DNA from: an uncultured bacterium | GTDB taxonomy: Bacteria; Krumholzibacteriota; Krumholzibacteriia; LZORAL124-64-63 | Length of the DNA: 64,000 nt | Direction: 5' to 3' | Assembly (NCBI GenBank): GCA_963727525.1 | Contig: CAVSGO010000007.1 | Location: 2,080,001-2,144,000, forward strand | Shown here: positions 1 to 64,000 of the stretch, piece after piece | Numbering within the stretch: the first letter of the stretch is position 1 | Layout of the letters: every line of letters begins with the position of its first letter | The notes under the pieces: generated by a model | What the model saw: the letters and a program-made list of their open reading frames with translations, nothing else | Database searches by the model: none | What the model was told of the DNA's origin: nothing | Program-made: the position numbers and the translations under genes

Positions 1-708
1 GCTCTGCGCCTGGTTGATCAGCTTCTCCTTCTCCTGCTGCGCCTCGTTCACCTCGTTGAACGACGGCTTCACCGGGTCGGGCGGATTGACGTTCTGCAGC
101 ACCACCTGATCCACCTTCACGCCGATCTCGTAATTGTCGCACAGGTCCTGCAGGCCGAGTTGCACCTGGTTGGCCACTTCGGCGCGGCCCACCGTGAGCA
201 CCTCGTTCACCGTGCGATCACCGACGACGCGCCGCATGACCGCCTCGCTCATCGAGCGGAACGTGTCACCCGGATTGCGCACCTGGAAGAGGTACATGTA
301 GGGGTCGACCACACGGAACTGCACCACCCACTCCACCACGGCGGCGTTGAGATCGCCGGTGAGCATGTTCGATTCCTCGTCGTAGCGGCGCGAGGAGTAC
401 TGCGTTTGCACGCCGGCTCGCACCGTGCGGAAGCCGAACTCCTCCTTCCACTGTCGCTGCACCGACACCTTCTTCACGCTCTCGATGCCGAAGGGCAGCT
501 TGAAGTGCAAACCCGGCTCGGCGGTGCGCACGTACTTGCCGAAGCGTAGCACCAGCGCCACCTCCTCCGGCTCCACCTGGTAGAAGCTCGTGAAGATCAC
601 CACCAGGATCAGGGCCAGCGGCGCGACGATGCGCAGCATGTTCGGGTTCAGGTGGGGGATCCGGATCTCCGGCCTCGGGATGTCGCCGAAATCATGTTGG
701 TCAGCCAT
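1..708 (-). CDS. hflK: FtsH protease modulator HflK (SPFH domain), 3' end runs off the window
   Basis: Not in the ORF track; translated by hand from the ATG at 708 (GAGGAG RBS): [76 protein letters not shown]...[19 protein letters not shown]...[32 protein letters not shown]. Confidence 0.92.
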
Positions 709-875
709 CGGTATCTCCTCGTGGGATCGGTGTCCGGGTGGAACGTAGCCCGTCGCCCCCGTCGCCGAAACCACCAAGTCGTTTGAAACTGGCGGTTCGT
801 TTTCGTCGGCCTATCATGGGACCGTTCGTTAACCCTGTAAACCCCGGGATATTCGCCCGCAACGAGGAGGCGCGC

Positions 876-1460
876 ATGGAGCACAAGTTGCCCGACCTGC
901 CGTACGCCCACGATGCCCTGGAACCACACATCAGCCGCGAGACGCTGGAATACCACCACGACAAGCACCACGCGGCCTACGTCAAGAATCTGAACAACCT
1001 CATCAAGGGTACCGAGTTCGCCGAGCTGCCGCTGGAAGCGATCATCACGCGGGCGCCAGCGGGCGGCATCTTCAACAACGCCGCCCAGGTCTTCAACCAC
1101 ACATTCTACTTCGCCGGCCTCGAGCCCGGCGGCGGCGACGAGCCCAAGGGCGCCGTGAAGACTGCGATCGAGGCGAAGTGGGGCGATGTCGGCACCTTCC
1201 GCGAGGTGTTCACGAAGTGCGCGGTCGGCACCTTCGGCAGCGGCTGGGCATGGCTGGTGAAGAAAGCCGACGGCACGCTCGACCTGGTCTCGACAAGCAA
1301 CGCCGGCACCCCGCTCTCCGCGGGTGACAAGCCGCTGCTCTGCTGCGACGTGTGGGAGCACGCGTACTACGTCGACACGCGCAACGCCCGGCCGAAGTAC
1401 CTGGAGAACTGGTGGCGCGTGGTGAACTGGAGCTTCGTGGAGAAGAACTTCACGAGCTAG
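876..1460 (+). CDS. sodB: Superoxide dismutase, Fe-type signature
   Basis: ATG at 876 after GAGGAGG; motifs [45 protein letters not shown]. Confidence 0.95.
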
Positions 1461-2214
1461 CGCGCGCCAGGCGGTCGAGCGCCGCCGCCGCCAGCGCCAG
1501 TCCGAATATGCCCGGCAGGCTCATGTTGCTGGGTTGACGCTTGCGCACCCGGCCGCGCCGCAGCGCCGGACCCTCCCCGCCGAGGTCCGGCTCCAGCGGC
1601 GCCGCCGGCACCTCCAGCGAGTACACGCAGGTCACCCCGCCCGTCACTCCTCGCCGCTTCAGACGTACGCGCACCGCCCTCGCCAGCGGACACACGCTCG
1701 TGTCGGCGATGTCGGCCACGCGCACCTGGCCGGGGTCGCGCTTGGCGGCCGCACCCATGCTGCTGATCACGTGGTATCCTTGTGCCACACCGTACAGGAT
1801 CAGCCCCACCTTGGGATTGAGCGCGTCGATGGCGTCCACGAGCACGGGATGGTTCTCGCGCAGGCTCACGGGCAGCAGGGCATCGCGCGTGTCGTCGGCC
1901 ACGAAGGCGGATTCGGCGATCACGCTCGTATCCGGGCACACCGAACGCACCCAGTCCCCATAGACGTCGGCCTTCAGGCGCCCCACGTCAGCCGGCGTCA
2001 CCTCCGGCAACCGGTTCAACGACGACATGGTGACGCGGTCGAAGTCCACGAGTCGCAGCCGCCCGATCCCGCTGCGCGCCAGGCACACCGCGCAATGCGC
2101 CCCCACACCTCCCAGCCCCACCACGATGGCGCCCCCGGCGCGGATGCGCGCGAACCCGTCCTCACCATAGAGGTCGACGGTACGGGTGAAACGTTCGGGA
2201 AACGGGTGGCCCAT
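1450..2214 (-). CDS. tcdA: tRNA threonylcarbamoyladenosine dehydratase (ThiF/E1-like family)
   Basis: [42 protein letters not shown], CVYSxE; real start is MGHPFPERF at 2214. Confidence 0.88.
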
Positions 2215-2222
2215 GGAGTCCC

Positions 2223-2975
2223 TCAGATACGAAAAAGGTCCCGCGCATTCGCCGTGGTTCGTTCGGCGACGGCGGCGACGTCGACCTGTAGCACCTCCGC
2301 CAGACCCGCCGCGATGTCGCGCACATGGTGCGGCTCGGTGGCCGCCGCCGCCACGCCGTGCAGGCCGATGGACGGAGCGTCGGTCTCGAGCACGAGTCTG
2401 TCCAGCCCCACGACCGCAACGGCGCGGTGCAAGCGCTTTCCCTGCGGCCGCGTGACCGCGCCTCCGATGCCCAGGAAGAGACCCAACCCGACGAAACGCT
2501 TCGCAAGTTCTGGCCCTCGGCTGAATGCATGCAGGACGCCGCGCACCGGCGGCATGCGCCCGGCCAGCAGTGACGCCAACTCCTCGAAGGCCCCCCGACA
2601 GTGCAGCACGACCGGCAGATCGAGTTCGCGCGCCAGGTCGAGCTGCCGCTCGAGCACCGCGATCTGCACCTCCAGCCCCGGCCCCTCGATCTTCGTATCG
2701 AGCCCGATCTCCCCCACGGCCACGGCACCGACGGCCGCGAGCCGGCCCGCGAGGTCGACCGGATCCAGCGGCTGATCCGCCACCCACGGGTGCAACCCCA
2801 GCGCCGCGTGCACCCCGCCGTACCCCGCCGCGATCCGCGCCACCGCCTCCCACGACGCGGCATCGTAGCCCTGTGCCACCACGTCGCACACCCCGGCCTC
2901 GGCCGCGCGCGCCAGCACGCCGGCCACGTCGTCGGACAGCGGCGGGGAATCGAGGTGGCAGTGGGTGTCGATCAT
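2223..2975 (-). CDS. tatD: TatD-family metal-dependent hydrolase/DNase
   Basis: MIDTHCHL, GLHP, VGEIGLD, LHCR, VLHAF, LETDAP. Confidence 0.92.
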   Translation of the reverse strand: MIDTHCHLDSPPLSDDVAGVLARAAEAGVCDVVAQGYDAASWEAVARIAAGYGGVHAALGLHPWVADQPLDPVDLAGRLAAVGAVAVGEIGLDTKIEGPGLEVQIAVLERQLDLARELDLPVVLHCRGAFEELASLLAGRMPPVRGVLHAFSRGPELAKRFVGLGLFLGIGGAVTRPQGKRLHRAVAVVGLDRLVLETDAPSIGLHGVAAAATEPHHVRDIAAGLAEVLQVDVAAVAERTTANARDLFRI

Positions 2976-3039
2976 ATGCACGGCCGACTCCCTGTGTCCT
3001 GGGCCCGCGTACGATGATCGCTCAGAAACGCGGGTCGAG

Positions 3040-3330
3040 CCAGCCCAGCGATCGGTCGCCATCATGGCGGCCACGCACCAGCTCCTAGCCGCGGACGCGT
3101 TCATCGGGATGGCGCAGTACCAGGAGACGATCCAGACGGCTTTCCGCGACGTCCTCGCGCACGATCTACTCGCTTGCGCAGCGACGCGACATTGAGGGCG
3201 TCGATAGTGACCTCAGCGTGCTGGATGCGCAGACACACTCTTCGACGCCCGGCAGGGGCTGGTGGATGACCGCCTCGCGCAGTTCGTGAGACAGGGTGCA
3301 GCTCTTCGCGGTGCCGGGTGGTGGGAGCGA
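3040..3330 (+). pseudogene. Degraded remnant of an OprM/NodT-family outer-membrane efflux factor
   Basis: Colinear fragments across frames: QRSVAIMAATHQLLAADAFIG, AQYQETIQTAFRDV, EGVDSDLSVLDAQ, TLFDARQGLVDDRLAQ, VQLFAVPGGG, matching conserved C-terminal OMF motifs. Confidence 0.75.
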
Positions 3331-3420
3331 TCTCGTGCGCCAGCCCTAGCAAGCCGCCCCGACGCGAAGACCGGCGGTCTCATCGGAGACCGCCGGTCGC
3401 GTCGCGCAAGAGAGAGATGT

Positions 3421-3447
3421 CGGTCCGGGCCAACTCGGCCCGGACCG
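3421..3447. terminator. Perfect 11-bp hairpin just downstream of the CHRD gene
   Basis: CGGTCCGGGCC-aactc-GGCCCGGACCG. Confidence 0.65.
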
Positions 3448-3455
3448 CTACGTGG

Positions 3456-3938
3456 CTACTGGAACAGGGTCTTGACGCTTCCCCAGGAGGTCGGCTCGGT
3501 AGGGACGACCACGAAGGTGAAGTTGCCGCGGATGCAGCCGTCGGGGTAGTTCTCCTCGGCGACCTGGATGGCCAGCGCGGCGTTGTCGAGGGCGTCATGC
3601 ATCTCGGGGGTGATCGCGAACGTCCCCGCGAGCGGTGACCCCAGCGGCAGCGTCATCAGGGAAGGCCCCGTCTCGCCTGCCGCCGCGTGGAACAGGACCG
3701 CGCCCGTCTCGGGGCTTTCGAGACCAGCGAAGTTCAGTGTATACGCGGCCTGCGACCAGTCGTCCGCGACCACGAGCGTCGCCATGCCGTAGGCATCGGC
3801 CGCGCTGGCAGGCACGACGTAGTCGGGCAGCATCGTCGCCTGGAACACGATCTCCGCCTGTGCCGGCGTCGATGTCCCGAGCACGGCAATCAGGGCGAGG
3901 AACAGAATCGATGCACTCGTCAATCTCATGGTTGTCAT
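3456..3938 (-). CDS. Secreted CHRD-domain protein with C-terminal WGxxK tail
   Basis: Signal peptide (..PAQA-E); CHRD-like VVP..AYGMATL..YTLNFAGL..YPDGCIRG; ends VPTEPTSWGSVKTLFQ; GGAGG RBS. Confidence 0.8.
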   Translation of the reverse strand: MTTMRLTSASILFLALIAVLGTSTPAQAEIVFQATMLPDYVVPASAADAYGMATLVVADDWSQAAYTLNFAGLESPETGAVLFHAAAGETGPSLMTLPLGSPLAGTFAITPEMHDALDNAALAIQVAEENYPDGCIRGNFTFVVVPTEPTSWGSVKTLFQ

Positions 3939-4161
3939 GGCCAATCCTCCACCCCAGGTTGGGGTCGTTTGCGGTTCTGAGTCGCCTGATTATACGGGAG
4001 ATCACTTGATACGTCCACGTAAAACTTACGATAAGCTAAAATTTACACAATTTCACCAGCCAAAGGACCAATAATGCAAAGCAATGGAGACAATATCGCC
4101 AAATTAGAGCCTATTAAGACAATTTTATTCCAATATACACCCTCTGTCGCCCCCGTCGTCA

Positions 4162-4640
4162 TCATCGGGGACCGACAGGACGTCCGTGGACGCCGAGCAG
4201 GTCCCATGCCGGCACACGAAGGCGATCGCATCTGTGCCGCAGCAGCATCCTGAAGGAAGCCACAATCGCCAGCAAGTCGCGAATGCCCTTCTGCACCGCC
4301 TTGGGGTCTGGACGGCCGAACTGCTCTTCGGGTTCCTGGCGACGACGCTTCTGGTCGATGGCACCGCAGGTCTTGGCCATGAGTTGCGGAAGGATGTCGG
4401 GTCGCTTGAGCCAGTAATCCGGGGAGAAGGTCTGTGAACTGAAGGAGACGCGCCAGTGTAGGCAGAGAAACCTGGGGATACGTTGGGGATGGGCCTGGCG
4501 GGTGAAGAAGCCGATGCGTTTGAAACGCCAGCCTGGCTGGAGCTCACTGTGGAACAGGCAGTTATGGTTGGGGCAGAAGGGAGGCCGCCAGGTGGGTTGG
4601 TGGGATTCGGTGCACGCCATGGCTCCCGGCCAGGGCAAGC
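4162..4640 (-). pseudogene. Internally deleted transposase-like remnant (N-terminal Zn-ribbon)
   Basis: PPFCPNHNCLFH..GFFTR..RIPRFLCLHW..FSSQTFSPDYWLKRP (second Cys replaced by Trp) joined abruptly to FGRPDPKAVQKGIRDLL; lower GC; family not determined. Confidence 0.55.
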
Positions 4641-4692
4641 CGGTGGCCGGACACATTTTCGACGGCACAACCAAACCTTTTCTTGCGAATCG

Positions 4693-4721
4693 TTACCAAT
4701 CGCTTATCCATATGCTACTTT
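4693..4721 (+). promoter_or_regulatory. Putative sigma70 promoter for the iscA/act cluster
   Basis: TTACCA-17 nt-TACTTT with an extended TG before the -10. Confidence 0.4.
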
Positions 4722-4788
4722 CGAGGTCTGAAATCCACCACGCCCGCGCCCGACGGCGACGCGCGGCGTGCCGGGAGGGTAGAGAATA

Positions 4789-5112
4789 ATGATCAATCTG
4801 TCGCATTCCGCGGTTGCCGAGATCCGGAAGATGATGCAGGATCGTGGCCTCGCCGAAGCGGTGGTGCGTTTCGGAGTGGAGTCGGGCGGATGTTCCGGTA
4901 TGCAGTACAGCATGGACTTCGACGATCAGGTCCACGGTGATGATGAGGTCTTCACCCAGGATAACCTGAAGATCGTCTGCGACCGGAACTCGCTGACCTA
5001 CCTCGACGGCCTGAAGGTGGACTTTTCTACCAAGCTGATGGGTGGCGGGTTCAAGTTCGAGAACCCCAACGCCAGTCGCAGCTGTGGTTGCGGAACCTCC
5101 TTCCGCGTCTAG
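4789..5112 (+). CDS. HesB/IscA/ErpA-family A-type Fe-S carrier
   Basis: GGCSGMQY, GGGFKFENPNASRSCGCGTSF. Confidence 0.93.
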   Translation: MINLSHSAVAEIRKMMQDRGLAEAVVRFGVESGGCSGMQYSMDFDDQVHGDDEVFTQDNLKIVCDRNSLTYLDGLKVDFSTKLMGGGFKFENPNASRSCGCGTSFRV

Positions 5113-5253
5113 AACCGCACCAGCCTGTCGCGGGAACCCCGGTGAGGGGTTGCAATGGCGAGCATGAACGAGCGGTCTTGATCCGACCGCCTGGCCAGCC
5201 TCGGTGCGCCCGGGGCGCTCACGTCGGACCTGGCAGCAATAGGGGAGCGTTCC

Positions 5254-5979
5254 TTGGCGAGCGACGACCGCGAGAACCGTACGGGCCGCCCCGCAGACGA
5301 CGGCGCCCATCAGGACCCTGATTCCCGCCATCACCGCTTACTCTTTCCTCGCTGGACCAACGCCATGGGTCCAGCCATGGGCATCCTCGGCGTCGGTGGC
5401 CTGATCTACCTCACGGTGATCATCACTATGGTTTTCAACCCCAAGACGTCCGCCATCGGCTACGCGCCGGAGCAGCCGGTGCCCTACAGCCATGCGCTGC
5501 ATGTCGGCACATTGGGTCTGGACTGCCGCTACTGCCACACGACGGTGGAGAAGGCGGCCTACGCGGCCCTGCCCTCGGCCGAGATCTGCATGAATTGCCA
5601 CAAATCGATATGGTCGGAGAGCCCCAAGCTCTTGCCCATCCGCGAGGCGTACGCCACCGGCAAGCCCGTGCGCTGGGTCAAGATCCATGACTTGCCCGAT
5701 TTCGCCTACTTCGACCACAGCGCGCACGTGAATGCCGGTGTGGGGTGCGTCACCTGTCATGGCCGCATCGACAAGATGGAGGTCGTGTCGCAGCAGAAGA
5801 AGCTCACGATGAGCTGGTGCGTCGCATGCCATCGCAACCCCGACCCCAACCTGCGTCCGCGCGAGTTCGTGACGTCGATGGAGTGGGTGCCCGATAAGGA
5901 TCCCTCCGTCCTGGGCAGCGAGCTGCGCAAGAAGCACAACATCAACCCGTCCACCGATTGCTCCACGTGCCACCGTTAG
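5254..5979 (+). CDS. actA: Alternative complex III pentaheme cytochrome c subunit
   Basis: One TM helix; GYAPEQPVPYSH; five CxxCH (CRYCH, CMNCH, CVTCH, CVACH, CSTCH); start codon uncertain. Confidence 0.93.
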   Translation: MASDDRENRTGRPADDGAHQDPDSRHHRLLFPRWTNAMGPAMGILGVGGLIYLTVIITMVFNPKTSAIGYAPEQPVPYSHALHVGTLGLDCRYCHTTVEKAAYAALPSAEICMNCHKSIWSESPKLLPIREAYATGKPVRWVKIHDLPDFAYFDHSAHVNAGVGCVTCHGRIDKMEVVSQQKKLTMSWCVACHRNPDPNLRPREFVTSMEWVPDKDPSVLGSELRKKHNINPSTDCSTCHR

Positions 5980-6005
5980 GCGCGAGCGCTGGGAAGGATT
6001 GCCGC

Positions 6006-9119
<3,114 letters not shown>

Positions 9120-9133
9120 ACGGAGCCTGACGC

Positions 9134-10605
<1,472 letters not shown>

Positions 10606-10609
<4 letters not shown>

Positions 10610-11160
10610 GCGCACCGGCCGATCGGTTCTATGGCTTGATGACGGAATTCGAGGATCCGCGCGAATTCGTCGTCGCCTGCACCAAGGTGCGTGACTCGGG
10701 CTTTCTCCACTGGGACGCCCACACGCCCTTCCCCGTGCACGGCATGGACGAGGCCATGGGCATCCGCGGCACCAGGTTGCCATTCATCATCCTCGGCGGT
10801 GGTTTGACGGGTATGGGACTGTCGTTGCTCATGATCTGGTGGATGAACGGGGTGAACTACCCCTTCGTCATCAGCGGCAAACCGCTCTTCGGCTTGCCCG
10901 CGGCCATTCCCATCACCTTCGAGTTGACGGTCTTGCTGAGCGCCCTGTCCACCTTCTTCGGGATGTGGCTGAGCAACGGCCTACCACGTCTCTCGCACCC
11001 TCTGTTCAGTAGCGAGCGATTCCGGCGCGCCACGGCCGATCGGTTCTTCATAGTCATCGAGGCGCGCGATCCGCATTTCGATCGCGGGAAGACGCGCGAG
11101 TTCCTGGCCTCCCTCGGCGGCACCGTCGTGGAGGAGATCCACGACCTGGCGGAGGATTGA
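10606..11160 (+). CDS. actD: ACIII subunit D (DUF3341)
   Basis: GTG overlaps the actC stop (GTGA); [28 protein letters not shown]. Confidence 0.93.
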
Positions 11161-11163
11161 CGC

Positions 11164-11811
11164 ATGCCCCGTTCGCTCATCATCATCGGGCTCATCCTGG
11201 TCACGTTCACGCTCGTGCCCCTGGCCTGCATCGTGAAGGCACAGCACGATCCGGCCAAGCGCTTGCCGCGCTACCAGGTGGTCCCGGACATGGACACGCA
11301 GCCCAAGTTCAAGACGCAGGCGGAGAACCCCTTCTTCGCCGACGATCGCGCCATGCGGGAGCCGGTGGCCGGTACGGTGGCGCGGGAACACTTCTTCACC
11401 GATCAGCGCGAAGCCACGGGCAGGGAGCCGGACAGCACCTTCACCACCGTCTTCCCGCTGAAGGTCACCGATACCCTGCTTCGCCGCGGCCAGGAGCGCT
11501 TCGGCATCTACTGCACGCCATGCCATGGACTCGGTGGCGCTGGCGACGGCATGGTACACAAGCGCGCCGAGGCCTTGCAGCAAGGCACATGGACGCCGCC
11601 GGCCGATCTCGCCAGCGAGACCGTCGTGGCACGCCCCGTGGGCCACCTCTTCAACACGATCACCAACGGGATCCGCAACATGCCGGCGTATGGCCACCAG
11701 ATCCCGGTCGACGATCGCTGGGCCATCGTGGCGTACGTGCGTGCCCTCCAGCGCGCCCGCAACGCGACGTTGCAGGATGTACCCGAAGACAAGCGTAGCA
11801 ATCTGAGGTAA
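11164..11811 (+). CDS. actE: ACIII monoheme cytochrome c subunit E
   Basis: DMDTQPKFK, PVAGTVAR, RGQERFGIYCTPCHG, ITNGIRNMPAY, DRWAIVAYVRALQ. Confidence 0.93.
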   Translation: MPRSLIIIGLILVTFTLVPLACIVKAQHDPAKRLPRYQVVPDMDTQPKFKTQAENPFFADDRAMREPVAGTVAREHFFTDQREATGREPDSTFTTVFPLKVTDTLLRRGQERFGIYCTPCHGLGGAGDGMVHKRAEALQQGTWTPPADLASETVVARPVGHLFNTITNGIRNMPAYGHQIPVDDRWAIVAYVRALQRARNATLQDVPEDKRSNLR

Positions 11812-11816
11812 TCGCA

Positions 11817-13031
11817 ATGCAACATTCCGATTCTCCCCGTCTCAGCGACACGAAGATCGAGATGGGTTCGCTCGGACGGCGGGTGACGACCGTCGCCGGT
11901 GGCGTGGGCGTGCTCGCCCTGGCCGTGGCTGTCCTGCTCGGAATGCGCGAAAACGATCACCTGCGGCATTTTTCGTTCAGCTACCTGGTGAACTACGCTT
12001 ACTTCCTGAGCATCTCGCTCGGCGCCCTGGTCTTTCTGCCGATCCAGCACGTGACGCGCTCGAGCTGGTCGGTCGTGATCCGGCGTCTCGCGGAGGTCGC
12101 GGCGGCCGCCTTGCCGCTGATGGCGCTGCTGCTCGTGCCCATCCTGCTGAACCTGGGCCACATCTACTCCTGGGTGCACGGCGATCCGCAGTACCCGGCC
12201 GAGCTGCTGGCCAAGAAACGCGGCTTCCTGAATCCCACGTTCTTCGTCATCCGCTGGATCGTCTACTTCGGTCTGTGGACGTGGCTCGCCATGTTCTTCT
12301 GGCGCACCAGTCGCCGCCAGGACGCCACTCGCGACCACTGGCTCAGCCTGCGCATGATGAACCGCTCGGGTCCGGCCATCGTGATCTTCGCGCTGTCCTG
12401 TTCGCTCGCGAGCATCGATCTGCTGATGACGCTCGACTACGCCTGGTTCTCCACGATGTTCGGCGTCTACTACTGGGCTGGCGGGTTCGTGGCGTTCTTC
12501 GGCTTCCTCACGCTCGCCACCATGCTACTGCAGCGTAGCGGACGCATGGAACGGATCGTGTCGATGGAGCACTACCACGATTACGGCAAGCTGATGTTCG
12601 CCTTCACGTTCTTCTGGGCCTACATCGCCTTCAGCCAGTACATGCTCTACTGGTACGCCAACATCCCCGAGGAAACCGCGTGGTACCTGGCGCGGCAGAG
12701 CCACGGCTGGGCGCGGGTGGGTCTTGGTCTCGTGTTCGGTACGTGGATGATCCCCTTCGCCGGACTCATGTCGCGCTTCACGAAGCGCCACAAAGCGACG
12801 CTGGCCTTCTTCGCAGTCTGGATCGCCGCGGCGCAGTGGATGAACGTGTACTGGGTGACGATGCCGGTGTTCAGCCCCGAGCGCGTGCCGTTCTCGCTCA
12901 TGGATCCCCTGTGCTTCCTCGGGATCGGCGGGCTCTGGCTCGCCACGGTGGCGTGGCTGGCGTCGCTCGATAAATTGGTGCCCGTGGGCGATCCGCGGCT
13001 GGTCGATTCCCTCGAGTTCGAGAACGCTTAG
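11817..13031 (+). CDS. actF: ACIII membrane subunit F
   Basis: About 10 TM helices; WFSTMFG, HYHDYGKLMFAF, YIAFSQYMLYWYANIPEET. Confidence 0.93.
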   Translation: MQHSDSPRLSDTKIEMGSLGRRVTTVAGGVGVLALAVAVLLGMRENDHLRHFSFSYLVNYAYFLSISLGALVFLPIQHVTRSSWSVVIRRLAEVAAAALPLMALLLVPILLNLGHIYSWVHGDPQYPAELLAKKRGFLNPTFFVIRWIVYFGLWTWLAMFFWRTSRRQDATRDHWLSLRMMNRSGPAIVIFALSCSLASIDLLMTLDYAWFSTMFGVYYWAGGFVAFFGFLTLATMLLQRSGRMERIVSMEHYHDYGKLMFAFTFFWAYIAFSQYMLYWYANIPEETAWYLARQSHGWARVGLGLVFGTWMIPFAGLMSRFTKRHKATLAFFAVWIAAAQWMNVYWVTMPVFSPERVPFSLMDPLCFLGIGGLWLATVAWLASLDKLVPVGDPRLVDSLEFENA

Positions 13032-13043
13032 GAGACGGTGGTC

Positions 13044-13331
13044 ATGCCTGCTGCGCGCGAAAACCTGGACACGCCGATGATCGTGACGATCGGCGCCCTC
13101 CTGGTTATTCTCACGTTCGTGCTCATCTTGTTGCTGCAAGCCTGGTTCTTCCAGGCTCAGGGCCAGGAGTACAGCCGCAAGGTCGTCAATCAGCGCAACG
13201 AGGACCTGGCCACCCTGCAGGCCGCCCAGGCGGAGGCTCTGCACAGCTACCGCTGGATCGACAAGGACAAGGGCGTGGTGAGTATCCCGATCGACCGCGC
13301 CATGGACGCCATCGTTCGCGAAGGCCTCTGA
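13044..13331 (+). CDS. actG: ACIII small subunit G-like protein
   Basis: Single TM; LHSYRWIDKDKGVVSIPIDRAM; located between actF and sco. Confidence 0.75.
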   Translation: MPAARENLDTPMIVTIGALLVILTFVLILLLQAWFFQAQGQEYSRKVVNQRNEDLATLQAAQAEALHSYRWIDKDKGVVSIPIDRAMDAIVREGL

Positions 13332-13378
13332 CCCGACCCGCCGCCGCGCCGGGCCTTCGCGGGAAGGATCCGATTCCC

Positions 13379-14242
13379 ATGTCTGCAAGGGCTCGACGCC
13401 ACGACCGGTGCCTCCTCGTGATTCCCGTGCTGCTGCTTGCGTTCACCGCCGCCGCCCAGAACCCGCAATCCGGTCAGGCGTCGGCCGACCGGGCAGAACC
13501 CTTGCCCAGCGAGCTGCAAGGCGTGGGCATCGCCGAACACCTCGGCGCCCAGGTACCCCTCGACCTCGTCTTCCATGACGAGACTGGCCGCGAGGTCCGC
13601 CTCGGCGACTACCTCGACGGCACCCGTCCCGTGGTGCTCAACCTGCTCTACTTCAGCTGCCCGATGCTGTGCGGCCTGGTCGACAATGGCCTCACCGACG
13701 CCATGAAAGGCATGACCCAGTCAGTGGGTAGCGAGTTCAACGTGCTGTCGGTGAGTATCGACCCGCGCGACACTCCCACGGTGGCCGAGGCCAAGCGCGG
13801 GCACTACCTCAGCGAGTACGGGCGCCCGGGCGCCGAGGCGGGGTGGCACTGGCTCACCGGCGAGAAGGACGCCATCAAGGCGCTCTGCGACACGGTCGGC
13901 TTCGGCTTCAAGTGGAACGAGGAGCGGCAGGAATTCGCCCATGCGGCCGCCCTCGTCATCCTGACGCCCACCGGCAAGGTGAGCCGGTATCTCTACGGCG
14001 TGATCTACCCCCCGCGCACGTTGCAGCTCTCCCTCGTCGAGGCTGCCGACGGCAAGACCGCCGACACCCTGGACAAGGTGCTTCTCTTCTGCTTCCACTA
14101 CGACGCCAGCAAGGGCAAGTACGGGCCGGCGGCCGCCAACCTCATGAAGGCGGGTGGCGCCATCACGGTCCTCGTGCTTGGCGCGGGCATCTTCTGGCTG
14201 CGGCGACGGGAGCAGAAGCCCACGGGAGCCCCGACTGCCTAG
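13379..14242 (+). CDS. SCO1/SenC copper chaperone for CuA assembly
   Basis: YFSCPMLC, SVSIDP, FAHAAA, SRYLYG, LFCFHYD. Confidence 0.92.
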   Translation: MSARARRHDRCLLVIPVLLLAFTAAAQNPQSGQASADRAEPLPSELQGVGIAEHLGAQVPLDLVFHDETGREVRLGDYLDGTRPVVLNLLYFSCPMLCGLVDNGLTDAMKGMTQSVGSEFNVLSVSIDPRDTPTVAEAKRGHYLSEYGRPGAEAGWHWLTGEKDAIKALCDTVGFGFKWNEERQEFAHAAALVILTPTGKVSRYLYGVIYPPRTLQLSLVEAADGKTADTLDKVLLFCFHYDASKGKYGPAAANLMKAGGAITVLVLGAGIFWLRRREQKPTGAPTA

Positions 14243-14430
14243 GCGCGACAGAATTCCTCCGCCTTTTGTATTGCATTTCCGAGGGATTGAATAGATATTG
14301 AGAGCCGAAATCCGGTGGCTCTCACAGCCTCGGAAGACCCCCGGCGCCACGGCGCCTTGCCGCCCGAGCGATGTCGGGTCCAGCCGGGAATCCGGGTCCA
14401 GCTATCGCCAAGACAAGGAGATGCACGACC

Positions 14431-15537
14431 TTGAACCTTCTTGCCGCGGCCACATCGTGTGGTCCGTTCCTGGCCATGGTGCGCCCGTTGCTGGCCCAGA
14501 CATCCGGCTCTTTCTGGATGCCGACCGAGGCATCCAGCACCGCCGCAGCGGTGGATTCGGTCTTCTACTACGTCTACTGGATCTCGGTCTTCTTCTTCGC
14601 GCTCATCGTCGGCCTCATGGTGTGGTTCGTCATCCGCTACCGCCGGCGCCGGACCGATGACGTGGCGGAGCCCTCGGCCCACCACAACCTGCCCCTGGAG
14701 ATCACCTGGACGGTGGTCCCGGTGATCATCACGGCGTCGATCTTCCTGCTCGGTTTCAAGGGTTACATGAACATGGTGACGCCGCCGGGTAACGCGTACG
14801 AGATCCAGGTCACAGGGCAGAAATGGAAGTGGTTCTTCACCTACCCCAACGGCTACGTGGCGAGCGAGTTGCACGTGCCGGTGGACCGGCCGGTCAAGCT
14901 GGTGATGACCAGCGAGGACGTCATCCACTCTCTCTTCATTCCTGCGTTCCGCGTGAAGAACGACGTCGTCCCCGGCCGCTACAGCAAGGTCTGGTTCAAG
15001 GCCACCGAGGTGGGCCAGTTCCCTCTCGTCTGCACCGAATATTGCGGCACCGGACATTCCGATATGCACACCACCGTGACGGTGCACGAACCCGGCGGTT
15101 TCGAACTGTGGCTCGACAAGGAGAGCAACCTGCTCAACACCATGCCCCCGGCCGAAGCCGGCGAGATGCTGGTCAAGAAGAAGGGCTGCCTGCAATGTCA
15201 TAGCGTCAACGGCTCGCCCCTGGTGGGACCGTCGTTCAAGGACGTGTTCGGCCACGAGGTGACGACCCGCGACGGCAAGAAGATCCTGGCCGACGAGGAC
15301 TACATCCGCCAGTCGATCCTCGAACCGCTGGCGGAGGTGGTCGCAGGCTTCGAGCCCGTGATGCCCACGTTCTCCGGCAAGGTGAAAGACAAGGAAATCT
15401 CCGCCATCATCGCTTACCTGAAGACCCTGTCCGATAAGGGGGGCGTGGCCGATTCCACCGGCACCGACGTGGGCGGCGCGACCGGTGATGCCGATACGCC
15501 CGCGACGGCGGGCGCAGCGTCACGAAAGGACGGTTAG
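14431..15537 (+). CDS. coxB: Cytochrome c oxidase subunit II with fused cytochrome c (caa3 type)
   Basis: LEITWT, DVIHS, CuA motif CTEYCGTGHSDM, C-terminal CLQCH; likely TTG start after AAGGAG (start uncertain). Confidence 0.93.
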   Translation: MNLLAAATSCGPFLAMVRPLLAQTSGSFWMPTEASSTAAAVDSVFYYVYWISVFFFALIVGLMVWFVIRYRRRRTDDVAEPSAHHNLPLEITWTVVPVIITASIFLLGFKGYMNMVTPPGNAYEIQVTGQKWKWFFTYPNGYVASELHVPVDRPVKLVMTSEDVIHSLFIPAFRVKNDVVPGRYSKVWFKATEVGQFPLVCTEYCGTGHSDMHTTVTVHEPGGFELWLDKESNLLNTMPPAEAGEMLVKKKGCLQCHSVNGSPLVGPSFKDVFGHEVTTRDGKKILADEDYIRQSILEPLAEVVAGFEPVMPTFSGKVKDKEISAIIAYLKTLSDKGGVADSTGTDVGGATGDADTPATAGAASRKDG

Positions 15538-17219
<1,682 letters not shown>

Positions 17220-17223
<4 letters not shown>

Positions 17224-18074
17224 GCAGCGCCGCCGCCGACCACACCAGCGGGCACGAGGGGCACGGCACCCTCGCCCACCACTTCGACACGCCGGCCCAG
17301 CAATACGATTCTGCCAAGCTGGGGATGTGGCTGTTCCTCGTGACGGAGATTCTGCTCTTCGGCGGTCTCTTCTGCGCCTACGCGGTGTATCGCTCGAATC
17401 ACCCGGAGATCTTCCTCTACGCGCATACGCTGCTCGACCGCAATCTGGGTGCGCTCAACACCATGGTGCTGCTATTCTCGTCGTTCACCATGGCCTGGGG
17501 CGTCCGCGCCGCCATGCTCGGTCAGCGGCGGTTGCTGCCGGTGTTGCTCATCATCACGCTGCTCTGCGGTTGCGGCTTTCTCAGCATCAAGGGCATCGAG
17601 TATCACCACAAGTGGAAGCACGGCCTGCTCTGGGGCAAGCGCTTCGACTACACCCAGCTCCGCGAACATGCCGGCGGCGAGGGCGCGGAGGCGCCCGACA
17701 GCGCCACCATCGTCGCCCAGGAAAAGGCCGATGCGGTGACCGACGTGGCCACTCCCGGCGCCGCGGATGCGGGTATGGGCCACCAGGTCATGCAGGAGCT
17801 CGATCGCGCGGCCGAGGTGTCGGCGGCCCATGGGCACGTGACGGACATTCCGCGCAACGTGCACATCTTCTTCAGTATCTACTTCATCATGACCGGCCTG
17901 CACGGCCTGCACGTGATCGCCGGTATGATCGTGATCGGCTGGCTGCTGGTGCGATCGCTACGGGGCGATTTCGGCTCGCGCAACTACGTGGCCGTGGATC
18001 TCGGTGGACTGTACTGGCACCTCGTCGACATTATCTGGATCTTCCTCTTCCCCCTGCTCTATCTCATCCACTGA
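17220..18074 (+). CDS. coxC: Cytochrome c oxidase subunit III
   Basis: ATG overlaps the coxA stop; [47 protein letters not shown]. Confidence 0.94.
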
Positions 18075-18085
18075 GGGAGGCACGC

Positions 18086-18478
18086 ATGAGTCACGACCAA
18101 CCGACCCGCCCCCGTCCCGAGGACACCGGTACGGTCTTCGACGAACCCGGCGGCGGCCTCGTGCTCGCGCACCCGCTCCCGTTGTGGCTGCTCGCCACCG
18201 TGTTCCTCACACTCATCGGGTTGACGATCCTCACGGTGAGCGTCACGCACTTCGAACTCGGCAGCGCCAACATCTGGGTGGCGCTCTTGATTGCCGGAAT
18301 CAAGGGCACGCTCGTGGCGGAGATCTTCATGCACCTGCACTGGGACCGTCCGTTCCATCGCGTGATGCTGATCTCGGCCATCGCATTCGTCGTGCTCTTC
18401 ATCGGCATTGCGTTGATGGATTCTCACGCTTATCAGCCCAACCTCATCCAAGGATACGCTCCCTCCATCTCCCAGTGA
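18086..18478 (+). CDS. Cytochrome c oxidase subunit IV (caa3 CtaF family)
   Basis: Three TM helices; LTILTV, ALLIAGIKGTLVAEIFMHL; GGGAGG RBS. Confidence 0.88.
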   Translation: MSHDQPTRPRPEDTGTVFDEPGGGLVLAHPLPLWLLATVFLTLIGLTILTVSVTHFELGSANIWVALLIAGIKGTLVAEIFMHLHWDRPFHRVMLISAIAFVVLFIGIALMDSHAYQPNLIQGYAPSISQ

Positions 18479-18544
18479 GCGCGCGGCCGAACTCGCGTGG
18501 CGGCCCCGCCAGGTGCCCGGCCATCGCGTAGGCAGCGGGCATGA

Positions 18545-18606
18545 TCCCGCTCGGGAAAAGACGTTGCAATATGTTCTCGATATCGTTCTAATTGTCCCGA
18601 CCGGGA
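18545..18606 (+). promoter_or_regulatory. Sigma70 promoter flanked by two palindromic operators
   Basis: TCCCGctCGGGA (18545-18556) and TCCCGacCGGGA (18595-18606) either side of TTGCAA-17 nt-TCTAAT. Confidence 0.7.
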
Positions 18607-18626
18607 ACAACTCGGGGAGGTAAAGC

Positions 18627-18872
18627 ATGACTGCTCGGATCATTTCACTGGGGCAAGTACTGAGAACAGCCGCCGATATCGGCGAGGCTGTGCGGGACGC
18701 GCGTCACCGCCAGGGCGTGACGCAGACCGAACTCGCGCGCCGCAGCGGCGTGGGTCTGCGTTTCGTGAGCGAGCTGGAGAACGGGAAGCCCACGATCCAG
18801 CTCGAGCGCACCTTGCGCGTGGTGGCGGCCGTCGACCTCGTCGTGCGCGTGCACGGCCGCTCGGTTCGGTGA
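18627..18872 (+). CDS. XRE/HTH_3 regulator, HipB/y4mF-like antitoxin (no HipA downstream)
   Basis: IGEAVRDARHRQGVTQTELARRSGVGLRFVSELENGKPTIQL; GGGGAGG RBS. Confidence 0.85.
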   Translation: MTARIISLGQVLRTAADIGEAVRDARHRQGVTQTELARRSGVGLRFVSELENGKPTIQLERTLRVVAAVDLVVRVHGRSVR

Positions 18873-18883
18873 GCGGCGCGGCG

Positions 18884-19876
18884 TCAAACCCGGGCGACCT
18901 CGATGACGGCGGCGCCCTCGAAACGGCCATGGCGCAGGTCGTCGAGAGCGCGGTCGGTCTCAACCAGCGGATAGGGATGGACGACGGTCCGGATACCGAT
19001 CCGCGCCGCGAGCGGCAGGAACTCCTGCCCATCGTGCAAGGTGAGATTCGCCACCGAGACGATCCGGCGCTCGTGCCAGAGATCGGCATAGGGAAACGAC
19101 GGGATGTCGCTCATGTGGATGCCGGCGCACACCACGCGCCCCCCGCGATCCACGGCACGTAGCGCCGCCGGCACCAGCGCGCCCACCGGGGCGAAGATGA
19201 TGGCCGCGTCGAGCGGCACCGGCGCCGGTTCGTCGCTCGGCCCTGCCCACACCGCGCCGAGTTCCCGCGCGAACCGCTGCCCCCGTACATCGCCCCTTCG
19301 CGTGAATGCGTAGACCTCCCGCCCCTGATGGCGTGCCAGTTGCACGAGGATGTGCGCCGAGGCACCGAACCCGTAGAAACCGAGGCGATGAGCATCGCCA
19401 CAGAACCGGTAGCTGCGGTAGCCGATGAGGCCGGCGCACAGCAACGGGGCGGCCTGGAGATCGGGATAACTCGGGGGCAGGGGCAGGCAGAAACGCGCGT
19501 CGGCCACGCAGTACTCGGCGAAACCACCGTTGCGCTGGTAGCCGGTATAGACCGCGTCGCCGCAGAGATTCTCCCGATCCGAGACACAGAACCGGCACGT
19601 GCCGCAGGCCCCGCCCAGCCAGGGGATGCCCACCCGGTCGCCGCAGGCGAGACCTTCGGTGCCCGGACCGAGGCCTGCCACGGAGCCGACGATCTGGTGC
19701 CCCGGCACCAGCGGCAGCTGCGGTTCGGTGAGATCACCGTCGACCACGTGCAGGTCGGTCCGGCAGACCCCGCAAACGTGCACCGCCACCAGCACCTCGC
19801 CCGGACCCGGCGTGGGCACGGGGAGATCCTCGAGGGCGAGCTTGCCGCCGGGATGGCGCAGAACCTGAGCACGCAT
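18884..19876 (-). CDS. Zinc-dependent alcohol dehydrogenase family protein
   Basis: [43 protein letters not shown]. Confidence 0.92.
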
Positions 19877-20013
19877 CGATCACCTCGCTCGCGATGAGCC
19901 AGCACCATCGCCGTCGGCGGGGCCTCCACAACGGGGAAGCGACGGCGCGAACCCACCCCTATCATGACAGACGTTTGCTGGCCGCGCCACCGGTCACCCA
20001 GGGAGTTCCAGCC

Positions 20014-20952
20014 GTGCCTCGCCACAACCAGTCCGCCGCCCGCTGCGCGGGCCTCATCAAGCGCTTTCCCGACGTCGTGGCCGTCGCGGGCATCGATCTG
20101 ACGATCGCGCGCGGCGAGTGCTTCGGCCTGCTCGGTCCCAACGGCGCCGGCAAGACCACGACGATCGAGATCCTCGAGGGGCTCACGCGCGCCGACACCG
20201 GCGAGGTCGAGGTGCTGGGTTGCCGGTGGGGCACCGCGGGCGACCGGGCGCTTCGCCAGCGCATCGGCGTCCAGCTCCAGGAGACGCTGCTGGCCGAGAA
20301 GCTCACGGTGACCGAGACGCTGCGCCTTTTCCGGAGCTTCTATGACACGGGCCGCGCGGTCGACGAGGTGATCGCCCTCGCCGGCCTGCGCGAGAAGCAT
20401 GCCGCCCGCGTCGGCAAGCTATCCGGCGGCCAGAAACAACGCCTCGCCCTGGCATGCGCCCTGGTGAGCGATCCGGAGCTGCTCTTCCTCGACGAGCCCA
20501 CCACGGGCCTCGACCCGCAGGCACGACTCGCGGTCTGGGAACTGGTGCACGCGTTCCGTGCGCGCGGCGGCACGGCCGTTCTCACGACGCACTCCATGGA
20601 GGAAGCGACCCGCCTCTGCGACCGCGTCGCCATCATGGACCATGGCCGCATCATCGCCCTGGGTACGCCCGACGCGCTGATCGCCTCGCTGGGCGCGAGT
20701 CAGGTGGTCGAGTTCGATACGCCAGCCCCGCTGGCGGAAGACGTGCTGCAGGCGCTGCCCGGCGTGCGCGGCTGCGGCGCCCAGCATGGTCACCAGGTCC
20801 TCCATGTCGACCGCATGGGCGACGCGCTGCCCGCCCTGCTGCAAGCCCTGCGAGAACGTGGACTCCCCCTCGATGGGTTGCAGACCCGTCAGGCTACGCT
20901 CGAGGACGTCTTCATCCATCTCACGGGACGGGCGCTGCGCGATGAGCACTGA
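20014..20952 (+). CDS. ABC-2 type exporter ATP-binding subunit
   Basis: GPNGAGKTT, LSGGQKQR, LFLDEPTTGLD, TTHSMEEA; likely GTG start at 20014. Confidence 0.92.
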   Translation: MPRHNQSAARCAGLIKRFPDVVAVAGIDLTIARGECFGLLGPNGAGKTTTIEILEGLTRADTGEVEVLGCRWGTAGDRALRQRIGVQLQETLLAEKLTVTETLRLFRSFYDTGRAVDEVIALAGLREKHAARVGKLSGGQKQRLALACALVSDPELLFLDEPTTGLDPQARLAVWELVHAFRARGGTAVLTTHSMEEATRLCDRVAIMDHGRIIALGTPDALIASLGASQVVEFDTPAPLAEDVLQALPGVRGCGAQHGHQVLHVDRMGDALPALLQALRERGLPLDGLQTRQATLEDVFIHLTGRALRDEH

Positions 20953-22005
20953 GCGGACCGGCAGTCATCAGCGCCCCCTCCTCGAGCTCACACGGGCAAG
21001 GATCCTCGAGTTCGTACGTGAACCGGAAGCCATGTTCTGGGTCTTCGTCTTTCCCGTCCTGCTGGCCTTCGCCCTCGGCATCGCCTTCCGCAGCGAGCCG
21101 ACCGACCGCCCCGCGGTAGGCGTGATCAGCGGCGATGCCCCCGCCGCGGTCGCCCTCGCCGATTCGCTGCGGCACGATACCCGCCTCGACGTGCAGATTC
21201 TCGACGCAGCCGCCGCCGCCAGGGCGCTGCGCAAGGGACGCCTGAACGCCGTCGCCGAACTCACGGCGGCCGGCGACTCGGTGGTCTACCGCTACGACGC
21301 CACGCGGGCCGAGGGGCAGGCCGCCCGCCTCGCCCTCGACGACGCGGTGCAACGGGCCCGCGGCCGTCGCGACATCGTGGCCTCGACGAAACCGAACCGC
21401 CGCGCGGCTCTCGTTACATCGATTTCCTGATCCCCGGCCTGGTGGGATTGAACCTCATGGGCAGCGGCATGTGGGGCATTGGATTCTCCGTGGTCGTGGC
21501 ACGCACCCGCAAGTTGCTGAAGCGCCTCGCGGCCACGCCGATGCGCCGCAGCCACTACCTGGCCTCGATCGCGCTCTCGCGCCTGCTGTTCCTGGGCCTG
21601 GAAGTCGCCGCCCTCGTCGGGTTCGGCCGCCTGCTCTTCGGCGTGCGCGTGCACGGGTCGCCCGTGGCGCTCGCCCTGGTGGCCCTGCTCGGCGCCGGCA
21701 CCTTCGCCGCCCTCGGTCTCCTGGTGGCGGCCCGGCCGCAGACCGTCGAGGCGGTGAGTGGCTGGATGAACCTCGTCATGATGCCGATGTGGTTGCTCTC
21801 GGGCACGTTCTTCTCGTACGAACGGTTCCCGGCGATCGTGCTCCCGGCTATCCGCGCCCTGCCCCTCACCGCGCTCAACGACGCGATGCGCATGGTGATG
21901 AACGACGGCGCGGCGGTGTCGACCGCCTGGGCGCAACTCCTGATCCTGGCAGGCTGGGGGCTCGTGAGCTTCGTCGTGGCGGTGCGTATCTTCCGCTGGC
22001 AATAG
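20942..22005 (+). CDS. ABC-2 permease split by a frameshift near 21380-21405 (sequencing error or pseudogene)
   Basis: N-half REPEAMFWVFVFP; C-half in another frame GSRYIDFLIPGLVGLNLMGSG..LSGTFF..LPLT..IFRWQ. Confidence 0.85.
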
Positions 22006-22032
22006 CAGCCCGGCACCGGAGGCGAGAGCGTG

Positions 22033-24912
22033 CTAGTCCGACCCATCGAGCACGGCGCGGACTTTGGTGGCGAGCGCATTCAGCGTGAACGGCTTGTGGA
22101 TGAAGTGAATCCCCTCGTCCAGCACGCCGTGATGCACGATGGAGTTCGCCGTGTAACCCGACATGAACAGCGTCCGGATGTCAGGCCGCATCGCCTCGAT
22201 CCGCTGCCGTAGTTCCTTGCCGTTCATCTGCGGCATGACGACGTCCGTGAGCAGGAGCGCGATAGGTCCGTCGTGCGTGCTCGCGATCGTGCAGGCTTCC
22301 TCGGGCGACGTGGCACCGAGGACGGCGTAGCCGAAGCGCGCCAGCGCCGAGCGCGCCACTTCGAGGAGTAGAGATTCGTCCTCGACGATCAGCACGGTCT
22401 CGTCGCCGACCGGCGACGCCATCTCCCTGGTCTCGATATCGGGCGCGTCCGCTCCGACGTATCGTGGCAGATAGATCTTGAGCGACGTGCCCTGGTCCTT
22501 CTCGCTGTAAGTGTGGATGAAGCCGCGATTCTGCTGGACGATGCCGTAGACCATGGCCAGACCGAGGCCGGTGCCCACGCCCTCAGCTTTCGTGGTGAAG
22601 AACGGCTCGAAGATCCGCTCCGCCGTGTCGCGGTCCATGCCGCTGCCGTCGTCCGTCACCGCGAACATCACGTAGGAGCCAGGCGCGGCCACCATGTTGT
22701 GATGCCGGTAGGTCTCGTCGAGCTCGAAGTTCGCGGTCTCCACGGTGATCGTCCCCACGTTGGCGATGGCATCACGGGCGTTGACGATGAGGTTGGCCAG
22801 GATCTGATCGATCTGCGACGGATCGGCACGCAGGCGCCACAGATCGGGTGAGGGACGGAACGTCAGCGTCACGTCCTCGCCGATGAGCCGCTTCATGAGG
22901 GGGATCTGCTCGGCGATCTCCGTGTTGAGATCCAGCACCTGCGGCTCGGTGATCTGCTTGCGCGAAAACGCGAGGAGCTGGCGCGTGAGATCAGCGGACC
23001 GGCGCCCCGCGCGATGGATACCCTCGACGTACGTCCGCAACCGTGATGCAGCCGGCGTCTCCGCAAGGACCAACTCGGCGTAGCCCAGGATCACGTTGAG
23101 CATGTTGTTGAAATCGTGCGCAACGCCGCCGGCCAGACGTCCCACCGCCTCCATCTTCTGTGCCTGACGCAGTTCGCCCTCGATGCGATCGCGCTCGGTT
23201 TCGGCCAGCTTGCGCGCGGTGATGTCCACGAGCACCCCGATGAAATACGATGGCTGCCCGGCATCGTCCCGCACGATCGACCCGGTGAGATCGACCCACA
23301 CCACGGAGCCGTCCTTGCGGATGTAGCGCTTCTCCATGGTGTACGACGCCAGTTCGTTCGCCAGCAGTCGAGACGCGCGGGCCTGATCCTCCGCGAGATC
23401 ATCGGGATGGGTGACGTCGGCGAAGGTGAGCTGCAGGAGTTCCTCGCGCGTGTAACCGACGATCGCGCAGAGGCGGTCGTTCACACGCAGCCAGCGGCCG
23501 TCCAGGTCGAGATGGGCGATGCCCACCGCGGCCTGATCGAACGTGGCCTTGAACCGGGCTTCGCTCTCGCGCAGGGCGGCCTCGGCCCGCTTGCGGTCCG
23601 TGATGTTCTGCAGCGTGCCGAAGACGACTTGCCGCTGCGCGTCATACTCGGCGAGCGAGTGGATGTGCACGATGGCGCCATCGCTTGAACGCTGGATCTC
23701 GAACTCGATATCGTACGGACGGCGACCCGCAATGAGATCGGCCAGGGCCGCATCCAGCCGGGGCCGGTACCTCGGCAGAGGGATCGCCTTGGCCTCGGCG
23801 ATCGTCAGCGATTCCTTCTCGATGCCATAGATGCGTCGCGTCTCCGCCGATGCGCTCACCACATCGTGCACGAAATCGAAGGCCCAGCTCCCCAGGCCGG
23901 CAATCTGCTGCGCTCGCTCGAGCTGCACCTCGCTCGCCTGCAGGGCGGCCTTGGCCTGCTGGCGAGCGGTGATGTCGCGCGCGTTGACGACCAGGGCGGC
24001 GACATCCGGATCGTCGAGGAGGTTGGTGAGGGCGACGTCGAGCCAGCGCCAGTGGCCATCGCGATGGCGCTTGCGCATGGTGATGAGCTGCGACGAACCG
24101 GGCGCTGCCATCACGGCGGCGACCGTGGCCTCGAGCGCCGCCTGGTCGCCGCCGTGCACCAACTCTCCCAACCTGCGCCCGACGACGTACTCGCCATCGT
24201 ATCCGAGCACTCGGGTGACCGAGTCGCTCACGAACGCCACCGTCATGTCCTCACCGACGAGCGCGATGATGTCCCAGCCTCGTTCCACCATCTTGCGAAA
24301 CCGCCGCTCGCGCTCGCGCAGCGTGGCCACGGCGACGCGGCTGAGCTGGATCCGCGCCAGAAGGCGTCCCAGAATCGCCGTGCCGGCGGGCATCACCAGG
24401 AGAACCGGAAGATCGACCCGACGCGCGACTTCGCCGCGCAGCAGCGCCGGTAGGGTGAGGAAGACCAGAATCACGGCGATGTGCACCACGAGACCGAAGC
24501 CGAGCAGTTCGCGCCAGCCCAGGTCTGCGAGGCGTCCTCGCCAGCGGCGCGCCGCGATCAGGCCCAGAGCTGCCGATACCACGATCGTGCCCACACCGGT
24601 CCAGGCACCCGCGCCACCAACCGCTAGCCGCCAGGCTGCCGCGACGACGGCCGCCACCACGGTGGGCAATGTCCCGAAAAAGAGGCCCGCGAGGCTCAGG
24701 AGGACGGTCCGCGCATCGAACTGCACACCCGGTTCGAGCTGCCAGGGGATCGACATCACCGCGATGGCGACGCCCCCGAGCATGGCCCCCACCAGCACCT
24801 GTCGCGAGCCGCTGGCCCGCCGCGGCCGCAACGGCAACAGATCCCAGAGCACTCCCGCGGCGAGCAGCAGGATTGCGTTCTTGGCGAAAGTCTCCAGCAG
24901 TTCCAGCGTCAT
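22033..24912 (-). CDS. Hybrid sensor histidine kinase/response regulator (5TM-LytS-type sensor, three PAS, HisKA, HATPase, REC)
   Basis: [10 protein letters not shown] (5TM-5TMR_LYT), PAS/PAC motifs, [46 protein letters not shown]. Confidence 0.92.
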
Positions 24913-25112
24913 CGGCCCTCCCGAAGCATGCCAGACCATCGGCATTTCACAATATCCGCGACAGGCGATCCTGACAACCTCCAAGCAACCAGCTATGAAA
25001 TTGGCAAATGCATAAGAAAGCGATCAGGGCCTTCCCCGAATCCTGATGTCGGGGTATGCTGGCGTTCACCGTTCGCTGCTGCTAATTGCGTGTGCACGAG
25101 GAGATTGCGGTC

Positions 25113-26177
25113 ATGTCCCACGTCTACTCACGCGGTGCCAAGCCCGCCGGTCTGGCGCCCGGCACTCTGGCCTGGGTCGGCGAGCATCGCGTCGACGATG
25201 TCGTGATCACGATCATGGACTACGACGCGGAGCACGTCACCGAACGCCGGGTCGACGCTGTCGACGATTGCGCGGGATTCCGGCAGAGCCCCACGCGCAC
25301 CTGGATCAATATCGACGGACTGCACGACACCGGCCTGCTCGCCCACATCGGAGAGCAGTACGGTCTGCACCCCCTCGTCCTCGAGGACATCCTTCACACG
25401 AGCCAGCGCCCCAAGCTCGAGGACTACGGCGACTACCTCTACATCGTCTGCCGCATGCTCACGGCCGACGCCGATTCGGTGCACATCGCGAGCGAGCAGA
25501 TCAGCCTCATCGTCGGCGACACCTTCGTGCTCTCGTTCCAGGAAAAGCCGGGCGACGTCTTCGATCCCGTGCGCGAGCGCATCCGGCATGGCAAAGGTCG
25601 CATCCGCACCGCCGGACCCGACTACCTCGCCTACGCCCTCCTCGACGCCGTCGTCGACAACTACTTCGTCCTCCTCGAGACCTACGGCGAGCGGATCGAG
25701 GACCTCGAGGCCGCGCTGCTCGAGAATCCCGACGTGGGCCTGGTACAGTCGATCCATCAGCAGAAGCGCGAGATGATCGTGGTGCGGCGCAGCGTCTGGC
25801 CACTGCGCGAGGTGGTCGCCGCCATCGATCGCGGCGAGTCGGATCTGGTCGACAGCGCCACCATCCCGTTCTTTCGCGACGTCTATGATCACGTGATCCA
25901 GGTCGCGGACATCGTCGAATCGTACCGCGACATCCTCATGGGATTGCAGGACCTCTACCTGTCGAGCATCAGCAACCGCATGAACGAGGTGATGAAGGTC
26001 CTCACGATCATCTCCACCATCTTCGTACCGCTCACCTTCGTGGTCGGGATCTACGGCATGAACTTCCGGTGGATGCCGGAGCTGGAGTGGCGCTGGGGCT
26101 ACCCGGTAGTGTGGCTGATCTCCGGTTCGATCGCGCTGGGGATGCTGATCTTCTTCCGGCGCAAGCGCTGGCTCTAG
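25113..26177 (+). CDS. corA: Magnesium/cobalt transporter CorA
   Basis: GLAPGTL, HPLVLEDI, QRPK, MNEVMKVLT, GIYGMNF, MPEL. Confidence 0.95.
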   Translation: MSHVYSRGAKPAGLAPGTLAWVGEHRVDDVVITIMDYDAEHVTERRVDAVDDCAGFRQSPTRTWINIDGLHDTGLLAHIGEQYGLHPLVLEDILHTSQRPKLEDYGDYLYIVCRMLTADADSVHIASEQISLIVGDTFVLSFQEKPGDVFDPVRERIRHGKGRIRTAGPDYLAYALLDAVVDNYFVLLETYGERIEDLEAALLENPDVGLVQSIHQQKREMIVVRRSVWPLREVVAAIDRGESDLVDSATIPFFRDVYDHVIQVADIVESYRDILMGLQDLYLSSISNRMNEVMKVLTIISTIFVPLTFVVGIYGMNFRWMPELEWRWGYPVVWLISGSIALGMLIFFRRKRWL

Positions 26178-26182
26178 CCGGG

Positions 26183-27202
26183 TCAGGGGACATCGATCCG
26201 CTCCGGCGTTCCGCGCAGTGCCTGCCACGCGAACCAGAAGGCATGTGCGCGGGCCAGGCGTACCGCCACCACGCCGCCAGGCACCTCGGCCGCCCAGACC
26301 TGAGTGGCATGCAGCTCCGGCCGGGGCGTCGCGGCCCAGCCCCCATCGCTCGTGGGCACGAGTTCCAGCATCGACTTCAGCCCGAGTCCGGCGGGGACCG
26401 GCGGCAGCGGCGCCACCGGGAAGCGCAACACGTCGGTGCTCTCGTAGCTCCCGTACGGCATGCGGTTGTACGAGGCCCGCATCGTTGGCAGAGGCAATGG
26501 TACCGTCGTGCGTGGGTACGCCTTGCGCCACGCACCCCAACTCGTCAGGGCGTGGGGCAGCATCGGCAACGTGTCGCCCACGGCGGGGCCGCTCACCGCT
26601 TGCGCGAGCAACGGAGCCCACAGCGACGGCTCCCCGCCGTCATCGCGCCGATCATAGAGGAGGTGGTGGCTGTCGTAGAGCAGGCCGCTCACTCCGAGGT
26701 CGAGCACCGTGTCGCCGTGCCGCCGGTCGAGCACCACCACGGATCCGCTCAGAGGATGCCAGCACGCCGCGATGGCGCGGCCGCCGAGGGTGTCGTCCGC
26801 CACCTCATGCCAGTTCATCACGCGGAGCGGATACGCCCGCGCGTATCCGTTCACGACGACGCCGATCACCAGGTCGTCGGAGACGAGGTACTTGCCGCGC
26901 TCGGCATGGTTGAGCGAGTCGACACCGGCGACGGTGAGCAGGTGCGGCGCGACGAGGGGATGCAGACCGTCGCGAGCCAGCCCGCCGGCCACGAGCAGGC
27001 GCCGCGGGATCGCGAGGTGCGTGAGATCGAAGCCGTAGGTCTCCACGTGCTGGCCGTCGCCCACGGTGGGAGCACCGCGATGCTGCAGCACGCCGCGAAC
27101 CTGCACGAAGGCCACGAGAAGAAGGATCGCCGGCACGGCCACGACGATCCAGCGCGCGCCCGCGAGAGAGCGCCGGGGCGCGGCCGCCGGTTCGAGGTTC
27201 AT
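26183..27202 (-). CDS. DUF3179-like membrane-anchored protein
   Basis: GGLARDG, DDLVIGVVVNGYARAYPL..WHEVADD, GVSGLLY, LYDR, SLW, TSWGAWRKAYP; overlaps the ctaB stop. Confidence 0.75.
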   Translation of the reverse strand: MNLEPAAAPRRSLAGARWIVVAVPAILLLVAFVQVRGVLQHRGAPTVGDGQHVETYGFDLTHLAIPRRLLVAGGLARDGLHPLVAPHLLTVAGVDSLNHAERGKYLVSDDLVIGVVVNGYARAYPLRVMNWHEVADDTLGGRAIAACWHPLSGSVVVLDRRHGDTVLDLGVSGLLYDSHHLLYDRRDDGGEPSLWAPLLAQAVSGPAVGDTLPMLPHALTSWGAWRKAYPRTTVPLPLPTMRASYNRMPYGSYESTDVLRFPVAPLPPVPAGLGLKSMLELVPTSDGGWAATPRPELHATQVWAAEVPGGVVAVRLARAHAFWFAWQALRGTPERIDVP

Positions 27203-28176
27203 CGCGCGGCGGTGCCGTCATCGACGGCTGGCGGCGTGGCCATCGCCTCACCACCGGCGACCGCACCGTCCGTGGTCACGGCAAGGGCCGGTGTGCTCGT
27301 CCAGTCGGCGGCGCCGGGACCCGCAGCCGGGCCGCGGTCGATCAGCAGGAGGCCGAGCACGAGGGGCAGGTACACGAGACTCGCCAGGAAGACGCGGCGG
27401 GCGTCGCGATCGGCGCCGCTGCGGGCCAGACGCAGACCGAGCCAGGACCACCAGGCGCCGAGCGCGACCGACCCCAGGGCGAACCAGAAGCCGGCGAGAC
27501 CGGCGAGCGTGACGCTGATTCCCAGCGGCAGGAGCAGGAGCGAGAAGATCGCAATCACCGGGAACGTGAGGTGTCCCAGCGGATCGAGCACCGGCAGCAT
27601 GCGGAAGCCCCCCCGCGCGTAGTCCTCGCGGTACATCCAGGCCAGGGCGAAGAAGTGCGGCATCTGCCAGAGGAAGAGGAGGGCGAAGAGCAGCCAGGCT
27701 CCGGTGTCCAGCCGCCCGGTGGCCGCCGTCCAGCCGATCATCGGGGGAATGGCGCCGCATACCGCACCCACCAAGGTGTTCAGGCTGCTCACGCGCTTCA
27801 GCGGCGTGTACACGCCCACGTACAGGCTGTTCGTGATGGCCGCGAGCAGGGCCGGCAGCCAGCCCGCACCCACGGCGAGGATCCCGACTCCCACCACGCT
27901 GGCGGCAACTCCGTAGGCCAGCGCCGAGGCTGGCGCGATCCTCCCCGCCGGGATGGGGCGCTCCCGGGTGCGGAGCATGCGGGCGTCGTGCTCTCGCTCG
28001 ATGACCTGGTTGAGCGCGTTGGCACCGAACGCGGCGAGTCCGGTACCGACAAGAACGGCAACGAGTTGCATGAAAGGCCAGCCGCCGGGCACCGCGATCA
28101 GGTATCCCACCCCGGTCGTGACCAGCACCAGCGCGCAAAGCCGGGCCTTGGACAATTCGAGATAGTCGCGCACCAT
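27199..28176 (-). CDS. ctaB: Protoheme IX farnesyltransferase (heme O synthase)
   Basis: YLELSKAR, NQVIERE.DARM.RT..RPIP, YTPLKR, GAIPPMIGW, FLWQMPHF. Confidence 0.94.
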   Translation of the reverse strand: MVRDYLELSKARLCALVLVTTGVGYLIAVPGGWPFMQLVAVLVGTGLAAFGANALNQVIEREHDARMLRTRERPIPAGRIAPASALAYGVAASVVGVGILAVGAGWLPALLAAITNSLYVGVYTPLKRVSSLNTLVGAVCGAIPPMIGWTAATGRLDTGAWLLFALLFLWQMPHFFALAWMYREDYARGGFRMLPVLDPLGHLTFPVIAIFSLLLLPLGISVTLAGLAGFWFALGSVALGAWWSWLGLRLARSGADRDARRVFLASLVYLPLVLGLLLIDRGPAAGPGAADWTSTPALAVTTDGAVAGGEAMATPPAVDDGTAAR

Positions 28177-28326
28177 GGGGACCACACTCCGTACCGGACG
28201 TCCGCATCCGGCTGGTGTAAACGAGAGAACGCGGGTAATCTATATTGGATTGCAGTTTCCGCTGCCAGGTTTTTCGCGCAGCGGTCCGGCTGCCCAGTAC
28301 GGCCCACGATCGGAGGCCCTCGATCC

Positions 28327-29673
28327 ATGCCCACGCTGGCCACCGCTACCCCGACCCGCCACCGCGGCAGCGAACTCCTCGCCCTCGGATTCGGCACCAC
28401 GGTCACGATGTGGGCCATCGGCTATGTCCTGCGCTTTCCCGGTTTGCAGGCACCGTCGTGGCTCCTCCTGCTCTTCCTGCTGTCCACGCTCGTGGCGGGC
28501 GGCGCCCTCGCCCGGCACCTCACCGACCGTGGCCCCCGCGTAGGTTTGATCGTGGGCCTGCTCACGGGCCTGCTCAATCTCCTGATCCTCGGCAGCCTGC
28601 TCTCCGGTGATCGCCCGGGCGCCTTCGTGCCCGACGCCATCTGGTGGGTGCCCGGCTCCTTCCTCCTCTGTGGTGCACTGGGGCTGCTTGGCGCCGCCGT
28701 AGCCGGCCGCCGTCGCGAGGCCTCCGCGCCTTTCCTCGCTCGCCACGGCGTGGCCGCCTTCGCCCATGTGGCAGCGGCCGCCACCTTCCTGCTCATCGTC
28801 GCCGGCGGCATCGTCACCAGCAGCCAGGCCGGCCTGGCCGTCACCGACTGGCCCAACAGCTACGGGTACAACATGTTCCTCTACCCGCTGGCGCGGATGT
28901 CGGGAGGCATCTACTACGAGCACGTGCACCGGCTGCTCGGTTCGCTGGTGGGACTGAGCACGCTCGTACTGACCGTGGTCCTGCTGCGTGTCGAGGATCG
29001 CCGCTGGGTGAAGGGCCTGGCCGTGGGTGCCCTGCTCCTGGTGATCACCCAGGGCATCCTGGGCGGCCTGCGCGTGACCGGCCATTTCACGATGAGCGAC
29101 GACCCGGCCGTCACCCGGCCCAACCTGCTGCTCGCCGTGATCCACGGCGTGGTCGGGCAGCTTTTCCTGGGCACGATGGTCGCCCTGGCGAGCATCACGA
29201 CGCGGCGCTGGCGCGAGGCGCAGCCGGTGGTGCGCGGCGAGGCGCGCACGGAACTCCGGCTCGCCCCCTGGCTCCTCGGGGCCATCGTCCTGCAGCTCAC
29301 GCTTGGCTCGGTACTGCGCCACGTCAACGGCGCGCTGCACGCGCATCTGACCCTCGCGGTCGTGGTGCTGAGCCTGGGCCTCGTGCTCGGTATGAGGCTC
29401 CTGGGCCGGTATCACGACATCGCCCTGTTGCGACGGCTGGGACGGGTCCTCGTGATCGGGCTGAGCACGCAGTTCGTCCTCGGTTTCGCGGCTCTGATCG
29501 GCCGCAGCTTGCGAGCCGCCGATGGCGGTCCGCATCCGCTCGACGTGACCCTGACGACCTTGCACCAGGCCACCGGCGCGTTCCTGCTGGCGACCGCGGT
29601 GCTCACCACGATCTGGGTGCGCCATCTGGTGCGTGCCCCGTCGCGTCTCACCCACGAGGAGCGTTCGCCATGA
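28327..29673 (+). CDS. ctaA: Heme A synthase (COX15/CtaA) with extra N-terminal membrane domain
   Basis: GGIVTSSQAGLAVTDWP, YYEHVHRL, QGILGG, IHG, HAH, TLHQ; divergent from ctaB. Confidence 0.87.
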   Translation: MPTLATATPTRHRGSELLALGFGTTVTMWAIGYVLRFPGLQAPSWLLLLFLLSTLVAGGALARHLTDRGPRVGLIVGLLTGLLNLLILGSLLSGDRPGAFVPDAIWWVPGSFLLCGALGLLGAAVAGRRREASAPFLARHGVAAFAHVAAAATFLLIVAGGIVTSSQAGLAVTDWPNSYGYNMFLYPLARMSGGIYYEHVHRLLGSLVGLSTLVLTVVLLRVEDRRWVKGLAVGALLLVITQGILGGLRVTGHFTMSDDPAVTRPNLLLAVIHGVVGQLFLGTMVALASITTRRWREAQPVVRGEARTELRLAPWLLGAIVLQLTLGSVLRHVNGALHAHLTLAVVVLSLGLVLGMRLLGRYHDIALLRRLGRVLVIGLSTQFVLGFAALIGRSLRAADGGPHPLDVTLTTLHQATGAFLLATAVLTTIWVRHLVRAPSRLTHEERSP

Positions 29674-30146
29674 AGAGCGTGCAGGACATTCTCGAGAAGA
29701 AGGCCACCCGCGAGATCCACAGCGTCGGTCCCGACGAGGCACTGATGACCGCGGTGAAGACCATGGTCGAGAAGAACATCGGCGCCCTGCTCGTGCTCAC
29801 CGAGGGCCGGCTGGTCGGCATCCTCACCGAGCGCGACTACCTGCGCTTCGTCAGCGCCAAGGGCCATACCGCCGACGACACGCCGGTCCGCGAGCTGATG
29901 ACACGCACGGTCATCTACGTCACGCCCAGTTCCACGGTGGACGAGACCATGGCGATCATGACCGAGAAACGCATCCGCCACCTCCCCGTACTCAAGGACG
30001 GAAAACTCGAGGGCCTGGTGTCGATCGGCGACGTCGTCAAGCAGCACGCCAGGTTGCGCGAGTTCCAGATCCGCACGCTGCAGGAGTACATCGCCGACAA
30101 CTACCCGGGGCCCAGCCCGGCCGGCCTCGGAGGTGGCAAGAGCTGA
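29670..30146 (+). CDS. CBS-pair domain protein
   Basis: ATG overlaps the ctaA stop; NIGALLV, GILTERD, RIRHLPV, GLVSIGD. Confidence 0.9.
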   Translation: MKSVQDILEKKATREIHSVGPDEALMTAVKTMVEKNIGALLVLTEGRLVGILTERDYLRFVSAKGHTADDTPVRELMTRTVIYVTPSSTVDETMAIMTEKRIRHLPVLKDGKLEGLVSIGDVVKQHARLREFQIRTLQEYIADNYPGPSPAGLGGGKS

Positions 30147-30257
30147 TCGTGCGGTCCGCGCGTCGCGGTGCCACGCTCCCGGCTTTCTCTTGCTTGCCGG
30201 CAGACGAGACACCACCTTTCCAGCCGGGAATGGGCCCGGTAGCCGGAAAGGGCGACC

Positions 30258-30758
30258 ATGCTGATCACCGATCTATCCGAGGCCGACAAGATCTGGGTAC
30301 GCGAGCGCACCGAGCTGCTCTTCTCGGACAATTTCCTGGTGAGCCGCGAGCAACTCCATGATCCCACGCAGCTTCCCGGCTTCATCGCCGTGGAGCGGGG
30401 TGACCGCGTGGGCCTGGCCACCTACCACGTGGCGGGAGACCTGTGCGAGCTCGTGAGCATCGATGCCCTCTGCCAGTTCATGGGCGTCGGCACGGAGCTG
30501 CTCAACGCCGTGGAGGCCGCGGCGCGCGCAGCAGGCTGCACGCGCCTGTGGTGCATCACCACCAACGACAACCTCGACGCGTTGCGATTCTTCCAAAGGC
30601 GGGGATTCGCGATCACTGCCTACCGGCTGGGCGGCATGAACCGGATCCGCCAGATGAAGCCCGGCCTCCCCGAGGCGGGTTATTACGGCATCCCGATTAG
30701 CGATGAGATCGAGCTCGAAAAGCCCGTCACGCCCGGCAATGGCTGGCGCGTGCTCTAA
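30258..30758 (+). CDS. GNAT N-acetyltransferase
   Basis: GVGTELL, ITTNDNLDALRFFQRRGF, GIPISDEIELE. Confidence 0.9.
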   Translation: MLITDLSEADKIWVRERTELLFSDNFLVSREQLHDPTQLPGFIAVERGDRVGLATYHVAGDLCELVSIDALCQFMGVGTELLNAVEAAARAAGCTRLWCITTNDNLDALRFFQRRGFAITAYRLGGMNRIRQMKPGLPEAGYYGIPISDEIELEKPVTPGNGWRVL

Positions 30759-30887
30759 CGCCCATTCCTATGATGGCTTTTTCGAGATTTTCATGATTTA
30801 ATATCGCGATGCGCGGGCCTTGCCCGCCCGCGCCGCCCACGTCACGGTCCCCATTGCGGTCCGGCACCGCCGGACGCCGAACCGGCG

Positions 30888-32555
30888 GTGAGCATGCTGC
30901 AGGAAAACCTCGTCGACCGTGTTGCGGAAAGCATCCGTCATCGCTGGGACCATCCAGCCTTCTCCGACTTCGAAGGCAGCACTCTGACCTACGCCGAGGT
31001 GGCGCACCGAATCGCGTACCTGCACCATGTCTTCGGCGTCTGCGGTCTCAAAGCCGGCGACCGCATCGCGCTCGTCGGTCGCAACTGCAGCCACTGGGCC
31101 GTCGCGTACTTCGCCACGATCACGTATGGGGCCGTCATCGTGCCGGTGTTGCCCGACTTCACGGCCGAGGAGATCCATCACTGCGTGACCCACTCCGAGT
31201 CGACGCTGCTGATCGTGTCGGATGGCATCTACGACAAGCTCCAGGACGACCGCATGCGCAAGATACGCGGCATCCTGCGCCTCGAGGACTTCAGCGTGCG
31301 CCGTTGCCAGGACAAGGCGCTGCGCCAGGCTGTGACGGGCGCCGCGAGGGGCTACCTCGAAGCCTACCGCGACCGCCTCACCAGCGAGACGTATCGCTTC
31401 GATCCGGTGCCCGGCGAGTCTCTGGCCACGATCATCTACACGAGCGGCACCACGGGCTTCAGCAAGGGTGTGATGCTCACGCTGCACAGCCTCATGGTCA
31501 ACGTGCGCTTCTACCAGGACTGCCTGGATCTCAGCGGCAATCGACGCATCGTCAGCTTCCTGCCATTGGCGCACTGCTTCGGCTGCGCCTTCGATCTGCT
31601 CGCCCCCACCGTCGCGGGATTGCACATCACCTTCCTCACCAAGACACCCACGCCGAAGGTGCTGCTGCAGGCCTTCAAGGAGGTGCGTCCGACTGTGGTG
31701 CTGTCGGTACCGCTGATCATCGAGAAGATCTACCGCAACACGATCAAGCCCCAGCTCGACAGCAAGGTGCTCAAGGTGCTGCTAGCCCTGCCCTTCGTGC
31801 GGGCCATGGTGCTACGCCGGATCCGCGACCGCGTGAGCCAGGCCTTCGGCGGCAACTTCCAGGAGATCGTCATCGGCGGTGCCGCGTTCAATCGCGATGC
31901 CGAGAGCTTCTTCCGCGAGATCGGGCTGCCCGTCGCCAACGGGTACGGCATGACGGAATGTGGTCCCCTCATCAGCTTCACCCTCGCCGAGGAGAACCCG
32001 CCCGTGGGTTCGGTGGGGCGCGTGATCCCGTATCTCGAGTGCCGTATCGACGTCACCGACCCGGATCAACATATCGGCGAGGTGCTGGTACGCGGCGAGA
32101 ACGTGATGCTGGGCTATTACAAGGACAGCGATGCCACGTCGCTCGTGATCGATACCGACGGCTGGCTCCACACCGGCGACCTCGGCCGCGTCGACGACCA
32201 GGGCTTCCTCTACCTCACCGGCCGCTGCAAGAACATGATCCTCTCCCCCTCCGGCCAGAACGTGTATCCCGAGGAGATCGAGGCCCGCCTGAACAACCTC
32301 CCCTACGTCATGGAATCCATCGTCATGGACCACGACGGCAAGATCGTGGCCATCATCTACCCCGACCTCGACCGCGCCGACGAAGACGGTCTCGACGAGA
32401 AGCAGCTCGCCGCGATCATGGAAGAAAACCGCAAGCAGCTGAACGAGCTGATCCCGAAATTCGCGGCCGTGAGCAAGGTGACCGTGACCTACGAGGAATT
32501 CGCGAAGACGGCGACGAAGAAGATCAAACGGCGGCTCTACGCGATCGGGGCGTAG
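30888..32555 (+). CDS. Long-chain fatty acid-CoA ligase (AMP-binding)
   Basis: YTSGTTGFSKG, LPLAH, GYGMTE, RGENVMLGYY, WLHTGDLG, GQNVYPEEIE. Confidence 0.92.
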   Translation: MSMLQENLVDRVAESIRHRWDHPAFSDFEGSTLTYAEVAHRIAYLHHVFGVCGLKAGDRIALVGRNCSHWAVAYFATITYGAVIVPVLPDFTAEEIHHCVTHSESTLLIVSDGIYDKLQDDRMRKIRGILRLEDFSVRRCQDKALRQAVTGAARGYLEAYRDRLTSETYRFDPVPGESLATIIYTSGTTGFSKGVMLTLHSLMVNVRFYQDCLDLSGNRRIVSFLPLAHCFGCAFDLLAPTVAGLHITFLTKTPTPKVLLQAFKEVRPTVVLSVPLIIEKIYRNTIKPQLDSKVLKVLLALPFVRAMVLRRIRDRVSQAFGGNFQEIVIGGAAFNRDAESFFREIGLPVANGYGMTECGPLISFTLAEENPPVGSVGRVIPYLECRIDVTDPDQHIGEVLVRGENVMLGYYKDSDATSLVIDTDGWLHTGDLGRVDDQGFLYLTGRCKNMILSPSGQNVYPEEIEARLNNLPYVMESIVMDHDGKIVAIIYPDLDRADEDGLDEKQLAAIMEENRKQLNELIPKFAAVSKVTVTYEEFAKTATKKIKRRLYAIGA

Positions 32556-32631
32556 GCTGTCTCCAGGAAAATACTGATACCGTCGCAGCTACCTCCCGCC
32601 ACGAAACAAGCATAGTGTCCGGGACACCGCG

Positions 32632-32760
32632 TCAACTCCAGTGTTCGAGGATCCGCTTGATCACCACGGGGTCCAGGATGAATGCCAGGATCGTCATCGG
32701 CCCGCCGCAACGAGGGCACAGCAAAGGCCGCGCTTCGTAGATCCGCGCCAGCATACCCGT
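32632..32760 (-). mobile_element. C-terminal remnant of an IS91-like transposase
   Basis: MLARIYEARPLLCPRCGGPMTILAFILDPVVIKRILEHW resembles the conserved tail of these proteins; no N-terminal part present. Confidence 0.65.
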
Positions 32761-32827
32761 GGTCGATGAGGAAGTGCCCGGAGGGTGCCTCAATCGGGAG
32801 AATCTGAAGCGGCCGCGACACCGACGG

Positions 32828-33991
32828 CTAAAGCGGTTCCGTCCCCTCGTTAAGCACGTCGAGGTACTTCCCATAGACGTAGACCCGGTTCCGCTTCTGG
32901 CCGGTGATCTCGCGCGCGATACCCGCTGCTGCCAGCACCTCGAGGCCCTTGGCTGCGGTCGCGAACGCCAGTCCGCTGCGCCTGGCCAGTCCCGCGATGG
33001 TCACCAGCGGTCGCACCTGGAGCACCTCGTGGACTCTCAGCGCGGAACCCGCGGCTCGGCCGCACTGCTGGATGGTCTGCCGATCTTCCTGGAAGAGGTC
33101 GAGCAGGCTCCGCGCGGTGGCGACCGCGCCTTCCGCCGTCTCTTGCACGCCCGTCAGGAAGAACGCGAGCCAGGCCTCCCAGTCGCCGTCGCGGCGCACC
33201 TGGTCGAGGAGCTGGTAATATTGCGCGCGGTGTTGCTTGAAGTAGAGACTGAGATAGAGCAGCGGCTTGCTCAACAGGCCGTATTCGCACATCAACAGGG
33301 TGACCAGAAGGCGACCGACGCGGCCGTTGCCGTCGAGGAAGGGATGGATGGTCTCGAACTGCACGTGCGCCAGCCCGGCACGAATGACCGCCGGCAACCC
33401 GGCCGGTTCGTCGTGCAGGAACCGCTCGAGGTCCGCCATGCAATCCTCGACGAGTTGCGGTGGCGGCGGCAAGAAGTGCGCCAGCCCCGGACGACTCCCC
33501 CCGATCCAGTTCTGCGTGCGCCGGAAGCTCCCCGGATCCTTCGTACTCCCGCGTCCACGCGCGAGCAATACCCCGTGGATCTCCCGGATGAGCCGGTTGC
33601 TCAGCGGAAACCCCTCCCGCAATCGCCCGAGTCCATGCTCCATCGCCGCGACGTAATTCGACGACTCCACGACGTCCTCGAACGGCACCCCTGGCGCCCC
33701 GTCGATCTCGAACAGGAGAAGGTCCGACAGCGACGACTGCGTCCCCTCGATCTGCGACGAGACCACCGCCTCCTTGCGCACGTAGGCATAGAGAAAGAGG
33801 TCGGCATCGCGCAGCAACGCCGAGGCACTGTCGAGCCTCCCCACTGCCAGCATCGCCTGTTCGAGCAGTCGGCCAAGACCGCCCTCCAGGACGATTGGCG
33901 GCACCGGCGGCAGAGCCGCCGGCACAAATGCCCGCACGCTCTCCCCCCCCGCCACGGCAACCTCGTACCGTCCCGTTCCCCCTCGCTGCAC
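32828..33991 (-). CDS. Fic-family protein (Fic_N + Fic + C-terminal HTH)
   Basis: EAVVSSQIEGT, FRRTQNWIGG, HPFLDGNGRVGR. Confidence 0.93.
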   Translation of the reverse strand: MQRGGTGRYEVAVAGGESVRAFVPAALPPVPPIVLEGGLGRLLEQAMLAVGRLDSASALLRDADLFLYAYVRKEAVVSSQIEGTQSSLSDLLLFEIDGAPGVPFEDVVESSNYVAAMEHGLGRLREGFPLSNRLIREIHGVLLARGRGSTKDPGSFRRTQNWIGGSRPGLAHFLPPPPQLVEDCMADLERFLHDEPAGLPAVIRAGLAHVQFETIHPFLDGNGRVGRLLVTLLMCEYGLLSKPLLYLSLYFKQHRAQYYQLLDQVRRDGDWEAWLAFFLTGVQETAEGAVATARSLLDLFQEDRQTIQQCGRAAGSALRVHEVLQVRPLVTIAGLARRSGLAFATAAKGLEVLAAAGIAREITGQKRNRVYVYGKYLDVLNEGTEPL

Positions 33992-34197
33992 GTCCGTTGT
34001 CTCCTGGTGAAGGGAATGAAATTGAGTCCTTCTTTATTTTAATGTATGTTGATAATTAAAACAACCCGATCTCGGTCACGTCGTAATTTCACCGAGCGAA
34101 ATAACCTGGTTCGCTATTACAAAATAGAAGGATAATTTAAATAATTCACAATTCACTGTCATTGAATAGGTTAGGAGAATCACGCGGTCTTGACCCC

Positions 34198-34659
34198 TGT
34201 CCCTCCTCAAAAATTCCATCGGCATCGCCACGACCAGAGCTATGGCTTCACGAGAATACACCAAGCCAACGCTCAAAGTCGTCGCTGCTGACCAATTCCG
34301 TGGGTCTCTGCTAGTCGCTCAAACGGCCGATCCCTACCTATGCCATACATCGTCCTCGAATTCCTGCGCGACCTCGTCCGCCCACGCCGTGGCCTGGTCA
34401 TCGAGAACCTCGCCCTGCGCCAGCAAATCCTCGTCCTGCAGCCACCTCAACGTCACGGCCTACCGGATCGGCGAATGGACCGCTCGCCAGATCATCCAGG
34501 CATTCCCCTTCGACACCGCACCGCGGTTCCTCATTCGCGATCGCGATCGGGTCTATAGCGGCCAGGTCGAGGACGCCCGTCGCTTGCAGGAAATCGAGCA
34601 GCCAGGGGCGCCGATTTACGACTCCGATCGAGCGGCAGAGTGAGTTTCTCGTAGGTACA
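34198..34659 (+). mobile_element. Internally deleted IS (integrase-core/IS481-like) with imperfect TGT...ACA ends
   Basis: Fragments LVIENLALRQQILVL and HLNVT..EWTARQIIQAFPFDTAPRFLIRDRDRVY; left end TGTCCCTCCTCAAAAATTC versus right-end reverse complement TGTACCTACGAGAAACTC. Confidence 0.7.
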
Positions 34660-34826
34660 ATGGCATCGACATCAAGCGCGTGCTGACGCCGCGACCGTCC
34701 GGATTCTCTATTGATTGTTTGATTTTAAACATCTAAATTCAACGCAGTCATGGGCGCTGCACCACCCGCCGTCGCGCGCCGTGACGAGTCCGCAAGGCCC
34801 GTCACCCGTCCAACAGGGAGGTTGCC

Positions 34827-36212
34827 ATGTGCATCCATGCCCGCCGGCTCCGGGACGCCTGGGTCCCCATCCCCTTGTGCCTCATCGCTCTTTTCTGGGT
34901 CGTCGTGCTCGCCCCCGCCGCGACCGCGAACATCGCGGCCGGCGACGCGGCCCTCGGCACCCGCAGCTATGACGACTACGAACGTCCCCAGGTCTGCGCG
35001 AGCTGCCACGTGGACATCTACCAGCAGTGGACGCAGGCCATGATGAGCCAGGCCTACACCCACCACTGGGACGAGATCGAGTACTTCGAGCTGGCCGTGC
35101 CCCACGCCGAAAAGGATGAGATTGTGGCCGGCGTGAAGGCCGGCTGCAACGGCTGCCACACCCCGATCGCATTCCTCAGCGGCGACGTGCCGCCGCCGCG
35201 CCCCAGCGAGGGCTCGCGCGCCAACGAATCGGTGTCGTGCGACGTCTGCCACACCATCACCGGCTTCGAAGGCGACACGCCGCACAACTTCAACTGGACG
35301 AGCGAGCCGGGCCGCACGAAGTACGGCAACAAGGCAGGGCTCGTCTCGCCCCACCACGATACGCAGGTCAGCGCCTTCATCCAGACCGCCGACTTCTGCG
35401 GCACCTGCCACAATGAGATGAGCCCGTATGGCGTTTGGGTGAAGTCGACCCAGCTCGAGTGGAAGGCCGGGCCATATGCCGCCGATGGCGTGCCTTGCCA
35501 CGTCTGCCACATGCCGAAGGCGGATGGCCAGAATGCGTCGATGGCCAGTCCGGGCATCGTGTCGCAGCACCTCTTCCACGGCGCCCACGACCCGGGCAAG
35601 GTGGGCGGTGCGATCGAGCTGCGCATGCATCCCGACGAGCGCGAGTTGCCGTACGACGGCACCGCCGTCGTGAAGGTGCAGCTCTTCAATCAGAAGGCCG
35701 GACACAAGATTCCCACCGGATCGGTGGAGGACCGCATCGTCTGGCTCGACGTCACCGCCACCGACAGCGAGGGCAAGACGTACCACCTGCCCGTCGACAC
35801 CAAGGGCTTCGACGGCGAGGAGTACACCATCGCCGCCGACGTGCTCGCCTACCAGGACATGGGCATCGCCAAGGACGACCCGGACTTCCCCGGCGTCCAG
35901 CGCGACGGCGTGCCCATGGGCGACCGCATCTTCCGCATGCCGTACTTCGACCCGCAGGGGCGCATGACGATCCAGCAGTGGAACACGAAGTCGCTGGGCG
36001 TGGACTACCGCATCGGCCCCCGCGAGACCAAGATCGAGAGCTTCACGTGGGAACTACCCGAGGATCTCGCGCTGGGCAAGGTCACGTTCGACGCCGTGCT
36101 CAACTACAAGCGCCTCGTGGAACCCGTCGCGCGTTTCCTGAACGTCCCCGAGGACGAGTGGGCGACCATCGTCATCAACAAAGCGCACACGTGGATCGAG
36201 GTCTACGACTAA
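34827..36212 (+). CDS. Exported pentaheme c-type cytochrome (c554-like) with heme-free C-terminal domain
   Basis: Signal peptide; CASCH, CNGCH, CDVCH, CGTCH, CHVCH; GHKIPTG. Confidence 0.9.
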   Translation: MCIHARRLRDAWVPIPLCLIALFWVVVLAPAATANIAAGDAALGTRSYDDYERPQVCASCHVDIYQQWTQAMMSQAYTHHWDEIEYFELAVPHAEKDEIVAGVKAGCNGCHTPIAFLSGDVPPPRPSEGSRANESVSCDVCHTITGFEGDTPHNFNWTSEPGRTKYGNKAGLVSPHHDTQVSAFIQTADFCGTCHNEMSPYGVWVKSTQLEWKAGPYAADGVPCHVCHMPKADGQNASMASPGIVSQHLFHGAHDPGKVGGAIELRMHPDERELPYDGTAVVKVQLFNQKAGHKIPTGSVEDRIVWLDVTATDSEGKTYHLPVDTKGFDGEEYTIAADVLAYQDMGIAKDDPDFPGVQRDGVPMGDRIFRMPYFDPQGRMTIQQWNTKSLGVDYRIGPRETKIESFTWELPEDLALGKVTFDAVLNYKRLVEPVARFLNVPEDEWATIVINKAHTWIEVYD

Positions 36213-36227
36213 CGGGGAGTGACTGAC

Positions 36228-37421
36228 ATGCGAACACTGCTACTGCTGAGTCTCACCATCGTCGTTGCCGCCGCTTGCCTCGTTCCCGAGGATGCCTCCG
36301 CCATCCCTGCCTTCGCGCGGCGCTACAAGCTATCGTGCACCACCTGCCACAATCCGTTTCCCCGTCTGAAGCCCTTCGGCGACGAGTTCGCGGCCAACGG
36401 CTTCTACCTCCCCGAGGACGACAAGGACCGCGACTACGTCATCGCGGGCGATCCCCTGCTGCGCCTGAACCGCGACTTTCCCGTCGCCATCCGCATGGAC
36501 CTGTGGGCGCAGTACGACCAGGGTCAGTCGGTCGAGACCGACCTGAAGACGCCCTGGGCCCTCAAGATGCTCTCCGGCGGCCCGCTCACGAAAGGCGTGG
36601 GCTACTACTTCTACTTCTTCATGTCGGAGGGTGGCGAGATCGTGGGCGTGGAGGACGCCTACCTGCATTTCAACGACCTCTTCGGCCAGCCCCTCGACCT
36701 GCTCGTGGGCCAGTTCCAGGTGTGCGACCCCCTGATGAAGCGTGAGCTGCGCCTCACCTTCGAGGACTACACCATCTACGGCACCGAGGTCGGCGACTCC
36801 CGTATCACCCTCACCTACGACCGCGGCCTGATGGCCTCGTACGCCGTCGAGGCCACCGGCACCGGCGTCATGGGCATGCTCCTGAACGGCAACGGCATTC
36901 CCGCGGCCGTCGACGACAAGATGGACCAGGACAAGTACAAGAACTGGGCCGTGCGCGTGGCCCAGGACGTGACGAAGTACGGCTCCGTGGGCGGCTTCTA
37001 CTACGACGGCAAGGAAGCGCCGCTCGGCGTGCCCGACAGCGACCGCACCAACGAGGCCACGTTCTGGGGCATCGACGCGCGCTGCGACTTCGAGACCGTG
37101 GCCGTCACGGCGCAGTACATGCACCGCGAGGACACGAATCCGGTCTTCGCCGCCTCCCCCGGCGACAAGGTCGAGACCAAAGGCCTGGTGATCGAGGCGG
37201 TGATCGCACCGCAGAAGGACCGCTCGCGCAACTACTTCACCCTGCTCTACAACCGCGTCGACGGGGATTGGTCCAGCAACGACTATGAGAGCTACACGGC
37301 CGGGATCACGCACCTCCTCGCCCGCAATCTGCGTCTGAACGGCGAGTTCACGCTGATCGCCGACGCGGTCGGACGCGAAGACGACAGCCGCGTGAGCATC
37401 GGACTCGTGGGCGCCTTCTAG
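36228..37421 (+). CDS. Cyc2-like monoheme cytochrome-porin fusion
   Basis: Signal peptide, then AIPAFARRYKLSCTTCHNPFPRLKPFGDEFAANG; amphipathic beta-strands (GYYFYFF, DLLVGQF); C-terminal Phe. Confidence 0.82.
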   Translation: MRTLLLLSLTIVVAAACLVPEDASAIPAFARRYKLSCTTCHNPFPRLKPFGDEFAANGFYLPEDDKDRDYVIAGDPLLRLNRDFPVAIRMDLWAQYDQGQSVETDLKTPWALKMLSGGPLTKGVGYYFYFFMSEGGEIVGVEDAYLHFNDLFGQPLDLLVGQFQVCDPLMKRELRLTFEDYTIYGTEVGDSRITLTYDRGLMASYAVEATGTGVMGMLLNGNGIPAAVDDKMDQDKYKNWAVRVAQDVTKYGSVGGFYYDGKEAPLGVPDSDRTNEATFWGIDARCDFETVAVTAQYMHREDTNPVFAASPGDKVETKGLVIEAVIAPQKDRSRNYFTLLYNRVDGDWSSNDYESYTAGITHLLARNLRLNGEFTLIADAVGREDDSRVSIGLVGAF

Positions 37422-37447
37422 CACCCCCGCAGGCTTCACCAGAGACA

Positions 37448-37475
37448 ACGGCCGGCGAGATGGTTCGCCGGCCGT
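37448..37475. terminator. Hairpin between the convergent cyc2-like gene and asnS
   Basis: ACGGCCGGCGA-gatggt-TCGCCGGCCGT. Confidence 0.7.
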
Positions 37476-37499
37476 GTCGTCGATACGCGTACGATCAGA

Positions 37500-38900
<1,401 letters not shown>

Positions 38901-39091
38901 CGGAACATCCTCACCGTTCGCAGCACCACGAGATTCGCCGGACCGCGCGGCCGGCGTCGAGGGAGCAAGATAACACGCACGCCCGCGAGCTACAACGCAC
39001 GCCCCGAAAACGTCGAAAATTCGCCTCAAGAGATCCCTAGGATCGCCGATCGTGTCCCCAGGCAACCGGTCACCCTGACGGGAGGAAAACC

Positions 39092-39748
39092 ATGCGCACC
39101 CTGATGATCGTTCTGGTCGCTGCAGTTCTGCTGGCGACTCCGGCCCTGGCCGAGCGGACTTATGACTACTACTGGCAGGTCGACGGCGCCACATTCCTGG
39201 GCTCCTTCGACAACTGCACGGGCGAACTGTCGTCCGACATGAACTTTCCCATGCACACCGGCTCCGCCCTGAAGCTCACGAAGACCATCAGCGTGACGGA
39301 GGGCTACTCGACGGGTTTCCTGGCGGCAGTCTGGAACCTCAACGAGGGCGACCAGGTCACCTACAGCTACTGGCGCTACGACGCCATCGTAGGCTATCCG
39401 CGCGTGCGCCTTTGGGCTCACTATAACGACGCCCTCGGCGCGCCCGACAACCGTAGCCATGACATGCTGGTCAACGATGGCCTGGCATACGGCAACAACT
39501 CCTTCGGGTACGAGTCGGGCTGGGAACAGGTCAGCTATACCTGGACCATGCCGGCCGGCCACGTGGGCCTGGTCATCGACTGTGTCATCTATGGCGACTA
39601 CGGCTCCGAGGTCTACGTCGACGACATGTCGATCACCGTTCCGGACAACGCCTGCGTGCAGGACCCCGCCGTCTACCACGACGAGATGGGTTCCCCCACG
39701 GCCGTCGAGGCACAGACCTGGGGCACCGTGAAGGCTCTGTTCCAGTAG
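39092..39748 (+). CDS. Secreted protein of unknown function (beta-rich, possibly CBM-like) with C-terminal WGxxK tail
   Basis: GGAGG RBS; signal peptide (..PALA-E); ends [17 protein letters not shown]. Confidence 0.85.
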
Positions 39749-39788
39749 TCCGCACCGCGCGACCGGACGATCGGATGATGAGGCGAAC

Positions 39789-39817
39789 AGGCGGCGGCCA
39801 GCGCATGGCCGCCGCCT
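39789..39817. terminator. Hairpin between convergent genes
   Basis: AGGCGGCGGCCA-gcgca-TGGCCGCCGCCT. Confidence 0.6.
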
Positions 39818-39849
39818 CGCCGCATCTCGGGCAGCCCGGACGATCCGGC

Positions 39850-40974
39850 CTACATCGGCAGGCGATTCCCCTTGCCGTAGCCCGTCATCTCGGCGTAGCC
39901 GGCACCGTCGGGACCGCCGGCGCCGGCGGAGCTTACCCGCACCGCACCTTCCCAGTAGAACAGCCGGCCGGCCCGCTCGCTCACGTTTTCCTGATCGTCC
40001 ACCGCGGCCGTGATCGCGAGATCCAGCCGCGCCGACGGGATCCGCAGGCGCCAGTCGACGGGATACGTGGCGTCCGTCGCCGCACTGTGCCAGCGGCGAG
40101 TCGGCGCCAGGTCCCAGTCGGAGGCCGTGAGGTCGCGGCGCGAACCGTCGGCGGCGAAGAGGCTCGCGTGCGCGAGGCTGGTGCTGCCGTCGGCGCGGCG
40201 CAGGCGGTAGATCATCAGATCGCGGCCGTCGTCGAGCTGGAGGCTGAACCAGTCCCAGCCCACCTGATCGGCGCCTAGCCGGCTCGAGAAGAATTCGCGG
40301 TCAAACCAGCTCGTACCGCGCACGACGAGGGTGTCGTCGCCCGCCGCCAGCGTGCCCGCAGTGGCGAGCCGCGTGATGCTGTAGTAGAGGCTGCCGGTGC
40401 CAGCGGCCGGGTCCTTGCGGCTGAAGCCACCATCGCCCTGCAATGCGATCGGGCGCAGGGGATCCAACCCGAGCGTGAACGCGAAGGCGCGCGGGACGTC
40501 GCCGGCGGCAATGTGGAACCCGCCCTCCCGTAGATCGATCTCCCAGCGGCCCGGCGTGCCGGCCGGCGCCACGGTCCACGCCAGTACGCTGTCGCCCGGC
40601 GCGCCGAAGCCGCCGAGGCCGGCCGCCGCGCGGTAGAGCACCTCGCTGAAGACATGGGTGCCACGGCTCAGGTCTGTGAGCGACGCGTGGCCCATGACGA
40701 GGTCGCTCGCCGCCCAGTCAGAGTCCAGATGCGGCGTCTGCGGGACCACGCCCACGCGAAACAGGGTGAACTGGAAGCCGAAGCGCCGGTCGGGATCGTC
40801 GATGGCGGCGAGCTGCCCGGTCACGTACCACCACTCCGTGCGGTAGCCGGGGTGCGCGTGGTGGTCTCGCGGAAACGCCCAGCGATACCCCGGCGCCGCC
40901 TGACGCCAGACCGGGGCCGCCGCGGCGAGCAACGCGAGGACCGCCATGGCAGCGAGCGCGGCGCGGCGGGTCAT
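39850..40974 (-). CDS. AttH/CrtC-like lipocalin-fold protein
   Basis: FPRDHHAHPGYRTEWWY, GFQFTLFR, YYSITRL, SWFDREF, GWDWFSLQL, YWEG, GYAEMTGY. Confidence 0.9.
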   Translation of the reverse strand: MTRRAALAAMAVLALLAAAAPVWRQAAPGYRWAFPRDHHAHPGYRTEWWYVTGQLAAIDDPDRRFGFQFTLFRVGVVPQTPHLDSDWAASDLVMGHASLTDLSRGTHVFSEVLYRAAAGLGGFGAPGDSVLAWTVAPAGTPGRWEIDLREGGFHIAAGDVPRAFAFTLGLDPLRPIALQGDGGFSRKDPAAGTGSLYYSITRLATAGTLAAGDDTLVVRGTSWFDREFFSSRLGADQVGWDWFSLQLDDGRDLMIYRLRRADGSTSLAHASLFAADGSRRDLTASDWDLAPTRRWHSAATDATYPVDWRLRIPSARLDLAITAAVDDQENVSERAGRLFYWEGAVRVSSAGAGGPDGAGYAEMTGYGKGNRLPM

Positions 40975-43553
40975 TGCAGATCCTCCCGGGTCAGCTCGGC
41001 CGCCGCGGTGCGGCTGCCGCGCAGCGCTGGCACGATGCTGGCCGCCAGCGCACCCGCGAGAACCCAGGCCGATTCGCGCAGCAGGTCGCCCACGGGCAGA
41101 CCGAAGCGGATCGTCCAGCCGAAGTAGGCGCGGTTGATGAGCAGGATGAGGATAGCGGCGAGCCCGGCACCGCCGATGGTGCCGAGCAGCAGTCCCGCCA
41201 GACCCATGGCGCCGGCCTCGCCCACGGCAAGCCCGAATACCTGGCGTTGCGTGGCGCCGAGCGCACGATAGAGCGCCAGTTCGGCGGCCCGCTCGCGCGC
41301 CATGATCACCAGGGTGAGCGAGATGCCACACACCGCGATGAGCAGCGCCATCGCCTGCAGGATCCGCGTGATGGCGAAGGTCTGGTCGAAGATGCCCATC
41401 ACCTCCTCGCGCAGGCGGCGATTGCTGCGAAAGACGAGCGGCCGTCCCGCGTAGGCGGCGCGCAGGGCATCGACCGTGTGTTCCACGTCCACGCCGGGGG
41501 CGACATACAGCGCGAGATTCGTGGCGCCGCCCGGCCCGTAGATCGCATCGAGAGTCGGACGCGTGACGAAGGCCGTGCCCGACTCCGTGCTGTAGTCGTA
41601 GCCCACGCCCACCACCTCGAGCGGCACCGGCCCGGATGGCCCGGCCACCCGCAGCGTGTCGCCGATACCGAGATGCGCCTTGCGCGAGAGAGGCTCGCTG
41701 ATGAGCACCGTGCCGCCCTCCCGCAAGCGCCGCTCCACCGCCTCGCGCTTGCCGGCGAGCAGCGGCAGTCGTGCCGCCCACGCGTCAGACTCGCGGCCGA
41801 GACGCCGCATGCCGCTGATGAAGAGGCGACGCCCTTCCACCGTGCGCGCCGTGACGCGCCGTTGGACGTCGGCCCCCACGATGTCCGGAAACCCGGCGAG
41901 CGAATCGGCGAGCGCATCGCCGAGCACGGCCTGGCTCCCGCCCTGCACCCACGACTCGGTGGACACGTAGACGTCGGCCCGCAGTGTGAGCCCGATCCAG
42001 GTCTCGAGGGTGCGGCGGAAACTGCCGATCTGCAGCGTGATGCCCACCATCATCGTCACCGTCACGGCCAGCGCGGCCACGGCGAAGCTCGTCGACTGCA
42101 AGCGCACGGCGAGGTTGCGCAAGCTCAGCCGCCAGCCGAAACCGCCCGGACGCACGCGACCGCAGCCGGCCCGCAGTAGCCAGGGCGTCACCAGCGGCAG
42201 CAACGCGAGTAGGGCGATCGCCAGCACGAAGCCGCTCGCCTTGACGCGCGTGCCGAAACTGATGAACCAGACGAGCGTCACCGCAGCGAGCCCGAGCGCA
42301 CCGAGCGCGAGGCGTGGCGCGGCCTTGCCCAGCTTTTCTTGCAGCCCCCCCGCGGCGAGCAGGGCGGCCGGATCGCGGCGGCTCATATCGGCCGCCGGCA
42401 ACCATGCACCCAGCAGCGCGCCACCCACGCCCACGGCCACCGCCACACCCGCGAGGACGGGCGGAAACGTGAGCTTCTCGATCGCGCTGAGCAGGTAGAT
42501 GTTGGTGAGCGTGCTGCTCACCGTGGCGACGTTGGCGCGGGCAGCGAGGTAGCCGAGCGGCAGGCCGAGCGCCGTGCCCGCCAGCCCCAGCATGCCGGCC
42601 TCCACGAGGATGAGTCCGAGCACCTGGCGCCGCGTGCCGCCCAGAGTGCGCAGCAGGCCGAACTCGCGGCGGCGGCGCACGAGGGAGGCATGGATGGCGG
42701 TGAAGATGAGGAACACGCCGACGAAGACGCTGATCAGGCTCAGGGCCGTGAGATTGAGCCGGAAGGCGGCCAGCAGACCGGCCGCATCCTGGTCGCGCTG
42801 ATCGGGCGTGACCACGCGCACGCCGGGACCGAGGACGGCCTGCAGCCGTGACTGCGCGCGCGCGACGTCCACGCCCTCGCGCACCGTGAGATCGATCTGC
42901 TGGATGCGCCCGCGCCGTCCGAACATCGCCTGCGCCTGCGCGATGTCCATGAGCGCCATCTTGCCGCTGGCCAGGGGCGCAAGCCGGCGAAAATCGACGA
43001 GTGCTCCCACGTGCAAGCACCACGCGCGGCTGCCGCTGCTGATGGCGATGGTGTCACCCTCGGCCAGGCCGTGCGCTGCCGCGAACCGGGGCGTGATCGC
43101 CACCCAACCGGGCTCCGTGAGCGCTGCGGCGAGCGCGTCGGGGGCCGGGGTAGCCCCGATCTCGCGCACCCGCTCGGCGGAGATCGGATAGCGCACGGGG
43201 GCAAAGAAGTCGATGCCGATCACCTCCAGGTACTCGGGCGAGCCCGGCGTGCCGGTGTGGGTTACGGCCACCGGCGTGTGCGTGAGCGGCCAGGCGGTGG
43301 CGACATCGCGATCGGCGAGCACCGCCACGAGCAGGGAGTCGGCCAGGTCGGGCCCCTGGCCGAGCACCGTGAGGTCGGCATCGCCGCTGACGGCCTGCAC
43401 GCCGCCGCTGAACGCGGCCAGGGCGCTCTGGTTGATCGTCTGGATGCACACCACCGACGCCACGCCGAGCGCCACGCCCACCACGGTGAGCGCATACAGC
43501 GTGCGCGAGCGGCGCAAGAGCGCGGGGAAGGCGCGGCGCAGATAGGCGATCAC
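40971..43553 (-). CDS. FtsX/MacB-family ABC permease (AttFG-like)
   Basis: GVALGVA, AFRLNLTALS, RRREFGLLRTLG, FDQTFAIT, INRAYFGW; GTG overlaps the ATPase stop. Confidence 0.9.
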   Translation of the reverse strand: MIAYLRRAFPALLRRSRTLYALTVVGVALGVASVVCIQTINQSALAAFSGGVQAVSGDADLTVLGQGPDLADSLLVAVLADRDVATAWPLTHTPVAVTHTGTPGSPEYLEVIGIDFFAPVRYPISAERVREIGATPAPDALAAALTEPGWVAITPRFAAAHGLAEGDTIAISSGSRAWCLHVGALVDFRRLAPLASGKMALMDIAQAQAMFGRRGRIQQIDLTVREGVDVARAQSRLQAVLGPGVRVVTPDQRDQDAAGLLAAFRLNLTALSLISVFVGVFLIFTAIHASLVRRRREFGLLRTLGGTRRQVLGLILVEAGMLGLAGTALGLPLGYLAARANVATVSSTLTNIYLLSAIEKLTFPPVLAGVAVAVGVGGALLGAWLPAADMSRRDPAALLAAGGLQEKLGKAAPRLALGALGLAAVTLVWFISFGTRVKASGFVLAIALLALLPLVTPWLLRAGCGRVRPGGFGWRLSLRNLAVRLQSTSFAVAALAVTVTMMVGITLQIGSFRRTLETWIGLTLRADVYVSTESWVQGGSQAVLGDALADSLAGFPDIVGADVQRRVTARTVEGRRLFISGMRRLGRESDAWAARLPLLAGKREAVERRLREGGTVLISEPLSRKAHLGIGDTLRVAGPSGPVPLEVVGVGYDYSTESGTAFVTRPTLDAIYGPGGATNLALYVAPGVDVEHTVDALRAAYAGRPLVFRSNRRLREEVMGIFDQTFAITRILQAMALLIAVCGISLTLVIMARERAAELALYRALGATQRQVFGLAVGEAGAMGLAGLLLGTIGGAGLAAILILLINRAYFGWTIRFGLPVGDLLRESAWVLAGALAASIVPALRGSRTAAAELTREDLQ

Positions 43554-44269
43554 GAGGCGTCCGCCGGACGGGTCTGCGGGTCGGCGGCATCGATATGCAA
43601 CACGCCGCTGTGCAGATGCCACACCTCATCGGCCAGCGCCGCTTGCTCGGCGCTGTGCGTGACGAAGAGCAGCGACGCCCCCTCCTGCCGCACGAGGCGC
43701 AGCAGCAGGTCCATCACGAGGCGACCGTTCTCGTCGTCGAGGTTGCCGGTGGGCTCGTCCGCCAGCACGAGCGGGGCCCGCATGAGCAGAGCGCGGCACA
43801 GCGCCACGCGCTGCATCTCGCCGCCGCTGAGGCGGCTCGCGCGGTCTTCGGCATGAGCGACCAGGTCGACGCGCGCCAGCAGGTCGCGCGCCCGCCTGCG
43901 CAACGACGCGGCGGCGTCGCCGGCGATCCAGCCAGGCAGCAGCACGTTGTCGAGCACCGTGAGGTGCGGCAGGAGATGGAAGAACTGGAAGAGGAGCCCG
44001 ACCTGACGCCGGCGCAGAAGCGTGCGCTCGCGCTCACCGAGCCGGGCGAGGTCCCGGCCGCCCACCTCCACGCGCCCGCTGGTCGGCACGTCGATGCCGG
44101 CGGCGAGATGCAGCAACGTCGACTTCCCGCTGCCGCTGCGGCCCACCAGCGCCACCGCGGCACCGGCCGGCAGGGCGAAGGTCACGTCACGCAGCACGTC
44201 CCGGCGCCGGCCGTCCGGCAGCGAAAAACTCCGGCATACGCGATGACATGCGAGAGCCACGTCGCTCAT
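43550..44269 (-). CDS. LolD/AttE-like ABC ATP-binding protein
   Basis: GRSGSGKST, FQFFHL, LSGGEMQR, LADEPTGNLD, VTH. Confidence 0.92.
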   Translation of the reverse strand: MSDVALACHRVCRSFSLPDGRRRDVLRDVTFALPAGAAVALVGRSGSGKSTLLHLAAGIDVPTSGRVEVGGRDLARLGERERTLLRRRQVGLLFQFFHLLPHLTVLDNVLLPGWIAGDAAASLRRRARDLLARVDLVAHAEDRASRLSGGEMQRVALCRALLMRAPLVLADEPTGNLDDENGRLVMDLLLRLVRQEGASLLFVTHSAEQAALADEVWHLHSGVLHIDAADPQTRPADAS

Positions 44270-44533
44270 CCTCACCTCCGGCGGCCGCGCGGCGCGGATC
44301 GCCGCGCGGCGTGGAAGTTAGCACGGACGACCGGGCCCGGCATCCCATCACGCCGCACTCGCACCCACCAGCACGGTCACGATCCGCGCCAGCAGGATCA
44401 GTGTGATGATGTCCATCGTCGTCGAGTGTTTCGCGTCCTCGATCGTCTCTGTGATCGTCTGTACCGTCGAACGTCTCCATCGTCAGCGCTTGATGATCCG
44501 CACGGCCGTCGTACGCGCAATCATCGCGCGTCC

Positions 44534-44716
44534 TTGACATTATATAGACATTACCGGACACGCCGAGGACAGGCCGCAGGATAGATCAAGAAGAGAAGAA
44601 TGGTTGTTTTTACTCAAAAAAAAGAACTTACGAGAAATTCAGCCCGGATATTCCGAGGCGTTCGCCGAGTCCGCGCTTGATCCGTGTCCACAGGTTGTCT
44701 ACCTTAACCTGTCCAC
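44534..44716. promoter_or_regulatory. Divergent promoters, each overlapped by TGTCnn direct repeats (CarH/LitR-like operators)
   Basis: Left array TTGACA/TAGACA/CGGACA/AGGACA with 11/10/11-bp spacing over a minus-strand TATAAT; right array TGTCCA/TGTCTA/TGTCCA over TTGATC-17 nt-TACCTT. Confidence 0.55.
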
Positions 44717-44764
44717 GGCGCAACTCCGATCGAATCCCGCGCCGCGGATACGAAGGAAGTCGAT

Positions 44765-45652
44765 ATGCTGCGACCGAGCGAGATCTCGGTGGCCATCGTG
44801 GGAGCCGGCGTCGCCGGGCTGAACTGTGCCGCGCGCCTCATGAGCATTGGCACGCGCGTGCGGCTGTACGACCGGGGACGAACCCCCGGCGGCCGCGCCA
44901 GGCGGCGGCGCGAGGGACCGTGGCGGTTCGACCACGGCGCGCCCGAACATGCCGAGCTGGTACGACGCCTCGCGGCCGGGCTCGCGATCGAATCGAGCAC
45001 CCGCATCACGAGCCTCGCCACCGATGCCGCAGGACGCTGGTATCTTACGCGCGACGGTGGTCCCGTCGCCGACACCTATGACTTCGTCGTACTCGCCATG
45101 CCGCCGGAGCAGGCGATCCCGTTGCTCGTCGAGACCCCCGGCCTCGCGCGCGTGGTGGCCCGGGTGAAACTCGAACCGCGCCTGGCGACCATGGTGGGGT
45201 TCCCGCGGACACTGGCCAGCACCCCCTCCGAGTGCATTCCCGCGTCCGGACCGCTCGCGTCGGCCCGCCGGCAGGTGCTGCACGGCTCCGCGCCAGCGGG
45301 AGACGCCTGGGTTCTCCAGGGTACAGCCGAGTTCAGCCGGGACAATCTCGAGTGCGACCTCGAGACCGTGGCCCGCCACCTCCTGCATGCATTCGCGGAC
45401 GAGGTCGGGTCTCTGCCCCCGACCTCCTACCTGCGCGGACACCGCTGGCGTTACGCCCGGACGGACCATCCCCTGGGCATGGACTGCCTCTTTGATTCCA
45501 CGCGCGGCATTGGAGTGTGCGGCGACTGGTGCCGCGGCGATGACGTGTTCGCGGCCCTGCTCAGCGGCCGCGCCATGGCGGCCCGCATCGCCGCCACGCA
45601 CGAACTCCCGCACATCCTCGACGAACGTCTCAGCCGAGAGACGGTGGCGTAG
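44765..45652 (+). CDS. Renalase-like NAD(P)/FAD-dependent oxidoreductase
   Basis: IVGAGVAG, FDHGA, HRWRYA, GVCGDW, ALLSG. Confidence 0.85.
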   Translation: MLRPSEISVAIVGAGVAGLNCAARLMSIGTRVRLYDRGRTPGGRARRRREGPWRFDHGAPEHAELVRRLAAGLAIESSTRITSLATDAAGRWYLTRDGGPVADTYDFVVLAMPPEQAIPLLVETPGLARVVARVKLEPRLATMVGFPRTLASTPSECIPASGPLASARRQVLHGSAPAGDAWVLQGTAEFSRDNLECDLETVARHLLHAFADEVGSLPPTSYLRGHRWRYARTDHPLGMDCLFDSTRGIGVCGDWCRGDDVFAALLSGRAMAARIAATHELPHILDERLSRETVA

Positions 45653-48600
45653 GCCGCGGTCGCAGGCGCCCGCCGAAACGCTGCAACGCGCGTCCCGCCC
45701 GGGATCCGGCCGAGACGGTGTCCTCGGCAAGGGTGGCGGTCGCGGGCAGCAGCACCGCCGTGAGGAATGTGGAGACGAGCAGTCCGCCCATGATCACCAG
45801 GGCCATCGAGTAGTAATAGACGCCACCGAGGCTCGGCTTCTGCACGACGATGGGCACGAGGCCGATGAGCGTGGTGACCGCTGTCATGATGATGGGGCGC
45901 AAGCGCTCGCGGCCTCCGCGGAGCATGGCGGCATGGCGCGCCATGCCGCCTCGCCGGTAGTAGTTGATGTGCTCCAGCATGACGATGCCGTTGTTGACGA
46001 CGATGCCGATGAGCAGGAGCAATCCGATGGCCGCCGGCTGGTCGAAGTCGGTCTTCGTCAACCACAACGTCCAGAACGCGCCGGATAGCGCGAACGGCAG
46101 GGCCACCATGAGCGCCACGGCCTGCGGCACGGATTCGAAGAGTCCCGCCATTACGGCGAACACCAGCAGCAAAGCGAGCAGCAGGTTCGTGATGAACTCG
46201 TGCGACTGTTCCTGGCGCTGCTCGACCCAGCGGCCGAACGTCCAGCCGTAGCCATAGGGAAAGTTCATGCCGGCCATGACCCGGCGTACCTCGTCCATGT
46301 AATGGTCCGTGGTGCCGTCGCGGAAACGCCCGCCCACCCAGATGCTCGTCTTGCGATTGTCGCGCTGGATGCGCTCCGGACTCGGTACGGGCGTGAACGC
46401 GGCGATGGAGGCCAGCGGTACCTTCTCCCCCGCATCCGTGTACAGGGGCAGGTTCTGGAGCTGCGCCACGCTCTCGTCCGCACGTTCGTCGAGAGTGAGC
46501 ATCATCTCGCGCTCCCCCTCCGGGGCGCGGAAGCGTTGCAGGCGACGCCCACGATAGGTGAGGCCGATCGTCTGGCCGACCTGATCGGGCGTCAGCCCGT
46601 AGCGCACCGCGAGATCGCGATCGACCTCCACGTGCATCTCCTGCGCCGCATCCTGCTCGCGCGTGCCGACATCGAGCAGACCGGGTATCGTCTCCAGCCG
46701 CTGCACGGCCTGCTCCGCGAGGGTCTGGAGCACGCTCGTATCCTCGCCGTAGACGGCGAAGCCTACCCGCTTGCCACCGCCGTGCCGCCAGCCCTGTGTA
46801 TTGTCCTCGATCCGGCACTCCACGCCGGGAATCTGGGGCACCATGGCGCGTAGCTGGGAGCGCATGTGGCTCAGCGTCGCCTCGTTGGCATCGCCCTCGG
46901 GCGGATAGAAGCGCAGCATCGACCAGCGATCGCTCCAGAACGCATAGATTGCCCGTACGTTCAGCTCGTCCTTGTGCGGCGCAAAGACATTCTCGATGCG
47001 GGTGATCATCGCTTCCTTCTGGTCGAGCGCCACCTCCTCGCTGAAGCGCACCTGCATCTGTACGAACATCTCGGCGTTCTCCGCCCCGAAGTTCTTGTCG
47101 ACGTGCTGGAACGGGTACCAGGTGGAGGCAAGCATGGCCACGCCCACGACCGGCGTGAGCCAACGGTGGCGCAGGAAGAAGCCGAGGGTGCGCTCGTGGC
47201 GGACCTCCAGCCCCCGCATGAAGCGGTCCTTGGGGCGCGGCTGCGCCTGGATGACCAGGCTGGTCGCCAGCGGGATGAGCGTCTGGCTCACGAAGAGCGA
47301 CGCCAGCAGGGTGAGGCACACCGTGATGCCCAGCTCGCGCAGGTAGACGTTCATCTGGCTGGGCTTGTTGAAGATCAGCGGCAGGAACACGATGACCGAG
47401 GTGAGCGTGGCGGCGGTCACGGCCACCGACACCTCGCGCGAGCCGCGCAGCGACGCCTCGCGCCCGGGCATCCCTTCCTCGCGATAGCGGAAGATGTTCT
47501 CCATCACCACGACGGCGTTGTCCACCAGCATGCCGATGCCCACGATCAGCCCCAGCAGCGTGAGCGTGTTCATGTTGCCGCCGCGCGCCCAGATGACACC
47601 GCAGGTGACGATGAGGGAGAACGGGATGCACGCCGTGGCCACGAGCGTGGACGAGACGCGGCGCAGGAACGCGAAGAGCACCAGCGCCGCCAGCACGGAA
47701 CCGAAGATGCCCGTGAAGGTGAGATCGCGCAGCGTCTTGCGGATCTCGGCGCCCTGGCTGAACCAGGTGATGAACGTGACACCCTCGAGCTCGGGGTCGT
47801 CGTCGAGGGCCGCGATGCGCTTCTGCAGCGCGTCGCACACGGTCACGGTGTTGGCCTTGCTCTCCTGGGTGACGGTGACGCCAATGGCGAAATCGCCATC
47901 CAGATGTCGACCATAGTCGAGCGGCGGCTCTGTGTAGCGCACGTCGGCCACGTCGCGCAGGCGCAGCCCGTCGCCGCGCAGCGGCAGGTTGGCGATCTCG
48001 TCGACCGTGGCGAAGGCGCCCACGGTGCGCACGGTGAAGCGCGTAGCCCCATCGGTGACTCGGCCCAGCGACATGTCGAAGTTGCTGCCGCGCAGGATGC
48101 GCGCCACGTCGCGCACGTCGATGCGGTGCAGCTCCAGATCGGCGATGCGCAGGTTGATGCGTACCTCGCGCTGCCGCACCCCGTCGAGCCGCACGGTGGC
48201 CACGCCCGGCACGCGCTCGAGCGGGCGGATGATCTTGCGTTCGAGCAGATCGTAGCTCTCGCTCAGGTTGCGTTTGCTCGACAGGCGCCCTTCCAGGATG
48301 GGCATCTCGTCTTCCTGCCCATCCCAGCTCCGGCTCAGCTGGATGTCGCCGATGTCCTCGGGCAGGTCGCCGCGGATGCGGTCGATGCGATCCCACACCT
48401 CGGCGCGGGCCAGGTGCAGGTCGGTGCCCGCGGCGAACCCGAGCCGCAGGCGGCCGCCGTCGGAATCGCAGTTCGACCACATCTCCTTCAAGCCCGTCAC
48501 CGAGCCGACTGCGTCCTCGAGCGGGCGCACGATCATGCGCTCCACCTGTTCAGGCGACGCGCTGGGATAGCTGGCCTGGATGAAGAGCTCGGGCTCCTCG

Positions 48601-48719
48601 AAGTCGGGCATGAAGGCGAGCGGCAAACGCGTGAGCGCCACGGCACCCAGCACGACCATGCTGACCAGGATCGTCAGCATCGCGACGGGGCGGCGGATCG
48701 CGATTTCGGGCAACGTCAC
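45630..48719 (-). CDS. RND efflux permease (AcrB/AcrD/AcrF family)
   Basis: AIRRPV, YPSASPEQVE, GMLVDNAVVVMENI, GIVVNNGIV, RLRPIIMT. Confidence 0.93.
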   Translation of the reverse strand: MTLPEIAIRRPVAMLTILVSMVVLGAVALTRLPLAFMPDFEEPELFIQASYPSASPEQVERMIVRPLEDAVGSVTGLKEMWSNCDSDGGRLRLGFAAGTDLHLARAEVWDRIDRIRGDLPEDIGDIQLSRSWDGQEDEMPILEGRLSSKRNLSESYDLLERKIIRPLERVPGVATVRLDGVRQREVRINLRIADLELHRIDVRDVARILRGSNFDMSLGRVTDGATRFTVRTVGAFATVDEIANLPLRGDGLRLRDVADVRYTEPPLDYGRHLDGDFAIGVTVTQESKANTVTVCDALQKRIAALDDDPELEGVTFITWFSQGAEIRKTLRDLTFTGIFGSVLAALVLFAFLRRVSSTLVATACIPFSLIVTCGVIWARGGNMNTLTLLGLIVGIGMLVDNAVVVMENIFRYREEGMPGREASLRGSREVSVAVTAATLTSVIVFLPLIFNKPSQMNVYLRELGITVCLTLLASLFVSQTLIPLATSLVIQAQPRPKDRFMRGLEVRHERTLGFFLRHRWLTPVVGVAMLASTWYPFQHVDKNFGAENAEMFVQMQVRFSEEVALDQKEAMITRIENVFAPHKDELNVRAIYAFWSDRWSMLRFYPPEGDANEATLSHMRSQLRAMVPQIPGVECRIEDNTQGWRHGGGKRVGFAVYGEDTSVLQTLAEQAVQRLETIPGLLDVGTREQDAAQEMHVEVDRDLAVRYGLTPDQVGQTIGLTYRGRRLQRFRAPEGEREMMLTLDERADESVAQLQNLPLYTDAGEKVPLASIAAFTPVPSPERIQRDNRKTSIWVGGRFRDGTTDHYMDEVRRVMAGMNFPYGYGWTFGRWVEQRQEQSHEFITNLLLALLLVFAVMAGLFESVPQAVALMVALPFALSGAFWTLWLTKTDFDQPAAIGLLLLIGIVVNNGIVMLEHINYYRRGGMARHAAMLRGGRERLRPIIMTAVTTLIGLVPIVVQKPSLGGVYYYSMALVIMGGLLVSTFLTAVLLPATATLAEDTVSAGSRAGRALQRFGGRLRPRPTPPSLG

Positions 48720-48925
48720 GTCGGCCTCACTCGGCGGTGCGGGATGGACTCAAGTTAGGCGTCTGGACCGGGCGATCGCAACCATGGTGCGAATGAATCC
48801 CTACGCAGGCCGTAACGCGATGTTCCCGCCGCGATGTTCCCGCCGCTTGCTGCCCTCCCGCCGATCTGCGATGATCCCAGCCGTTCCCGTCGCCGCCCCA
48901 TCGCCCGCCCCGCCCGGAGGCTGAA

Positions 48926-51181
48926 ATGAGCCGCGAGCATCGCGACCGTCTGCTTGTGGTGGCGCTCGTGGGGTGCGCGGCCTGGTTGCGCATCTGGCAC
49001 CTCGGACAGGGGCTGCCCGACTTCGTCGAGGAAGCCATCCCCTTGCGCCGGGCCATGGCGATGGGTGGCTGGCAGGCGGGTCATGTCGATCTCGATCCAC
49101 GGTTTTTCAATTACCCGTCCCTCGTCATCTATCTCGAGCTCGCGCTGGTGCGCCTGCAGATTCTCGTGAGCACGCTGGGCGGGCATCTGGCGTCGGCGGC
49201 CGATTTCTGGGTGCGTTTCCAGACCGACCCCACGGGTCCCGTGCTGCTGGCGCGGGGTCTCAGCGTGGCTGCTGATCTTGCCGCCGTGGTGGGTGCGTGG
49301 CGCGTAGCCGAGCGCCTGCGCCCCGGCGCGGGTCTGCTCGCCGGCGTCGTCGTGACCTTTGCCGGCGTTTCGATCGCGATCGCCCGTCTCGTGCAGGTGG
49401 ATCCCGTGCAGGGGGCCCTGATGATCTGGGCCGTCGAGCGCTTGCTCGCCTTCCTGACGCGGGGAGGCCGCGGGAGGCTCGCCGGCGCCATCGTGCTCAT
49501 CGGCCTCACGGCGGGCGCGAAGTACCCCGGCGGGTTGCTCGTCGTACCGCTGGGGTGGGTGCTCTGGCGACGCGAGGGACGGCGCGGCCTCGCCCTGGCG
49601 CCGATCGCGGCGGCCGGCTGCGTCCTGGTGTTCCTCGCGACGACGCCGTACGCGCTGCTGGATCCGGGCGCGTTCTGGCGCGACGTCGGTTTCGAACGCA
49701 GCCACATGGCCACGGGGCACCTGGGCACGGAAGGATCGCTGGGGGCCGCATTCGCCGCCTCCACGCTCGTGCGCAACCTGGGCCTGCCGCTGATCATGCT
49801 GGCGCTGGGCTTCCTCGTGGCCACTCTGCGGCGCGCGCGCCGGACTGCGGCCGCGGCCGACATGACCGTGGCCCTGGCGTGGTTGCCCCTGGTGTGCGCG
49901 GTCGCCCTGGCACGGATGCAGGCCGAGCGCTACCTCGTGCCGCTCGTCCCCCTTATTGCCGTGATGGGCGCCGCCGCGGTGGCGGATCTCCTCGCGCGAC
50001 CGTCCCCCTGGCATGTGCTGGCCACACCGGGATGGCGCCGCGCCGTGCACGTGCTGGGCGTGTTGGTCTGCATCCCGGTGGTATGGCACGGGTTTCCGGT
50101 CGCCGCAGCGGGACGCGGCCATACCCAGATCCAGGCCCGGCGCTGGCTCGAGGCCCACGTCCCCGACGACCGGATCATCGTGGCCGAGCCCTACACCGCC
50201 GCCGTTCCCAACGAGTTCGACGACGCACGCGTGCTCGCCCACCCGGCCTGGGCGCAGGCGAGCGACGGCGTGCGCAGCGATTACCTCGCCGCTCCGCGCC
50301 ACGCCTTCGTGTCGCTTCCGCTGGTGGTGAGCGGATCGGTCGACGTCGACGTCGTCGATCTCGCGGGCCGGCCTGCCACGATCACGCTCTTCCCTCATGC
50401 CGACGCCATCAATGCGGTGTTCTACACGCCGCAACTCATCGCGGGCGTGGCCTACGCGGTCGTGAGCGACGCCGTCCGTGGCCGCCATCGGGCCGATCCG
50501 GCGCGCTATCCGCGCCAGGTGGCGTTCTACGCGCTGCTCGATCGCACGGCTGTGGTGGCGCAACGCTTCGTCCCCGGCCACGGCATCGCCGGACCGACCA
50601 TCACCGTGTACAGCCTCGGCGACGCCTTCGGCAAGGCGATCGGCCCGCGGCTCGACCCTCTGTGGTGGACGGAGGTCGTGCCACTGGCGTTTCGCCGCCA
50701 GTTCGAGAACACGGCCGTGCCACCCGCGCACCGCTGCGGCGCGGCGCCCCGCTGCACCGACGGCCGGCCCTCGCCATGGGTCGTGGGACTCCGCCCGCCC
50801 TTCGCCCACTTCGTGGCGCCGTTCCTTAGGCGCCTCGCCGCCGCCCAGCTCGCAGCGGCGCACCCGGCGGCGGCCCGCCAGCTCGCCACGGCACTCGCCG
50901 TATCGGATCCGGACGACCCGCGGGGCACGCAGCTCTACGTGCAGGCGAGCCTCGCGGCCGGCGATCGCGAGGCCGCCATCAAGGCTCTGGATTACGCCAT
51001 CAAGCGCAACGACACCGGCGGCGGCGCCGCCGACCGCCTGCGGCTTGCGACGGTCCTGCACGAGATGAACCGCGATCCCGAAGCGGCCCGCGTCCTGCTC
51101 GACCTGCTGCGCGCCCCCGATGTCCCCGACAGCCTCGCCCGCGCCGCCCGCGATCTGCAGCGCCACCTGGCCCCCGACTAG
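48926..51181 (+). CDS. GT-C fold glycosyltransferase (PMT/ArnT-like) with C-terminal TPR-like region
   Basis: LRIWHLGQGLPDFVEE, PRFFNYPSL, GAKYPG, TTPYALLD, ERYLVPLVP; multiple TM helices. Confidence 0.8.
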   Translation: MSREHRDRLLVVALVGCAAWLRIWHLGQGLPDFVEEAIPLRRAMAMGGWQAGHVDLDPRFFNYPSLVIYLELALVRLQILVSTLGGHLASAADFWVRFQTDPTGPVLLARGLSVAADLAAVVGAWRVAERLRPGAGLLAGVVVTFAGVSIAIARLVQVDPVQGALMIWAVERLLAFLTRGGRGRLAGAIVLIGLTAGAKYPGGLLVVPLGWVLWRREGRRGLALAPIAAAGCVLVFLATTPYALLDPGAFWRDVGFERSHMATGHLGTEGSLGAAFAASTLVRNLGLPLIMLALGFLVATLRRARRTAAAADMTVALAWLPLVCAVALARMQAERYLVPLVPLIAVMGAAAVADLLARPSPWHVLATPGWRRAVHVLGVLVCIPVVWHGFPVAAAGRGHTQIQARRWLEAHVPDDRIIVAEPYTAAVPNEFDDARVLAHPAWAQASDGVRSDYLAAPRHAFVSLPLVVSGSVDVDVVDLAGRPATITLFPHADAINAVFYTPQLIAGVAYAVVSDAVRGRHRADPARYPRQVAFYALLDRTAVVAQRFVPGHGIAGPTITVYSLGDAFGKAIGPRLDPLWWTEVVPLAFRRQFENTAVPPAHRCGAAPRCTDGRPSPWVVGLRPPFAHFVAPFLRRLAAAQLAAAHPAAARQLATALAVSDPDDPRGTQLYVQASLAAGDREAAIKALDYAIKRNDTGGGAADRLRLATVLHEMNRDPEAARVLLDLLRAPDVPDSLARAARDLQRHLAPD

Positions 51182-51305
51182 CCGTCCGCGGCACGCCGCG
51201 ATTTTCCGTCGACAACGCCACGTGGCTGGGGTAGGATGGCCTCACATCTGGGGGTTCTACTTTGTGCTTTTCTCGAATCCCGAGGCTATCGGGGGAGGTT
51301 CATTG

Positions 51306-51809
51306 ATGAAACGACAGCTATTGCTAGTACTTGCGGCGAGTCTGTTCGTCCTGAGTATTCCGGTCGTCGCCCTTGCGGACGCGTCGATCGTGCAGCTCTG
51401 GTGCCATGCGCCGGACGATACGCCGAACATCGTGGAAGTGCATTTCTCGGTGGTCAATTACAGCACCGATGAGCCGATCTGCGGCTTCTCGCTGCGCTCG
51501 GAGCCGTTCCCGCCGTACGACGGCTGCGTGCCGCTGTGGCTGCAGGACACGCCGGGCTGGACGGGATCGCTCAATGCCATGGGTGGCGCCGACTGGACGG
51601 CCGACGCCGGCCACTGTATCACCGCTCCGAACATGGACGGCGAGTTCGTGATCGCGTTGCCGGATCCCGACAACACCTTCTGCTGTTACGTGGCGCAGTA
51701 CCTCGACGCCGCAGGCAACGTGCTGGTCGAGCAGGAGGAGTGCTTCTACTGTTCCGTGGTGCCGACCGAGTCCACGGACTGGGGTAGCATCAAGAGCATG
51801 TATCGCTGA
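51306..51809 (+). CDS. Secreted Cys-rich protein of unknown function with C-terminal WGxxK tail
   Basis: GGGGAGG RBS; signal peptide (..VALA-D); 8 Cys; ends VVPTESTDWGSIKSMYR. Confidence 0.85.
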   Translation: MKRQLLLVLAASLFVLSIPVVALADASIVQLWCHAPDDTPNIVEVHFSVVNYSTDEPICGFSLRSEPFPPYDGCVPLWLQDTPGWTGSLNAMGGADWTADAGHCITAPNMDGEFVIALPDPDNTFCCYVAQYLDAAGNVLVEQEECFYCSVVPTESTDWGSIKSMYR

Positions 51810-51847
51810 GAACGCGGAACGAGTTCGCGGACCCAGTGAGTCGCGCA

Positions 51848-51873
51848 GGGGCGGTTCCGGCAGGAACCGCCCC
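51848..51873 (+). terminator. Hairpin after the secreted protein gene
   Basis: GGGGCGGTTCC-ggca-GGAACCGCCCC. Confidence 0.7.
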
Positions 51874-51908
51874 ATCTCGTATCATCACACCCCGCACGGG
51901 AGACGGCC

Positions 51909-52730
51909 ATGACCGATGGCCCAGGCACGCTCGCTGTCGCCCTGGTCCAGCTCGACGCCGGTGAGGACGTCACCGTCAACGTGGCCCGCGCCGAAGCTCT
52001 TGCGCGCGACGCCATCGCCGGTGGTGCGCGACTCGTCGTGCTGCCCGAGATGTTCCACTTCCGCAGCACGGGCCAGCCCGCGCGTCTGCCCGGCGAGACG
52101 ATCCCCGGCCCCTCCACCCGTGGACTGCAGAAGATCGCGGCCAATGCGGGCGCCGCCATCCTCGCCGGCAGCGTATGCGAGCGCGTCGGGGACGACTTTC
52201 GCGTCTACAACACGTCGGTACTCATCGCCCCCGACGGCGGCATCGCGGCCACATATCGCAAGATCCATCTCTTCGACGTGGAGATCGACGGCACCGCCAT
52301 CCGCGAATCCGACTGGTACCACGCCGGCGACACCACCGCGTGCGCCGACGTCCTCGGCCACCGCCTCGGCCTGAGCATCTGTTACGACCTGCGCTTCCCC
52401 GAACTCTACCGCCGCCACGCCGACGCGGGCGCCGACCTGCTCGCCGTGCCGGCCTCCTTCACCGCCACCAGCGGGGCCGCCCACTGGGAGAGCCTGTTGC
52501 GCGCCCGCGCCATCGAGAACCAGGCCTTCGTGCTGGCCCCCAACCAGACCGGCTCCGGCTCGGGTGGCGTGAAGACCTACGGCAACAGCCTGATCGTCGA
52601 CCCCTGGGGCATGATCCTCGCCCGCGGGAGCGACGACGGCACGGAGATCATCACTGCCACCCTCGACTTCGACCGACTCACCGAGGTGCGACGGAGATTG
52701 CCCGCGCTGGGGCATCGGAGATTGGGGTGA
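51909..52730 (+). CDS. Carbon-nitrogen hydrolase (Nit1/deaminated glutathione amidase-like)
   Basis: LPE, YRKIHLFD, ICYDLRFPE, ARAIENQ. Confidence 0.92.
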   Translation: MTDGPGTLAVALVQLDAGEDVTVNVARAEALARDAIAGGARLVVLPEMFHFRSTGQPARLPGETIPGPSTRGLQKIAANAGAAILAGSVCERVGDDFRVYNTSVLIAPDGGIAATYRKIHLFDVEIDGTAIRESDWYHAGDTTACADVLGHRLGLSICYDLRFPELYRRHADAGADLLAVPASFTATSGAAHWESLLRARAIENQAFVLAPNQTGSGSGGVKTYGNSLIVDPWGMILARGSDDGTEIITATLDFDRLTEVRRRLPALGHRRLG

Positions 52731-52744
52731 GGAGTGAGGGCAGG

Positions 52745-53959
52745 TCAGCCACGGGCTTGTTGCAGGAGGACCTGGCTGGTGATGCGGTCCAGTGCCTTAC
52801 CGAGCGGTTCCTCCTCGATGCCCGAGAATGAGAGGCGCACGTGGTGGGAGTAGCGGTCATCGCCGAAGGCGGTACCGGGGATGACGGCCACACCGGCGTC
52901 GAGGAAGGTCTGGAGCAGGTGGTCGCCTGGCTTCGTGCCCGTTGGTGCCGGCGCCACGCGGTTTGCGAGATCGAGAAAGAAGTAGAAGGCGCCCTCGGGC
53001 TTGTAGAGGTGGTCGCCGAGCACGGGACGCAGGCGGTCGAAGATGAGGTCGCGGCGGCGGCCGAAGCGTGCGAGCAACTCACGCAGCCACACGTCGCGAT
53101 CGTCGCGTGCGGTGAGCGCCACGGCGAAGGCTTTCTGGATGAAGGGCACGACGCCGGCCGTCTGCGTGTACTCGCCCAGGGTGAGCCGCTGCATCAACTC
53201 CGCGTCGCGGCACACGGTGTAGCCGATGCGAAAGCCCGTGGCCGCGTACGATTTCGAGCAGGTGAACACGGCAAAGATATGGTCGCCGGGGAACTCGAGC
53301 ATGGTCACGTGGCGCGCATCGCCGTACACGAAGTCCTTGTACGCCTCGTCTGACACGATGCGCACACCGTGCTGGCGGCATAGCGCGTCGATGCGCGTCA
53401 GCTCGTCGCGCGAGAACACCTTGCCCGTGGGATTGTGCGGCGAATTGAGGTAGAGGATGTCGGCATCGGCGAGCTTGCGGTCGAGTTGCGCGAAGTCGAC
53501 CTCGAGTGCGCCGGCGCGCTCCACCAGGGCCACCGTGTCGAGCGTGAAATCGGCATAAGGGAAGATGTTCTCCAGCACGCAGCTCCAGGTGGGCGCGAAG
53601 GCCAGCACACGGCCCCCCGCGAAGAGTCCGAAGACGAGTTGCAGCCCCTCCTGTCCTCCGTACGTGCACAGCACGTGCTCGCGCGCGATGCCGGTGATCC
53701 CCATCTCTGCGAGATGCGCGATCACCGCATCCTTGAAGAACGGCTCACCACCGGATTTGGGATAGCGCGTGAGCCCCGCATCGATCGCCGCCTTCGCCGC
53801 CTTCACCACGAAGCCCGGCGTCGGGTCGGCCAGCTCCCCCCGCTGCAGGAACGCGAATCGCTCGCCGGTGCGCCCTTCCCACCGCGGTGCCACGTCACGG
53901 ATGCGCTCGCTGATCTCGACGATCGGCGACAACCCGATGCGGGCGAAGTTCGGATTCAC
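52745..53959 (-). CDS. PLP-dependent aminotransferase class I/II
   Basis: NSPHNPTG, SDEAY, SKSYAATGFRIG, GAFY, VRLSF. Confidence 0.92.
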   Translation of the reverse strand: MNPNFARIGLSPIVEISERIRDVAPRWEGRTGERFAFLQRGELADPTPGFVVKAAKAAIDAGLTRYPKSGGEPFFKDAVIAHLAEMGITGIAREHVLCTYGGQEGLQLVFGLFAGGRVLAFAPTWSCVLENIFPYADFTLDTVALVERAGALEVDFAQLDRKLADADILYLNSPHNPTGKVFSRDELTRIDALCRQHGVRIVSDEAYKDFVYGDARHVTMLEFPGDHIFAVFTCSKSYAATGFRIGYTVCRDAELMQRLTLGEYTQTAGVVPFIQKAFAVALTARDDRDVWLRELLARFGRRRDLIFDRLRPVLGDHLYKPEGAFYFFLDLANRVAPAPTGTKPGDHLLQTFLDAGVAVIPGTAFGDDRYSHHVRLSFSGIEEEPLGKALDRITSQVLLQQARG

Positions 53960-53979
53960 CGCTTGGCCTCCTGCTAGGG

Positions 53980-54059
53980 GGTATCATGGGGCGTGATGGG
54001 AATCGGCGGCCTTCGAGCAAGCCAGGCGGTCGCCGACCCCCATCACACCCCATGATACC
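53980..54059. repeat. 32-bp imperfect inverted repeat with 16-nt loop
   Basis: GGTATCATGGGGCGTGATGGGAATCGGCGGCC versus reverse complement GGTATCATGGGGTGTGATGGGGGTCGGCGACC (28/32 identical). Confidence 0.85.
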
Positions 54060-54152
54060 TGCGCCTACGGGAGGAAGCCACGGGGCATCTCACTCGTGGT
54101 CGGAGCTCGTTCGATGCGACGAAATTCGTGTGCTTCCAGGCGGCGGCTGACC

Positions 54153-54653
54153 TCAGGCGATCGCCCCCTTGGCTCCGGCCAGGCGGCGCAGCACGCCGAG
54201 CTGGCCGCAGTGGTACGATTCGTGGAACACGAGGGTCACCAGCAGGGAGCCACACGTCTCGTCGTCGCGGCCACCAGGGCTGATGGGGGCCTTGGCGACC
54301 AAGAACTCGCTGGCGAGGGCGGCAATGCCGGCTTTCAGGGGTTCGGCAGTGGCCGCGAAATCTTTCTTCATGGTCGAGAGCGGCACGGTGTCGGTCGCAT
54401 CGACGATGGGCGGCGAGCCGCGGCGGTAGCGATCGTAGCGATCGGCCGGGAAGGGGCACGCCTGACCGAGCAAGGCGAGCGCGCCGCCACGGGCCTGGAC
54501 GATGTGGCCGGCGACCCAGTTCACGCAGTTGCCGCCGGGGGCCGGCTGGACGAGGGCGTCGTCGTCCGACAGTCCCTCCAAGTTCACCTCGAACGTGTAG
54601 GAAATAGCGCCATACTGGAGCGACAGCGTCCACTGCAAGGTCTCGATATCCAT
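54153..54653 (-). CDS. DinB/YfiT-family protein
   Basis: PGGNCVNWVAGHI, FHESYHCGQ metal-binding His pattern. Confidence 0.88.
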   Translation of the reverse strand: MDIETLQWTLSLQYGAISYTFEVNLEGLSDDDALVQPAPGGNCVNWVAGHIVQARGGALALLGQACPFPADRYDRYRRGSPPIVDATDTVPLSTMKKDFAATAEPLKAGIAALASEFLVAKAPISPGGRDDETCGSLLVTLVFHESYHCGQLGVLRRLAGAKGAIA

Positions 54654-54656
54654 GAC

Positions 54657-55136
54657 TTACTCCCCATCGTCGGGTGTGGGTGGTTTCTGACTGGTTACGC
54701 GCCGGATCGCGTCCAGCACGCGTACGAAGGCCTGACGTTCGTCTGAAGAAAGCTCGGCATCGAGCGCAGCCTCGAACGCCTCGAGCCGCACCCGCAGGCG
54801 GGTGGCCGCGTCGCGCCCCGAGTCGGTGAGATCGACGACGAATGACCGCCGGTCCTCAGGATTGACGGACCGCACGACCTGCCCGGCCCCCTCCAGCCGA
54901 TCGACCATGCCCGTCACCGTCGACTTGTGCAGCCCGAAGATCGAGACGAGATCGCCGATCGGTACCGGCGCGTAGCTCCCCAGGTAGCTGAGCATATGCG
55001 CCACCCCAGCCGGCACGCCCTCCGCCGCCGCCTCCCCCGCGAGATGACCCTGGATCTGTCGCGTCGCCCGATGCCACGGACTGAGGTAGCGCAGCGCGGG
55101 ATGGATCGGGATACGCGATGCCTTCTTTTTGTTCAT
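54657..55136 (-). CDS. MarR-family transcriptional regulator
   Basis: STVTGMVDRLE, RSVNPEDRRS..LTDSG. Confidence 0.92.
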   Translation of the reverse strand: MNKKKASRIPIHPALRYLSPWHRATRQIQGHLAGEAAAEGVPAGVAHMLSYLGSYAPVPIGDLVSIFGLHKSTVTGMVDRLEGAGQVVRSVNPEDRRSFVVDLTDSGRDAATRLRVRLEAFEAALDAELSSDERQAFVRVLDAIRRVTSQKPPTPDDGE

Positions 55137-55170
55137 TTTCGTACTATACGATTACGAACAAAATCCGCAA
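55137..55170 (-). promoter_or_regulatory. marR promoter with palindromic operator; probably leaderless
   Basis: Minus strand TTGCGG-16 nt-TATAGT-acgaaa-ATG; palindromes TCGTA-tag-TACGA and TTCGTA-N9-TACGAA overlap the -10. Confidence 0.6.
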
Positions 55171-55342
55171 CTCCCGCCGGTCGGACCCTACCGGTACCGA
55201 GCGTAAGGCCCGAGCGCGACCTCGCGGACGATGCATGTCGTCTTTCTCCTCCGTTTCTCGTTTCTCCCCATGACCGCGATCACGAGGCCCGCACCGGCAC
55301 GACGGTCGGGAGCTTCGCCACCTGTTTCCCGGAGGTACCGCC

Positions 55343-58300
55343 ATGCCCCGCCGTTCCAGCACCCGTGCGCCGATCCTGCGCGGGACGCTCGCCATCCTGT
55401 TCTGCGTGTTCGCGACCGCGAACGGTCGCGCCACCGTCACCGGCGCCTGGATCGCGGAGGGTGACCAGGTCGACGCGAACTTCGGCAAGGTCGTCGGCAC
55501 GGCCGGCGACGTGAACGGCGACGGCTACTCGGACGCCATCGTCGGCGCGCCCGGCGCCGGCGGCGGCCTGGGTGCGATCTACGTGTTCCACGGCGGTCCG
55601 GTAGGACTGGGCGCCGACCCCGACTGGACGCTGACGGGCAACGGCGACGGCATCGGCGGCTCGGCCGCCACGGCCGGGGACGTGAACGGCGACGGGTACG
55701 ACGACCTGCTCGTCGGCGCCGGTCTCTACAGCGACGGCGAGCAGTTCGAGGGGCGCGTGTCCCTGTACCTGGGGGGAGCCGACGGCCTGCAGTCGACGCC
55801 GGTGTGGTCCGTGGAATCGAACGGGGTGCTTGCCCGCCTGAGTGTCGTGGCGTCGGCCGGAGACTTCGATGGCGACGGGTACGGCGACGTCCTCGTCGGC
55901 GCGCCCGGCTGGAACTCGGAGGCGGGCAAGATCTGGCTCTACGGCGGCGACCCGAGCGGGGTCCCGCACGAGATCCTGTCCCTCGAGGGTTCTCCCGGCG
56001 ACAACTTCGGGTCCGCGTTCGCCGCCGGCGACGCCAACGCCGACGGCTACGACGACGTGCTGATCGGTGCGCCGACCGCGGGCTACGTCCGTTTCGTCTT
56101 CGGCTACGACCAGGGCCCCGTCACCTCCGGCACGCTGCTGGGTCCGAACGGATCGACCGGGAAGTTCGGGCGATCGGTGACCACAGCCGGCGACGTCGAC
56201 CTCGACGGCTACTGCGACTTCGTGGTCGGCGCACCCCAGGACAGCGTCGGCACCGGCTGGCAGGAAGGCGTGATCTACCTCTACCGCGGCAGCGCCACGG
56301 CCTGGTTCGGCAACGCGCCCGCCTGGTCGTACGACTCCAACGTGGCCGGCGCCCAGCTCGGCTTCACGGCGGCCTGCGCCGGCGACGTGAACGGCGACGG
56401 GCGTCCCGACCTCGCCGTCGGTGCTCCCTTCCTCGCCAACGGCAACGTCTTCGAGGGCCGCGGCTACCTCCTCTACGGCAACGCGACCGCTTACGACACG
56501 GGGTCCCTGGCCTGGGTCGCGGAGGGCGACCAGGACCACGCGACGTTCGCCCTGGCGATCGGCACGCCCGGCGACGTGAACGGCGACGGGTTCTCCGACC
56601 TGATCGCCGCGGCGCCGGGATTCGACGACCCGGATTCCGACGAGGGGCGCGTCGCCGTCTGGCACGGCGGCGCCGACATGCCCACGTACCACTCGGCGGA
56701 CACCGAGGGGAATCAGGAGCTGGCCGAGTACGGTTCCGCGCTCGCCCTGGGCGACTTCAACGGCGACGGCTACGACGAATACGTGGTCGCGACCGGTCAA
56801 TACCAGCTTGGGTCGCCGCCCCAGGCGTCCGGCGCGGTCTGGATCTACCCGGGTCGGCCTGGACTCGCGTCGACCGTGCCGTCGATGATGCTCACCCTGA
56901 TCAACGGCGCGAACCACTTCGGCGCCGACGTGGCCGGCGTCCACGACGTCGGCGGAGACGGCTACGACGACCTGCTGGTCGGGGCGCCCGGCACGGGCGG
57001 CGGCCAGGGCGCCGCCCACCTCTTCCGCGGCAGCGCCGCCGGCATCGCCCCGCCCCCCGTCTGGACCGCGACCGCTCCGGAGGGCGGCGAGTTCGGCCAC
57101 GCGGTCGCCTCGGCCGGCGACGTCAACGGCGACGGCTATCCGGACGCCCTCGTCGGGGCGCCGTACGTCGATCAGAGCGACCTCGACGAAGGCGCGGCCT
57201 ACCTGTACCTCGGCGGACCCAGCGGCCTTTCCGGTACGGCCGCCTGGACGGCGCACGGTGACGCGGGCGGGGCGCTCTTCGGCTGGGACGTGGCCGCAGT
57301 CGGCGACGTCAACGGCGACGGCTACGGCGAGATCGCGATCGGCGCGCCGGGCTTCCTGGTCGGCACGGGGACGGGCCGGGTCTACGTCTACTTCGGCGGC
57401 CCTGGGGGCATCGCCGATATCGAACCTTGGATCTGTAGCGAGACCAGCGGGTCCAGCGAGACCGGATTCGCCGTGGCCGGAGGCGACTTCGACGGGAACG
57501 GATTCTCCGACATCGTGGTCGGATCCCCGGGCTGGCAACAGGGTGGGATGGGCCAGGGTCGGGTCGCGGTGTACCTCAGCGACGGGGTCTCCCTCGCCGC
57601 CACGCCCGCCTGGTTCCGGATCGGGCCCCAGTCCGGCGGTCGGCTCGGCCACGCCGTGGCGGCGGCCGACCTCGACCTCGACGGCGTCGACGAGGTCGTG
57701 GCAAGCCAGCCGTACGTCTGGGACGGTCAGGAAGAGGAGGGCCAGGTGCTGGTGATCCGCCCGGCGACGGGCGAACTCGTCTGGGCGGCCGACGGGAACG
57801 CGCCGCTGGCCTGGCACGGCCTCGCGGTCGCCACCCGCGGCGACGTGAACGGCGATGGCTTCCCCGACATCCTGACCGGTGCGCCCGGCCAGGAAGACCC
57901 CCTGGTACACGAGGGTCTGGCGCATCTCTGGCTCGGCAACGGCGGCTTCCTGTATCGCTTCTTCGACATCATCCCCGGCGCCGACCGCCGCGTGCGGCTG
58001 CGGACGGCCGACGACGCGCGGGCCATCGGGCTTCTGGGCGGCGTCGACGCCGGTCAGGTCCTGGTCGCGGCGAACGGCCGCACGCCGATGGGCCGCGCGG
58101 ACGTCTCGCTCGAACTGGAGGTCAAGCCGGCCGGTGTGCCCTTCGACGGCAGCGCGACGGTCGTCACCCCGTTCTCAGACACCGGTTTGCCGACCGCGGG
58201 GGGCGGCAGCTTCGCCGAGCTGGCAGCCACAGCCTCGGCGCTGATTCCGCAGGAACGCTACCGCTGGCGCGCCCGCCTGCGCACGACCGACCCGCTGGCC

Positions 58301-58690
58301 AAGCGGTCGCCGTGGTTCACCGATCCCGGCAACAATGTCAGCGAGTTCGATTTCCGGACCGCGCTCGATCCGACCGCGGTCGACGACGGGACGAGCGTCG
58401 GCGTGAGCCCCTCGCTCGTGGTCTCGTTCGCCGCGCGCCCGACCCCGTTCTCCGATGCCAATACCATGCAGTTCGACCTGGCGCGCGCCGGCCGGATCCG
58501 GGTGGCGATCTACGACCTCGCCGGCCGCCGGCTCGCGGTGCTGGCCGACGGCTACCGCGAGGCCGGCACCCACCAGGTCCGGTGGCGAGGGACCGAGGAC
58601 TCCGGTCGGCGGGTCGCCTCCGGGGTCTACTTCGGGGTGATCGAGTCGGACCGGGAGCGGCACGTCCGGCGGCTCGTGGTGGCGCGGTGA
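55343..58690 (+). CDS. Secreted FG-GAP (integrin-alpha-like) repeat protein with C-terminal FlgD-Ig/T9SS-CTD-like domain
   Basis: 14 GDxNGDGxxD..GAP repeats; tail PTPFS..VAIYDLAGRRLAVL..WRGTEDSGRRVASGVYF..RLVVAR. Confidence 0.9.
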   Translation: MPRRSSTRAPILRGTLAILFCVFATANGRATVTGAWIAEGDQVDANFGKVVGTAGDVNGDGYSDAIVGAPGAGGGLGAIYVFHGGPVGLGADPDWTLTGNGDGIGGSAATAGDVNGDGYDDLLVGAGLYSDGEQFEGRVSLYLGGADGLQSTPVWSVESNGVLARLSVVASAGDFDGDGYGDVLVGAPGWNSEAGKIWLYGGDPSGVPHEILSLEGSPGDNFGSAFAAGDANADGYDDVLIGAPTAGYVRFVFGYDQGPVTSGTLLGPNGSTGKFGRSVTTAGDVDLDGYCDFVVGAPQDSVGTGWQEGVIYLYRGSATAWFGNAPAWSYDSNVAGAQLGFTAACAGDVNGDGRPDLAVGAPFLANGNVFEGRGYLLYGNATAYDTGSLAWVAEGDQDHATFALAIGTPGDVNGDGFSDLIAAAPGFDDPDSDEGRVAVWHGGADMPTYHSADTEGNQELAEYGSALALGDFNGDGYDEYVVATGQYQLGSPPQASGAVWIYPGRPGLASTVPSMMLTLINGANHFGADVAGVHDVGGDGYDDLLVGAPGTGGGQGAAHLFRGSAAGIAPPPVWTATAPEGGEFGHAVASAGDVNGDGYPDALVGAPYVDQSDLDEGAAYLYLGGPSGLSGTAAWTAHGDAGGALFGWDVAAVGDVNGDGYGEIAIGAPGFLVGTGTGRVYVYFGGPGGIADIEPWICSETSGSSETGFAVAGGDFDGNGFSDIVVGSPGWQQGGMGQGRVAVYLSDGVSLAATPAWFRIGPQSGGRLGHAVAAADLDLDGVDEVVASQPYVWDGQEEEGQVLVIRPATGELVWAADGNAPLAWHGLAVATRGDVNGDGFPDILTGAPGQEDPLVHEGLAHLWLGNGGFLYRFFDIIPGADRRVRLRTADDARAIGLLGGVDAGQVLVAANGRTPMGRADVSLELEVKPAGVPFDGSATVVTPFSDTGLPTAGGGSFAELAATASALIPQERYRWRARLRTTDPLAKRSPWFTDPGNNVSEFDFRTALDPTAVDDGTSVGVSPSLVVSFAARPTPFSDANTMQFDLARAGRIRVAIYDLAGRRLAVLADGYREAGTHQVRWRGTEDSGRRVASGVYFGVIESDRERHVRRLVVAR

Positions 58691-58738
58691 GCGCACGCCG
58701 CGTCCGGTGAACCTCGCGAGGTCCCGGGTCGCCCGGCG

Positions 58739-61459
58739 TCAGCCCCCCAGGCGCGACAGGGCGGCGCGGGCTTCGATCAGTCTCGGTTCGTCGGGCGGCA
58801 GGTCCGCGGCATAGGCCGCGACGGCGGATTCGAGCAGCGCCCGCGCGGTCTCGCGGTCGCCGGTGCCCGCGAGGACGAGCCCCAGTTCACGGCCCGCATC
58901 GGCGATGTCCACGGCGGTCGCCCCGGGATCCTGCCGGCGTCGCGCGAGCGCCTCGCGCAGCACCGGCGCGGCTGCCGCGAGGTCGCCGCCGAGACGCAGG
59001 GCGCGCCCCGCATTGACCAGATCCTTCGGGCCGAGCGGATCGCGAGCCGCGCCGCACCGATGGCGGCGGGCGAGCAGGTGCCGGTAGTGCGCATTGGCCT
59101 CGGCGAGCCGACCCGCCCGCAGGAACGAGCCGGCGATGTTGTTCTCCACGGTCAGCAGGGTCGGATGGTCGTCGGGCAGCAGGTGCTCGAAGATCTCCAG
59201 CGCCGTCGCGAAATCGGAGGCCGCGCGTTCGTAGTCGCCCCGGCGGTAGGCGACGAGGGCGAGTTCGTTCCGGGCCATCGCCGTGTCGACGTGCTCGTCC
59301 TGATAAAACCGCTGGTACATGGCGATGGCCTCGCCGAAGTACGCCTCGGCCTCGTCCAGGCGGTCGAGTTTCAGCAGGAGGCGCCCGTACTCGCGCAGCG
59401 TGCCGGCCAGCAGAGGATGACCGTCGGGAAAGAGAAGGCGGCGGCGCCCGATGGCCTCGCGGTAGAGCGCCTCGGCCTCCTCGGGGCGGCCGAGTTGCGA
59501 CACCGCGAACGCGAGATTGTGCAGGCTGGTCGCGATCGCAGAATGATCGGGCGCGAGATGCCGTCGGCGAATCGCCAGCGCCTCGCGCAAGAGCGGCTCG
59601 GCCTCCTCGCCGCGCCGGTCCTCGGCAAGCAGCGCGCCGAGGTTGTCGAGTCCGGTGGCGACCTCAGGGTCGTCGTCGCCGAACAGGCGACGGCACATGG
59701 CGAGACTGCGGCGGTAGGAAGCCTCGGCTGCGGTGTGGTCGCCAAGCCTCGACTGCAGGACACCGAGGTCGTTGTAGAGGTCGACCAGCTCCTTGCTGTC
59801 CCGGTTCCCGTCGCGCTCGAAGCGGGCCAGGGCCTCGCTGAGCAACGAGTCGGCGCGCGGATAGGCCGCCGCCCTGACCGCGAGCGAGCCCAGCTCGTAG
59901 AGCGCCGAGCGCACCTCCGGGGCGTCCTCGCCGCGCAGCCCGCGCTGCAGGGCAAGCGAGCGCTCGAGGAGCGGGCGGGCCTCGTCGTAGTCGCCGAGCG
60001 CTTCGTGGAGGTTGCCGAGCAGCGTGTAGATGTCGGCGCGGGTGGCTGGATCCTGCGCGAACTCGCGGTCGATCCGTTCGCGGCCTTGCCGGAGCAGGTC
60101 CGTGACGGAAGGTTCGGTGCCCGGCGCGGCGTCCGGGTCGGCCGCCTCGAACAGGCCCAGGAGGAACGTCTTGACCTCGTTCGCCCGCGCCGCCTCGCGC
60201 GCGGCGACGCGGGCCTGCCACGCGGTGCCGACGAGGCCAGACAGCAGCGCGAGCGTCACCGCTGTGGTCGCCGCGAGCTCCAGCCGGTGGCGGCGGAGAT
60301 ACTTGCGCAGCCGATAGCCGGACGAGGCCGGCCGCGCGGTCACCGGTCGACCGCGACGGAAGCGGTCGAGGTCGTTGCGCAGGTCCGCGGCCGTGGCGTA
60401 GCGCAGGTCGGGCTCCTCGCGCAACGCGCGGGCTACGATCGTCGCGAGGTCTCCGCGCAGCTGGCGCCGCAGGGCGCGAGGGTTCGTGCGCCGCGCGGAG
60501 GCCGTCGCGGTCGTGACCACCTGTGACATCGGACGCAGCGTGCGGTCCGGCACCCCCCCCGCGCGCGCGGTCTGCGGCGCGCGAAACGGATGCTGGCCCG
60601 CCAGCAGCTCGTAGAGAATGATGCCGAGCGCGTAAACGTCGGTCGCCGTCGTCACCGGCTCGCCCCGCAGCTGCTCCGGAGCGGCGTAGGCCGGTGTGAG
60701 CAGGCGCACCTCCGCGGCGGTGACCAGCGAACGGTCGTCGTCGGCATCGGTCAGGAGCTTGGCGATCCCGAAGTCGAGCAGCGTCACCCGGCCGGCCTCG
60801 GTCACCAGGATGTTGGCCGGCTTCAGGTCGCGATGCACCACGAGATGATGTTGCGCGAATGTCGCCGCGTCGCACACCTGGTCGAACAGCGCGAGGCGCG
60901 CGCGCAGCGACAGGCGACGACGATCGGCGAAGGTCGTCAGCGGCTCGCCGTCCACGAATTCCATCACGAAGTACGGCCGCCCGTCCTCGGTGGCGCCGCC
61001 GTCGATCAGTCGCGCGATCCCGGGGTGCTCGAGACGGGCCAGGATCTGACGTTCGCGCAGGAACCGGCGCAGGATCTCGTCGGTGTCCATGCCCCGCTTG
61101 AGGACTTTGACGGCCACCGTCTGCCGGAACTCGCCGTCGTCGCGCTCGCCCAGGTAGACGGTGCCCATGCCGCCGCGTCCGAGCTCGCGCAGGATCCGGT
61201 AGCGCCCCACGCGTCGCGGCGGCGGGGATGGTGGATCGAGACCCGCGAGCGGCTCGAGGTCGCGCCCGGCGACGCCGGCGTCCAGGGGACCGACCGGGGC
61301 CGAATCGGCGCGTAGCAGACGCTGGAGATGAGGCTCGAGCTGCGGATCGGCGGCCACGAGGCGGGCCTGCAAGGACGGACGGTCGGCCGCAGGAGCGTCG
61401 AACAGGGCGTCGAGCGCCGCGTCGATACGGACCCACAGGTCGCGGGCGGGCGGGGTCAT
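58739..61459 (-). CDS. Hanks-type Ser/Thr kinase with TM segment and C-terminal TPR repeats
   Basis: LGRGGMGTVY, VAVK, HRDLKPANIL, DFG, YAAPE, DVYALG; ATG overlaps the sigma stop. Confidence 0.94.
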   Translation of the reverse strand: MTPPARDLWVRIDAALDALFDAPAADRPSLQARLVAADPQLEPHLQRLLRADSAPVGPLDAGVAGRDLEPLAGLDPPSPPPRRVGRYRILRELGRGGMGTVYLGERDDGEFRQTVAVKVLKRGMDTDEILRRFLRERQILARLEHPGIARLIDGGATEDGRPYFVMEFVDGEPLTTFADRRRLSLRARLALFDQVCDAATFAQHHLVVHRDLKPANILVTEAGRVTLLDFGIAKLLTDADDDRSLVTAAEVRLLTPAYAAPEQLRGEPVTTATDVYALGIILYELLAGQHPFRAPQTARAGGVPDRTLRPMSQVVTTATASARRTNPRALRRQLRGDLATIVARALREEPDLRYATAADLRNDLDRFRRGRPVTARPASSGYRLRKYLRRHRLELAATTAVTLALLSGLVGTAWQARVAAREAARANEVKTFLLGLFEAADPDAAPGTEPSVTDLLRQGRERIDREFAQDPATRADIYTLLGNLHEALGDYDEARPLLERSLALQRGLRGEDAPEVRSALYELGSLAVRAAAYPRADSLLSEALARFERDGNRDSKELVDLYNDLGVLQSRLGDHTAAEASYRRSLAMCRRLFGDDDPEVATGLDNLGALLAEDRRGEEAEPLLREALAIRRRHLAPDHSAIATSLHNLAFAVSQLGRPEEAEALYREAIGRRRLLFPDGHPLLAGTLREYGRLLLKLDRLDEAEAYFGEAIAMYQRFYQDEHVDTAMARNELALVAYRRGDYERAASDFATALEIFEHLLPDDHPTLLTVENNIAGSFLRAGRLAEANAHYRHLLARRHRCGAARDPLGPKDLVNAGRALRLGGDLAAAAPVLREALARRRQDPGATAVDIADAGRELGLVLAGTGDRETARALLESAVAAYAADLPPDEPRLIEARAALSRLGG

Positions 61460-62028
61460 GGCCGGTCCTCGCCGGCCAGCGCGGCGTGGAGATAGGCGCG
61501 CGCCTTGCGCCAGTCGCGCTGGACCGTGCGGTCGGTCACGCCCAGCAGCTCGGCGACCTCGTCGCAGGTGCGGCCGGCAAAGAACCGCAGGGTGACGACC
61601 TCGGCAAGGCGCGGGTCGAGCGTCTGCAGTCCATCCAGCGCGGCGTCGAGCTCGACGATCTCCGCGGCGCGCGCGGCGACCGCGATCGTCCCCTCGTCCA
61701 GCAGCTCGTGTCGGGCGCCGCCACCGCGCTTCTGCGCAAGGCGGGCGCGGGCGTGGTCGACCACGACCTGCCGCATGGCGCGGGCGGCGAGCCGCAGGAA
61801 GTGGGCGCGGTCGGCGAGGCTGGGCGTGGCGTGTCCGAGAAACTTCAGGTAGACCTCGTGCACGACGGCCGTGGCGTTGAGGGTGGGTGTGTCCGCGGCG
61901 TCCGCGATCTGGAACCGCGCCAGGCGTCGCAGCTCGTCGTAGAGCAGGGCGAAGACCGCGTCGAGCGCACCCGGGTCGCCGTCGCGCGCGGCGGCGAGCA
62001 GGGTCGTGACCTCGCGGTGCGCATCCAT
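61456..62028 (-). CDS. ECF sigma factor (TIGR02999/ECF43-like, kinase-associated)
   Basis: EVTTLL..ARDGD, LYDELRRLA, TLNATAVVHEVYL, AMRQVVVDHAR..KRGG, LRFFAG, TVQRDWRKARA. Confidence 0.93.
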   Translation of the reverse strand: MDAHREVTTLLAAARDGDPGALDAVFALLYDELRRLARFQIADAADTPTLNATAVVHEVYLKFLGHATPSLADRAHFLRLAARAMRQVVVDHARARLAQKRGGGARHELLDEGTIAVAARAAEIVELDAALDGLQTLDPRLAEVVTLRFFAGRTCDEVAELLGVTDRTVQRDWRKARAYLHAALAGEDRP

Positions 62029-62500
62029 GGCCGCCCTCCCGATGTTCGGACAATGACAATGTAGCGGGTCGGGCGAACGCCCGGCATGCTCGGCGCGGTA
62101 CTTCCGGGGATAGACAAACAAACCACGTATTCGCAACCCTTCTCTTCCATTACCCCGGATCGCTGGTTCGATTCTACCCCATGTTCGCCGTGCGATCGCG
62201 CGAGAATTCCCCGTCAACCTCACGACACGCCCCCCACGACCAGCGCGTTGCGTCGTTCGGCGATGCGGACCGCGTGATTTCGCACCCGCCGCGCAGACCG
62301 GGCCTGCGAGCCGGCTGTCCGGCCTCGCCGCTGCATGCTTGCGGGCCGCGATGGCGCAGCAGGTCGCGGACATACGCGAGGTTGTCGTCGTTGAGATGGG
62401 AAGCGTGGTGGAAGACTACGGCTTCGGCGTCGTCCTTGTCGGGGCTGATCACCTCTGAGTGCCAGCCCCGGACTCGTTCTCGTTCCCTTCCTGCAATGTC

Positions 62501-63643
62501 CTAGAACCGATAACTCGCCGCCAGCCCCGTCGTTGACGGCATCCGCTCCGACGGCACCACGACTACCGTGCCGCCCTTGTCCAGTACCAGTTCAGCCAGG
62601 TCGTCCAGCATGTCATCGACTTCCGGGGACTGCAAGTCGCCGGTACGGACGGCGCCTGTGGTTCCGTCGATCACGCCCGGAATGACACGGTCGGCCTCGA
62701 GCAAGAGCGTCTCCACTCGGCCGGCGACCGCCGCCTGGGCAACATCCAATAGGTCAGCCGAGCCGCTCTGCCTCGCCGCCGCGGTCCGGTAGCTCTCCCC
62801 GAGTTCGTCCAGCCGCGCCAGATAGTGCGGCTCCAGAACACTCCACGCCTGCTGCCGCAGGCTGTCATCCGACAGCGGCCGCGGATTGCCGTTGGTCCCG
62901 TCGGGCAGCAACAGCTTGTTCTGTGAAACGCGCCGGAAAAGCGCCTGGTGCTCGGGAAGCGCCGCGAGCATGACGGGCAGCCCCGACGGCCCGGAGAATT
63001 GCGCCGTGAACGCACGATCCACGGCCCGGAAGTATTTCTCGGTTTCGAGGTCATCCCGGCTTTCGCCATGCCCGTGCATGATCTTGGGGCTACCGACCCC
63101 ACCGCTCGAGCCGGCTACCGAAACTCGGGCTTCGGTCCGTTCGGCTATCGCCACCTGTTCCATGCGCGAGGGGAACGCGTCGGTCACCGGTTCCTCGTCC
63201 AGCGCGTAACGGTTACCGGCGAATACCACAGCGCTGTCCCTGGTCAGCGCCAGCACCTGGAAACGGTCTGCCGACTGCAAATACCGCACCAGCGGCTTGA
63301 TGTGAAAGCTGTTGGCGACAATCGCCAGTTCCGGAAATGTTCGCTGGACCTGGATGATCTCCAGTACGTCGGAACTGAGCAGGACCGCCAGACCGTCGCG
63401 CGTATGATTCCAGAAGCTCAGGTTCGTGGCCAGCTCCCGGAGCGGATCCAGTCGCTTTTCGACGTCCCGCAGCTCGGGGTGCAGTCGCAGCGACTCCTCG
63501 ACTGTCCGTATCAGGTTCCTGAACCGGACTGGATCCTGCTGGTTCTGGGGATGATGTCGGTGCGTCGGCTGGTAGATCGAAATGCACGGTGGGTCATGGA
63601 CTGCCATCAAAGAAGACAATTTGGCCGCAGTCAGTTGATACAC
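62501..63643 (-). CDS. Bacterial archaeo-eukaryotic release factor-like protein (baeRF3 family)
   Basis: PCISIYQPTHRHHP..QDPVRFRNL, FWNHTRDGLAV, SFHIKPL, YFRAVD, GRVETL, DDMLDDLAE..KGG, TGLAASYRF; GTG after GAAGGAG. Confidence 0.82.
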   Translation of the reverse strand: MYQLTAAKLSSLMAVHDPPCISIYQPTHRHHPQNQQDPVRFRNLIRTVEESLRLHPELRDVEKRLDPLRELATNLSFWNHTRDGLAVLLSSDVLEIIQVQRTFPELAIVANSFHIKPLVRYLQSADRFQVLALTRDSAVVFAGNRYALDEEPVTDAFPSRMEQVAIAERTEARVSVAGSSGGVGSPKIMHGHGESRDDLETEKYFRAVDRAFTAQFSGPSGLPVMLAALPEHQALFRRVSQNKLLLPDGTNGNPRPLSDDSLRQQAWSVLEPHYLARLDELGESYRTAAARQSGSADLLDVAQAAVAGRVETLLLEADRVIPGVIDGTTGAVRTGDLQSPEVDDMLDDLAELVLDKGGTVVVVPSERMPSTTGLAASYRF

Positions 63644-64000
63644 GGGAACTCCTTCGGGCTGGCGCCCTGAAATGCTTTCGGGCTCTACCACATTGTAAGC
63701 CAAGCATTTGCCGTCCGCTCTCGAAGTTCGTCCACTATCACCATGGTGCTTTTCGCCGACATTCCCGAAAGCCGCACGACGGTCACCGACGGCGTATTCA
63801 GCCCCGGCAGTGATGGCGAAACGATTTTCCAGGGTAGAGGTTCTCCGCCCCGATCAGCCCCCGAGAACCTCGCGGTTTCGCGGGTGAGACGCTCGAGACG
63901 CCGCGATGGATGGCATCGATGCCGGGATTTCGCGCCCACCGCGCGGACTTCTCCGTCCGGCCTGCCGCCTGGCCTCGGATCAGCGCAGACGGAGCTAGTG

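Follow-up and report, generated by a model that had tools for sequence, protein, structure and literature searches.

The type A CTD of the T9SS (TIGR04183/PF18962; FlgD_ig-like PF13860 in the phylum considered here) is located at the extreme C-terminus of Sec-exported proteins of extracellular type. It consists of 70–100 residues folded into a seven-strand β-sandwich and carries the motifs B, D, and E. [quoted passage not shown] Shortened T9SS signals of Prevotella intermedia are still cleaved and glycosylated according to the part of PMC11969387 considered here, which distinguishes 48 short from 32 long CTDs, the short ones with shorter spacers between the motifs.

LPXTG, PEP-CTERM, GlyGly-CTERM, MYXO-CTERM, and similar signals are small and portable, marking the C-termini of many unrelated proteins exported by one genome. 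Tags of this sortase, exosortase, or rhombosortase type feature a motif followed by a transmembrane helix and then by a basic cluster. Short C-terminal tags such as LPXTG and PEP-CTERM have repeatedly led to processing enzymes and to protein-display tools. The low-molecular-weight penicillin-binding proteins PBP5 and PBP6 of E. coli are held at the inner membrane by C-terminal amphipathic-helix anchors.

The window analyzed here, a stretch of 64,000 nt on contig CAVSGO010000007.1 (assembly GCA_963727525.1), is part of a Krumholzibacteriota genome of 4.66 Mb and contains three genes whose products share a short C-terminal tail. Gene 1 (3456..3944, minus strand) encodes an exported CHRD-domain protein (PF07452, 49.4 bits) of 162 aa from a TTG start or 160 aa from the ATG at 3938; its tail, VPTEPTSWGSVKTLFQ (3459..3506, minus strand), fits the columns of the consensus and is directly followed by the stop codon at 3456–3458. 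Gene 2 (39092..39748, plus strand) encodes an exported β-sandwich protein of 218 aa, with its tail at 39698..39745 (plus strand) seen in the reading frame, the orthologue alignment, and the AlphaFold2 (AF2) model. Gene 3 (51306..51809, plus strand) encodes an exported Cys-rich β-sandwich protein of 167 aa, whose tail is VPTESTDWGSIKSMYR (51759..51806, plus strand). No Pfam family matches the bodies of genes 2 and 3 above cut-off. The original prediction of three reading frames with near-identical ends, signal peptides, and unrelated bodies describes these genes well: all three exist with the ends as described, each N-terminus carries a hydrophobic stretch ending in AxA as judged by sequence, and with the tails removed the best cross-match between the bodies has an E-value of 0.16. 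The alternative ending is found in the same window on a protein of 1,115 aa (55343..58690, plus strand), which our own CTD profile assigns a CTD of FlgD-Ig or T9SS type-A-like kind. The FG-GAP label of this protein stems from the first reading of the letters.

The tail consensus reads V-[AP]-[TV]-E-P-x-[ST]-W-[GS]-x-[VI]-K-[AS]-[LM]-[FY]-x-stop. In its wider form, it closes 85 of 3,644 rough gene calls—approximately 1 gene in 40, or 2%—with both members of a 100%-identical pair, located close to the termini of contigs C7 and C8, being counted. The Lys is present in all 83 distinct tails and the Trp in 76 of 83. Position −1 is R, Q, or E, with the aromatic residue at −2; a single residue follows the aromatic in 70 of 85 tails, and about 15 of 85 carry two to six residues there or lack the final one. 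The stricter pattern WG.[VILM]K..[FYW].-stop ends 43 of 58,084 six-frame ORFs of the whole genome, in which a tail pattern at the DNA level gave 37 hits. The abundance of the tail is far above chance, and the expectation of many copies per genome, extrapolated from three, holds with these 85 gene calls. The position is C-terminal, as anticipated: among six-frame ORFs, the strict WG motif lies one to five residues from the stop in 54 and is internal in just 4. A strong N-terminal hydrophobic stretch is seen in 51 of 55 WG-tail ORFs, which agrees with the proposed link to signal peptides, the figure being biased by a start codon picked to maximize this stretch.

The tail was kept throughout wide sequence divergence. 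It is present in 3 of 3 database relatives of gene 1 and in 32 of 32 orthologues of gene 2, in which W210, K214, and F217 are invariant. Trp and Lys remain invariant across orthologues whose bodies share as little as ~24% identity. Of 64 distant relatives of gene 3, 61 have the tail at their end, either unchanged or with a single residue altered. In an alignment of 42 sequences with a mean column identity of 29%, just five columns are invariant, W159 and K163 among them. As seen from the invariant Trp and Lys and from the retention of the tail in distant relatives, selection acts on the tail itself.

In the AF2 models, the tail lies outside the body fold, as a flexible linker and a short amphipathic helix. 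The body of gene 3 is predicted with a pLDDT of 91.4, the linker with ~65, and a helix at residues 159–166 with ~74; the body of gene 2 is confident as well, and residues 207–218 form a low-confidence coil with a pLDDT below 50. The helical hydrophobic moment of the tail amounts to 1.53 versus 0.91 ± 0.43 in shuffled tails, and the strand moment to 1.15 versus 0.91 ± 0.49. The original description of a mini amphipathic helix fits both the models and the helical moment, and its remark that there is no transmembrane helix is borne out by just 8–9 residues after the Trp and the lack of a hydrophobic span.

These properties set the tail apart from the known systems. With ~16 residues and neither motif B nor motif D, it is ruled out as a T9SS type A CTD, since no profile matches and 16 residues are too few for an Ig-like sandwich. 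The two are alike in being portable between proteins, in occurring in the same genomes and in adjacent genes, in being interchangeable in paralogues, and in a Leu–hydrophobic–basic end that a conserved basic residue precedes at a short distance. As in the region of P. gingivalis HBP35 described in the part of PMC11285876 considered here, a short C-terminal stretch bears a conserved lysine; in that protein, however, the stretch forms the final strand within a folded domain and is not a free peptide, the register of the lysine differs by one, and the tail is not strand-like. The tails with extra residues (among the ~15 of 85) are in line with the extension tolerated by HBP35. The short CTDs of P. 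intermedia retain their motifs in the account given by that part of PMC11969387, whereas the tail is far shorter and has none. A tripartite sortase-type signal is ruled out by the 8–9 residues after the Trp, which leave no transmembrane segment, and by the lack of any NCBIfam sorting-domain match. An outer-membrane β-signal is ruled out since the aromatic is at −2 and not last and the tails hardly exceed shuffled ones in strand moment, and a type I secretion signal by the signal-peptide-like N-terminal segment in the same 51 of 55 WG-tail ORFs, as counted by the start-codon-biased heuristic. The anchors of PBP5 and PBP6 resemble the tail as exposed amphipathic helices that close a soluble, Sec-exported domain at its C-terminal end, but their helices are about twice as long, bind the inner membrane, and are not a motif common to unrelated families. 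No NCBIfam or Pfam model matches the tails at E ≤ 1, a search of the literature found no description of them, and the novelty claimed relative to known sorting-signal HMMs stands, as no curated sorting-signal model matches.

The tail is portable between unrelated bodies. Grouped by their bodies, the 80 tail genes that reach 130 aa form 51 unrelated families, a minimum for the full set of 85, and nearly all tail proteins have Sec signal peptides. Among their domains are Beta_helix, CHRD, NIDO, Cohesin, DUF642, PPC, Calx-beta, LTD, CBM_4_9, and GH28, each of a kind characteristic of extracellular proteins; in a Pfam scan of 40 family representatives, 25 matched no Pfam family. The tail proteins have a median length of 235 aa versus 728 aa for CTD proteins. 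At present, tail-bearing proteins are annotated as periplasmic or unknown.

The genome encodes what T9SS cargo requires: the SprA translocon (480 bits summed), the PorU sortase (436.5 bits; cut-off 420), and, adjoining PorU, a PorV-family shuttle (174.5 bits; cut-off 90). Two secretin-family genes are also present, and another outer-membrane route besides the T9SS, via secretins, is conceivable. A FlgD-Ig-type CTD ends 219 genes and the tail 85, with no gene carrying both endings; the CTD profile, built from 140 seed CTDs of this genome, matched 0 of the 85 tail genes. In β-helix and other paralogues, the ending is swapped—some carry the tail and others a CTD. Such swaps, together with the mutual exclusion of the endings, fit the earlier suggestion that the tail may be an alternative to the T9SS CTD. 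A CTD gene is the immediate neighbor of 27 of 85 tail genes versus 9.6 ± 2.9 for random gene sets, none of which reached 27 in 2,000 simulations. The last residues also agree: Leu occupies position −3 in 70% of tails and 72% of CTDs, position −2 is hydrophobic in both, and position −1 is basic in 54% and 94%, respectively. Upstream, Lys is found at −5 in 100% of tails and K/R at −6 in 79% of CTDs, so that positions −3 to −1 follow the CTD consensus, with the Lys offset by one residue and a helical periodicity. The CTD-like end, the adjacency to CTD genes, and the swapped endings suggest, at the level of sequence, a link to the T9SS. The claim that a PTAV[DE] linker shared with the tails precedes CTDs holds weakly, in 17 of 181 pre-CTD linkers, and falls short in that these linkers score far below real tails with the profile; hhalign did not align the tail profile with the region where the CTD begins.

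In this phylum, 192 of 201 genomes contain a match to the DNA pattern of the tail, and 0 of 201 contain one to the reversed pattern. In two small neighboring GTDB phyla, the tail was found in every genome searched (12 of 12 and 10 of 10). Within the phylum, 125 of 125 high-quality genomes encode SprA. Among tail-bearing genomes to which other records led, 13 of 14 encode it as well, and the fourteenth has 8 PorV/PorQ-family genes. The co-occurrence with T9SS genes that was looked for is non-discriminating, the T9SS being universal in these phyla. A scan across collections revealed no Bacteroidota label among the 80 titles listed of at least 132 loci, and no lineage with tails and without T9SS parts was found among the genomes checked in tail-positive groups. 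If T9SS phyla without tails exist, the T9SS alone would be insufficient.

The reading we favor, which we hold to be quite possible though somewhat short of probable, is that of a linear tag of ~16 residues that is portable, serves in sorting or anchoring, and is coupled to T9SS-type outer-membrane machinery; both the sorting role and the reading by T9SS parts are what we infer from the patterns above. In this tag, the short conserved linker V-[AP]-[TV]-E-P-x would be followed by a capping Ser/Thr and then by an amphipathic helix of two turns, W-[GST]-x-[VI]-K-[AS]-[LM]-[FY]-x, which ends at the free C-terminus. Tail proteins would be exported by Sec and then folded in the periplasm, with the tail remaining exposed. 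A protein receptor may then read the tail and direct this mostly small, single-domain cargo to the cell surface or hold it there. The likeliest reader would be the outer-membrane T9SS secretion and attachment machinery—PorV/PorU/SprA or an accessory part—for which the tail would be a minimal alternative to the CTD β-sandwich of about 80 residues. Against this reading, the tail looks helical, the last element of the CTD being a β-strand, the conserved Lys is one residue out of register, and the linker in common with CTDs is a weak signal. No receptor candidate emerged either, as no dedicated gene recurs beside tail genes and the 30 adjacent tail–CTD pairs have neither a fixed order nor a common partner domain.

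A rather unlikely but substantial alternative is a tag read by a dedicated machine independent of the T9SS, in which case the link to CTD genes would only reflect clustering of secretome genes. The missing motifs B and D, the failure of every CTD model to match, and a modeled helix unlike any CTD speak for such a machine. The strict Trp and Lys at a near-fixed distance from the C-terminus suggest a specific peptide-binding pocket, and the occurrence in all genomes searched of two more phyla is consistent with an ancient lineage-specific system. Against it, no candidate gene recurs beside tail genes, no tail lineage without T9SS parts was seen among the genomes checked, and paralogues swap the tail specifically for T9SS CTDs. 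An independent reader might be a receptor, a peptidase, or a transpeptidase found only in these candidate phyla related to the FCB group.

Passive retention without a transport role, by an amphipathic helix on the outer membrane or LPS or by a docking peptide on a surface scaffold, is unlikely, slightly more so than a dedicated machine. The helix does carry Trp, Tyr/Phe, and Lys/Arg, typical residues of membrane interfaces, but a helix of nine residues with a net charge between 0 and +2 would by itself hold a protein only weakly at a membrane, and an invariant Lys and near-invariant Trp are more in keeping with a pocket in a protein than with a lipid surface. Anchoring scaffoldins of cellulosomes bear a cell-surface anchor at the C-terminal position matching that of the tail, and one cohesin-domain protein has the tail there; this, the small single-domain cargo, and the 27 tail genes whose neighbor encodes a large surface protein with a CTD would suit docking. 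The neighboring CTD proteins, however, lack a common domain usable as a socket. Transport itself would take another route in this case, and the secretin genes would be consistent with one.

A periplasmic maturation or degradation tag for a PDZ-type protease or chaperone, with no role in localization, is highly improbable: PDZ ligands do have their motif at a fixed distance from the free carboxyl end, as the tail nearly does with one residue after the aromatic in most cases, but a degradation tag under strong purifying selection in 51 unrelated extracellular-type families and its alternation with T9SS CTDs in paralogues are hard to explain.

Returning to the tag coupled to the T9SS or to a comparable machine, a broader claim is possible but tentative: sorting signals of a third class may be in use for surface proteins in several uncultured FCB-related phyla, namely Krumholzibacteriota, Eisenbacteria, and two or more small sister phyla. 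In this class, a 16-residue helical peptide would do the job of the 80-residue T9SS CTD and, read by an unrecognized T9SS site or a new outer-membrane machine, would route ~2% of the proteome. The tail marks ~2% of genes in phyla known only from metagenomes, and its recognition would improve the prediction of secretomes for bacteria of soil, sediment, and wastewater. If the link to the T9SS is true, this system would be able to take a linear peptide instead of a folded domain, which would alter the view of T9SS signal recognition and provide a very small tag for surface display.

The tail is a motif of about 16 residues, V-[AP]-[TV]-E-P-x-[ST]-W-[GS]-x-[VI]-K-[AS]-[LM]-[FY]-x-stop, that closes exported proteins. 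It is carried in the window by a CHRD protein (3456..3944, minus strand), a 218-aa protein (39092..39748, plus strand), and a Cys-rich protein of 167 aa (51306..51809, plus strand). All three reading frames are present with the endings that the original prediction gave them, and each starts with a signal peptide—a hydrophobic N terminus closing in AxA. The bodies are unrelated, as had been claimed, with a best cross-match of E = 0.16 once the tails are taken off; in Pfam, a CHRD domain passes the cut-off in one of the three proteins and no family does so in the other two. The tail finds no counterpart in the searched copies of Pfam and NCBIfam, even at E ≤ 1. No published description was found in the literature on C-terminal sorting, the T9SS, and secretion systems in Eisenbacteria, Krumholzibacter, Fibrobacter, and candidate phyla (supplements aside), nor in the available part of PMC11495043.

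The genome of the window has a size of 4.66 Mb and a G+C content of 67% and is 96.7% complete. Many copies per genome had been predicted, and the expression WG.[VILM]K..[FYW].-stop indeed ends 43 of 58,084 six-frame ORFs. The strict WG motif lies at most five residues from the stop in 54 ORFs and deeper inside in only four. Variants with WS, FG, and LG were uncovered through paralogs, and the wider consensus places a tail on 85 of 3,644 rough gene calls (54 WG, 27 WS, and the remainder FG/LG)—a count inflated by one, as it includes a 100% identical pair near contig ends. The two genes of this pair (C7:5925–7094 and C8:263359–264528) are each adjoined by an identical gene with a FlgD-Ig/T9SS type-A-like C-terminal domain (CTD), and the pair is either an unresolved repeat or assembly redundancy. 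Tail proteins have a median length of 235 aa, and grouping the 80 tail genes that encode 130 aa or more by body gives 51 families. Pfam assigns Beta_helix/NosD, CHRD, NIDO, Cohesin, DUF642, PPC, Calx-beta, DUF4397, MAM, CBM_4_9, LTD (twice), GH28, and DUF7450 among 40 family representatives, 25 of which have no Pfam family. A strong N-terminal hydrophobic segment occurs in 51 of 55 WG-tail ORFs, as judged by a heuristic biased by picking the start codon that maximizes this segment. Of the 85 tail genes, 40 stop at TAG, 33 at TGA, and 12 at TAA, compared with 2,248 TGA, 1,147 TAG, and 243 TAA for all gene calls together; TAG and TAA also predominate among the tails listed from other phyla.

The consensus of 83 distinct tails is x-[SP]-V(62)-[AP]-[TV]-E(54)-P-x-[TS](66)-W(76)-[GS]-x-[VIL]-K(83)-[SA]-L(62)-[FY]-[R/E/Q], with exactly one residue after the aromatic in 70 of them. 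The 218-aa protein keeps the tail in all 32 orthologs, which are 44 to 63% identical to it, and W210, K214, and F217 are invariant throughout; the CHRD protein keeps it in three of three relatives. When 1.84 billion cluster representatives were searched exhaustively by HMMER with the 167-aa protein, 64 hits resulted: 57 fit the tail expression, four others differ from it by one residue or extend further, and of the last three, two look like fragments and one, of 511 aa, is unrelated. In the alignment of this family (42 sequences with a mean column identity of 29%), invariant columns number only five, among them the tail Trp and Lys. It follows that constraint is stronger on the tail than on the bodies carrying it.

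By the labels of its database relatives, the genome belongs to Krumholzibacteriota. Across the phylum, the DNA pattern WGx[VI]Kx[LM][FY]x-stop matches in 192 of 201 sampled genomes with 0 to 50 copies each, whereas the reversed pattern matches in none of the 201. The genus g18 of this phylum seemed poor in tails, but its orthologs end in W-[TS] in place of W-G, so the WG pattern undercounts. Phylogenetic profiling found SprA to be universal across the phylum; because of this and of the undercount, a presence profile inside the phylum carries no information, and profiling at this level gave no candidate for a reader of the tail. A narrower pattern run on one genome per prokaryotic species found at least 132 loci. 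An open frame and the same upstream linker are present in 130 of the 132 loci listed, and 80 record titles among the matches listed are mostly Eisenbacteria, Krumholzibacteriia, or plain "bacterium." All 14 genomes reached from the listed loci carry 6 to 32 tail copies; SprA was found in 13 of them, and the fourteenth has eight PorV/PorQ-family genes over the cut-off. All genomes searched in two further small GTDB phyla, 12 in one and 10 in the other, carry the tail. Loci L003, L019, and L029 come from records labeled "uncultured Fibrobacteraceae" or "Candidatus Latescibacteria." In these records, the SprA hits have the same coordinates and scores as in the genomes G186, G045, and G019 of the window's own GTDB phylum, so the records appear to represent the same genomes. 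Both labels were left out as evidence of range on this account, and the NCBI organism labels of such metagenome-assembled genomes are unreliable for taxonomic range.

The genome encodes the T9SS core: SprA (480 bits summed), PorU (436.5 bits; cut-off 420), and, directly downstream of PorU, a PorV-family barrel (174.5 bits; cut-off 90). A profile built from the genome's own CTDs identifies this ending in 219 genes (median length 728 aa), and Pfam FlgD_ig alone matches in at least 150 places. No gene among these 219 and the tail genes carries both endings. A swap of tail for CTD among homologs, which had been suggested as a check, is seen in paralogs with bodies 25 to 40% identical, for example in the beta-helix family and in relatives of C1_-0_4116 and C7_+2_540430. 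A CTD hidden behind the tail by stop-codon read-through or frameshift was rejected, as the CTD profile matches none of 255 downstream frames. A CTD gene immediately adjoins 27 of the 85 tail genes, compared with 9.6 ± 2.9 in random gene sets (27 being reached in none of 2,000 simulations), and another tail gene adjoins 16, compared with 3.8 expected. Of the 30 adjacent tail–CTD pairs, 21 are on the same strand, and in these the CTD gene lies upstream of the tail gene 10 times and downstream of it 11 times. The pairs feature no fixed order or common partner domain; counts and variable order together look like clustering of the secretome and not like fixed partnerships.

The 219 CTDs end in T-R-[KR]-[LMV]-[VT]-L-V-[KR] and the tails in W-[GS]-x-[VI]-K-[AS]-L-[FY]-[RQE]. 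Positions −3 to −1 are alike in both, whereas the conserved basic residue of the CTD is one position out of register. Homology of the tail to the CTD linker plus first strand was rejected, as hhalign between the profiles gives no alignment. The claim of a linker common to both endings proved weak: [STAG][PAT]V[ED] is present in 17 of 181 pre-CTD linkers, clustered 15 to 20 residues ahead of PNPF, and the pre-tail linker profile scores these linkers barely above body windows (8% of pre-CTD linkers reach 6 bits or more, versus 3% of body windows; the median of real tails is 16.3). The two linkers share a weak compositional likeness, for which homology is not claimed. According to the available part of PMC11285876, the targeting signal of HBP35 lies within the last 22 residues of its CTD, strand β7 of the CTD carries a conserved lysine, and loss of two residues from RgpB blocks export, while a C-terminal extension is tolerated; the accessible part of PMC11969387 describes shortened CTDs that are still functional in Prevotella. 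These findings make a minimal T9SS-type signal plausible. The leading but tentative reading is that the tail acts as a sorting or anchoring tag tied to machinery of the T9SS type.

That an independent, novel machine reads the tail is an unlikely alternative. Among 418 genes within three genes of a tail gene on either side, no candidate for dedicated machinery was found; the only recurring genes there encode CTD proteins, an IS transposase family, kinases, and regulators. A transposase-like family of 369 aa with a Cys-rich, zinc-ribbon-like N terminus (about 34 copies, e.g., C3:168835–169944 and C4:80857–81966) lies at most three genes from a tail gene in 10 cases. A PorV2-like gene was discarded as a candidate, since it scores 145 bits (below the cut-off of 325) and stands alone with no telling neighbors. 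Further genes of the PorU–PorV operon, which lies outside the window (C7:789001–804500, locus L141), encode an inactivated, M6-like metalloprotease that carries a CTD (1,136 aa; NF052323 at 186.9 bits, which is below cut-off), two unnamed barrel-like proteins (306 and 264 aa) whose last residue is Phe, a lipoprotein with NHL repeats, and a protein of 1,134 aa in which a short stretch resembles SprA. The operon may be the host phylum's version of the T9SS attachment complex. Its outer-membrane-like genes were rejected as tail-specific receptors: the 306-aa protein groups with DUF5683-like clusters, which are common in Bacteroidota too, and is hence not tail specific. Two secretin-family genes outside the window (C7:831570–832715 and C5:333781–334713; GspD scores of 176.7 and 134.7 bits, each below cut-off) could be part of a type II secretion-like system or of type IV pili, so that a non-T9SS route is possible.

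AlphaFold2 models of the 218-aa and 167-aa proteins, built with their family alignments, feature bodies that are confident beta-sandwiches. In the former, pLDDT falls below 50 at residues 207 to 218 with a slight sign of helix at 214 to 217; in the latter, a linker at about 65 is followed by a helix at residues 159 to 166 at about 74. For the nine residues of the tail, the hydrophobic moment is 1.53 in helical periodicity (0.91 ± 0.43 in shuffled tails) and 1.15 in strand periodicity (0.91 ± 0.49 in shuffled tails); the Ser/Thr directly ahead of Trp would fit a helix cap. As modeled, the tail is an exposed linear motif and no domain. A passive anchor or docking peptide is rated as slightly less probable than a novel machine, and a periplasmic protease tag as highly improbable. 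A Cys is often found 10 to 16 residues ahead of the tail Trp and probably closes the folded domain. In the 167-aa family, a C-F-x-C pair is conserved 9 to 12 residues ahead of this Trp, and in four more columns Cys is conserved in 90% or more of the sequences; the family is probably a disulfide-stapled beta-sandwich.

Outside the window, a cohesin-domain protein (Cohesin, E = 3e-14) carries a WG-type tail, and seven small exported proteins close in duplicated D-x-DG-x-x-NL-x-DL segments resembling dockerin, of which only an 89-aa protein passes Pfam Dockerin_1, at 32.5 bits. These cohesin- and dockerin-like genes include C2:89765–90679 (locus L149), C4:16539–16808 (locus L186), and C7:1688707–1689336, among others. 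A cohesin–dockerin surface assembly may be anchored through the tail.

The tail is real and abundant, is under strong selection, and is portable—with a T9SS-coupled sorting or anchoring tag as its preferred, if tentative, reading.
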